In this document: positions 1 to 64,000 of the stretch, piece after piece
How positions within the stretch are numbered: position 1 is the first letter of the stretch
How the letters are laid out: each line of letters starts with the position of its first letter
From: Styela clava
Lineage: Eukaryota
Direction: 5' to 3'
Assembly: GCF_964204865.1 (NCBI RefSeq)
Contig: NC_135263.1
Coordinates: 15,934,001 to 15,998,000 of the forward strand
Length of the DNA: 64,000 nt
Notes under the pieces: model-generated
Seen by the model: the letters and a program-made list of their open reading frames with translations, nothing else
What the model was told of the DNA's origin: nothing
The model's database searches: none
Position numbers and translations under genes: made by a program

Positions 1-486
1 TGCCTAATCAGCAAGATGCAAAAAGTGACGTAACAATGTCTCTCTTTTGCATCTGCTCAGACACTTTTCTCACTCTGACAGATTTTCAAGCGTGGTCATA
101 AACATTAGGCCTACCTCGTTTTCGCGTTATTGAACTCTATTCGTAAGTTTTCTGTTGTGTTTCGGAAACTTAAATAGAAATCAGATAATTCAATGATCAC
201 TCTGTCTTCCTAGGAGTTTTAATTTAATTGCAGTAATAGTGTAGAAATAGTTGTGATAGACTAGGCTAAAATTCTTTACCGGTACTTTAAAAAAACAGAT
301 TGTTGTATGCGATGAATCAAAATGATGGTTTGAAATACATACCGCATTGTACAGGTGCCAACTCGCAGAAGCACTCCTATAATAGCCCCGAAAATTTCGC
401 AATGGTTAAGTATAGAAATAATTTTTCGGGGGTCAAAGGACAGGGAAAGGTTCATTACCCCATAAGCAACACCAACTGAACTGTGC

Positions 487-617
487 ACCAGACTACTGAG
501 AGCACATGGCTACTTCACCTTCACAGCTGGTTGAGCATGACCTGTCACCTGCAACTGATGACATCACAGGTTATGCTCAGCCAGCTTCTCAGAAATACAA
601 TAAAGATAACGTTAACA
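487..617 (-). repeat. 3' LTR (partial) of Copia A
   Basis: Starts TGTTAAC right after the PPT on the minus strand. It is the reverse-complement homolog of 14056-14194 (shared ...CAACCAGCTGTGAAGGTGAAGT.GCCATGTGCTCTCA.TAGTCTGGTG). Confidence 0.8.
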
Positions 618-976
618 ATCTCCCAAGTTTACAATTTCAAATAAAAGTTTAACATAATACATTCAACAGTTAATTTAAAGATGCTCCTTTTTTAGTCAAA
701 CAACCTGCTAATTGTTGATGACTCGGAAGTTTTTCTTTATGCAGGAGATATTTGTTGGGATGAAACCATTTCTTTTAAACCATAAACGATCCTGGGGCGT
801 TTCTGTGATACAGCTATTGTCGATTTGATTGCATCACAAAGGCTTTGACTATCAGTACAACATTCAATGCCAATTTTTTCCTGTTGAACTCGTCCAGTCG
901 TTAGTTCAGACTATAAAGCCGCTAGTAGCACCACTGTATTTATTGCATTTACGAAAATGATGGGTAACTGAATGTA

Positions 977-1676
977 CCATATTTCTCCGTGTATAATACG
1001 CACTTTCATGGTCAAATTTAGCCTCACAAATATGGGGGTGCGTATTATACATTGGTCTAGAAAATATTATTTCTCATTTTATGCTTTAATTAAGTGGCTG
1101 AAAATTGTCACATTTGATAATCTTAATTTTATAAGGCAAGCATGATCTGTTAGAATAAGATCATGCTTGATTCGGTAGAAGCATACCCATTGATGGAGGC
1201 GCAGAAAAAATGGTGAAATAAAATTGATAAAATCACGCTGTACATCCGTTAACTGCAGTCATTGTCTGCTCTGTTTCTCTCGTGTCGCCGAATCGGCAAA
1301 ACTTTACAATAATAGTGACCTATGGCTTCTCTTTGAAGTGCGGCGTCTGAAAACACGTTCTGATATCGGGGCTTGTCAGCTTTTGAAAGGGGAGTGACAA
1401 ATAGTTTTACAAGATACGTTAATATCAAATAACATCACATCATGATTGGCAGAAGTTTCACAAGCAAATACATTAAATATTGCCAGATATATATAGTTAA
1501 CGAAAGGCAAGCAGACAGAATGCCTGAAACGTCCGGAAAATTCACCTACAAGGCAAGAGAAGACGGAATTTTGATATGCGTATTATGCATGGAGTTTGAA
1601 AAAAATCTTGTTAAAAATGTACTAAAACATAGGTGCGTATTATCAGCAGGTGCGTATTATACACGTAAAAATATAG
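977..1676. mobile_element. Non-autonomous Tc1/mariner-pogo-type MITE inserted in Copia A
   Basis: ~27 bp imperfect TIRs CCATATTTCTCCGTGTATAATACGCAC / GTGCGTATTATACACGTAAAAATATAG. TA duplication at 975-976 and 1677-1678. Subterminal GTGCGTATTAT repeats. Confidence 0.8.
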
Positions 1677-3369
1677 TATTTGGGATGACTATGAGTGATA
1701 CTTTCTTTATCAGTTTTTAATTCAAGTCCTAAATATTTAAAAGTTTTAGTATATTCCACTCCAACTTTGATTTGGTCGTTCAAACTCTTGAAAAATTTGC
1801 TGCTTTCGAATTCTCCCGAATCGCCCCACAGAAAGTCGGTCACGTGCAATGCGATCACCCCTATCAAACCATGATCGAAATAATAGAATAAAGCAGAATC
1901 CACTAAAGAGATAAGACCATCTAATAACAGGAGCGTTTCATCAACACTTTTGTTCCATTACTGTTCTGTTCTAAATTCGCAAGTTCAGAAAAGACTCAGT
2001 GGGTGATGTACACAGCAAGTTCAAGACTTTTGGGAACATATTGGAGAATCAGTCTTAAATTCATTGGGAAAATCTTCTTCAAAACCTCAACTACTAGTCT
2101 AGCTTTTGGTTCCGGTCCATCGTCATTCTTTTTCATTGAACAGACTCATCTTGTAGTTCACAACTTCTGGCCTTTATTTTCTTCTTCTGTATAGACATCG
2201 TTTTGCTTCCAATTTTCCAGTTACTTCATCTTTGCTTCAAGAAAAAAAGTTTTTGTTAATCAACATCACCTGTTTAACGATTGGTATTTCTTCAGCTGGT
2301 AGCCAAAATCATTCATAATAGATAGATTCTCAACAGTATCAAGATCAATTGATGATTTTGTGTCTTCTTCAGGTGACGGTTGCAAATACTCAATATTATA
2401 CAACTACTGCACTTTAGGAGGTTTTTCCGTTAGAAAAAGAAAGAAAGATTTGGATCCATCACAATTACAGCTGATGAGGGCTGTTACCATGAACATTATG
2501 CAATGAATTTTTTGCATATGGACACCAGAAAAATGCTGTTTTCCAATCAAATGATACGGAATATCTAATTTCCAGCAAATGTTCAGTTAGAATAAAATTA
2601 TGCCTCTCGACTAAACTATAGACTTTCTGCTGTACTTGTCCTAAGTTCTATGTTGAAATTTTTAGCCACATCACGCAAAACTGCATTGTTGAACTCTCCT
2701 GCATTATCTGTGAATACCTGTCTTGGAGATGCATATCCATTGTGACAAAAATTCACTTGCTATGACCACCAATGGGGATTTGAAACTCATAATCAAAACA
2801 GAACTAAACCTGGTGAACATGTCGATAGTATGCATGTACCATAAATTTGGGCCAAGCTGATAGAGGTCCATGGCTATACCTTCATTGAAATCAGTTGCAC
2901 GCGGTAACCCAAACCCGGTTTCGGAGAAAGTTTCTTGTAAATTTTGCAAACCTAACAATTGTCAAAACTTCCCTCAACATATTTGAAGACAACTTATTTC
3001 CTTAATTACTGATAAGTTTTGATATTCGCTCAAAGGAAGCGTGATCAAATTGTCCATGCAACTTCAAAAGATCATTTTCAGGAAAAATTCCATTGTTCCA
3101 GAGTCCTAACTGGTTTATGAAACATTTCCACTCTTTTTTCCGCAAAGTCAATCACAGTATTTGCTTTTCTCATGAAATCTTTACTCATTAATAATGGTAT
3201 ATTTTCATCAACCACGTCACAAGAAATATTGACTTTGGTTTCCCCAATGTATCCTGAGATTTCTATGGAATACAATGAATTGTCTTTTCGACCATCACCA
3301 AACTTGAAAACTCCCCCACGTATAAGATTTTTCTATTTACTACCCATGTCAATGATCCACAATAAATAG

Positions 3370-3716
3370 ATACCTTCAAAATTTAAATACCACTATACAC
3401 ATATTTGGAGCATAACAGATTATCAAGTAACACATTAATGGCTTATTATTTTTAGTTTTGTTTCTTCCCCCATATATTTGATTGCAGCTTTCAGCTTGCA
3501 TTTGAACAATGTTCGCAAAGTTGATTGGTAAGATCCCCCTCTTCAAATATAATTTCGAAAATCTCATATTGTACCTTCGCAAATGCAATAATTAGTCCTA
3601 ATATTGTTATTACATTTTGTAGAAACAATATAGTTCTAATATTGTAATGGAGAGGTGCAATTGGCTATTACATATATATTTACATTATATGTTATGAGAG
3701 ACAGTAGGTTATCATT
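3370..3716 (-). mobile_element. L1/Tx1-like LINE, 3' part: ORF2 N-terminal APE motif fused by internal deletion to ORF2 C-terminus and 3' end
   Basis: The minus strand from 3716 reads NDNLLSLITYNVN (APE motif I). Further on, in another frame, it reads ILGLIICICEGTI*DFRN, resembling the L1/Tx1 C-terminal IWxxRN motif. It joins in frame to MGMAN at 23777-23791 across the Gypsy B TSD. Confidence 0.6.
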
Positions 3717-3966
3717 GTTAGTAAATGATATTTCACTTTCCTAAAATACGGTATTTATTATAAAGAATGAAATCGTTTTCCAATACGCCGATAAAAACAA
3801 GATTATGGCATTTCAACGATACACAATAGCACAGTGGCAATAAAGAAACATTAAAATGTGCACAATGAATGAAATTGTAATAAATGAAATTGAGTATTAC
3901 ACTCTTCTCCCCCCAGTTGAAATGTCCATACTGTTTGGGGGTTTGGAAAAGGATGATGGTACCTGC

Positions 3967-4160
3967 TGTACATTTGAACCCATGTGTATATCCACGGGTT
4001 GAATCTATATGCGGGTGCTAAAACCCATGGGTTAGGGTTAGTATGGGTTCAACTATCCGTGAAACATTCCATAGGTGCCACAAAAATTCCATAGGTGCAA
4101 TAGCATACAGGGGCAATTGTCATGGGTTCAAATGTACGTGGGTTCAAATGTAATGGAACC
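3967..4160. mobile_element. Small palindromic MITE-like insertion with internal GGGTTAGGGTTAG inside the Gypsy B 3' LTR
   Basis: Absent from the 5' LTR copy, which reads TATTGCAGGTACC uninterrupted at ~23820. Inverted repeats TGTACATTTGAACCCATG / CATGGGTTCAAATGTAC. Flanked by GC on both sides. Confidence 0.65.
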
Positions 4161-5128
4161 GCAATATACACACATAATATTAGATGGTTAGTTATCTTCC
4201 TCCCCCGGGGGCAATTTTATTGGGTATACATAAAACTGAATGTTGGGTGATATATTGCACCATAGTTAAGCCAGTTAGTTGGAAGTCTGTCACTTAAAAA
4301 GCAAATCATGGATCAGAGACATCAAGTTTCCTTGAGACCAGACTTATTATATAGCTGTAGTCTAGCAAGGGCACGTGGAATCTTTGGCTTTCCAAGATCT
4401 GGCAATTTATCTTTTGGTCTATTCTTTTCTGTAGAATCTTGAGAGGTGAAATCCAACGTTCTTGAACTCGTGGGATTTGGTATCCTCCTTGATGTGTCAG
4501 AAAGATCGTCTGAAACAGAATAATCCATCGGTGTCTTAGCATTTTGTCGCATCCGTACTTTCTCCATATGTTTTGAATTTTGTCTAGGAGGCCTATTGAC
4601 AAGTATAGGTGTCCCGATATCTGGCCTCGTATGAAATTCAACAGGCCGCATGGCTACCAAAGTTGGGTCAACTGCCACTCCTCCTGTGGGTGACTTCCTG
4701 GATGGGATGAATTTTCGTAAATGCTGTCGATTACGGATTGTTACTCTCCCAGATCCATCTATTTTCACAACATACTGGTGGAATTGTCGTACTTCAACTA
4801 TTGTTCCAGTTCGCTCCCATTTCTTTGGGTGATATGATTCCCAACTTGAAGAGGTGGCAATAGCCGGGTGTGAGCTTTCCATCTTTTGTGTTCCCTGCAA
4901 TGCCTACGGGTAAGAGCTTTTTCACGATGGTCCATTAGCTCCCTCCAAGTCTCATGAGGTGAGTATCTGCCTAGGGGAATTGGGATCAAGTCACGTATAG
5001 GTCGGCCAAATATGATAAAGGCATGGGGATACTCTTGTCTCTGGGTCAATAGAGTTTCTATATAACAGCATGGCACGCTGGAACCTGTCAACATCCAGCG
5101 AGCCCGATGGGACAACATTCGCTTGACT

Positions 5129-5218
5129 ATTCTATTCAATTCAAGAGTCTTGCTGCACACGAACACAAATATATTTTTGTAACGTTTCGTCTGACCGAGG
5201 TCAGACTTCTTCAGACAA
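5129..5218 (-). mobile_element. 90 bp Penelope pLTR/retrozyme-type insertion carrying a minimal hammerhead ribozyme
   Basis: Interrupts the Gypsy B integrase, with an 8 bp duplication GCTTGACT (5121-5128, 5219-5226). The minus strand reads TTGT-CTGAAGA-A-GTCTGACC-TC-GGTCAGAC-GAAAC-GTTA-CAA. Confidence 0.75.
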
Positions 5219-6023
5219 GCTTGACTGTTTTGACTCCTAATTCCGCTCTGCAATTTGCATGAGGGTTCGCGACTGACGTGATCCTGTGTCGGACTCCTCA
5301 TGATTTGAGAAATTCATCGGCCAGTTAGAGTACCTGTCGACAATGACCACATAATCTTTGCCCCGATATGTGAAATAGTCATTGCAAATTTTCTGGAATG
5401 GGCAATCGGGTGGAGTTATGTCCGTAAGAGGTTGCATGGCATTGGACTCAGCAATACGATGACAATGTCCATAATTGTCTCTGATTCTTGATATGTCAAT
5501 TGATATATTTGGCCAGTAGACAGAATCAACAGTTCTGGCCCGCATAGCGCTGACTCCTTGGAGACCGCCGTGGAAGGCTTCCATAATTTGTTCACGCAGT
5601 GTTACGGGAATGATGATTCTATGTCCCATCAGTATAACACCATCAACTACGCCCAAACTGTCTGCAAACTCATGCAATGAGCGGACCTCTGCTGTTACGC
5701 TTCTGCAATCCTCTGGGGATCTGTATATGCTCAATCAGCATTCTGGAGACTCTATTAGAGGCAGTCTATTCTCGCACCTTGTCCCGTGTGAGAACTAGCG
5801 ACACTGAATTGATGGTTGTGGCAGCAGCAGAACAGAGAGATGTATCATTGGCCATGTCGGTATCGACTGTGTGTTGACTAAGGCTTTACAGGATTGTGCG
5901 ACGGAGCTCACTACGACAGTAGAATTCTTTTACTTCTTCCGGTTCACCTGACAATGTCATCAGGTCACCTTTGCCAACAGGGTGTCGTGAGGCAGCATCA
6001 GGTCCCAAATTCCTCTTTTCGAC

Positions 6024-7549
6024 TGTTTATTAGTGAAAATTAACGTTTTATTGAACACAAGCAAAACTTAACAAAAACAGATCAGTTGTCACCGCAAATA
6101 ACAGAATATAAAGTCAGACATAAGACACATGTTGCCTCTGCTACACCACAAAGTACTGAATGACCCTTGGAGACCAGCATGACAGTATTTATACTCAGGA
6201 AGCATGCTTTAGTGGTTTCACCAAAGTACTGAATGACCCCGGCAGTATACCCAGGAACATGCTTCAGTGGTTTTACCTACAATGCTCTACCATCATTCTG
6301 TGCTGTCATTGGTCAGTTAAAGAGTGAGAATAGAATTAAAGTACAGTAACTCAGGATGACAATCACCTGGATAAAATGTAAATGAGAACACACAAGTTAA
6401 CAATCTCCGTCTATTTTCTTTTTAATGTGAGAGAGACCAAGAATTTAATTTGTCTAAAATTAAAAACGGTGTGACGCCCTTCTTGGTCAGACAATCTGCC
6501 AATTGCATTTTAGTGGCACAATTCACAATGCTCATTATCTGCTTAGAAGAAATCATTTCCTTCAAGCTCATATGAGAACTAGTTTGTTTCCCTCAGAGCC
6601 CGTCTGACTCTTTCACTACTTTCAGCCTCAATAAATGCTTTTCGTGACATATGTAAGCGTTTAAATGATTTCCAACAACTTGACTCATTGTTGTCCCTTC
6701 TAACGCTGGACGTTTATCGGTTAGGACTGATGGCGAATTTGGGTTACGACCAAACACCAGCTGATAGGGACTAAAACCATGGCAGTTTTTCAAGGAGTTT
6801 TTGGCAAAGATTGACCACTTTGAAGCGGTCTTCCAATCGAGTGGTTGTTCTTTTCGTACTTTTAACATTATTTCAGTAAGCACCCCATTGTGCCTCTCCA
6901 AAATGCCATGCTGTCGTTTTGATCTCTATCCCGAAATTTTCGGCTATGTCACGAAACTCAGAGTTATTAAATTCTCCCCCATTATCGGTTAAGATTTTTC
7001 TTGGAGTACCATATACACTTATCCAATGATCAATAAAGTGATTGACAATAACTTTGGAACTTTTCGATTATATGATGTACCAAGCACCCAATCGGGTGAA
7101 CAAATCAATACTGTGCATGTACCATAAATTGGAATCCAACTGGTGCAAATCTATCGCAACTTTTTAATTGAACACACTAGCAAGCGGCAAACTGGCAGCC
7201 GGTCTAGGTGGAGTTTTCTTAAACTTTTTACATATAGCGCAGTTGTCACAGGTTTATTTCAATAACTCAAATATAGAATTGTCAGAGTGGCCCGCCTTTT
7301 CTAGAAGATTCTTGAGTTTTGCATATGAAGCATGTCCTAACTGCTTATGCAACTTTATTAAATGCATTTTCGCCTCATTTTTAGTGTAACCATCTTTCAA
7401 AAAAAGAATTCTATCTTCAATTTTATTATCAATCTTAATTGGTAATATTTTTATACAGTAGTGCTTACTATCGGTTGTTCTTATTCCAATACTTCGACCA
7501 AACATCGTAATTTTATCATTTTCAAAATTTATGATTGTTTTCGCTCTCT
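6024..7549 (-). mobile_element. GalEa-like Copia B, 3' half: protease end, integrase, deletion of RT, RNase H end, PPT and 3' LTR
   Basis: Begins RAKTIINFENDKITMFGRS at ~7547. Contains KLHKQLGHAS and integrase ERHNGVLTEI...GFSPYQLVFGRNP, joined directly at ~6567 to RNase H LKEMISSKQI...QLADCLTKKG. PPT at 6403-6423. LTR 6024-6402 (TGTTAA...TAAACA) matches 26992-27316 plus a ~55 bp internal duplication. Confidence 0.9.
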
Positions 7550-8728
7550 AAGTTTGAGTGTTGTTCTTGTTCTTCATGTTTTAATTTTTCTACCTATCGT
7601 TATGAAAAAGCGCCTTTCTCTTTAATCACTGGACCAATTGCTTTAAAATTTGGTTGAACATGTATTTTTTGCAAGAGGGCTATTACTTTCATTTATTCCT
7701 AAATTTTCCATGAATCCTATGAGATCTGATATTTTATTACATTTCGCTGTATTATTTTTTTTATTCATGGGAACACGATTTTTAATTCGCCAAGCGTAAC
7801 GACTGTCTTGTGCTTTGATTTGGCAAAAACTAGCTACGCGAAAATCGAAAGTTTTTCATTGCCGACACGATAAGTTACTGTAAAAAAGTACTGTAAAGTA
7901 CTTCAAATTAATAATTACCACAGTTGTGAGTCGAATCATTTAGTTTTCTATCAACATTGGCACAAGAATTATCAGCACATGTACCATCTCTGTTTCCGAA
8001 CCTGGTAAAGATAGGGCAGCCCGGGTATCGGTACTAGTAAGCTACGATGGTCCACAGGTTCAGTTTCGTCCAGGATATGATCTTGAGGAAATTGTGGGTA
8101 AAATATTTCGTTTTGGCTTTTGTGTCCATGTATTTGAGCAGTGCTTTCTTGTTTCAAATATGATATAAACACTATGCGTCACTGTGCGATTTATTCGGCA
8201 CCAGGAAAAACTTTTAGACGCAAAACGATTTTCCGGATAAATTTCATTAAATAGCATAATTATGTTACCTCTACATACAGTAGTATAAGATATATATATA
8301 CAAAACATTTACCATGAACTGAACAACTGGGAATTTTTTTAAGCATATTGAAATCCTTTAAAGCGAGTGTTTACTTCTTTGATACCGGATTTGGAGCGAG
8401 ATGTTATCACAGAGCACTAATTATCGCAATCAACCGAATAGAATTAATCAACGATTGAATAAAAATGATTTATGAGAATGATTGATGTGACAAATGTTTG
8501 CAAGAATGACCAATTATGAAACATGGCTCACCTTCAACAAAAATGATAACAATAAAAATACATGAAACAGTTACCACAGATTTGAATACTTGTCTGTTAA
8601 TTAAGACATGATAAGGTATTTTAGTTGACAATAATCCAATGAAAACTTTCAATGGAAATAGAAACTGGTTATACGAAATAGGAGAATATATAGGTTGTGA
8701 CGGTATCACACGTTTGGTTATTTATCTT

Positions 8729-11700
8729 CTATTCGATGAAATATTTTTCATCGCAACGAGGTGCATGAAAACGAGCAGAGACACCAAGTTCGTGGAGTTT
8801 GTTGTAGAATTTGATGACACTATTGAGAGATGGCTTTGGTTGCTTGAAGAAATTCCAGAGGAGCCATTCTCCTGGAAATGAGCCATAAATTAGTGTAAAA
8901 TGTACCGAGTTAGAAAGATCAAGATAAAAATAAAATAATGTCTCTGATGTTCACAGCATACCTATATCGATCAAATATGTAACAGGGGAGATATCGATCT
9001 ATACTTATTTTAACTTATAGTAAGCGACACGCAACAAAAATAATCTTGAACCATTGTGCATCAAAGGTCTAGTTCTTTGGTTTTCAACTATTTAGGTGGA
9101 TTGGAAAACCATCGAAACATTACCAGGGTTGGACGAATCCCTGCGCAATGGTTTACTTTTCCTATGCAAAAAACATCATTTGAATAATAAAATTAAAATA
9201 CCTATATTCAGATCCTTTTAGAATAAAAATACAATGTATTTACATTTATTCTCATATAAATCAATGAAAAACTTGAACCCTTGGACTGCATGGTGTTCCG
9301 TGGAATCCCTGTTAGGAACCACTGATTTTTTCATATAATGGATAGCATAACTTTTCATTTGAATTTGAAATATAATTCTATCTCAAGGGATCAATGTTAC
9401 TCATAAATAAAAATATAGTTTACTCACCTTCTTCGAGACATAGCATTATTCCAAAGTAATTGGAATAATCGGTTATAAATACGTAATCGTTTTTGATCAA
9501 GTTTTCCTCATCTAAGTAAGAACAATATTAAAATATAATAGCGCCGGAAAATTGAAATTATAGCAATTATAATTTTGAAATATATATAGTGGTTATCATT
9601 ATACAGTGTTGAAAGTATAAAATATTCAGAACGAAAAAAAAAATTTTGCGCTTGTTTATTCATGGTGAAATTTTTATTTTACGGCTGGAATTCAGCATAA
9701 ATTGATGTGAATGACGAAATTCCCAACAATATTAAAATCACTTAAATGGACTTTTTTGCAACAAAAATATGCACTGAATTTCTGGAGGTTTGAATTTGTG
9801 TATATGAGTTGGCTGAAATAAAAAAAAATCCGTGTTAAGTGTGACGACCCGTATTTGTAACACCGTTATTTGATCTAGATCTATTTAGACTTTGTTTTTT
9901 ATTGCTCGAGACACTACTGGCGCTGTAGCACTGTCAATCTGTCCTTTAGTATCCAGTTAAGATAGGCTACCAGTTGCAGCAATGCAGCTGCTTTAGGGAT
10001 ACCAGCTGTGTTCAGGATACCAATTTTATTCTGATTTTATGGTCATTTTGATAGCCCTATTTATTTTGTCCGACAGTAGGATGACATTACTGCAATTACA
10101 GTTATTTTGGCGCTTGTTGTCTTTTAAAATATCAAGTTGTTTTCAGCTTTTCTGTGAATAATAAGTTAGTTAGCTATAATGTGCCAGATTTTAGTTTCCC
10201 CGATTTTGTATTTGATTTTTGGGCTTTTTTTCAGAATCCAGGTATTTTATTGTATATATCTATATATGTTTTTATTTACATTGTGATAGCTGGTATTTGT
10301 TATTGTACGCTTTTTGTTCTATCGGTTTCATTGTAGTGTTAGTTAATAAAAAAGACGAAAATATCATTAACTGAATAATATTAACTAAGTGAATATTGAG
10401 AAGACGATTGACATCAGAACATATTAGAAGATATTCTAACTGGAAAAATCTATACATAGACTGACGGTATGCTACAAAATGGGTGGTCACATGTAAATGT
10501 AGACGCTAAATTTTCAATTGTATTCATTTCCACTCTTATCAAAAATCACTTTTCACAACAGAATGAGTAATTTTAAGCCAAATTAGGTATTTTCCATCTA
10601 GATAGGGCTTGTCAAATGTCGACACAATATTGTAGCCAACCCCCAAATATATTTTTGGAGAGGGGGAGGGGGAGGCAAATTTATTGTTTGTTTAATGACG
10701 TAATACGACGCGTACTCGTGCATTTTGCTCCAAACAAGGCTAGATAAAATCAGCCACTGATATCTAACAATATCCTAAAGGATTCGCTGTCGAAGTTTTC
10801 CAAGTTACATAAGTACACAGTTTCATCTGTCTCGGTTGATTCATTAGAAGACAGTATTAATGATATTAAGCCAGGAAACGTCGGTTTCAGTAAATCGTTC
10901 AAGAATAGAATAAAAAGGTGTTGAAAAAGACGTAAAAATTTATGTCTCACTGAAAATGCCGCAAAATTGCATGAAAAAATATTTGTTACGCCTATTCATA
11001 AACATATATACCTATTTTCCGCGCTTTGGCTTTAATTTTTCCGTCCAACGTGTACTCGTGTGCGTCTTTTAAAGACGGTTCTGTAAAAGAGTAGTAATAC
11101 AGTCAGTTGTATGCCAGAAATAAATATAAATTAGTCTTATGTTTCAAGCTAAGATTGAGGTATGGAAGACTGCTATAAAGACCTATTAGAGACTATAGTA
11201 TAACGAACGATATATGTTGTAAATATATAACGAGATTATCGGTCGGAGACCGAAGACTTATTGATCGAAACTGCGGTTTCGATTCATGACTCTATAGTGA
11301 CACCGCGTGTCCCATCACTAATTAATTAATAACTCGCTAATTATAATTCATCCAAAATTAATAGGCTTCCGAGATATGATGAATGCACATGCAAAATTTG
11401 GAGCAAATTCAACCACTCCTTCGTGAGATATCGCGTGCATCTAACAGACAAACAGACAAATACCTATCAACATACTTACCGATCTAGAGATCGATAAGTA
11501 ATAATGTATACGTCATACCATCTTCCTGACTTCGGTGGTAAACTCCTGGTGTATGGCGTATATAGTGATTGGTCAATTCAGCTCTGTGAGACCTAAAATA
11601 TGTGTATTACTTGATTCGAGACACATCTCATTGCAAATTGTTTGCTATCATTGGACGTGAATGGGTTGAGTTTGGACAGTTTATTTAATACAAAGTGTAT

Positions 11701-12842
11701 ATTTCTTTCGTTCTGTCATGACTCATGATGTTGTTGTTTTTGCTATTGTTGGTATTCTTCTTCTCATAGTTATAAAAAAATCGCTTTTAATGTAATTACT
11801 GGATCAATAGCTTTAATAATCCAATGGTTGAAGAGAATATATATTCTGCTAGAAGGCTATTAATTACTAATATATTTTAAAAGTTTCTGTGGCCTCTATG
11901 GGATTCGTTTCTTGTATGCGACGACGTCATCAAGTAAGAATTGCGCTCCTTGTCGAGGTCCCGATTTCGCATAAGTCGATATCTGGTGGTTAGCTGCGGT
12001 ACGGAACCGGCTATTTGGCCTCCGTGTCCATATAATTGAGAATGACTCTCTTGTTTTATGAAAGCATGGTTGCACAAGCTATTTCAAACTTTTAGAAATC
12101 GGAGTTCGAATTCTCGACTGAGAGTAAAATAGGCTTACAAATGCCAAAGATGTTAAACGTCGGAGAGAGTATAGCAAAATCAACAATATTTATTGTTGTA
12201 TGGGCCGTAATCGGTCAAAGGTCAAGTTGATCACCACGTGGCTATCAATCCTTGCTACCCATTGGTTGATTAACTTGTATATATATAACAATTATTGAAA
12301 TAGGAAATGTCGAGCGTTTCACGAGTTAGGTCAACTATTGAAGAGGATGAAAGTTATGATATGTCCGAAAATGAATACAAGTAACCTACCCAACACCAAA
12401 TTCTTCCACATGAAAACTGAATCCCGTAGAAGTTATTGTAAAATTGTTCACACGAACACAAGTCACAACAGCCGAAACGGCGTCGTTAGTTTGAACTCCG
12501 AGGTACCAAACTGTGTCTTTTAGCTGTAAGTACAAATTGAAATGAGTTGGACTTTTTATCTTGCGTCAAAGATTTATTTATATCCATAAATATTCATTCT
12601 ACTTATGAATAATACGTATCTCGATTGCATAATAGGTCATTGATCAATTATTAATATATGAAAAACTATTTGAAATATAGAAATAGGGTAAAGGGTTTCG
12701 TTTCGCAAATGAGTGGTTGGTAAATCTATACCTTTGAAATATCAAGTTCTTCTTGTGGGATGGGCAGCGCGCATTTCTCCGCAAATACCAAAGAAACTGA
12801 CCCACACAGAAACACAGCTAACGTTAAGCAATTGAAACCCAT
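8729..12842 (-). CDS. Secreted lipocalin-like protein (5-6 coding exons, ~181-210 aa)
   Basis: Exons: 12842-12732 (MGFNCLTLAVFLCGSVSLVFAEKCALPIPQEELDISK; signal peptide plus ApoD-like N-terminus); 12523-12390 (LKDTVWYLGVQ..., SCR1-like WY); 11592-11519 (SHRAELTNHYIRHTPGVYHRSQED); optional 10895-10809; 9511-9428 (EENLIKNDYVFITDYSNYFGIMLCLEE, TDY motif); 8871-8729 (EWLLWNFFKQPKPSLNSVIKFYNKLHELGVSARFHAPRCDEKYFIE*). All sites are GT-AG except the optional exon's acceptor, and the frame is open. Intron phases 0,2,1,(1),1 match the chordate lipocalin pattern. Confidence 0.78.
11229..11501 (-). mobile_element. Helentron-associated (DINE-1/HINE-like) non-autonomous element, in lipocalin intron
   Basis: Same family as 23333-23696 and 55548-56459: subterminal IR ACTTATCGATC/GATCGATAAGT, (TGTC)n microsatellite, 3' hairpin TCGGTC-TCC-GACCGA, T-rich flanks. 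Confidence 0.7.
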
Positions 12843-14055
12843 TATTAGTGATGAATCAATTTCAAATTATCGATCCACTACAACTAAAATTAAAAATCAA
12901 ATTAAAAAATTTGATTAAACTTGAGGAATAGTTGATAAGAAATGTCCGGATGGGTCGATCATTAACTTCAATTTGGGGTCTTTTGTACCATAACTCTAAC
13001 TTCTTGATTTATCTCTTCCTGTTCGTTTCAATAAATGGCAATGAAAGTTCTGTACTGCCTTCCTTTTAATTGGGTCCGTCCGAACCTGTTATGTTAAAGT
13101 TGCTATAAAGCAAGTAGCCCATGTGTCCCTCCTCGCCTCGCATAATACATATTGCAGCTTGAAAATATGCAATTGAATGAATTACGTGATGGTAACATTG
13201 TTCTTGATATTAAACTAAAACTAACAAATGATATTTTAAAATAAATCGCAGCAAACTCTGGATATTCTGATGGGTTTTGCCTGTGAAAAATAATCTTCCG
13301 AGAAACACCACTTTCACCACGGGCATACCAAGCACTACTTCACAAGCATGCAATACACAATCAAATGCAGTGAAGACAGAACGAAAATTTCCTATACGAT
13401 TTCGCCTAAATTGATCTCACTGTAATCTTTGACGTGTTTCACATAGACACACTTGGAGGTATTTGATTGACAGTATAAACAAAATTTCTGTTTCTGAGGA
13501 ATTGATTTATTACAGAGCTTTCTGTAGAACTCTAAAGAACATGCAAAACAAAGCGTCTTTAAAAATCCGTGGCCCGAAGATGAGACAAGGAAATCACTGA
13601 TATAAGAAGAGCTTCATCATGAGTGGGTATAATATAAGACATAGCTGCAACGATACTTACCGTGTCCGCACTCCGCAGCGAAGCCATCAGTTCAAACCTG
13701 AACTCAAGTCTCATCTTTTATTTTATTCAGAAATGCGCATCTGGATGTTGCTGTGAGTTTCACGCAGTTGAATACTTTACAGTCTAAATATAAACATTTA
13801 AAATTGCAAAATCCTAAGGTTTTACCCAGCGGTTCAGTAGTTCTCACATTCTACGTTTCACTATGAGTGTGGTCTGCGAATAGACCAGGGGCGAAACGTT
13901 GAATAGAGTGAGATTCATATTATTTATCCCGGGCGAGAGGAAAGCCGATAGGACAACATTATCATATGGCGAACCGCGGCTCCTTATCCAATTACCAAGA
14001 TTGTATTTTCCGCTAAAAGGCAATTACATTCATTTATTTCTAAACTCCAAGAATC

Positions 14056-14194
14056 TGTTAAATTTGTTATATTTCTGTCAACTAGCTTTTCCCAGTTGAA
14101 TGAGCATGACTTCTGCTGTCATCAGTTACAGGTGACAGATCATGACCAACCAGCTGTGAAGGTGAAGTGGCCATGTGCTCTCAATAGTCTGGTG
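14056..14194 (+). repeat. 5' LTR (truncated) of Copia A, displaced by the inversion
   Basis: Starts TGTTAA and is the inverted homolog of 487-617. Immediately followed by the LINE 5' end. Confidence 0.72.
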
Positions 14195-14940
14195 GTGTGG
14201 TGTCGGGTGGGGAACACAGGTCAGACATACAAAATAAGATGAGAGATGCCGAAGTAAATGATAAAAGTAGATTGACAGAAATTAGATGAAATCTTGTAAC
14301 AAAAAACACAATCGTTGTTAAATTTGAAAAAAAAGGCAAAATGGGTGCCTAGAAAAGACGTCGTCGACAAATTTGGTCAAAAAATAGGCAAATCTAATAC
14401 AGCAAGTGTCTATAACGAAGGAGAAAAGTATGGATTGTGACAATACACAAAGAAAATCATTTTACAATTTTATTTTAAAGGAAGGAATTCCGTACCAATT
14501 TCAAAATAAAGATTTCATAACCTATCCAATGATATATAGGAATGATGTGACTAAAGTTCAGATGAATAAAACACCTCATCATTTATTGCAAGTGGATATC
14601 GCAGAAATGCTCCAAACATATGGAGATTATTTGAATATCCAAAGCATCTTCAATGAAGACAAAATAGCAACTGGTACAAGATTAATTCAAATTATTTATA
14701 AAAAACATCTACTAGTAATAATCAATATTTCATGGTATATGGTCAAATACAAATGGCATATAAAGTGGGCAAGGAAATTGAAAATCATCAAGTAATACGC
14801 AAGTGCGCAATAAACGTATATTGTGTGGGAATTGTGCCATACAGAAGCTTAACAAAAAAAGAAAATAGATATTTATCAAATTAATAATATCATTAAACTG
14901 ATTGCAAAACAACTTGACATCTAAGTTGACATAGACTTAC
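14195..14940 (+). mobile_element. L1/Tx1-like LINE ORF1 remnant (RRM-like region followed by SGNH esterase fragment), part 1
   Basis: ORF 14406-14795 (TKVQMNKTPHHLLQVDIAEMLQTYGD...IATGTRLIQI) resembles L1/Tx1 ORF1. Bases 14813-14940 read NVYCVGIVPYR...INNIIKLIAKQLDI*VDIDL, continuing after Gypsy C. Confidence 0.6.
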
Positions 14941-16060
14941 TGTGGTGATTTATGTCTCGAAATCTAGCAACACCTAAAACAGCAACGACATTTGACCCTG
15001 CTGACGTATACTGTTCGTCCTTTAATAGCATGGTGTTTTGATTTGAAAGTCAGTCTTTGGTTTGTGCTGCTTTAAGACTCTTAGTCGACGTTTGAGCTAA
15101 TGAAAGCCTATTAATTGTTTCTTTCTGTATTAGGTTCACCACAATTTTATTAGCTCAAAACTTGAACTTGAAACGAATAACTGGTTTTCCGGAAGCAATG
15201 GCATCTTCCGACGAAAAACCTATTCGGGTGCGAGTGCTTAATGTCTTGGAGCTCTAAAAGTATTTTCCCATTGGGACAGGATGCTTACAAATTACTTAAC
15301 AGCTGTAGAATCCAACAGGTCCACGGAAAGTGTTTCAAGGTGGACATTTATCACCTGACGTGTTTTCCTTTGTGGAAGATGTGTATGTGTATGATGAAGC
15401 TATGGTGATTTTGCGCAAAGATTATCATAAAATAAAGAATATCATATATGCAAGACACACGCTGGCTACACGAGATCAGTTGAGCAGTGCCGAGCAACAC
15501 AGAGAGGAGGCGCTAAGACAGGGGTCACCAACGCGTTGCCCGCGGGCACCAAGTCGCCCGCAAAGACCACATGAGTCGCCCACATGTCTGTTCCAAAATA
15601 AGCATAACAACGGCGCTTATAAGTAAGCTACATCAATTAATATTTCACATCTTGTCACTATTCATTGGTCAGCGCAGTAAGGGCAGAAAAAGCTCGCCTT
15701 TCAAATCAAACAGAAATTACATTTTACCAGACCAGTGTTTGGTTCAAGCTATCTTTGTGAATCAACATTTTTTGACATGAAATTCACCAGGAACTAAACA
15801 CGAAACACGCCTCACTGCTAATGAAAATCTGCAAGACTCGCTCAGAGTTACAGTGTCAAGTTACACGCCGGAGTATAACACACTGGTGGAGAAGCATTAG
15901 ACCAAATTTGTTTGATTTTAGTTTTCTCCATGTTGAAAACAAGATATTCATAATTAGTTAAATGTGTTTCAACATTTAACAGTACAACTGTTAAGTTCAT
16001 TTTTATCTTAGGCTTATGTAGAGTGTTCGTAAAAACGCAGGTACATTGTGAACCTGTGGT

Positions 16061-19000
16061 TAGGGATGTAAGTTTCGAATATTTTTTTTTTCGAATCGAA
16101 TACCGAATATTTTTTTTTCGAATCGAATATTTCCGAATCGATTCTGATTAATACAACATCACTTTTTCTTTGACTTTATTCAACACACACAAGGTTATTT
16201 TTCAGTAAACACGCATATTAATACATGCACGCATAATAATGTTCAATTGAGGTGAACAATAAACTAGCAATCATTCACTGCTGCATCAAACTTCGGTTGC
16301 AGTGCAAGAAGTTTAACTCATTTACGTGTGTACCACTGAGTCTGGTTCTTAATCTGGAAACTGTCAAACCAGCAGAAGAGAAGGCTCTCTCCGCTGGTGC
16401 TGACGTACACGGTATGGCCAAGTACCGAATGGCCACTTTGTGTAGGGATGGAGAATCAGTTTTTCGGGCATGCCACCACAATAATGGGTTTAACCGCTCT
16501 GTATTTCTGTCCAATTTCTCTTTCAAGTACTGTGAAATTTCCTCCGACACTTTAGATGCATATCCTTCCGATTCAGACGAGCTTGACTGTTCAATTCCTA
16601 TCGAAAAGAGTCCTTGGAGAGAATTTTGTTCCACCTCTGGAGCAGTAACCGCAGAAGGTTCAACGTGTATTTCATCTTGTATTTCTGGCATTGAAGCTTC
16701 AGTGGCTTCCATTTCTAGAGAAACTCTGACCTTGAAACAAAAAAAAAAAAATATTATATGGGTTTGTACAAGTCTATAAATGATATGAAAGGGATAATGT
16801 TAGTTGAACCACTTGTATAACTCACACAATGAACAACAGAATCCAGAATACTACCAACACATGTAAAAGAAAAAATCACAGTTGCAAATTAGGAACATCA
16901 CAGCCTATGCGTTTGAAAGAGTAATTTTGACCTGACTTCACAAATTTAAGAAATACAATGGTATACCAGATTTTAAGTGAATATTACCTGGACTCTGAAA
17001 GAACGATCAAAAAATTTCCCTTTATGACAAGGATGGAGCCATGTTGCTTTTTGGAACAAGTTGACCTCTTCTTGACTGGGTATTTCCAGTATAGAACGAA
17101 ATCGAAGTTTGAGAGAATTTATGAGAGTGTTGCAAAATTCATTCGTAATAGCTGATAGTGTCCCACCCTCATTTCTCTTTTCCTCACAATGGCCCAACAG
17201 CCCTTTTGTGAGAGGAATCAAAGAGGAAACTGTTACATAGTCACCTTCAAGATGGTCAGAGGCAGCCTGTCAAAATATGAAACAAATAATTTTATTTCAT
17301 ACATATATGTGCTAACAAATATCAAGAGATATGCAAAGTAATTTACACTACCTTGAAGGGTTCTAAAATCTCTGCTAGCACTGTAAGCATATTCCATGTT
17401 GTTTCACCTAATTCCAGGTGACTTGCTGCTGTTCTAGGAGTAATTGTTGGGTCACATAATACAGATCGAATAGTCCATTGATGAGAGATCAAATTTTTTA
17501 TCATAACATAAGTGGAATTCCATCTTGTAGATACGTCGATTGGCATTTCTATTGAAGGAGATGTGCCATCCTGAGCATGTCGATGTCTTAAAGTTGTCAT
17601 AGCTTTCGTTGATCGGCGAAAGTACTGCACCAAATGACGAGCTCCAGCTGCAAAAACGAAGAAATTATTGCACTTAACAATACAAATGCTTACAATGAAA
17701 TAATAACCTATGCAGATTAAAAAATATGCATTTTTTCTCTCATAAATTAGGTTTTTACAAAGACAAGTAATTTTAGTTAATAAACCTTTTCAACATAAAT
17801 TAAAATCACCTAATGCATGAGATATTTCTTCAATTTTTAAGCCATCTTTGATGCAGAGCTGAATCGTATGTGCAGCGCATCTAATATGGTACCAACCATA
17901 TTCTTCGTAAAGTGAACGACAAGCTGACACCACATTTGCTCCATTATCTGTTGTCACTGAGAGCACCTTTGTCGGGCTGATATCAAACTCACTCAATGAT
18001 TTTAAAATTTCTGATTTTATATTTTCTGCCGTTTGAGCCTCATCCATCTGTTCTGTTGTCAATACATACTTGAGTAATTGACCATCGCTCGGATCTACGA
18101 AATGGGCAGTGACAGTTATATATGCTTGCATTCTTGCACTGGTCCACATGTCTGTGGTAAGTGAGACAGATTTTTCTTTTATGGCCCCTATTATGTTAAT
18201 AAGCTTTTCTTTACATTCTTTATACCTCCTTTCAATATGTTTAGTTACAGTGTTACGCCCGGGTAATACATAGCCTGGCTGTAAGTGATGTATCAGTGAA
18301 CGAAAATGCTGTCCCTCAACAAGGTTTATTGGCCGGAGGTCTCCAACAATAACTTCAGTTATCAATCTATCTATTGTCTCACACTGACCCTTAGTTATTG
18401 GCTTGAAATAGGCAGTCAAGCTGCTTTGCTGAACTGAAGAAGTTCTGGAATTAAAATAACAACAGGTTAACCTCATCTCAAGACTGCAAGAGGACTTGTT
18501 GAATAAAGTCCACTATCCAGACTATCTGACTACAGGACTATGTTTCACCAAAAACTACAGACAGGTAGAACTACTGACAGACTGAACTAACAGAAATTCA
18601 TAGCATGTAGCGGCTTAAGCGGACGAAAATTAGAAAACAAAAAGATAAATATACGGGTGTACAGGATAAATATGTAAATCGTATCCTAAGCTATTGACTT
18701 ACCCAGCATGAACAATGTTTCGGGGAGCAAAGGTGTCCTCACATGTAGGCCTATCCTTCACGTCCTTAGGCCGGATAGGGCTTGAAATGCCAGTTGAGGC
18801 GGTCACAAACGTATGCTTCCTCCGTAAATGGTTTAGCAAGTTTCCGGTAGTGTTTTGATACACAAATTTTTCCTTGCAAACAGAGCACAAGGTGTAAAAT
18901 GTGCCATTTTCCTCCAGCGGCGTACAGAAATAATTCCACACAACAGACGTCGGCCGCCTACCCTGTTTTCTGATACCGGGTTTCGACTTCTTATTGATGT

Positions 19001-19364
19001 TTTGCATCTATCAGTTTATGAAATACACGTTTGAAACATACGATGGCATTACAAATGCACGAAGCGACTAAAATAAACGTGCGGAGCTCGCTCGCAGCCA
19101 CAATAAACATGTCTAAACCAGTCACTTTGGTCTAAACTTGTCCCGGCGACATAGATAAATAGTCGATAAGGCGCAATTTTAACAATTAATCGATTTTATT
19201 CGCTGGCCAACGTGACGTTAGTCTTACGACGCGGAGAATGCATTGTTTCAATTGATTTTTTTTTAATCAGAATCACGGCTCTTTTTTGAAAATTGCTTCG
19301 AATCGATTCGAATCAGATTTGATTCGAATCGATTCGATTCGAAATTCTGAAACTTACATCCCTA
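16061..19364 (-). mobile_element. Autonomous-type hAT (Ac family) DNA transposon, 3304 bp
   Basis: Perfect 16 bp TIR TAGGGATGTAAGTTTC. Perfect 8 bp TSD CCTGTGGT (16053-16060, 19365-19372). Subterminal TTCGAATCGAAT repeats at both ends. Confidence 0.95.
16275..19007 (-). CDS. hAT transposase with BED zinc finger (ZBED1/Ac-like), 5 exons, 656 aa, apparently intact
   Basis: Exons 19007-18703, 18444-17810, 17647-17352, 17266-16988 and 16730-16275 total 1971 nt, all GT-AG with compatible phases 2,1,0,0. Motifs: BED finger (VWNYF..CSVC..HLRRKH), TTDMW, TTDNGAN, CAAH, TRWNS, SAPAERAFS. Confidence 0.92.
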
Positions 19365-22300
19365 CCTGTGGTGTGGTTTCCGAGGATATTATTATAGTGA
19401 TCATTTTGAATAACGATCAGTTTGAAAATGGAAGTTCTATGGATAGTGATTAATTTGCTACGTTGTGATAATCGTTTGATTTCCTGAAGAATTCTAAGGT
19501 TTATCCGTGTTTTTACTTGAGTGAATAGCAGTAATTATCAATAATTGAAGCTTGATCGAGCAAATTGACTTTTTTGGAAGTTTGCATTGAACTGGTAGCC
19601 CTCGGCTCAATCTGTACCCAGAAAGTAGCCCTCGGCTTCGAAAAGGTTGGTGACCCCTGCGCTAAGAGATGCGCTTGTAACAGGGCCATGTTTCGCTAAT
19701 ATTCAACGAAGATTGCTAGAATATGACAAATTATCACTGGGAAAGGCTATTCAAATTGCTGATTCTTTGGAACGAGCCGAGAAATTCTGGCATCCGTACC
19801 GGCAATCATTGCCTCGTCAAGCAGCCGTTACTTCAATGAATGATCAATTGTCGGTAAACATGGAAGACCAATTTTCTGAGTTTAGCTCTGATAGTGACCA
19901 ACACGTAGCTGCTGCAAGAAGTACTTACGGAACAAATGTTAACCGTAGAAGGGGTTATTTTTGCGGACGAATTCATGCTTTAAATCGACTGAAGTGCCCT
20001 GCTAGGAACGCAGAGTGTTTTAATTGTGGCTTTCGAGGACATTTTGTAAAGGTTTGCCGTAAAGCGAAGAAATCGGTTGCTACCGTAAACGATTCGCACC
20101 TGACTTCAATTATGGATGGTATTCATACTTCGTTGTCACGATTGACGATTACTGCTAAAATTGCGGAAAACCTTCTGATGGCTCTATTGGACTCCGGCGC
20201 TTCACAGAGTTACATAAAGGCATCCGTGGCAAGAAGTCTTGGCCTCACCCTCTACGGTCCAAAAACTGTAGTTGCACTTGCTTCGAACAAATCAGTTGCA
20301 CAAACGATTGGGTTTGTAGACGCACCTCTAAAGATTTGAACGAGAGTTAATGGTGCAATGAAGTTTTATGTTGTGGAAAATCTGTGTATGAACATCATAC
20401 TGGGCCAAGATTTTTTGAGCAAACATCGAAAAGTTGTCTTCAAATTCAACGGAGACCTCGACTCCTTGTACGTTGGTAAAGAGTTCTGAAATTTGGCTAG
20501 CGCAAAAGTAAGTTGACTTTTATGTATTTTTCGATCTGTTGACGATAACTGTAAGCCCATTGCTGTCAGGTTCAGAAACTACAGTTCCGATGATCTAAAG
20601 TTCATTAAAGATGAGATTGCTAGTTTGTTGCTGGAAGGCATTATAGAACGGTCAGAGTCGCTGTGGCGCGCTCGAATATTGGTCACAAAAAAATCAAAGA
20701 ACGTCATGTTATTGACTATTCACAAACAATAAATAGATACACTGCTCTTGACGCGTATCCCTTACCTCGCATAAACAATATATTTAACGAGGTTGCTAAA
20801 GAAAAGATATACAGTAGGCCCACCATTGATTTACAAATTCCTATTTCTAACGTTGACAGACCTTACACTGAGTTCGAAGCTGCTGGCCCTTGCTTACTTA
20901 GATACCGCCACAATTTTTGGGGATGATCAACAACAACATGATAAACGATTAAAAGCTTTTATGAAGGCTGCGGAGCGGCAAGGTTTGACATAAAACAAAA
21001 ATAAGTCTGTATTTTCAGTGACTGAACTGAAATTCCTTGAGCATCTGATATCCCATGGCAAAATTTGGCCAGATCCTGATCATTTACAACCTCTTATTAA
21101 TCTTGAACCCCCTAAAAATGGAATTAATTTGAACCGTTGCTTGGGATTATTTGCCTACTATTCGAAATGGATATCTAAATTTTCTGAAAAATTAAAGCCA
21201 CTTTCATCAACTAACACATCGTTTCCCTTCAAAGGCAAAGCTTTATCTTCTTTAGATCAATTGAAAGCTGATATGTTAAAAGCGTGCTTGGGGTGCATAT
21301 ATGAAGATGAACCGTTTGTTATTGAGTTTGATACGTCCAAATTTGCGATTGCCGCCATTTTGAACCAAAAAGGGAGGCCGGTCGCCTTTAACTCTAGAAC
21401 ACTCGGTAAGTCGGAATTAAGGCATCCGGCCGTAGAAAAAGAAGCGGCGGCGGTTGTTGAAGCTGTGAGAAAATGGGAATATCCTTTGCATGGGAAAAAG
21501 TTTAAACTGGTAACTGATCAAAAAGCTTTGGCATACATTTTTCGGAAAAAATCATGAAAGTTAAATTAAAAATACGAAGTTACAATTGTGGAAACTAGAA
21601 CTTTCTGTATTTGACTACGAAATTGTCCATTGCCCGGGTGTGGGAAATGTGGCACCAGACGCATTGTCAAGAATTTGTGCTAGCAACACTTGTTGCACCA
21701 CGAGTCTTAGAGAAGTTCATACTCAATTGGGTCATTCTGGTGTTCGTCGATTACTTCATTTCATACGGTCTATGAGGGAATGCGCTAATTGTCGACAATG
21801 TGTCCCAATAAAACCTAACTTTCATAGATTCAATGGGAGCCATCACTCGGTCAAAGCTACTCGGCCGTGCGAGAGAATTAGTATTAATTTTAAAGGTCCC
21901 GTCAGGGGGAAAAGGCGATATTTACTCGTGGTTTTGGACGAGTATAGTAGATTCCCTTTTGTATACGCATGTGCGGACATGACTGCAATCACTGTCACTA
22001 AATGTCTCGCATCATTATTTTCATTGGTTGGTTTACCGGGGTATGTTCACAGCGACAGAGGAACTTTCTTCTTGGATAATGAACCGAGACAGTTTCTTGC
22101 AAGAAAGGGTGTAGCGACTAGCAACGCAATTTCTTATCACCCGAAAGGGAATTCCCAATGCGAAAGAGCAAACCAGACCATATAGAAAACTATTAAATTA
22201 ATGCTGTTATCAAGGAATCTGCCCTGTAGTGCTTGGGAGGAAGTTCTGCCAGACGCTCTACATGCGACAAGATCACTTCTTTGCACCCCCACTGGTACTA

Positions 22301-23089
22301 CGCCACATAATCGCATGTTCAATTTTGGAAGACGATCTATGCTTGGAAACTACGTACCAGACTGGCTATTGAATGGTGGTAAAGTACTTCTACGCAATTT
22401 TGTACGGGCGAAAAGCGACCCAATTTGTCAATAAGTTGAGCTTCATTAAGCCAACACCAAGTACTCGTTAATCCGCTATCCCGATGGTCGAGAATCCACG
22501 GTTTCAACGAGTGATCTGGTGCGATTCCCTGAAACTGTACAATCTGACTACAAGCAATTGGAACTTGAAAAGATTAAACCCTTATCGAAATCAACTCCCA
22601 AGAATATGTCATTCAGTTTTGAGAATCCCGTCTCGAAGAATGATGAGATGACATAAACCCTTCTGATGACATAGTTAAAATAGCAGATAAACTTCTACTC
22701 CAATTAAGAAGGAAGAGATGCGTATTCGTCGGTCGAGTCGTTTCAAAAGAGCACCTGGTCGTTATGGAGACTGGGCCTTGTAATTGGGCGACTTTCGAAT
22801 TCCTTTGTTTCAGGTCAACATTTCCATACTTGAGTTCTTATTATACTTTTATTGTCTTACTTTTATCAGCGGGAGGGAATGTGGTGATTTATGTCTTGAA
22901 ATCTAGCAACACCTAAAACAGCCACGACATTTGACCCTGCTGACGTATACTGTTCGTCCTTTAATAGGTGTTTTGATTTGAAAGTCATTCTTTGGTTAGT
23001 GCTGCTTTAAGACTCTTGGCCGACGTTTGAGCTAATAAAAGCCTAGTATACAATTTTGTTTTTTTCTGTATTAGGTTCACCACACTTAC

Positions 23090-23791
23090 CAAAGAAATTC
23101 CGGTAAAACAACGACTCACTTCATGAGGAAGATGGTGCCCACTTAAATCGAGAAAGGGCAAAAGTTCTGGTAGGTAAATTAGTGAGAGTTATTATCGAAA
23201 CTTCCCGAGTCATTATCGAAAAATACCAAAAGTGAAGGACATATGAAAAAGGATCAGACTTTGTACGGTTCGTCATCTATCTAATACTGTTTTCTTGTGT
23301 TACATTAGCAGTATAGATGACTCTGATTATGTTTACTTATCGATCTCGATCGGTAAGTATGTTGATTTGTCTGTTATACACTTTCGTATGTAACGCGATA
23401 TCTCACGGAAGCGAGGTTGAATCTGCGAGATATGATGAATGTGCATTCATCATATCTCGGTCCAGAAGCATCTTTATTTCGGACTAATTATGCCGTATAA
23501 TTAGCGAGTTATTAATTAGTTAGTGATGGGACATGCGGTGTCGCCATTAAGTCTCGAAACCGCAGTTTCTGTTTCAGGGGATCCCCTACCTTTCGTCACT
23601 GCAAACGATTGTGTGCGTAACAATGCCCTGTCTGCGAGGTGGAGCGTTTACATGTGAAAGATCGATAAGTCGGCGGTCTCCGATCGCTATCTAGTTTTGA
23701 TTTTTGTAATGAAAGATTAATATATAGTATAGGATTTAATACTAAGTGATCATTAGTGTAGTTTACTTGGAACAAAATGGGAATGGCAAAC
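23090..23791 (+). mobile_element. L1/Tx1-like LINE, part 2: ORF1 esterase end, spacer and ORF2 start
   Basis: DLPKKFR*NNDSLHEEDGAHLNRERAKVLVGKL (SGNH block V, DGxH) continues from 14940 across the TSD. ATG GGA ATG GCA AAC at 23777-23791. Confidence 0.6.
23333..23696 (+). mobile_element. Helentron-associated (DINE-1/HINE-like) element
   Basis: TTACTTATCGATC...GATCGATAAGT, degenerate 3' hairpin, ends CTAGTT. Homologous to 11229-11501 and 55548-56459. Confidence 0.7.
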
Positions 23792-26700
23792 TAACTAACC
23801 ATCTTATATTATGTGTGTATATTGCAGGTACCACCATCATCCCTTATAATAAATACCGTATTTTAAGAAAGTGAATTATCATTTATGATGAAAGCTTTTG
23901 TGGATTAAATATATCGTCATCTTACAACATTTTATTCATTGAAAATCAACAAAGCCAAGAGTAGTGCCAGTTGAGAGTGCCCTGTTGATGGGTGTGAATG
24001 GATGTCACAGGACTTTGATGCAGCTTTAGCGGATGTCTTAACCGCCGCTCTCCAACTACATGGCAGGACAGCCCACAGCCCACCGACGGCAGCAACACCT
24101 ATCCCGAAGCTCAAGTTTGATCCCCCATATTATCTACGGGGTGCGACCCAGAACAATGGTCTGCTTTCAAAAGACAATGGGATATGTACAAGATTGGGAT
24201 GTGTATCACATATAATATGATCCCTACAGCATTATTTCATTGTTGCGTCCAAGAACTGAGGTCAGACATCATGAGAGACATACAAGAGAATGTGGCACAC
24301 ATGTCGGAAGACAATCTGCTATCTGCAATTAAGCGCCTTGCTGTAAAGGACGAGAGAACGCTTGTCTACAGGATGAAATTGAGCAAGATGACTCAATGAC
24401 CTGGAACTAGCGTTCGTATTTTTCTGACCAATCTTCGAGGACAAGCTGCTTTATGTAATTACATAGCAAAATGTAAACAAGCTGGTGGTTATCACACATT
24501 TGGCTATAGCCACGAGATTATCAAAGACAACTTGGTGAGAGGAATTGCTGACCATGTGATCTTAGCGGACTTATTGGGAGATTCCAAAACTGACATGACT
24601 CTTGACGAAACTGTCTCATTTATAGCTCAAAAGGAACAGGGAAAAATTACCAAGTTCGCTGTTGGAGTGTCAGCTGATAACATGTCGAGCGGCAAGCAAA
24701 AGAAAGTCAGCGAAATGTTGGGCATGTGGAAATGCAGCTCACGGACCACGTAATGACATCAGTACCAGATCCAAGAAATGACAGACTTGGTCCTCAGTAT
24801 GTGCTAAATGTGGCAATAAGGGTCTTTACACAGCAATGTGCAGCGAGTGCATTCATTGTGATTCTTGGGGTCAGAGGAACCGCTCGTCAAGAAATTGCTC
24901 ACGCAGCAGGAGAAACAAGCAGTTTGGAAACAGCAGTTCATCGGATGGAAAACTCTCACTATCCCCATATCAATATGAGACAGCAGGAACGTTTGAGACA
25001 CTGTGGCCAGTCGAAAACTTGGCACAAAACAAAACAATGTCTTGACATCCCATCGAAGCCACATCCTATGGTCCAGGCAACATTAACGCCACTGCCTTCT
25101 GAACATGCTAAATTTGGGCATGGAATCAAGTGCACTAAAAATTTGAAAGCCACAATGATGCCTATGGTAGCCGACACGGGATGCCAGAGCACGATCATAC
25201 CATCAGCCTCAGCATTTGCCATGGGATTCAGTCGCAGTGATTTGTTGCCTGTCAAACTGGTACTGCATGGAGCCATCAAGGAAAACCTTGGTGTTATCGG
25301 GGCAGTCATCGTGGGCGTGACAATTAAGGACAACATAGGACAAACCCGATCAACGAAAATGTTTTGCTATGTGGTGATATAATGCAAAAAGCTTTCATTT
25401 GCAGGGAGGCATTGGTAGACATAGATGCAATCCTATGCGACTTCCCATCAGTACCTGCTGCAGATCACATAACGGATGTGTTAATACCGCCATACATATG
25501 AACAGGTTGATGAAGCCGCATGCCACTCTTGCCTAAAAAGAACCAGCAAACCGCCACCTATACCGGAGAATCGACCACAAAGCCTCTCAGCCACAGGGGA
25601 GGATGTTGATGCCCTGAAGGAATGGCTAATCAACTACTACGGTTCTACTACTTTTAATGTATGTAAACATCAACCTCTTCCGTTGATGAATTGTAAGCCA
25701 TTACACTTACACATAGACCCGAGTGCGAAACCAGTGGCAGTTCACGAACCTGCTTTGGTACCTGTTCATTGGGCAGAAAACGTCAAGTCAGATCTGGAGA
25801 GAGATGTGCGTATTGGTGTGTTGGAACGGGTTAGCACAAACACCCCTATCACATGGTGCTCACGCATGGTGGTGATCGGTAAGGTGGACGGATCCCCGCG
25901 TCGTACAGTTGACCTCCAACCACAAAATCGAGCCTCCGTTCGGCAGACTCATCATGTTCCCACACCCTTCCACTTATCGGACCGTGTACCTCAAGGAACT
26001 ATCAAAACGGTCACCGACGCTGTGCCAATTCGAGAAAAGGATCGTCATATCACTACATCCATAACGACATGGGGTCGTTTCCAGTATAAAGTTGTACCAC
26101 AAGGTTTCCTGGCGAGTGGCGATGCATATAACCAGCGGTACGACGCAATCATATCAGACTTCTCAAACAAAGTCAAATGTGTTGATGATACATGCATGTG
26201 GGCGTTTTTAATAGAGGATTCATTTTTTCAGGCATGTCGGTGGCTCGACCTATGTGCTCGCAATGGCATTACCTCAACCCTAAAAAAATTCAATTTGCAC
26301 AGGGAGACCGTTGATTTCGCTGGACTAACAGTTACTCCGACGAATATTCGTCGTAGTGCAAAATTGTTGGATGCAATTAGGAACTTCCCAATTCTCAAGG
26401 ATATCACTGGGGCTCGAGCGTGGTCTGGATTGGTAAGTCAAGGAGCTTACGCGTTTGCAATTGCCAGACAAATAAAACCATTCATAAATTTACTGAAGCC
26501 TCCAGTGAAATTCACGTGAACTGGGGAACTAGACAACCTCTTCCGTCAGTCAAAAGATATTATCATCAGAGGAATAATGGATGGAGTTAGACTGTTCAAT
26601 CTTGGCAGGCCAACATACCTGGCTACAGATTGGTCAATTGATGAAATTGGGTTCTTCATGATGCAGAAGTATTGCTATTGCAAAGCTCGCACACCTGCAT

Positions 26701-26978
26701 GTTGCCCTGACGGCTGGAAATTGTGCTCGGTGGGGAGCCGGTTCACACATCCAGCTGAGAGCAGGTACGCTCCGATTGAAGGGGAGGCCCTAGCTGTGGC
26801 ATATGCACTACATCAGATACGTTACTACATTTTGGGATGCGGAGATCTAATAGTTGCGACTGACTACAAACCATTGGTCCAGGTTCTCAACGATCGATCC
26901 CTAGCTGATATTAGTAACAAAAGACTATTGAGCTTGGAAGAGAAAATGTTGCCATTCACATTCACCATTTTGCATGTT
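23792..26978 (+). mobile_element. Ty3/Gypsy (Mag-like) element B, 5' half: 5' LTR, gag, protease, RT, RNase H
   Basis: LTR 23792-23885, gag remnants, protease VADTGCQS. RT ORF 25683-26519 (WCSRMVV...RRTVDL, PQGF, KCVDD). RNase H LATDWS...RYAPIEGEALAV...TDYKPL, ending FTFTILHV at the Copia B LTR. Confidence 0.92.
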
Positions 26979-26991
26979 AACATGTCACCAT

Positions 26992-28484
26992 TGTTAACTT
27001 GTGTGTTCTCATTTACATTTTATCCAGGTGATTGTCATCCTGAGATAACTGTACTTTAATTCTATTCTCACTCTTTAACTGACCAATGACAGCACAGCAT
27101 GATGGTAGAGCATTGTGGCTAAAACCACTGAAACATGCTTCCTGAGTATTAATACTGTCATGCTGGTCTCTAGAGGTCATTCAGTACTTTGTGGTGTAGC
27201 AGAGGCAACATGTGTCTTATGTCTGACTTTATATTCTGCTATTTGCGGTGACAACTGATCTGTTTTTGTTAAGTATTGCTTGTGTTCAATAAAACGTTAA
27301 TTTTCACCAATAAACAAATGGTAGCAGAGGAAAACTAAATATGGAGCATAGATACAAGAATCCTCCAGTTTTTGAAGAAAGCAAACTTTACAGTCAGTGG
27401 AAAAATGAAGTGTCAGTGTAAACTTTACAGTCAGTGGAAAAATGAAGTGTCAGTGTGGACATTGGTTACAAGTCTTCCAAAGCCTAAACATGCTATTGCT
27501 GTTGCTTTATCTCTGACTGGGAAAGCCAAAGAAACAGTCAAGAAGATTGCTGCAGAAGAGTTGAACAAAGATGACGGTATGTCAACTCTGCTAGAGAAAT
27601 TGGATGCAGTTTATGAAAGAGATAAAGTCGATCAGGCATATGATGCGTACCAGAGAGAGAACAGAGAGAAAATGTCAGAGACTACATTTCGAGATTCGAG
27701 AGGCTGTATAAGAAGTTTGAAATAACCTTGCCAGATTCTGTATTGGCGTATAAACTTCTTGAAGGTGCTGAACTGAGTCAACACGATAAACGACTTGTTT
27801 TAACAGCAACCAGTAAACTGGAGTACGAAAGCATAAAATCTTCTCGGAAAATAATTTTTGGGGAAAGCCTGAATCCTAAGTCAACTTCTGCTGATTTTAA
27901 AGATGAACCACTCTATATCTCTGGAAAAGATTTGTATAAAAGAAAAGGTCCTCAAAAAATGAATCCTCTGCGGAAAGATGGCTCTGTTAGCCGTTGGGCT
28001 GTATGTCGATCAATTTATCATTGGGTCAAAGATTGCCCTCAGAAAGAGCAGCGGAACCAATTGAAATTCAGTTGTGCAATTTGTAAATCCAATCAACATT
28101 ATACTACAAGGTGCCCTCACAAGGTAGATAAATTCAGAAGCGGAAGCTGTTAACGAAGATGAGCTTGTCAGTATCACACTATTATCAAATGGTCGAAATA
28201 GACTGGTAGATGAAACAAGAGGATGTGCAGTAATTGATTCGGGTTGTACATCAACAGTTTGTGGAGAAGATTGGCTAGCGGACTACGTCGAATTATTGCC
28301 TCTAGATTTGCACTACAAAATTAAGCGAAAGGTGAGCTCCGTTACTTTTAAGTTTGATGATGGCAATAAAGTGCGATCAATTTATGCTATACGTTTGCCA
28401 ATACAGATATCGGGAATAGCATGCTACATAATTGCAAAGTCATTCCCAAATCGTTTCCCCTACTTCTGAGTAAAGAATCTTTAA
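26992..28484 (+). mobile_element. GalEa-like Copia B, 5' half: 5' LTR, PBS, gag, protease
   Basis: LTR 26992-27316. PBS TGGTAGCAGAG (tRNA-iMet type) at 27319-27329. ATG at 27341 gives MEHRYKNPPVFEESKLYSQWKNEV. A 38 bp tandem duplication frameshifts gag. Two zinc knuckles, protease AVIDSGC. Stops at PLLLSKESLK, on TTAA 28481-28484. Confidence 0.92.
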
Positions 28485-29235
28485 AACCCTGCTACCCCGG
28501 CATGAGACTTAACTACAATATAAATATGGCTCTAATATGATTGGTCAGTAAGAGTTAACATTCTTTATGTACACGTCTTATTATGGACTTAACTCAAAAC
28601 AAAACCAATAAGACATTTTCGCGCCTTTTTCAAGCATGATATAGGCTCGTCCGAGTGTTTTTGCACCCGGGTTGTGGTCACTCCTTTTTTGCATATTTCC
28701 AATTTTACGAGTTTTATATCTGTAAATATTTGAAAGCTAAGAAACTTACAAAGGAATACGTTATTACTTGAAAGAAAGTAATTTGCGCGGCCGACCGCTC
28801 ATTTTCCTCGCGTAAACACGCACTAATAATTACCCGCACAATAATAAACAAACAAGAACTGCGTTGACTTCACAAATATACCGCTACTTTACTTGGCAGC
28901 TGTTTACGCTACACCATTGCCTGTTATATCATTTTGTTAGGAAAACAAACAGCGAAACGACTATTACGCTTGCGAGAGATTGTTGTTGTCATAAGTAACG
29001 GTTCAACGGCCATAAAGGAGAGAGTTTCGAATGTTTGTTTACTATCGTCGATGAATTTTCTCACGTACGCAAAATTTCGTACATGGAGCGGTCCATTAGC
29101 GACCTCTTGCGTATAGAAGACAATAATACGATTCAAACAAGCCTTCAATGGCCTTTCAAGCCATCTTGGGTAGGTGACAAATACTAATTAAAAATATTTT
29201 AAAAATTTGACTAGGAAGTGGCGGGATAAGGAGGT
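28485..29235. mobile_element. TTAA-flanked non-autonomous DNA transposon (piggyBac-like, degenerate TIRs)
   Basis: TTAA at 28481-28484 and 29236-29239. Ends are AACCCTGCTACCCCGGC and GCGGGATAAGGAGGT (weak inverted similarity). Copia coding sequence stops exactly at each TTAA. Confidence 0.55.
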
Positions 29236-31203
29236 TTAATTGTACAAACCCATCTTGTTGAAATTGTCTTTTGGCCAACATTATTTACAACTTTATATAC
29301 GTTATTACATTTCCAACTTTCTAAACCCTTTATTTTGCTTTAAGAAATGAAACATCTTCAACATGCAAAACATTTTCTTGATCATGATCAGGTTCTCTAT
29401 GACTCGAAGATTTGTTACTTTTGAAATGTCTATACTAGCTTGATCACCAGCCAAATTCTCTGGCTTCTTGTATTTCACATTGAACCAATCACTGTATTTA
29501 CCAGTGGCTTTTCCAGCTCTACCAAGAACTTTAGCAAAATTTCATCATCTTGTGGACAAAAATTGTATTGTTTGACCAGATTTGAGTACAATCTTCCTAA
29601 CTGTTTCAGTTCTTTCAAAATTTCTATCTCTGTCAGGTGAATTGGAAGAGTCAATTATTTCTTCCTGTCCATCATCGCTTTAGTACCCTTGAATTCGAGA
29701 AAAAGATTTTGCGTCAGAATTTTCAGGCTCACTTTTAACAGTAATTTCATAGTTGTTTTTATCAAGATTTTCAGGCGGAGAATGATTTGATTGCTTATTT
29801 GCATTATATATCTGAAGCCGACACTTATGTAATCTAACATCACAACCACCACGTCTAATGAATACAATAGCACCATCGGAACCAATCACTATACCAGGCC
29901 CTTTCCATTCATTGGATTCTTCACTTTTATAATACACTTTGTCACCAGTTACATATTCAAAATTCATATGAGAACTAGTTTGTTTCCTCAGAACCCGTCT
30001 GACTCTTTCACTACTTTCAGCCTCAATAAATGCTTTTCGTGACATATGTAAGGCATTCAAATGATTTCCAACAACTTGACTCATTGTTAAATTTGACTCA
30101 CCCACTTTAAAGCGGTCTTCCAATCGAACGGTTGTTCTTTTCGTACTTTTAAACATTATTTCAGTAAGCACCCCATTGTGCCTCTCCAGAATGCCATTAC
30201 TCCACGGACTTTCTGCCGCTGTCGTTTTGATCTCTATCCCGAAATTTTCGGCCATGTCACGAAACTCAGAGTTATTAAATTCACCCCCATTATCGGTTGA
30301 GATTTTTCTTGGAGTACTATATACACTTATCCAATGATCAATAAAGTGATTGACAATAACTTTGGAACTTTTTGATGATATGATGGACCCAGCACTCAAT
30401 CGGGTGAACAAATTAATACTGTGCATGTACCATAAATTGGAATCCAACTTGTGCAAATCTATCGCAACTTTTTCATTAAACACACTAGCAAGCGGCAAAC
30501 TGGCAGCCGGTCTAGGTGGAGTTTTCTTAAACTTTTTACATATAGCGCAGTTGTCACAGGTTTATTTCAATAACTCAAATATAGAATTGTGAGAGTGGCC
30601 CGCCTTTTCTAAAAGATTCTTGAGTTTTGCATATGAAGAATGTCCTAACTGCTTATGCAACTTTATTAAATGCATTTTCGCCTCATTTTTAGTGTAACCA
30701 TCTTTCAAGAAAAGAATTCTATCTTCAATTTCATTACCAATCTTAATTGGTAATATTTTTATACAGTAGTGCTTACTATCGGTTGTTCTTATTCCAACAC
30801 TTCGACCAAACATCGTAATTTTATCATTTTCAAAATTTATGATTGTTTTCGCTCTCTTTAAAGACTCAGAAGTAGGGGAGGCGATTTGGGAATGACTTTG
30901 CAATTTATGTAGCATGCTATTCCCGATATCTGTATTGGCAAACGTATAGCATAAATAGATCGCACTTTATTGCCATCACCAAACTTAAGAGTAACGAAGC
31001 ACACCTTTCGCTTAATTTTGTCATGCAAATCTGGAGGCAATAGTTCGAAGTAGTCCGCTAGCCAATCTTCTCCACAAACTGTTGATGTCCCGAATCAATT
31101 ACTGCACATCCTCTTGTTTCATTTACCAGTCTATTTCGACCATTTGATAATAGTGTGATATTGACAAGCTCATCTTCGTTAACAGCTTCCACTTCTGAAT
31201 TGA
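29236..31203 (-). mobile_element. Second copy (internal fragment) of GalEa-like Copia B: gag end, protease, integrase, start of RT
   Basis: Near-identical to 28130-28484 (inverted) and 6567-7549 (direct). Integrase ORF 29680-30498 (TDNGGEF, SPWSNGILERHN). Ends at RT motif GQKTISTRWVCTIK on the TTAA. Confidence 0.9.
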
Positions 31204-32602
31204 TCTTCCTTGTGAGAGCACCTTCGAGTGGAAACTTACAGTGCAATTGATAGTGCAGTAGTCATATCACCCTTCGAGACGTCTTCCTTAAATGGTTTAA
31301 AAATGGATAATTCTAACTTTAAATATTGCGGACTGATCTTCCTACTCTCATGTTAGTTGGAATAATAATGAATAATGGCTCCATTAGTCATTAGAATGGT
31401 CTCCTCCGTAGAAGAATGTCGGGGTATCATATAGACAGGGGGTTTGGTTTTTGGAACAGTGCGTTAGGATCTATGCGAAATTTTGAGAAAGAAGGTAACG
31501 AGGGTGATACAGATGAAATTGGAGCACAGAATCTGTATAAAAGAAAATGGAAAGATGCACACGATAGATCGACATGTGCTGTGTGAAATCGAAAAAATTC
31601 AGTTGCTCAAACCGACAGGTAGAAGTGATATAACTAGTTGGAAGAAAACCTTGGAATTGTGCGCACCCGCTTGCAAATTGCACAACTCAGAAAATGGAGG
31701 GTGGGCCAGGTCCATGCAAATATATACCGTGTACCGCGCCAAACACCCCTGTGTTTGAATCAGATAATATATTTGAACAACTAGAACAGAAACGTGGGAT
31801 GATTTTGTTTTCCTGATATTGAAGTGTACATAGAAAATGTAATAGATAATCTGTACAACACGAAACTCAATGATAAGAAGTAATACACACTCACTCAGTT
31901 TCGTACACTTAATCTGGGACCGCATCACAAATATTTACATTGTTTGGCCGAGCTGCTATAAAAATATCCCTTGAACGCAGCAACATGTTATTAAAAGAGT
32001 GCTTGTTGTCTTTGTTTGTGCTTTTCCAAGGTATTGTTCATAGAACTGTTTAATAAAATAAAAACGTCAATCGGCAAGAACGGCAATCTTCCAAATAATT
32101 CATTAAAGTGATTTAACTTTATATAACTGGTTTAACCCTGGAATATTTCAGCTTTCTCCCAATGCCGAAAAATCTAGTGATTGATAATTAAAAATCTGTA
32201 TCTCCCGATACCAAAATTTATTATTCAGTCGCTTCGAAATCCCAATTTAGGTGTAAAATCCCCTTAGTGCATCGATGGAAATCATTAGACTTGGTTGTTG
32301 AGGTGAGAATGATTCGAATCTAATTGATTTAGTCCGGAGTTATCGAGGTTGAATAAAAAAATTCGCGGGGTTATTCAGGAATGCCATTGCCAAACTTTCA
32401 ACATTCAGAAACTTTATTCCAACTCGTGATACATCAAAACAGACACAAGCCAACGTATGTTTGAGATTTGATTAGAAGATTTTTCGAGAATTCGCTTAAA
32501 ACGTTACGTAATACTGTTTTGTGATATCATAAATGATAACATTTTTGACATATTCCGGTTAGATCCGTCTCTATCGTTGCAACTCTGTCATGCAAAGTAA
32601 AT

Positions 32603-33319
32603 GTCGAAGATAAGTAAAGCACAACCGATGTACAGCAAAACGATTCAATTTGCCGACGTTTCGAATTTTTATTCATTCTATTTCTAAAACTTCATCAGGG
32701 CATGATATTAAGAGTACACTGTTGTATATATAGAGAGCAAAAAAGGAAAGATGAAAAATTAACACAGCGTGAAAAATTGAAAAAGGGGATAATATGATAA
32801 TAGATCCGAGTGAATTAGCGCAAGTTCAAACAAATATGCGACTATCTGGAGTCTAAACATTGACTTATACACATGCGGGAACAATGTAGTCTCTTTATCG
32901 TTCATTGAATTTTTCTCTTTGTTAATGTGATATGATTCGAGAAATAGTCTTTTCCTGTAGTGAATTTCATTTTATAATATCCTGCTGTTTTCCCAATCAA
33001 TGCTGTGATCTGTAGAAAGGACATGTTTCGAGAGGGACAGATTTCTACAGATATAACTTGCGATAACTCACTCGGATCCATTATCATATTGTCCCCCTTT
33101 TCAATTTTTCACGATGCGTTAGTTTTTTACCTTTTCTTTTTTGCTCTATATATATATATATATATATAAATACGATAGTGTACTCTTCATATCGTGCCCT
33201 GATGAAGTTTTTCTGGATAGAAATTTGAAACGTCACCAAATTAAATCGTTTTGCTATATATACACCGGTTGTGCTACACTTATCTTTGACATGAATATAC
33301 CTGGTGGAAATCATGCGCT
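32603..33319 (-). mobile_element. 5'-truncated Penelope-like element (Poseidon-type GIY-YIG C-terminus) with inverted pLTRs, each carrying a hammerhead motif
   Basis: The minus strand ~33045-32850 reads KSVLSKHVLSTDHSIDWENSRIL*NEIHYRKRLFLESYHINKEKNSMND. pLTRs ~32603-32826 and ~33056-33292 are inverted copies. 13 bp flanking duplication ATGCAAAGTAAAT (32590-32602, 33320-33332). Confidence 0.85.
33190..33240 (+). ncRNA. Minimal type I hammerhead ribozyme motif in Penelope pLTR (second copy on minus strand at ~32650-32702)
   Basis: CTGATGA-A-GTTTTTC-TGGATA-GAAATTT-GAAAC-GTC. The minus copy reads CTGATGA-A-GTTTT...AAAATTC-GAAAC-GTC. Stem I is poorly preserved. Confidence 0.6.
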
Positions 33320-33750
33320 ATGCAAAGTAAATATTTACAAATACTCATAATAATCAAATATTCCAACACAAAACCTACTGGAATCGCTATTTGTTTGCAC
33401 AACACAAACATATTTATAGCTCATGACTCGAGTTGGGAAAACCCTAACAAATTTAGTTTCATGGGTACATTGAGCTTAGGTAGCCTACAGATAAAAGATT
33501 ACAAATTTGGCCTGAAATACCAATATTTTAATGCGATATCTGGACATGCTTCCATGTGAACAAGCTCTCTATCCTTGCAAGAATTGAGGAAAAACGAACA
33601 GACGGTTAGTTCTTCTCACCGGATACTCATTTTATGATTTCAAATATCTTATCATCATACTAAGAGTGTGTGATATTCCGTTTTGAATACCGTCGGCTAA
33701 CTAGAACTACTGGCAAATCTTAATAACCGAATACAATTTGTGATTCAATG

Positions 33751-34649
33751 CAGCGGTTACCAAAGGGTACGCCGCGGAGAGTTGCCGAATGCGCGAAAAT
33801 TACCAGAACCAAATTATATTTTAAGTATGGTGGAATATTTTATATATTTGACTAAATAAAAATGTTTTTCATTGTTTCTCATTTTAAATGCTGTGTACGT
33901 ATACCAATAAATTCATTTTACTTCTTTATGTCGTTTACTTTGTTACGTAATTGTCTGTCTCTATTGTTACGTAACAATAGAGATAGACACTACTACACAC
34001 TACAATTTTGTGGGGTGCAGTTTATTTATCTGCTGAACCAAGTTTAGCGAACATGAATGATTTTTCCAGCATTTCAAAGGAAAATCAGGCAGAGATGAGA
34101 ATGAAGAGTTGACATTTTGATTTTTTTTCTCAGGTCTAAATGTTTACAAACTTTAAAAGACATAGAGTACACATTATCGATCGCAAAATTTAGTTTTATT
34201 TAAAAGCAGCATTTTTTTCGTGTGAGTACGCCCTGAGTTTTTTCCCCCTGATAATTTGGCGCAGATCGAACAAAAAGTTTGGGAATCGCTGTTATAATGT
34301 CTTAAAAACTCGAAATAAGATTTAGAAATTCCAGAGTTCGCGCTGTGTATTCTTCTTATCAAACAACAGATCCACTTTAAACAAATCTACGAACTCGGTG
34401 AATTTGTTATGATAAATATGTCAATCAAAATAAATTGAGAAACAACAATTCGGCGCGGATATTCAAAGATTTTCAAGTTCGCGCTGTGGATGTTTATTAT
34501 CAAACAACAGACTTTTTTACCAGAATCTTAAGCCAAATACGAACTTGGTGTAGTTGTAACCATAAATATGTCAGTCAGAATAAATCTAGGAACTCTAGTG
34601 TTTCGCGGAACACCCTCCCACGTGTGCTCCCAATGTTTGACAATTTCTA
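33751..34649. mobile_element. Degenerate hAT-type MITE with internal ~143 bp tandem duplication
   Basis: Starts CAGCGGTTACCAAA with CCGCGG subterminal motifs at both ends. GTTCGCGCTGTG...TTATCAAACAACAGA is repeated at ~34336 and ~34478. No clean TSD. Confidence 0.4.
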
Positions 34650-35177
34650 GTATGTATCATGTTTATTCGAGATAGCAGAAAGTTTTAGTTAAACGAAGAG
34701 TAAATATTTGTGTCTGATCAGTGCTGTCAGATTTTTTGGTGAACATTGTGCTGGAGTGAGTGTTTTGTGAAGATATTTCAAATAGTCGTTAATTGTATCA
34801 CAAGATTTTTATGTTTAATAGTCAGACTTATGTAAATTCTGTAAATCGATTTTCGAGTGAGAAGTACTGATGTATGATATATCTCATCAACCGCAATCAA
34901 TTTTCATTGAAGGGGTACATTGAAGGAGATGTAAAGTGAGGAGAGATTGTTTTACCTATCTTAAATGGTTCCGCATAGCAAATATCGCTCGTTAATTTTG
35001 CACTAAAGAAAAGGTAGTAAACGCCTGTACTAAAGTGACCTTGAAAATTTCAGAGAAACGATTATCTAATAACAAAAGTTGTAGTGAGAAAAACGTTTTT
35101 CATGTTTGAAACAGTAGTTTCTAAGTATAAAATCGCAATATTGAATTGACGAAAAATTTCACCACATTACTTGAAAG

Positions 35178-35357
35178 CAGTGGCGGGATTTAGATTTTTT
35201 TGTCAGCCGTTTCCATCCCAAAAGTCTTATTTTTCAGTCGGTTCTGTTACTAAATGTCATTGACAGTAACCAGTATTGCTAACCAGTTTGCTGATCTCAT
35301 AAAATTCCGTGAGACGGTTCTATAGAACCGGTGCGAACCGGCTAAATTCCACCACTG
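35178..35357. mobile_element. hAT (Tip100-like) MITE
   Basis: TIR CAGTGGCGGGATTTAG / CTAAATTCCACCACTG. 8 bp TSD CTTGAAAG (35170-35177, 35358-35365). Confidence 0.88.
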
Positions 35358-36185
35358 CTTGAAAGTATTTACTTAATTAAAAATTGTTGTCATGCGTTTT
35401 GCTTTTCTATTTGTTCTAACGTTTGTCGCATACGAACGAGAGATTATAATGTTTACTTGGAAATTAAAACACAATAGTGGGCTTTGGAAGTTTTTAGTGT
35501 TTGTTCCATTTTACGACAGATCTCAAATACTATGATTAAAGTTTTTTTTATAAAGAATTTTGCTCAAATCAAGGCCACTGAGCGAACTTACGGGCGTTCA
35601 TTAAATTGTCATAAGCTAACTATAAATCATGATAGGGTCAAGTATTGCGCGTTAGTAAACACTGATGAACGCAAGACTTAAGCAGTTCATTCATTTCAAT
35701 ACGACCAAGAAAGCAGTTGCGAGGTAGTGAGTTTCACATAACTGAAGTTCTTGAAAACCTTTTTTGTCTTGTAGGTATACTGACGGTGACAGGGAGAAAG
35801 CTCACAAGTTTGGCAAGTTGAAACTTTTTTAATAAAAGGACAATTACCGAAAGTTCAGAAGAACGCAGTCCCTTATATAATCTGTAAAATAAGCACACGA
35901 CGTAATATTTCTTGATGGAATAGAGTTTGCAGTTCGGACGCCAATCATATTTGATATTACATTTTGAATTCGATGGAGGCGGCTTAATGCGGTTATGGGA
36001 GCAACCCCAATAGGACAGCAATGCTATACGCATGGGCATATCAGTGATTTGTTCAAGCGGAATACGCACTCACAGGATAAATATCAGCAAGCACAGTATA
36101 GAAATCCAATTTTAATTTGCGAAATTTGAATAAATCATCAAGCTAGCCTAAAGATGTTCTACGACAGTAAAATGGCGTCGCTGCA

Positions 36186-36390
36186 GAAGTATGTGTACCA
36201 ATGTGGAGGTAACTAATTTTGTTCGCCAACTACATTGAGTTGTGTGAAGAGACGGAAGCCTATGGCCAGGGTGTATATTCACTTGGCTAACACAAACAGT
36301 CCAGGAACTCGTAATAGAACTAAATAAGGAAAGTCAGAATAAAATTATGCTCTAACCTTAACCTGGTACACATACTATATGAGAGTATCG
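36186..36390. mobile_element. Diverged relative of the telomere-repeat MITE family
   Basis: GAACTCGTAATAGAACTAAATAAGGAAA...CTAACCTTAACCTGGTACACATA matches the reverse complement of 62510-62585. Confidence 0.5.
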
Positions 36391-36900
36391 AAATGGGATC
36401 TGTATCAGAGTTGATATAAGAATTGATTGACACAATTTTTCTAGCCCAGAGAAACCTGTCACTGAAAAATATGCGTTGTGGCCAGCCTTGTGACACTGCA
36501 TTTCACAATAGGCCTTGCACTTACAAGGGCCCTCGCTTGTTCTAGGTGTAAATTGTTAAACTGAACCATTTTGCCCGCATCCGTCGTATCGTCATGATCT
36601 TTCGGACAAAAAGTCTGCACTGAAGAGCAAAGTTATTGTTTCATTGATGCAAGGTCACACAAACAAATTGCACTCTAAAAATCTAATTGCCCACACGATG
36701 TCGATCGTAAAAAAAACAGTTATGTATTGCAAGACTGTATAAATATTTAAAAAGCTGAAATTAGAGTCGGAACAAACGTATCCGAAAAAAAACGCATCCC
36801 AAACGCATAGTACTTTGATACAGTCCAACTAATACTATTCCTAAATTCAGGTTAATATTAAATTATTACATAAGCAATACACAATTTTATTTATGGAATA

Positions 36901-39900
36901 ATGGCTTTGGTTTTCATGTGCTCAAAACATGAGAAAATCTGGATATCATTTATTTTTATAACAATGCTTGCTCGATACTGCTGTAGTGAAGGTGAGATTT
37001 TTACTGATGTTATTCTTACAATGTGACACAGTGGATATGTTACTTAGCCGGGGTCAAGTGGTTGCAACGTCTATTACATAGAAAGATGCGTAAAATAGAA
37101 TACTTCACTAAACCCCAAATATTATATATACTAGAGTAACTAGACACTAAATTTTGTATATTTCTCCTCTTGAAATCACAATTGCTGTTTAATAATTTGT
37201 GACACATCACTTCATACTTTTCTTTTAAAATAAAATTCCCCTTTCAGGCGTTCACCGGAGATTCATTAGCTGAATAAATAGGTTATTTACTTTCTTGAGC
37301 GTGACATGCTTGATTATAATGAAATTTGGAATATACCAATCAAAATAGTTCTAACCTGCAGAAGAGCAGTTTCACTCGACTGCGAGATAACCCTTGCTAT
37401 CGTAGTGTAGATTGTATACTGGAAATCTTCTACTTTCTTGTCTATGGTTTACTTTTGCAATGCATAATAGGTCGTAAAAACATAATACAATTCAACACGT
37501 TTAGTTATTTGGAATGACGAACAGGGGGGCCCACGAGTGCAAAAAGGCGTCGGAAGGTGACCACGAACCGTAAAAGATTGGGAACCCCTGGGATATACCA
37601 TAACATAAAATCAGTTTATTTTATGAAAATAATCGCTTGATAAAAGCAACACAATATTCGTCATCAGTTTTATTTGCTTTTCACAAGTATTATGTATTAT
37701 CTTACATACTGCTGTTCAAATTTACGATATAAATATGATGCGAGAAGGTTGCGCAATTCCAAAGTAACCAGATGAGCACGTTGAGGGTTTGTGATATCTA
37801 CAAGAAATGAAATATAAAGGATTAATATGATTATGAATAGAATTTTTTGTGTTAATTTCGAATGCTTACTTTATATGATGAAAAAAAGTTTGTAATTTGC
37901 AGATTCAGGCAGTGGATTTGAAGAAAATACCACAGAAGGTAGCCACGGTTTTGGTATGATATTGCGGCTTATTTGATTATTGTTAGTCAATTTTTGTTAG
38001 TCGTGAGACAAATCAGAAATTGAAGGCGGGATATTCACTACATGATTGAATTAACTCTGATCAATGGCCACACGCTTGCTAGCTGGGATATTAACAGTGC
38101 CACGCACCAATTTCACGCAACCTGATCAACTGAACCGTTAACGATGCCAAAATGTTCAGACTGAGTTGTTTATGAAATTAAATTCATTAATTCGGAATAT
38201 TAATTATTTTCAAATCTACTCGTAATAATTTGAGTGTTCTTTTTCTCAATTTTTAGAGACTACCACTCATCAACTGGGGAATACAACTGGCGAATTATTC
38301 ACAAGTAAGATAATAATACAAGGCGGTATTATAAAAATGCTATAGTGTTACTAAATTATTTTTGTAGAAAAATAAGTTGTTCGAAAATTGGACAGCAAGA
38401 TTTAGTCACAGCCGTAAAAATCAGATGAATAGCGATTTTCAAATTAGGAAAAACATGAGAAATGATCAATTAATCACACTGCCAATAAAACGAATTCTAT
38501 GATGATAAAACGAATCTAAAATGAATTCTATGTAGGCTACTCATAAGCATATGCCTCATTTTAGACGTGTTTTTGCATGATAAGATTTAATAATTTTATT
38601 TATGATGAGAATTTTCACGAAGCAAAATCACGTACACTCACTTAGTAGTAAATAGTGATGGAATCGCATATTTGAGCAAAGTCACGTTTAACTACCGAAG
38701 CCATAAACAATTATGGCTGTGCACGAGGGGAAATAAATATTGATTTACACGAGACTCGAGATATTATAAAAATAGCTAATTATAAATGAATTTTAAATTC
38801 TACATAACAAAAGATTTCAAAAAGTAAAAAATATTTAGTTTAGAACATGAACGTCAGCAAAACGTTGAAGTTTACTTTCGGAAAGATGCCGACAATCACT
38901 GTTGAGAGAATCATCTTTTCTTGATAACTTTTTGAAACAGTCAACTGTTTGTTTGTAATACTATGACGTATATATGATTATGTTATTGTATTGACAGCAT
39001 TCATGTATTTTGTATCAGATACGTGTTCAAATTTTGATTAAACCCGGTCTTTGAACTTTATACATATGAAAAATAATAGTTGTGATTTTGAGGTAGTTTT
39101 TGTAGACGTGACTTCACCAGACATCAGAGTAATGTATGAAAACTTTATCACCATTTTATCAGGTACAGCAAAACCTCATGACAACATTACAATGACAACA
39201 CCTCGGCAGACAACTCGTAAGTAATTTATATAGCCTATTATAAGTATAGCTTATGAGTTTACAAATCTTTCAGTTCAGCTCGTTATACATTTTTGCCAGT
39301 ATGGTCTCAAATAATTTTTCTAACATATTTTAAAAGACTAAGTGATTCAAGAGTCTTGCTGCACACTGACAAGAATATATTTTTGTAACGTTTCTCCCTC
39401 AGACAAACATTATTAAACTACTACTGCCGGTAGTTGGTAACTACTAAGTCTGAGGAAGCCTGACTCTTGCTACACCATTAGATCCATACGGATCCACCGA
39501 CAGAAAAACATAGAAGAAGTAGTTAATCTCGTGAACACCCAATCAATATTTTGAAGCAATTGTAAAATGTATTTTTTCAAAGTATACATTTTTCACTTTA
39601 TTCCAATGTTGGCTAATAAAAGACAACTGAAATTGATACCATTCAGTTTACATAGTTATCAACACACATAAAACCGGGTGTAATAAAAACAAGGCCATGG
39701 ACTAACATTAGATGGCTTCGTTGGCACAAATTTGCTACCAGGGGCTGGGATATTAACAGCTAAAATGCTTCAAACCAGTTTCATGCAAAATGACTGACTG
39801 AACCTTTAACGATGCCAAATTGTTCAGCCTGGGATGATAATAAAATTATATTCCTTCATCGTTAATATTAATTACTTTCAATCCTACTCGATAACACCGA

Positions 39901-42900
39901 AGTCTTCTATTTTTTTTTACAATTCTCAGAGAATACCACCTATCAACTGGGGAACACAACTGATGAATTATTAACAAGTAAGATAATAAAGCGATGGGGT
40001 TTTGAGTTAATGCTAGTGTCCTAAATTATTTTTGTAAAAAAATAAGTTGCTTGAATCAATTCGTGCATTCACTTAGAAGTAATGAAAACGCACATATGAG
40101 CAAAGTTATGTCCAACCGCTGGTGCCATACGCAACCACGGTGGTTCACAGGGAGAAAGTAAATACATGTTGGCGCGCGACTTGAAGTATTATGAAAATAG
40201 CTGAGTGATATTGAATTCTACACAACAGAAGATTACGGAAAGTATATATATATATTTGGCATAAAAATTTCGATATGATAGGATGAAAATAAACGAATGA
40301 GAACTCGCACCTACTTTTTGTTGATGGAAAATCGCCTTTAGTTTGGGTCGCAATTGCGGATCAATTGTATTTACCATTCTTTTTTAATTTCCTTCAGAAG
40401 ATTTAGAACACCCAGGTTAGGTAAATTTCCGAGTGCATGAATGAAATATTACTCTCTGGGAAAAATGGAGAAGAGTGCGACCGAGCAGCATGTATTTTGT
40501 ATGACTACGTATTGACATTTTGGCCGTATAGAAATATCACGTTCCCAACCCTGGCTTTAAACATCACACATATGAACAAAAATGTTATTGGTCGATATGC
40601 TTAATCGTCATCAGGCCAGAGTGAGTCTCGATGTAAAAATATTAAAGTATGTACGAACCTTTGATACAATTTTATCAGGTACAGCACAACTTCATAACAT
40701 TACAATGACAACATTGCAGCAAACGACGGGTGAGTAATCTATCTTTTATAAGTAAAGCATATGATTCCAAATTTTTTTATGCCATGTCATACAGTCTTGG
40801 CAGTATTGTTTTCTTTGTAACTTAATCTAACTCAGCTGAAAAACATGTATTTTTCACATGCAGTGCAAGTTAATCTTAGAATATCATTTCTAAGATCTTT
40901 ACTATCCGATGTTAGCTCTTTAATAGTCTTTTTCTTTATTTATTTTATAGAGACAACTACCTACCACTTGGGGAATACAAGTGGTGAATTGTTTACAAGT
41001 AAGAAAATTATGTGAGGTGGTTTCATGAAAATGCTGGTATTTCGAGTTGTTTTTATAAAAAAAAATAACGAAGAGAATAGAATATATAAAGCTGTTCGAA
41101 TGAACAACCGGCAACTTGTAATAATTTAGACAAAATTTATTTACAGTCGTAAAGCATATAAATAACCCTGTACAATTGCGACCCAGACTGCATGAGCAAA
41201 AATCCTTTCGCGGAAAAGATGCCGCGAGTGCGATACGGCAGCATATATGTATTTTATATTTGCTGCGTATTCACATTTTGGTCGCATATAAATATTGCTA
41301 TATCATCCCTGTCGGTGAATATTACACATTGGAAATATATTAGTTTCGATTATGGGCGATCTGCGTCATCACGCCACAGTAAGTCTCGATGTAAAAATGT
41401 ATTTAGTATGTATGAAAACATTATCACAATTTTATTAGGTACAGCACAACCTCATAGCATTACAATGACTACATCTCAACAAACGACTGGTAAGTAAATC
41501 ATACATTATAAGTAAAGCGTATAGGTTCACGGATCTTTTTGTATATATCGTTATACAGTCTTGGCAGTATGGTCCCAAATACTCTTTGTGACATATTTTG
41601 AAGCAATTTTAAAATATGGTCCTCACAGGCTTTTACTATCTAGTGTTAGCTTATAAAAGGTAACTGTAAACTGAAAACATAATTTACACAACAATGAACA
41701 CAAATGCAATCGGTTGTAATCCGAACATGAACAACACTTTTTGACTGAATCATTTCAATCTATCCCTCCCAATCTATTTGTGACCATACGTTCCCTGGGG
41801 TAATGAGGTTGGAATTTACTGTTATCAAGCCTGTCTGATTAAACTTTTACCGATTGCAAAATGTACAAACTGGGGTGGCAAAGAATATAATTTTCTTTCT
41901 TCAAAGTGTAGTTACTAGGTTTGTTATAAATGTAAAAAATGTCTTTTGAATGACAAACACTATTGAGAAAAAGCCAGTCCCTCTCTACTCCTTGTTTCTT
42001 TGTTCACGAACTTAATTTAATATTAATTATTTTCAAACCTACACGTAACATTTTTTTTACACTTTCAGAGAATACCACCTTTCATCTGGAGAATACAACT
42101 GGGAAAATGTATACAAGTAAGAAAATATTACGAGATGATGTTATTAAAATGACAGGGTTTCGAAATGTTTTTATAGAAAAATAACGAAGAGAAGTAGAAA
42201 ATATAAAGTTGTCCTAATCAACAACCGGCAACTTGTGCTCATGCTCAAGAACTGAATAAATTCATACGTAATACTCATAATCATATATATGCTCTATTTA
42301 GGACGTGTTGATAGTATTCAAATTCAATGAATTTCACGCCGGGATCACCAAAATATAGGGGTTAATTGACCCAACGTTGCGTATCCACACTCTCGTGTTA
42401 TTTAACATACAATGCATTGTAATTCCAAATGTTCGTATATTGTAAAGTTGCACAATCGAATTGAAACCAAACAGATTATACACTTAAACCTCAATACAGG
42501 TATTCGGTCGAAATCTAGAACAATACTTCAATAAACATCTAATTGTTCTATCCCAAACTTTACAGTTACCCTGTACAATTGGTCAGCTATTGCAACCCAG
42601 ACTACATGTGCAAAAATGTAAAATCGTCTGGCCGGAAAGATGTCGGTGAATGCGTTTGTGTATTTTGCATGAGCTGCGTATTCACACTTCGATCTACATA
42701 AAATATAGGTGTTACCAGGGGCGTGCCAAAATTTCCTGCTGCCCGGGGCGGGTTTCTGATTACGACGCCCTTTATCCCTAACTTAAAAAACAACTTGGGG
42801 GTTAAACAGATTATTTATATACACGAGAATAAATAAATTAAAGGTCAAGTAAGAGAGAAACTTTTTTTTATTGAATAAAACATCAAACTAAGCAACAAAC

Positions 42901-45900
42901 TTGCATGTATAAAATCGAACTCATTCATTAACAAAATGGAAGTTACTTATTTCTATGTCCAGTCGCTACTTTGCTGTCAACAAATGTCTGAACGACAGCC
43001 TCCTTCACCTCGCTCGTCAGGAATTTCTTTCGATGCTAATCAGAGATCAACTCGAACGGCGCTAGTTTGACATTCAACTTTGAGAAGGATCGTTTGCAAC
43101 TAGCAATTGATTATTCAGTTTTGAGTAATAAACAATATGCAATGCAAAAAGTTGGAAAAAGTGGACATTTGGCATCCAGATTTTCTGGCATGGTTGTGAA
43201 CATTACCTCATTTTCGCGTTTTTTGCATGCTATTTGTTAGTTTTTGGTATTGGGAATTAAGTTGTTTAAGGCGTCAACTCGCGAAACTACCTTTACAATG
43301 AGCACCATAAATGCTGCAATTGTAAAATATAAGAAGAATTTTTCTGGGGTCAACGGTCGGGAAAACATACATTGTTGACTCATCATCACCACAGTCAGTC
43401 ACACAATACTAAACACATAATGTCAGCTTTGAATAAAATAAAAACACATCGAGAAAAACATGTGTAATAACGCAAACTCTACAGCTTGGTTCTGCTGCCC
43501 CCTACGGGCGGTTGCCCCTTTCGCCCCCCTCTAGGCACGCCACTGGGTGTTACCAACCCTGTCGGTGAACATTACACATTGAAAATATAATAGTTATGAT
43601 TTTGGGCAATCTGCTTCATAGTTTTGGTTGCGTCATCACGCCAGAGTAAATCTAGATGTAAAAATATATTTAGTATGTATGAGAACTTTTATCACAATTT
43701 TATCAGGTACAGCAGAACCTCATAACATTACAATGACAACATCTCAGCAAACGACTCGTAAGTAATGTATATATGATATAAGTAAAGCTTATGGGTTTAC
43801 AGATCTTTTAGTATACCTCCTTATGCAGTCTTGGCAGTATGGTCCCAAATAGTTATTGTAACATATTTTGAACCAATTTTGAAATATTTTTTACATATCT
43901 TTACAAACCGATGTTAGCTTGTGAAAGTCAACTGAAACTGATAGCTAGCATAAGTTTACATAGCTATGAACACAAATGCAATCGGGTGTAATCCGAACAT
44001 GAACGAACGAACATTGTTCTAATGGTCACGATTACGAATTTAAAATATTATTAATTATTTCCAATCTTACTCGTTTAAACTAACGTGCTCTATTCTATTA
44101 TACAATTTTCAGAGAATACCACCTATCAACTTGGGAATACGACTGGTGAAATATTTACAAGTAAGAAAATATTATGTGGTGGTTTCATGAAAATGCTAGT
44201 GTTTCGATTTGTTTGTTTCAACAAGCTGCAACTTGAAATAAATTGGATATAAAATATATTTATTTAGAGTCGTAACACATATAGTTACCAATTTTTATAT
44301 TAAGACAAAACAGACAATTCGTGCTGCATATCTTAGCAAAGTCACGTAGCCTCTAACCACAGAAGCCATAAGTTATCATGGTGGTGCACTAGGATTAAAT
44401 AAATATCGATTTACAAGAGACTCGGAGTATTATGAAAATATCTAAGTGTTGATAGGTTCTAAGTTGTACATAAGAAAAATTTTGAAAAAAAAAATGTAGA
44501 ACATACACATCAGCAAAACTTCCACGTGCAAAAACGTTGAAGCTCACTTGCGGAAAGATGCCGACAACCAAGGTTGAGAAAATCATCTTTCCTTGATACC
44601 TTTTTGAAACACGCAAAAGCATATGTTTGTAATACTATGACATATATATATATATATATGCCTATTGTATTGACAACATTCATGTATTTTGATCAGCTAT
44701 GTATTAACATTTTGATCGCATAATAATATCGCGTTACCAAACTCGATCTTTAAACATTATACATATGAAAATTAATAGTTGTGAATTGTGGTGTGATTTT
44801 TGGCGATAGTCTACAACAGGGTTGGTAACGTGACATACATACACTGCCAAGAATAGGCATAATACCGCCAACTCAAATTTACGCTTGGTGGAAAATATAA
44901 ATCATAAAACTGCCGGTGCGCGTAGTTCTTGATAAATGTCCACTAGGCGCCAATCTATGATGTCATAATACCCCACATGAGCTGATAGTTGATAATACGA
45001 AAAATGTGCTGGCTGAAAATTTCTTTTTATAGAACTATTCTTTGACTATTGGCAATGAACTGTCTACAAAATATTCGAATTAACGCTTTGTGGAAAATAT
45101 AAAACATAAAACTGCCGGGGCCCGTAGTTTTTGATAAATGTGCAATAGGCGCCAATCTATGATGTCATAATACCCCACAACAGCTCATCTGGAAAAAAAT
45201 GAAAAATGACCTGGCTGAAAATCTCTCTTCAGTTCCACTGCGTTGGTGGAGTACATTCAAACACACCCTAGTCCACAATGGGGCATTCTATTAAATTCAA
45301 TGAAATATGCCGTTAAAAATTCGCAACGAGTCAGCATGACCATCTAACGAAATGTGGGACTTCGAATTTGGAGATTTATCAATTTTGAAATTAATTATCA
45401 ACTGAAATATTTTAGAGATTCTTCCAAATATATCCCTAAAAAATGATAACATAAAACTACTTTGGAAACATGCGTATATAAAGAGTCATTATAGACTTAC
45501 TTCTGAATATTTCAGATTCTTATAAGTTTTACTTTTGGTTTATGCCTAATTTCAATTGAAACTGAGTTCTGTAACTTTCATTCTTGATAATAACAGTTCT
45601 TTGTTCAAAAACATCAAATACGGGTTTTGATCAAAAAGTATATATATTTTTTTTCAATTACTGTAATGTTCACTGTGTTCAATAAAACAACAAAATCCAC
45701 TTTTATATCCACATTAACAAGTGAAATGTCCAATTTTGACCAAAATCAAATAATTTACTGTTTTGAATAACCTGTGGAAAAATATTTTCGAATCTATAAT
45801 ATATTAGGCCATGGGCCAAATAAACCTAATATAACACCAAACATAACGAGTAGCTAGGCCTTTAATAAACACTTAATAGATAAAACACTATCGACTTGTG

Positions 45901-48900
45901 CGCAGTGGAGCATGTCCTATTGAACCCCGGTCTCATTGTTCCCCACACCCGTCAGATATTTTCAGACTGCTCCATTTTAAGATTAAAAGGGACATCCATT
46001 CGCCAAACTTTATTAATATTTCACAGTGAACTAAAGCTAAAATATGCCAAACAGTCGTTTGTCCTGTAAAAAAAGAAAAGACTGAGATGGCGGGATTTCT
46101 GTTTCAACCCCCTAAAACCAATTTCATCTCATATCTTGCGTCGCTCTCAATAAATAATATATAATAATCGTCGTAAAAAATTATACAAGATTTATAAATA
46201 ACGATTTCAAATGAAGACAAAACAGATTAAAAACTAAAAAAAATTTAACATACTAAGTTAAATCACATACTTCATTCAAACCGTATTTTTATATGATATG
46301 ATTAATTTTTATTTCATGGGCATTTTCTGAAAGTAAGATCATATAATATTCCTGTACAATTCGTCCGCTATTGCGAGCCAGACAGCATTTGCAAAAATGT
46401 AGAATCCTCTGGCGAGAAGAATGTCGACGAATGCGAAAAAGCAGCAAACCTGTATTTTGCGTGAGCTGCGTTTTCACATTTTGGTGGGATATAAATATCA
46501 CATTATCATCCCTGTCGGTGAATATTACACATTGGAAATATAATAGTTTTGATGTTGGGCGGCCTGCTTCGTAGTCTTGGTTGCGTGATCACGCCAGAGT
46601 AATTCTCGATGTAAAAATCTATATAATATGTATAAAAAATAAAAACTTCATTACAATTTTATCAGGCACAGTCGAACCTCATAATATTACAATGACAACA
46701 CCTCAGCAAACGACTCGTAAGTAATTTATATATTATAAGTAAAGCTTTTAGGTTTACTGATCATTTAGTATAAATACCTCGTTATACAGTCTGGCCAGTA
46801 TGGTTCCAAAAAATCTTAGTAATACATTTTGAAGCCAAAGTGATTCGGGAGTCATGCTGCACACTGACACAAATTTATATTTCTGAAACGTTTCTACCTC
46901 AGACAAACATCACTCAACTACCACTACCGGTACTTAGTAACTACTAAGTCTGACGAAACGTTGCAAAAAGATATTTGTGTTGTCGTGCAACAAAACCCTT
47001 AAATCACTTAGGATAATTGAGACTATTCTTGCTATCCTTGCATTAGATGCATACGGATCCGCCGGAACAAAAGAATAGCAAGCGGGATAAGCAGTTAGTC
47101 CCATAGAGACCCAGTCAATATTTGGAAGCAATTGTGAAATATAATTTCCACGTGTATTTATTCCAATGTTAGCTAATAAAAGCCAACTGAAAATTTCTAC
47201 CATAAGTTTACATTGGTACTAACACAAATGCAATCTGGTGTAATCCGTATAGGCTATAAGGCCATTAATTAACACTATTAGGCAGAGCACTTTCAATCCC
47301 TCTGTTTCTCATTTGGTCACAAGTTGTTTAAAGTACTAAAAGGGTTTGGGACCTATTACAATCAAGCCCGACTGATTAAACTTCGACGTTGCCACATTCG
47401 TACTGTGAGTGACAAAGGAGAATATGATTTTGTTTGAATTACAGCCTACTCGGATTGTAATAAGTATAAAATATGACTTTTGGAAGACAAACATTATTTG
47501 ACAAGGTCCTTTACATCTACCCCTTGTTCCATCGGTCACGAATTTAATTTAAAATTGGTTATGTTTGATGCTCTTCGTCAACATTAAATTCTTCTTTTTT
47601 ACAATCCTCAGAGAATACTACCTATCGACTAGGGAATACAACTGATGAATTATATACAAGTAAGAAAATATTATGTGGTGGTTTTATTAAAGTGCTAGCG
47701 TTTAGAGTTGTTTTATATTTAGTATGTTTAAAACCTGCATCACAACTTTATCAGGCACAGCAAAACCTCATAACATTACAATGACTACAGCTTACCAAAC
47801 GACACGTAAGTAATTTATATATTATGAGTGAATCTCATGGGTTTACACATATTTAGTTGTACATTGTTAAACAGACTTGACAGTATGGCCCAAAATAGTA
47901 TTTGTAAAATATTTTGAGGCAATTTTAAAATGTTTTTTTCACATGCTTTCACTATCCAATGTTAGCTTATGAAAGTCAACTGGAAACTGAAAACATAAGT
48001 TTACATAACTAAGAACACAAATGCAATCGGATGTAATCCGACCAAGCACAAACACTGTTTGACAGAAATATTTGAATCTACCTCTTTTTCCTTGGTCTTG
48101 AGTTTATTGGGGTAGTAAATGGGCTTGGAACCTATTACATCCAAACCTGACTGAATAAACTTTAACGACACCAATTGTTCAGACTGCGGTTGCAAAGAAG
48201 AATATAAATCTACTTGAATCACAGGTTACTCACATTGTAATAATCGCAAATTATTTGTTTTTAATTTCGAATACTATTTTGTAAAATCCTAACCATTTAC
48301 CCATATTTGCATTGGTCACGAATTTAATTTACATTTTTCAGAGGATACTACCTATCCACTGGGGAATACAACTGGTGAATTATTGACAAGTAAGAAAATA
48401 ATATGTTGTGGTCTTATGAAAATGCTAGTATTCAGAGTTCTTTTAATAGAAAAATAACGAAGAGAAGTAGAAGATATAATTATTCGAATCAACAACCAAC
48501 AACTTGTAAAAACTTGAACAAGATATATTTACAGTCGTAAAGCAGATAAATAACGATTTCAAATAAGACAAAACAGACAATTCGTGCTCAAAAACTAAAC
48601 AAATTTCTGTGTATTCGTTTAAATCAGGGTGGTCAAAACTGCGGCCCGCGGGCGGCGTGCGGCCTGCAGAACAATATTAGCGTACACTACTAAACCATTG
48701 GCCGATATTTGTATTTATCATCAGAATATTTTTGCTTTATTTAAACTACTTCAATTGGGATTAGTCCTTTCCCTACTCCCGATGTCGGGATTGGGGTTTG
48801 TTAAAATTTTAGTCAAAACACTCCTCTATTTCAAACGTTGGTCTGACACCAGTGGCGAACCGCAGAGCTGACTTAGCGCCGCGCGATCCAGTCTTTTTTT

Positions 48901-51900
48901 AAATTTAGGTCCGAGGTCCCAACTTGGACAGATTTTTTTCCCGGTAACACTAGCCCTGCTCATGCTACAAGTAATAAATTCATCATACAGTGAGTATAGA
49001 AAAAAAGGTGATCAAACGTGGGTGAGCAAACGCATTGCCTAACCCACAACAACGTTAAGCCACAGTGTCTTGTGTGTTTTCAAGTAATATCTGTCACGAA
49101 ATAACTAAAGGATTTATATAGTATCCTTGAAAAACTAATTAGAACGTTGAACTCTCATTCTTAAATATATTTAATGTGAGTAAACTCGCGGTGTTTTGAT
49201 CACTTTAGGGTTTTCTCCGACTGCGGCCCCGCGAGTCGGAGAAAGTCGCGAGTAAATTTTGCGGCCGTCAACTTCGCAACCTTGGACCACCCTGGTTAAA
49301 TCATATTCTTCATTTAAAACGTATTTTTACATAATACGATTTATTTTTCATTTCATGAGCATTCTCTGAAAGTAGAATCACATGATATCTCTGTACAATT
49401 CGTCCGCTATTGCGAGCCAGACAGCACGTGCAAATATATAGAATCCGCTCGCATGAAAGATGCCGACGAATGCTAAAGAGCAGCAAACCTGTATTTTTCA
49501 TTAGCTGCGTATTCACATTTTGGTCGCATATAAATATCGCATTATCATCCCCTGTCGGTAAATATTACACATTGGAAATATAAGACTCTTGATTTCGGGC
49601 GTACTGCTACATAGTCTTAGTTGCTTCATCACGCCAGAGTAAGTCTCAATGTAAAAATTAATTTACTATGTATAAAATCTTCATCACAATTTTATCAGGC
49701 ACAGCAGAACTTCATAACATTACAATGACATCTCAGCAAACGACTCGTAGTCGTAAGTAATTTATATTCTATAAGTAAAGCTTATGGGTTTACAGATCTT
49801 TTTGTATACCTCGTTATTCAGTCTTGGTAGTATGACCAAAAATAACATATATATTTTGAAGCATTTTTAAAATGTTTTTCACATGTTTTTACTAATCGAT
49901 GTTAGCTTATAAAAGTTGACTGAAAACTGATAACATAAGTTTACATAACTATGAACACAAATGCAATAGGGTGTAATCCTGACATGAACGAACAATGTTT
50001 AACAGAATCGTTTCAAGATTTATGTACAGTCGTAAATTAGATAAATAAATATTTCAAATTGGGACACAATTGACCAGAGGTCGGCAACCCCTGGCACGCG
50101 TGCCAATTATGGCACGCCAAGTGATTTCACTACTCTGCGAAAAGCAATGGGTCAGAGGCCAAAATCTGTACGGGAAATCAGTGTGGATAAGCATGTGCGG
50201 TACAGCGTTGCCAACTTTGGCTACTTTCGGAAACGCTTCGCTACCTAAAACTACTCGTTTAACTACCTGCGACTTTTTGTGCTACTGTTGGGTTACTTTT
50301 TGTCCTTCAAAAATCGTGAAATATTGAATAATATTTTATCAGTTCATACTTTTGGGCAATTCCTACAGCTTTTTGCTAAAATCGCAGATTGTTTATTTCA
50401 ATGTGACGTGTTATTTAGGCTGTAAAAACTTTTTAATGGTGTTTATCTCCCTGAATCACAAAAAATCCTTTCACGGCAATGATAATTATTACTTTCTTAC
50501 GCCCAGAATTAATAATTCGCTGAGAGTTATTATGCAATCATCCGCGGGGAGATGCTAAAGTCAAATAAAGTAAATCGGCGACGCGAAATTTTTGATTAAA
50601 AAGCAGCCATTTAAAATACTAAAAATAAAACCGTAAACAATTTGTTCTGTAGGAGACCCGCGACATATTAAAAGCGTTTCTCCAGGGATTGTGAATTTCG
50701 TGTGCCTAGAGCACACGTAAGTTTGGACGGCGTTGAGAATCATAACGTCAATAGAATCAACACAGTTAATTGTGCACGGATTTTGCCTTTTTATTCTTTA
50801 CTTTAAATTGCCGTCGAAAATTTTCGTGTTGATATTATAACGCGAGGTTTACCCGAGTCGTACTCACTCAATTTTTATTGTACTATAATAAATTTTACTC
50901 CCTGAGATTTTATAGTATACTTGGTAATTTTTCTAACGGTTTCATCTTTAAAATAATCTGAGTGGCATATGGCGATAGAGCGGAGTCATTGTTGCAAGTA
51001 CAGCTCAGATTTGTCGAATGAGTAAAATGGCAAAAACACGGCTCAAAACTAGATATGACCGGGAAGTTTATCACACATTTTTATGTCCGCGCGGCGCGGA
51101 TTGCCGTGGTATTTTAGGGGAGGGAAGCATTTATTTTGTCGACGCAACCGCAGATTGAGGACAAGTGAATTATAATAAAGCATGACATTTTAAACATGCC
51201 CGTATCGGTTATGGATCGATTACTTTGCACACCAGAAAAATCATTATTATCCTTCGAATAATTCGTTCCGCGGGAATTTCGAGGCGATAAATATGTATTT
51301 TTGATTTATTGTACATGTATTTAATTTAATATTTATTTTTCGGATTTTTATTACAAATCTTAAAATTTTTCTAATGGCGATAACAAATTCTCAAGATCAC
51401 AAAAAAGTATTGAAACTAAATACAATTAGTGGGGCTCCCGAAGTATGCGAACCAAGATGGCGGACATAGGAATGTAATATGTGTACTAGGTTAGGGTTAG
51501 GCCATAATTTTAGGTATAAATACTACGGGAGGCTCTTGGCTAGTTTTCGAACTGATAATAGGACTAAAATAAGGAAAATTGGAAAAAAATTATCGCCTAA
51601 CCCTAACCTGTTACCCATGTTACGTTCCGATGTCCGCCATCTTGGTTCGCATACTTCGGGAGCACCCAATTAGTCATGTTTATCTCATATTTTTACGTCA
51701 AAAGATTGAGCCGTATTTTAGACTAGTAATGTTTATATTTTGACGCAAGAAGACGCAAATTTTATAAATTCTCGTAGCTGTCATGAATTGAATTATTCAC
51801 GCGACAGAAAAGTCGGTATATACTAAAAATTTCGACTTTTTTTACGAGCGCGTAATCATGGCGACTGTTCCACAAGGGAATGGAAATTTTCGATTTTGAA

Positions 51901-54900
51901 TCCCCCCCCCCAAGTTTTAAGTTTTACATAAAATAGGTATCTATGTAATGCTGCGCACCTGTCTGTTAACTCAGATTTTATTTTAAAAATTCCGAAACCC
52001 ATAAAAATAGAGATTTTGTATAATATGCAAATTTGTTCAATAGTTTCGTCATAATGAATTATCTTTGTAAACGTAGGATTATTGTGACGTCACAAGGGCA
52101 AAATAACCTCGCGATGGATTTTTGAGTTTTTGCATCTCAGATTCTAGCTTGGCGCTTATAAATTTCAATTTATACTACAGTATAGGAAGGCGTGCACTTG
52201 TGATATTCACTGTCTGAGTCTAATTCACTTTGGTTGGCTTTTATATAAGGGTACATAGCTGTTTTATTCTCTATATTTAACTTTAGTCTTATTTCGGTGG
52301 ATGTGCAGAGCGTGGAATATTAATGAAATATATATTTTGAAACATAAAAAATAATGTAATTGAAACAGATTAGCTATTTTGGGGATTATACATCGTATAT
52401 ACTAAGAATTACATTCGTTTTTGGATTGTTTGGTTTTCAGGACTGGTACATATAGTCAAGTTGCAAAATTGCGTATGTCCCCTAGTCATAGACACATTTC
52501 TGCCTAATTCACAGTGCGCCATTATGACGTCACATGACTGCGTCATACAAATTAACTTAAATCCGGCTACGATCAAAAAATTGAACTCTGGCAAATTATT
52601 GACTCTCAATAGCTTAGCAATATCATTAGAAAGTTTTTTACGTTTTTCTCAAAACTGCTAAAAATGACTTACGCAATTCGGTTATTAGCGTGACGATATG
52701 TTTATTGTATTCACATCATTCGCACTGTATATCAATAAATATTGCATTGGCAACCGTCTTTGAACAATACACATATGAAAAGTAACACTAATGAAATAAA
52801 TATAGTTAGTATGTATGAAACTTGCAATTTTATCAGGCACAACAGAATTCCATGAAATTACGATGACGACATCTCAGCAAACGACAGGCAAGTAATTTTT
52901 ATATCATACGTAAAGGTTCCTTATTTTTTTTACAGAATTTTGAGCACTTATTGAACAGTCTTGGAAATATGTATCCAATTATAATATCGATATATAAACA
53001 TATCGATTTTAATTCACTAAGACCCTGGAACGATACTGAGTGTCGAAAACACTATGATTCGTGTTCAAACAAGAAAACCCATTTTATCAGTTGTATCGGA
53101 ATCAATCAACGCAGAAAGCAAAATTTATTGATGCACAACCGGTGTTGCAATAATAGGCTAACATGATAATACACAAGTCAAATTCCACCCGCCTCTGTAA
53201 TATATACTGTAAAGTTGAGCTGTAACAAAGAATACTGCCTTTTTACTATTCACTGAAACAAAAAGTCAAATATACCAAATTCACTCAATTATTCGATGCA
53301 TTTCATATCACCAGTAGTTATACGAGAAATACTTGATTTGAAAATTGTAAAGCATTGCATATAGCATTGCATAGTAAGTAATACTAACAATATTGGAGTT
53401 TAAAAAATAAGTTAACAACATTAAAAAATTAAAGTTCAACAACATTGAAGATTAACATTTACTTTTATCAGGCGCGGTTACTTTACATGAAATCACGACC
53501 TCTACTGAACACATTACAACAAGTCAGTATCCAAAACTGATGTTTTCTACATTTTGAAACATTTTCTGTATATATTCATCATGATTAATTTGCAACATTG
53601 AGAGACACATATATATTTTGCAAAAATCATTTATTTCGTTGAACTGTTGAACAGCAGTAATTCCTTTAAAATTGTAACAAAAGTTGCAGAACCCCTGGCA
53701 GAGAATTTAACATCATATTGAATACTGTTTTGCAATGAAATAAAAGAAATTTAGCCACGTTTTTATGTAAAAGTATAATTAAATGCAATAACCTAACTAA
53801 TTTTCCAGCACTGAGTTGTGAATTAAAATGCAACGGAGGTAACCAAGAATGCATTGACGATAAGTGCGTATGCAGCGATGGATATGAAAGTGTAAATAAA
53901 TATTGCACCAAAGGTAATGCTAGATTTTTAGTCAACTCGGCGTAGAATATCATTTACATATAATGTTCTTATTTGATGTTACTAATGCTTAATGTTACTA
54001 ATTTGAGTGTTATTTGCAGTGTGTCCTGACACGTGCCCTAAACACTCCTCATGTAAAAACGCCGAGAATGGATGCCAGTGTGATAGCGGATTTACGAACT
54101 ACGATGATGACTCTGGATGCATTGGTAGAATTATTTTTATAGCTTATAGCATTGCAATTTATGTTTGTCATAGTTGAGCTTTCAAGTGTAATTTTTCGTT
54201 GCTCAAATTCCTAACCGTCATTTTATCAAATAAATAGAATAATCATCTGTAGGTAACGCTATTACTTATTTTTACAAATAAGAAAGTTTTTTTTGATATG
54301 TGAGACGGGCCCAAAGAATTGAACCCATTTACAATTGTGGTGATTATATAGGACGTTTTCAATTAAATTCGCTAATAAGGTATTGCTACATTAACTAAAT
54401 TACATATTGGACGCAAAAATGGAAAATATAAAACTGGTTATTTTTTATTACAGATATTGACGAATGTAAAACTAACTGCAACGATATTACATCTCAAAAT
54501 TGCACAAATTATCCAGGATCTTTTTCTTGTTCCTGTAAAGCAGGCTATTACTTGTATGAAGACAGTTGCTTACCTCGTAAGTTAAATTACTGATTACTAT
54601 AACTAAGCGAGTTATAGTTTAATATACTGAAAATTTATATATACTACTTGATCTAAAGTAGCATTAGTTATCATTATTATATTTCAGAGCTCCCGCACTT
54701 GCCACGAATCGGTTATTAAAAAATATATGTCTAGATTTCTTGAAAAAGATTTTGTTCTGGATGGAAAAATTTAAAATGTACCATGTTATAAGTCTAGTAT
54801 CTCAGCACTCTTTTTTATTTATTAAAAACCAACTGAAAGGTGATGCGACTTTGCTAAAAATTGCCTTTCCAAATATTTGAAATGAAAATGTGTAAAAGTA

Positions 54901-57900
54901 TGTTTTTCCGCCAACGGCTTTCCATATAAATATCGCACGGTCGCATGGATAGAATTATATCATGTTATGTGAACTTTTTATTTACACCAGCCGTTCAATT
55001 TTAAAACAGAATTACAGCGCTTTTGAGCCAGTTCAAAAGTAGAAACTTATGGTGCAACAAACAAGTCCAAATATAAAATTGCAAAAGTAAAGTTGTAAAG
55101 GAATGATGAATATGTATATGAAAATTAGCATGTGTTTATATTTTATTTAAAGCTGTATAGATTTGCATAACACCGCTTCACGAAGGACCGATTCACGGAT
55201 CATTGTTATGACTGCTGATATGTGGAATGAGCTATTTTTTGAGGGACAGGCGATCATAACATGTGTTAAGATTAAAATTGAAATGGAATACATACTCGTA
55301 TACATTGTCACACTACCTTCTTTAAAACCGGTTCGTTCTTTAATGACGCGTACATTTTCACCACAGCTGAGTTTAAGGCTATCAATAAAAAAACATATCG
55401 GAATTTTGAAACACAAAAATACAATATCTAGTAATACCTCTAGTAAAACAGACATCGGGCATACATATTTTGGTGACTCTGACGTGGTTCATGTCTCAAA
55501 CAAAATCATACTCCATGATGTCTACAAATTGGCTACAAAATATGTTGTTACTTATCGATCTTAAGATCGGTAAGTATATTGATAGGTATTTGTCTGTATG
55601 TCTGTATGTATGTCTGTCTGTGTGTCTGTTAGATGCACGCGATATCTCACGAAGGCGTGGTTGAATCTGCTCCAAATTTTGCATGTGCATTCATCATATC
55701 TCGGACCAGAAGCCTATTGATTTCGGATGAATTATGTCGTATAATTAGCGAGTTATTAATTAATTAGTGATGAAGAGATCTGGATTTTCACAAATCGAGA
55801 GATTTTCGAGACGCGCTGAATGTGTGTGTGCGTATCAGATGCGCAAGTTTCCACGCTAGGGAGTCAGAGCGAAGGATACACACCGCTAGATCGTATCTCG
55901 TGATTAATCTTTGAGCCTTGTCCATATCTCTCTTGTAACTTTGACGTCGTCGCGATGCGCAAGTTTCCTTCGAGAAATTTTCCACACTATTGAGTCAGAG
56001 CGAAGGATACACGCCGCGAGATCGTATCTCGTTACTTATAATTACTCCTTAAAGTTTAAGCAATGTCCATATCCCTAAATCAGGTTCGGGGTTGCAGAAT
56101 TCCTCACCAAAATATCGCTAGGCTGTGTTTGAATAGCCGTCGCAACCTGGGTTAGCGCCGTTGTATTTGACACAAACTATAGGATTGGTAAATACAGAAA
56201 TAGGCTATTGGCTGGAAACTAATCGAAACAATCCAGTTCGGATTTGCAGAATTCTTCATAAAAGTATTTCCTCGAGTAGTATTTCGACGACATGGGGAGT
56301 TGGCTATTGTTTCCTACATTTCTGATATTGGCTGAAAACTAATCAAAACAATCCAGTTCGGGTTTGCAGAATTTTTCGAATCGAAACCGCAGTTTCTGTT
56401 TTGGGGGATCCCCTAACTTTCGATCGATAAGTCTTCGGTCTCTGACCGATATTCTCGTTTTTGTCATTGGGATGGTAGAGAAACCCAGCTTCACAGTACA
56501 ACAGGCGAAAATGACTAAACAGACCTGAATGTTTTGATGGTAAAGAAATCTAAGTAATAAACTGGAAACGAAGAAAAGAATTCCTTGTTACACACTGTTA
56601 TCTACTTAACGCGATTCAGATTCAGATATTTTATTTCGTCTAAGAACTATACTGAAGAACGCGAAAGAATTATACTGGCACAAAATGCTCAAACGTTAAA
56701 ATGTATTAGATATTTCAAGGATTTGAAAATGTACATCACGAAGTAATGTAAAGAAATAAAATGTTTAAAAACTTATACAGACGGTAATGCGCACTATTCA
56801 TAGTCCAACATACGAATATAATGCGTAAAAGATTTCAATCATCAGCCATGATTCAATATGATGAAATTGTGACAATGAATAAGAATATTGTTTTAAACAG
56901 AACCAGAGGAATGCCCAAAAGACTGTGGAGAACATTCTGAATGCAAAGACCCCAGTAAAGGATGCGAATGTGCTCCAGGTTGGACATATGGCGAGATTGA
57001 TGAAAAGAGTTGTCCAAGTATGTGTTTAATTCGACGGTTCCATCACTATTCCACGAATATAATATGAATCAAGTATTTACCTCAAATCGTTAAACTAAAT
57101 AAAATTTATGAATATTTTATGTACTCATAGAAAAACTATTTTGTATTAACTGACTTTGACTTCTTTTTCATGGAAACTATTTAAAGCAGTGATTCTCAAA
57201 CTAGGGTTTGAGAGCCGCATGCGGCTCTCAACAACCTTCCCTGCGGCTCCCGTTAATATTTTAAAAATTTATTATTTTTAAAGAAAATTTTTCATTGAAA
57301 ACTAATCATTGACTCGAAATTAAAATGCTGAAGTCTATTAGTTAGTCGAATGGATTCCCCCGTGTTTATTTGCGTAGCGTTGACTAACCTACAAGATACA
57401 ATAGTGACGCAACAGTGAGCGTTTTCGCGGACACTCGGACACTTTTCGCTTGGAAAGATTTCAGACATGGCTGTAATCATTGGCTTTTGTGGATTTTCAG
57501 TTTGTGTCGCATTTCCAGATCTTATGTATAAATCAAATAACTCAATGATTATTTTAATTTCTAGAGCATTTTAATTTTGTTCCAGAAATCGAAAATAGTC
57601 CCGAAAAATCTGGCGATCATCTCAAGCAGCTACTGCACCTTGCATCCTCCACGATTACGACCCGTTCTGACAAACTTATTAGAAATCAAAGCCTAATTAA
57701 ATCAAATAAAAAAATCGAAAAAATTTTCGAATTGAATAATTTGAATATTTTTTTTATACATAACAGGGATCCAGAACGTCGGAGGCCGAAAGTCCATTTG
57801 GAAATTAATAGAAACATTGAAAAGTCGGCAATAAAGCGTTTTTTAATGGTTAATTTTATCATAATGGCTGATCGTCTTTGTCACCGCGATCGTTTTGGCG

Positions 57901-60900
57901 GCGATATCCTAAAGTTGGTATTCTATATTTCCGCCCTTTCTCGTTTTTGCAAGAATAAGCGGTCGCCGAATATCGAAATTCCATATTTCTAGTATACCCT
58001 TGCGTTCTCATCAGCGACAGCTGTTGAATACATTTAAGGACTGATTTCAAAACCAAATTAATTCTATTCTGAGTTTTATCCTCTGCCTTGGATTTGATCT
58101 TCCTTATCACCGCTTGTAAATTAACCGCGCCTGTTTTAAGTTAACGGTAACCGAGATGCAGATATTTATTATAATGATAATTGAGTTTCTCATGCTTTTC
58201 TATGGTGTTATTTTAGTATTAGATAGATAAACCTAGCAAATTTACGAATGCGTGAATCCTGAAAGTTGATTTAAAATAGCGATTAAATAAATTGTCAATA
58301 AAGGCATTTTTAGGCCTTTGTGCCTAATAGAGTGTCAGACTCTAATTGTACCTGATTATTTCAAGTTTTAACGTTTTTTTTTCAACAAAACAACTCCCCG
58401 ATGGTTATTATAGCTAAAATACTTACTCAGTAATGCTCAATTTTCTTTACGGAATTTGCAAATTCAGCACATCACTTGATGATTTTGATTATATCATGCC
58501 TTATGGCTTAATTATTATTGACCAAATGCTTCAAAATTTAACAATTGTAATCATTTTCGATGATAATAGACGCAACAATTTGTGAACGAGTCAGTGTGCA
58601 TTGTTACAACGAAATTCACGATTGATTTTGCGTTCTACTCTGGGCTCAACTTGGCTCGACGGCCATGCATGGTCGAGTAAAATGTTTACATATTCGAAAA
58701 ATTACTTGGCAAAAGATGGAAGGGATCACTAAAGAGCTAATACAAAGTGCTTTAAAGGGAGTAGGACATGACATTTCTTATCTGGTTACAACTTAATGAA
58801 TTTTCCCATACAAGTAACTCATACCAGCTTTTGGAAAAACTTTTGGTCATTTTTTAAATCCATGCTATTTACATAACTAGAGTGTTTTAACGACCTAAAA
58901 TCGTATTTTTCACAATGAAACGCCGAAATGTCATTTTAACATTTAACAACTTTATGTTCGGTAATGCAGGAAATGGCTATTGACATGTCACCAAGCATGC
59001 CGAGTTTAAATCTGAGAAATTTATTTTAAATACCTAATCTGGTTTGACGTTTCTAAATTTACGGAACGGTCGGTACGTTTTTTTTGCAAAACGATGAATT
59101 GAAAGGATACCATAAGTGCAAAAATAGGCATATAACACCATAACGCAAAGACAACTTTTCAAATTTTTCTTATTTTTCTCATAGCGATCGCCATTGGGAA
59201 ATCTCGCACAATTCACGATTGAGTTGGAGACGCTCGAGTTCGGTGTCCAAGCAGAGAGGCGCAGGTCACGTAATACCAGATATTCAAATAGCAAAATGCC
59301 ATTCGAATATTTTATTATTCGAATATTTGGCCCAGCCCTAGTTGTTACGTGTTGTTGTTATGATGACTTGGTATTTTAATTACGCGATTAAGGTTTGTTG
59401 CTATTTTACCTTGCGTTGTTTGTGTGCGGCTCTTCATACCTTTGAGGTTTGAAATGCGGCTCTGGGACTAAAAAAGTTTGAGAACCACTGATTTAAAGCA
59501 TCAACATTCTTTCACTTCAACATTCACTAAACATCGTAAATTCGAATTCGAGTTTTTGGTGAGGCCAAATCAGAGGGATTCGTAATAAAATTCTCGATTT
59601 CGATGTGAAATTGGTATTTATCAATCATATTTAACATGCTATAGCTATCGCAAAGTATAACGAGGCCAAATTTTTCTTCGTTGGAAGCGCGGTGCGTTCT
59701 TACTAGAGGGTTGAGCATATCAAATGAAATAGAAAACGTTGGGCAACTCGAAAAATGAAAATATTTGATTTCATTAGATTATAATATTTTTGACTTTCTT
59801 TCAATTTTAAATATTTATACAAAATGAGTGCGGCACAACAAATATTATGAAAATGTCTGCCCAGTTGTGCATACCGTGGGCTATAGCATTGGACACTGGA
59901 AACTAGTTATCTTCATACAGGCTGATACAACACCATAATAAAGTAATATTTGACAATTTCGTCGAGCTCTTCTGTATTGTCATATGTATTTTGGACTAGC
60001 AGAGTGTCCCAATTTATATGTAGAGCCGAAGAATTTGTATCTCAAAAACAAGCATTCATCTGCCTGTATCCCATTTCAAGTTGGATGTACATTGACTGTT
60101 GTTATTATATATTTATAAATATATCAGTCGTTCACTGTATAATATGAGTACACTGTACATATCACATTATTTTTGGTTGACTTATGATTCAAAATATGAA
60201 TATTCAAATTAAACATTTACTACTATTTCAGACGATGTTGACGAATGTAAATACGACTGGGCATGTTCGGATCCGACACTTTTATGTAAAAATACTCCAG
60301 GGTCGTATATGTGCTACTGTATAGATGGCTATCGTTATAGCGAAACTGAAAGGGACAAATGTGTACCAGGTGATTATTTTGTCACTTTTGTTACAGGAAT
60401 TACTTTGCGCACAAAAAAGTGAATTACTTCACATTGTTTTTATAATTCATTTAGAACGATGCCCTGAAGACACAGTTTCCTGTTCATCTGCCCCGTCGGA
60501 CTTGTGCTTAAGTTCTGGCGAAGAAATAATCACTTTCCCGTCTACATTGTTTGGATATTCAAATATAAGCGACAACTCATGCCCTTCTGATACTGAGAAT
60601 GGTCTGTTTTTTTTCACATGACTTTAGATCCTCGAATCCTTATACATTTAGACGCGTACATACTCATACAAAGCAATTATATTAACATCAAATCATGAAG
60701 TTGTTAAACTACTAATTTAAGACGGATTTAGACATAATCATCCTGAGTATTTCCAGAATGAAAGTATTCTTCACCAAAAAAAAAGATGCACCTTGTGAAA
60801 TTCTATTTTCTATAAATATTCCAGTAGTGGATATTTGAAGTGTTTAAACTAAAGCATTATCTCAACCAAAATTTATTGTACCGATATATATATATTGCTG

Positions 60901-63900
60901 ACGCCTTCTCTTTTGACGCATCTACATTGATTAATCTTTTAAAGATTACAAATACAAAGTCAATGGATGTAAATGCCAATGTGTAAAGTTGCAATTGTTT
61001 GCTTGCAAACCAGCTGTATAATATACATATCAATCAAATTTCTTATTTTCATAACAATATATTATGTCATATGGCTGCCTGCCATTAATAAAAACAAGTG
61101 GCTAAATAATATTCACAGAAGGTAAACCATATGGAACCAGATTATGTTCAATTGAAGGAAGTTGGGAGACGCCAATTTGGTTATCGTCATGTAACTTGGG
61201 AATTGAGGTAAATAAATGATTTTGCTTGCTGTTAGAAAATTTGACTTATGTAAACAATATTTTTAATATTTAGAATTTGGGTTCCAAACCAATTGAAACT
61301 GAAGAAGACCGAATACAAACTTCTGACGACCTCGAAGTTTTAACTTCATCACCAGAAGAACTGGATTCCGCTGATATTGCTACCACCACTGAAATAATTG
61401 ATAACGTCACAAACACGGAGAGTATACCAAGTTCAGTAAGATATTATAAAATTTTATCTACATAGTTGAGTGCAATGTCTGATGTCAGTGTCTGATGAAT
61501 CGGGTAAATGAATAATCAAACAAAATTAACAACTCATAAGGTTAGGTATGAAATTTTCAGACGCCGTCATAAAAATGTCGTTCATACAATTTTCAAGTTG
61601 ACATATATATGCGTAAAATGGCGCATGGAACTTGTGCATAGACCGCGAATTTAGTTGGTTGGCCTCTTCACCAAACATATATCCAATTTCTGAACAAGTT
61701 ATTGATATGTCTTGTGCCATAGAACTGTTTTCATATTTATACTCGTGTTTTTTCACTTAAGTTGTCATTTACAATTTTTTTTAGGTAGCTACGTCTGTCG
61801 TTTCGACTATCAGCAATGTTATGGAATCTCCAAGCTTAGAAGAAAGTCAGCAAACAGATGAGTATGCTTCAATAATATTGCTTCAAAAATAACAATCATG
61901 CAGCACTGAGTCTAATTGAATGGCAAAGTTAGCAACTAGGCTATTTACATGAATTGACACAGCTCAGCATTTCTGAAGCTGTACTCGCCAAAGATAACAG
62001 TGTTCCAAAAACTAAATTTCCGATCTAGTAATTTAATTAAATATTGAACCTTGGATGTCGCTGCTCGATAACTAGTTTCGTTTCCCGGGGCCTCCCTTAC
62101 CCTGTAAAAATGTGTGTTGAATTTTACATTTCTCAATTTCGTATGTTATTTTTTACTGAAGGGAAAAATAAACTTGACTATTACTATGACATTTAAATGA
62201 TATTTATTTTCAATAACTAATTGGTACTCCCGAAGTATGTGAACCAAGGGTGCTCCCGAAGTATGCGAACCAAGATGGCGGACATCGGAACGTAACATGG
62301 GTAACAGGTTAGGGTTAGGCGATAATTTTTTTCCAATTTTCCTTATTTTAGTCCTATTATCAGTTCGAAGACTAACCAAGAGCCTCCCGTAGTATTTATA
62401 CCTAAAATTATGGCCTAACCCTAACCTAGTACACATATTACATTCCGATGGCCGCCATCTTGGTTCGCATACTTCGGGAGCCCCGAACCAAGATTGCGGA
62501 CATCAGAACGTATTATGTGTACCAGGTTAGGGTTAGGCCATCATTTTATTCCAATTTTCCTTATTTTAGTTCTATTACGAGTTCGGGGATTAGCCAAGTG
62601 ACTCTGGTAGTATTTGTACCTGAAATTATGGCCTAACCCTAAGTACACATACTACGTTCCGGTGTCCGCCATCTTGGTTCACATACATCGGGAGTACCAA
62701 CTAATTTTCAGATACGTAAAACATATTTTAATTTTTTTTACTAGATTACTCATGCAGCTTGACGACATTGCGTCAAAAGTGATACTAGATGAAGAAACAG
62801 AAGTTTTTACGGCAATAAGCAATAATGTGTCTATGCTGGTTTATGAAGGTGTTATTAACTAAACGTGTTGCGCCCTTTCATTTAGTGAGGGAGCACGGTA
62901 TACCGATAGCCACGTTCCAGATGAATATAATAGTGTCGAAGAGACAAAACTTAGCCAGCTCAAATCACACAATTGCATTAACGCAGAACATCTTGTAGTT
63001 ATAATTGCTTGATTTAGGTTTCGATAAGAATAAGATGGACAATTTCCAGCTAACTAAATACGTCATTTTTTTCGAAAAATTAAATCATTCTTTTTCTATT
63101 TTAAAGCATTTGCTTCAACTATGAACAATAAGAATAAACGTGCATCATTTACATGTATTTTCATCATTAAAGCTTACGTTTTGTTGCTTAGGCTTTCCCA
63201 AGTGTCAATAAATTGAGTATACCCATCAACCCCTCTTTTCTTATTTTGCAAAGTACCTACAAATGTACCAACTATGGTGCCTACCGGTCCCAATTTACCA
63301 TTCCGAAATATAACTATTAAACTCGAGTGTATTTATTTACACCTGAATGAAGTCCATTCATACATCTCAATAAAAATTCCAAACGCGAATGTCTTAAATC
63401 CAGCTTTCGTTCATGAAATATACTTTTTCCAGTGAATACGCGAGCTGTGACAGGAGTTGGAGTTGCAGTCTTGGTTCGACCAGACAGTTCTAAACTGGGG
63501 TTTCGTGCAGATCAAATGGTCACCATATATGAATCTTTGACCGCCGGTGGCATAATAGACAATAATGCGATCGAAGCTACAATATATGTTCCACACGCTG
63601 CCTTCAAAAGTATGTGATTGATTATTAAACGGTATATCGATTGATGAAATGAATATAAGGATAATGTTGTAATCTTTTTTTTTCATTGTCTGTATACCAT
63701 TTTAAGTACACTGCGGAACAACTCTTAAATGTCTTTTGGTAGATTCGAGAGTTGCTATTTATGTTTTTGGAAATAACAACTTGTTTCCGCGAAATACGGT
63801 GCAAGCCAAGACTGACCAGGAAAGAAGGACAAGTCGAGAATCAGCACCACCAAATGCAATAGTTAATAGCATTGTTTTGTCAGCTACTATTGACGGTGTC

Positions 63901-63942
63901 AACGTTTCAAATTTACCCAAAGATAATCAACTCACGTTTTCG
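36901..63942 (+). CDS. Adhesion G protein-coupled receptor-like gene, 5' portion (signal peptide, mucin-like repeat stalk, 5 EGF, HRM, GAIN); GPS/7TM expected beyond the window
   Basis: Exons: 36901-36991 (MALVFMCSKHEKIWISFIFITMLARYCCSE; moderate confidence); 37903-37938; 16 stalk micro-exons within 38257-53522; EGF exons 53809-53913, 54020-54124, 54454-54576 (DIDEC), 56901-57017, 60232-60369 (DVDEC); HRM exons 60455-60601, 61119-61207 (GTRLCSIEGSWETP..SSC); GAIN exons 61274-61435, 61785-61861, 62745-62848, 63433-63609, 63743-63942 (FGNNNLFP...VNSIVLSATI.GVNVSNL). Phases are compatible and no in-frame stop was found. Confidence 0.85.
42716..43545 (-). mobile_element. hAT (Tip100-like) deletion derivative, intronic
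   Basis: TIR CAGGGGCGTGCC / GGCACGCCACTG. TSD GGTGTTAC (42708-42715, 43546-43553). Minus-strand remnant SIASCKRSFSKL at ~43075-43110. Confidence 0.85.
46842..47006. mobile_element. Decayed Penelope-pLTR-derived inverted repeat, intronic (paralogous copy at ~39343-39470)
   Basis: Homologous to the 5129-5218 insertion (TTCAAGAGTCTTGCTGCACAC...AACGTTTC). Inverted arm GAAACGTTGCAAAAAGATATTTGTGTT. The hammerhead stem II is deleted. Confidence 0.6.
48625..49294. mobile_element. hAT (Charlie/Buster-type) MITE, intronic
   Basis: TIR CAGGGTGGTCAAA / TTGGACCACCCTG. GCGGCCC subterminal repeats. Imperfect TSD GTTTAAAT/GTTAAAT. Confidence 0.8.
51431..51666. mobile_element. 236 bp MITE with long TIRs containing telomeric repeats (Mutator-like by GG...CC ends and 8 bp TSD)
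   Basis: TIR GGGGCTCCCGAAGTATGCGAACCAAGATGGCGGACAT...GGTTAGGGTTAGGC. TSD CAATTAGT (51423-51430, 51667-51674). Near-identical inverted copy at 62249-62484. Confidence 0.9.
55548..56459 (+). mobile_element. Helentron-associated (DINE-1/HINE-like) element, long copy, intronic
   Basis: Subterminal IR ACTTATCGATC...GATCGATAAGT, (TGTC/TGTA)n microsatellite, internal tandem duplications, 3' hairpin TCGGTC-TCT-GACCGA, ends CTCGTT. Confidence 0.75.
57187..59490. mobile_element. hAT (Charlie/Buster-type) MITE with nested insertions, intronic
   Basis: TIR CAGTGATTCTCAAACT / AGTTTGAGAACCACTG. TSD ATTTAAAG (57179-57186, 59491-59498). Contains a hAT-Ac-type end (CGAATATTTGGCCCAGCCCTA at ~59320-59340). 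Confidence 0.85.
62223..62698. mobile_element. Telomere-repeat MITE (outer) containing a sister MITE (62249-62484) inserted in its TIR
   Basis: Outer ends GGTACTCCCGA / TCGGGAGTACC with TSD AACTAATT (62215-62222, 62699-62706). Inner element TSD GAACCAAG (62241-62248, 62485-62492). Confidence 0.9.
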
Positions 63943-64000
63943 GTAAGCTTGTATATTCCTGCGATTGGCTACATGGTTATTTTTGTAAAATATTATGCGT

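What the first reader, a model, noticed from the sequence alone, without database searches (positions are those of the whole stretch)
7549..28484. ~21 kb inversion that cuts through a four-deep transposon nest and carries a host gene
Seen in sequence: flipping 7550-28484 rejoins four split elements at once. (1) Copia B protease ...PLLLSKESLK (+, stops 28484) continues as RAKTIINFEN (-, from ~7547); the unbroken junction is visible in the paralog at ~30850-30870. (2) Gypsy B RNase H ...FTILHV (+, 26978) continues as EKRNLGPDAASRHP (-, ~6020), and its two LTRs have flanks CAAAC/CTAAC, a 5 bp TSD with one mismatch. (3) The LINE ORF2 start MGMAN (23777-23791) joins NDNLLSLITYNVN (-, from 3716). 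(4) The Copia A LTRs at 14056 (+) and 617 (-) become direct repeats around everything. Inference: a real TE-associated inversion that also reoriented the lipocalin gene.
Basis: partly seen in the sequence, partly recalled or inferred. Interest (0 to 1): 0.8.

Follow-up and report, generated by a model that had tools for sequence, protein, structure and literature searches.

The report
Transposon-end inversion through nested retroelements
A 21 kb stretch of this animal genome has been flipped, splitting a pile of dead retroelements, and the breakpoints point to a small cut-and-paste (piggyBac-type, TTAA-inserting) transposon as the likely cause; this is a known kind of event.

Summary
Window 7550-28484 is inverted relative to its surroundings. 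Three other Copia B copies run unbroken across the point where copy 1 is split (7549|28484). Two LINE copies do the same for 23791|3716. Gypsy B has an inverted LTR pair with the CAAAC/CTAAC duplication. The 94-nt Copia A repeat proved to be a true short LTR.

New points:
- Base 28485 is the exact end of a 751-bp dispersed TTAA-flanked element (TE752, 28485-29235).
- All three broken sites are TTAA sites: Copia B copy 1, the edge of the host unit, and Copia B copy 2.
- Flipping does not restore the second junction. About 600 nt of host-unit flank and the RT/RNase H part of Copia B copy 2 are missing from the chromosome. The event was therefore inversion plus deletion.
- The three nearest paralogous host units are on the minus strand. 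The flipped unit is on the plus strand.

Best reading (0.6) is aberrant transposition by a piggyBac-type transposase using one end of TE752, resembling reversed-ends transposition.

Read evidence was inconclusive, so misassembly is not formally excluded. The lipocalin identity of the carried gene was not confirmed. The scan had already noted the TTAA element at this place.

The parts
6..456 (.). High-copy ~450-nt dispersed repeat just outside the nest
   Evidence: 40 scored matches at 88-90% identity, all covering query 6-456; 2736 first-look candidates.
486..579 (-). Copia A 3' LTR (94 nt)
   Evidence: 84/94 identical to 14101-14194 in inverted orientation; the unit forms same-strand pairs around Copia ORFs elsewhere.
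1748..3317 (-). Copia A protease-integrase-RT remnants (reference residues 340-1128)
   Evidence: tblastn with an intact related Copia ORF.
3678..3716 (-). Continuation of the LINE ORF2 start, after the Gypsy B insertion
   Evidence: L077 and L078 are colinear from w23695-23804 into this stretch.
3722..6023 (-). Gypsy B 3' half: 3' LTR 3722-4194 and integrase region up to the Copia B insertion
   Evidence: LTR ends, CTAAC flank; Integrase_H2C2 in 5240-5734.
6024..7549 (-). Copia B copy 1, 3' half: 3' LTR 6024-6404 and degenerate integrase up to the break
7549..7550 (.). Junction J1: Copia B left half joined to the host unit. Both partners were broken at a TTAA, 1-2 nt of which are missing. No transposon end lies here.
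   Evidence: Paralogs read ...ttTTAAgtttgag across this point (4 of 5; one has TTAG); the point lies about 40 nt inside an old MITE copy.
7550..13997 (+). Host unit H, one unit of a tandem array on the same contig, now in the opposite orientation to its three nearest neighbours. Gene identity not confirmed.
   Evidence: paralogs and their strands; no lipocalin hit.
14101..14194 (+). Copia A 5' LTR
   Evidence: The paralogous unit at C18:15.3046 Mb carries the same LTR at the same relative place.
14941..23087 (+). Gypsy A, inserted in the LINE, with a perfect CTTAC duplication.
   Evidence: L077 has the empty site. The hAT note comes; I did not test it.
23694..23791 (+). LINE 5' part ending in the ORF2 start, cut by Gypsy B
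23792..26989 (+). Gypsy B 5' half: short 5' LTR 23792-23885 and gag to RNase H
26990..28484 (+). Copia B copy 1, 5' half: 5' LTR 26990-27316 and gag-protease, ending in TTAA at 28481-28484
28485..29235 (+). TE752: non-autonomous TTAA-inserting (piggyBac-type) element. Its left tip is junction J2. TTAA follows at 29236-29239.
   Evidence: 41 matches, mostly 93-95%; sharp ends in 9 of 9 other loci; TTAA abuts the left end in 7 of 10 and the right end in 5 of 10; empty TTAA site in the C8 copy.
29240..31224 (-). Copia B copy 2, truncated by TE752 at about reference residue 958. Its RT/RNase H/LTR part is missing.

Best explanation
Ancestral layout. The nest lay on the minus strand, with Copia A containing the LINE, the LINE containing Gypsy B, and Gypsy B containing Copia B copy 1. 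It was followed by host unit H, also on the minus strand like its array neighbours. Then came H's usual ~600-nt flank, some unknown DNA, and a second Copia B copy carrying the TTAA element TE752 in its RT region.

Proposed event. A piggyBac-type transposase, of which the genome encodes many, cut TE752's left end free from Copia B copy 2. It joined that end to a TTAA in the protease region of Copia B copy 1.
- The piece between that target and a TTAA at the edge of H was re-attached in reverse.
- The DNA between H's edge and TE752 was lost.

Closest established scheme. This is reversed-ends (alternative) transposition, which inverts the segment from a transposon end to the target and deletes the inter-transposon segment. 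That scheme predicts a partner element at the first junction. None is present. So either a partner has since excised (piggyBac elements leave only TTAA), or that junction was closed by end joining with loss of 1-2 nt.

Shown:
- the arrangement
- the three TTAA sites
- the transposon tip at 28485
- the missing DNA

Inferred:
- that a transposase did it
- which ends were paired
- the order of steps
For: - 28485 is the terminal base of a discrete element. Nine of 9 other fetched copies start within 4 nt of it and end at w29228-29239. TTAA abuts the ends.
- Left of TE752 is Copia B copy 1, ending in its own TTAA.
- Right of TE752 is Copia B copy 2 at a TTAA that is an empty site in the C8 copy. 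The C14 copy is also colinear across it.
- H is broken in the middle of a TTAA that 4 of 5 paralogs keep. TTAA occupies only 0.73% of window positions.
- The flank shared by the paralogs is absent from the window and from this part of the contig. The RT/RNase H part of copy 2 has no match on contig C18.
- There are no inverted repeats at the two outer sides of the breakpoints, so homologous recombination is not indicated.
- PF13843 (piggyBac transposase) gave 121 matches, many with open frames of 470-710 aa and no stops.
- The RET product as described for maize Ac/fAc is an inverted flanking segment, loss of the inter-element fragment, and a TE just outside the second endpoint (passages read in 10.1101/2021.03.08.434479).
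- LTR identities rise inward: Copia A 89%, Gypsy B about 94%, Copia B about 96%. This fits halves of single insertions.
Against: - No transposon end lies at J1. 7550 sits about 40 nt inside an old MITE copy.
- The paralogs' flank is not a dispersed or TTAA-bounded element. A partner element is therefore pure inference.
- J1 lacks 1-2 nt of a clean TTAA.
- TE752's terminal repeats are imperfect, and I did not link it to an autonomous piggyBac.
- Four literature searches found no described natural piggyBac-mediated inversion.
- No uninverted allele or outgroup was available.
Confidence: 0.6

Rival explanations
1. The rearrangement came from three ordinary double-strand breaks, or from replication template switching, joined through short A/T-rich microhomology. 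TE752 was only a bystander, or inserted afterwards into the TTAA created at the junction.
For: J1 has no transposon end and is imprecise. The genome is AT-rich, so TTAA is not rare (469 in 64 kb).
Against: A breakpoint exactly at the terminal base of a transposon, with that transposon's own target motif on the other side, is not expected from random breakage. A later insertion would need to hit this one TTAA out of millions, with only about 170 first-look candidate copies in the genome. All three broken sites are TTAA.
Confidence: 0.17
2. Two or three TE752 copies had inserted at the TTAA sites. Recombination between inverted copies flipped the segment, and later excision and deletion removed the extra copy and the intervening DNA.
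For: TE752 is multi-copy and inserts at TTAA. piggyBac-type excision can leave only TTAA (established knowledge of the family, recalled).
Against: It needs at least three insertions plus a deletion ending at a TTAA that has no element end. Only one TE752 copy is in the window. The right flank of TE752 is copy 2, not the host flank this route predicts.
Confidence: 0.1
3. Assembly artefact: the 21 kb block was placed in the wrong orientation.
For: No read or contig shown bridges 7549|7550. Copia B sequence near both breakpoints has a 94% copy at 29964-31224. The only other-sample run (X5) gave zero depth on the unique parts.
Against: The window has no N. The similar stretches are short (under 800 nt) and 6% diverged. 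An assembler has no reason to switch exactly at TTAA sites and at a transposon's terminal base. X1-X3 contigs cover all 30 bins, and no joint or loose end is listed at 7549/7550, although 269 loose ends were not shown.
Confidence: 0.06

Closest known systems
Reversed-ends (alternative) transposition inversions of maize Ac/fAc (hAT superfamily)
   Same: - The inverted segment runs from a transposon end to a new target.
- The DNA between the two elements is lost.
- A transposon lies just outside the second endpoint, with the target motif at the junction (passages read).
   Different: - This is a different superfamily (TTAA-type, not hAT with 8-bp duplications).
- Only one of the two junctions carries an element.
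- It is a natural fixed or unknown-frequency event in an animal, not a selected maize allele.
- Table S4 of that paper (the duplications) could not be seen.
Inversions by ectopic recombination between inverted transposon copies (e.g. Galileo in Drosophila buzzatii, PMC2775673; search listing and abstract only)
   Same: A transposon sits at an inversion breakpoint.
   Different: That route needs inverted homologous copies at both breakpoints with exchanged duplications. Here there is one copy and no inverted repeat at the outer sides.
piggyBac superfamily non-autonomous elements (TTAA-specific MITEs)
   Same: - TTAA flanks.
- Termini beginning (AA)CCC... and ending ...GG(TT).
- Sharp ends and many copies, with transposase genes present in the genome.
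   Different: - The terminal repeats are imperfect (about 10 of 14).
- No autonomous partner with the same ends was identified.
- This copy has flanks from two different places.
Rearrangements ascribed to the domesticated piggyBac transposase PGBD5 in human tumours (recalled; not read here)
   Same: A piggyBac-type enzyme is proposed to make deletions and inversions at signal sequences.
   Different: That is a somatic, disease setting with a domesticated enzyme and other signals. This comparison is recalled from memory only.

Membership tests
Two-breakpoint chromosomal inversion | Sequence on the two sides of one breakpoint is contiguous in unbroken relatives once one side is reverse-complemented | tested here: met
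   Copia B: 3 of 3 covering copies. LINE: 2 of 2 copies. Gypsy B: domain order and its own LTR pair with duplication.
Two-breakpoint chromosomal inversion | The second junction is also restored by the same flip (a simple, balanced inversion) | tested here: not met
   7550 and 28485 were never neighbours. The paralog flank and the remainder of Copia B copy 2 are missing.
Two-breakpoint chromosomal inversion | Reads span both junctions (not an assembly error) | tested here: inconclusive
   contigs of X1-X3 cover every bin, but no bridging piece was shown. X5 was uninformative.
piggyBac-superfamily non-autonomous element (TE752) | TTAA target-site duplication | tested here: met
   TTAA abuts the left end in 7 of 10 loci and the right end in 5 of 10. 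L013 and L020 share flanks. An empty TTAA site is present in C8.
piggyBac-superfamily non-autonomous element (TE752) | Terminal inverted repeats of CCC.../...GGG type shared with an autonomous element | tested here: inconclusive
   The ends read (AA)CCCTG... and ...GGAGG(TT), with about 10 of 14 complementary. No autonomous partner was sought beyond the presence of PF13843.
Reversed-ends transposition product | A transposon terminus at each inversion junction | tested here: not met
   J2 has one (28485). J1 has none.
Reversed-ends transposition product | A matching new target duplication at the two junctions | tested here: inconclusive
   TTAA is complete at J2. Only (T)AA is present at J1, and it could come from either partner.
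Reversed-ends transposition product | Loss of the segment between the two elements | tested here: met
   The flank of H and the RT/RNase H/LTR part of Copia B copy 2 are absent.
NAHR inversion | Inverted homologous repeats at both breakpoints | tested here: not met
   Self-BLAST shows none at 7550+ versus 28485+.
Lipocalin gene (carried host gene) | Match to the lipocalin fold or family | tested here: inconclusive
   PF00061 gave no match in six-frame, exon-by-exon search of the genome. None of 10 pieces of H matched. Earlier notes of the scan say the family is too diverged for Pfam (unchecked).

The most novel reading that the evidence does not exclude
This is a natural example of alternative (reversed-ends-type) transposition by a piggyBac-family element in a tunicate. 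It produced an inversion plus deletion whose partner junction is nearly scarless because piggyBac elements excise cleanly. If so, such events would be systematically under-recognised, since only one breakpoint keeps a transposon. TTAA elements would then be active remodellers of tandem gene arrays in this genome. The same TT|AA bond at the edge of the host unit is also the endpoint of an independent ~150-nt deletion in the C9 paralog.
Probability: 0.35. Interest if true: 0.5.

Novelty: new member of a known kind. Interest (0 to 1): 0.35.

Why it matters
- It gives a base-resolved natural case in which the cause of an inversion can be read from the junctions. A cut-and-paste element end sits at one breakpoint, its target motif marks all three broken sites, and a deletion accompanies the flip.
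- It shows that a nest of split retroelements can mark an inversion without having caused it.
- It warns annotators that half-elements on opposite strands 20 kb apart can be one insertion.
- It reoriented one unit of a tandem gene array and replaced its upstream flank, which could change that copy's regulation.
- It remains a single local event of a known general kind.

Tried and rejected
- **A transposon end at 7550.** The ~410-nt MITE family that overlaps 7595-7808 starts about 40 nt to the left of the boundary in the paralogs. Rejected.
- **The paralogs' ~600-nt flank as a second TTAA element, the hoped-for partner.** It occurs only in the array paralogs and shows no TTAA-bounded left end. 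Not supported.
- **The missing remainder of Copia B copy 2 elsewhere on the contig.** Not found.
- **Reads.** One stretch around J1 was laid.
  - Logan contigs of X1-X3 (one sample, probably the assembly's own) cover every bin, but no bridging piece was listed.
  - The Hi-C run of another sample had zero depth on all unique parts.
- **Lipocalin.** PF00061 against the genome and Pfam on 10 stop-free pieces gave nothing. A look-up by sequence in the scan's notes was blank, which means nothing.
- **The C8 Copia B locus as a guide to the ancestral state.** It turned out to be rearranged itself, with no TTAA at its junction. It was used only for the empty TE752 site.
- **The paralogous unit at C18:15.3046 Mb.** It shares only the outer layers of the nest and does not reach either breakpoint.
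- **Literature.** Four searches found no paper describing a natural piggyBac-mediated inversion. I read passages of one maize preprint. Its supplementary tables were not available to me.
Full report
**What was checked first.** The window is contig C18:15934001-15998000 of a 377-Mb animal assembly. Earlier notes of this scan name it the sea squirt Styela clava. I did not check that name. The window has no N.

- w6568-7549 matches w29964-30857 in direct orientation.
- The next bases of that paralog (30864-31224) match w28471-28108 in reverse.
- An inverted pair lies at 6024-6404 and 26990-27316.
- A further inverted pair lies at 3722-3770/4161-4194 and 23837-23885/23792-23825.
- Another lies at 486-586 and 14094-14194.

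I did not build the flipped sequence. All tests compare the separate pieces with unbroken natural copies.

**Junction one is exact.**
- Reading the bases, the left piece of Copia B copy 1 ends at 7549. The right piece, read in reverse, starts at 28484. Together they reproduce the paralog's sequence, with one base of ambiguity.
- Of four other Copia B copies examined, three cover the point and all three are unbroken across it: window copy 2, C14 and C3. The C8 copy does not reach the point.
- Against an intact related Copia polyprotein, the plus-strand half reaches residue 380 at w28448, which extrapolates to about 392 at 28484. The minus-strand half starts at residue 390 at w7547.

**The outer layers.**
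- *Gypsy B.* It has RT_RNaseH on the plus side (26520-27056) and Integrase_H2C2 on the minus side (5240-5734). Its own LTR ends are at 23792 and 3722, flanked by CAAAC and CTAAC. These flanks belong to the LINE ORF2 start.
- *LINE.* Two of two fetched LINE copies run from w23695-23804 straight into the reverse complement of w3722-3678. One has a complete endonuclease ORF.
- *Copia A.* The repeat is only 94 nt (84/94 identical) and I saw no duplication. However, one search shows the same unit in at least eight same-strand pairs 2.4-4.5 kb apart. Six of these bracket Copia integrase hits, so it is a genuine short LTR. Copia A pol remnants lie at 3317-1748 on the minus strand.
- *LTR identity.* It rises inward: 89%, about 94%, about 96%. 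This is expected for halves of single nested insertions.
- *Other insertions.* Gypsy A (14941-23087, perfect CTTAC duplication) and a hAT-like element are further insertions inside the inverted block.

- Base 28485 is the tip of a transposon. A search with 28485-29285 gave 41 matches, mostly 93-95% identical. In 9 of 9 other fetched loci the homology starts within 4 nt of 28485 and ends at 29228-29239.
- The ends read (AA)CCCTG... and ...GGAGG(TT). TTAA abuts the left end in 7 of 10 loci and the right end in 5 of 10. This 751-bp element (TE752) is therefore a TTAA-inserting, piggyBac-type non-autonomous element.
- The genome has 121 matches to the piggyBac transposase family, many with long open frames.
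I confirm that. Its left flank is Copia B copy 1, ending in that element's own TTAA. Its right flank is Copia B copy 2, at a TTAA that is an empty site in the C8 copy. The C14 copy is colinear across the same place.

**The host block.**
- w7550-13997 is one unit of a tandem array. Units lie at 15.312, 15.321, 15.332 and 15.437 Mb on the plus strand. Others lie at 15.901, 15.927 and 15.933 Mb on the minus strand, the last directly left of the window. The three nearest units are therefore minus while this one is plus. Only the flipped orientation gives a head-to-tail array.
- Six paralogs reach the point equivalent to 7550. Five continue leftwards with a shared sequence, and the C9 copy does so after a ~150-nt gap.
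- That flank is absent from the window. Apart from short fragments, it occurs only in the array paralogs.
- In 4 of 5 paralogs the break point is the middle of a TTAA.
- It is not a transposon end. It lies about 40 nt inside an old MITE copy.

**Consequence.** Flipping 7550-28484 puts 7550 next to TE752, which was never an ancestral neighbour.
- The flank of the host unit has no copy at this locus.
- The RT/RNase H/LTR part of Copia B copy 2 has no match on contig C18.
- The event was an inversion plus a deletion with three broken sites, all at TTAA. TTAA occupies 0.73% of window positions.
- One junction (J2) is a standard transposon-end/TTAA joint.
- The other (J1) is a TTAA-to-TTAA joint lacking 1-2 nt.

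**Mechanism.** The closest established scheme is reversed-ends transposition. In it, two transposon ends that face each other are cut, the DNA between them is lost, and the ends insert into a nearby target. This inverts the segment from one element to the target (passages read in 10.1101/2021.03.08.434479).
- Three of its features are met: the inverted segment from element to target, loss of intervening DNA, and an element just outside the second endpoint.
- One is not met. There is no element at the first junction.
- Two readings could explain that. A partner TTAA element may have sat at the host unit's TTAA and later excised. Or only TE852's... that is, only TE752's end was transferred, and the other two ends were joined by repair.
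- I could not decide between these, and I found no trace of a partner.
- I put 0.6 on a transposase-mediated origin involving TE752's end.

**Rivals.**
- *Random breakage or template switching with TE752 as bystander (0.17).* It is hard to square with a break at the terminal base of the element and three TTAA sites.
- *Recombination between several TE752 copies followed by excision and deletion (0.1).* It needs more steps and predicts a different right flank.
- *Misassembly (0.06).* It is not formally excluded.
  - It showed no bridging piece, and 269 loose ends were not listed.
  - A Hi-C run of another sample had no depth on the unique parts.
  - Against an artefact, there is no N, the repeats near the breakpoints are short and 6% diverged, and an assembler would not choose TTAA sites and a transposon tip.

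**The carried gene.** I could not confirm a lipocalin. PF00061 found nothing in the genome in exon-by-exon search. Ten stop-free pieces of the unit gave no relevant Pfam hit. Earlier notes of the scan describe a large family of Pfam-invisible lipocalin-like six-exon genes in this genome (unchecked). That the block is a unit of a tandem array is shown. What it encodes is not.

**Novelty.** TE-mediated inversions are well known. Four full-text searches found no description of a natural inversion made by a piggyBac-type element, but that is a weak negative. I class this as a new member of a known kind, of moderate-to-low interest. Its main value is the base-level readability of the junctions.

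Noticed in passing
L047 (G000:C8:21546000-21555999), about 5070-9430: A second Copia B locus is also internally rearranged. LTR, gag and protease on one strand abut RNase H, RT and integrase on the other. It has an inverted LTR pair 97.7% alike, a 135-nt RNase H duplication, and a ~74-nt direct repeat of host flank at both ends. There is no TTAA at its junction.
   Followed up: partly
L008 (G000:C9:2576423-2580003), around 2206: The C9 paralog of the host unit has an independent ~150-nt deletion. Its right endpoint is the same TT|AA bond at which the window's unit is broken. This is a possible fragile or target hot spot.
   Followed up: no
L089 (G000:C18:15304600-15309500), 215-1911: A paralogous unit 0.64 Mb away carries the same Copia A LTR, the LINE 5' part, and a Gypsy A reduced to LTR-flanked remnants (w14117-15340 and w22969-23376, 93-95%). 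The outer layers of the nest therefore predate that segmental duplication.
   Followed up: partly
L078 (G000:C19:4844200-4847100) versus window 3321-3716: The junction between the LINE 5' fragment and Copia A sequence is shared with a locus on another contig. The chimera, or the segment holding it, therefore exists more than once.
   Followed up: no
window 5000-10500, run X5: A 2026 Hi-C run with the same species label but another sample showed zero depth on all unique parts of the stretch at 95% likeness, despite about 5x sampling. Either that individual lacks or differs strongly at this locus, or the label covers a diverged lineage.
   Followed up: no
window 6-456: A ~450-nt dispersed repeat with thousands of first-look candidates, copies 88-90% alike with sharp ends.
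   Followed up: no
I did not test it.
   Followed up: no
genome-wide: The Copia family with 92-94-nt LTRs has several ~4.5-kb copies with paired LTRs and long open frames. It looks like a recently active family.
   Followed up: no
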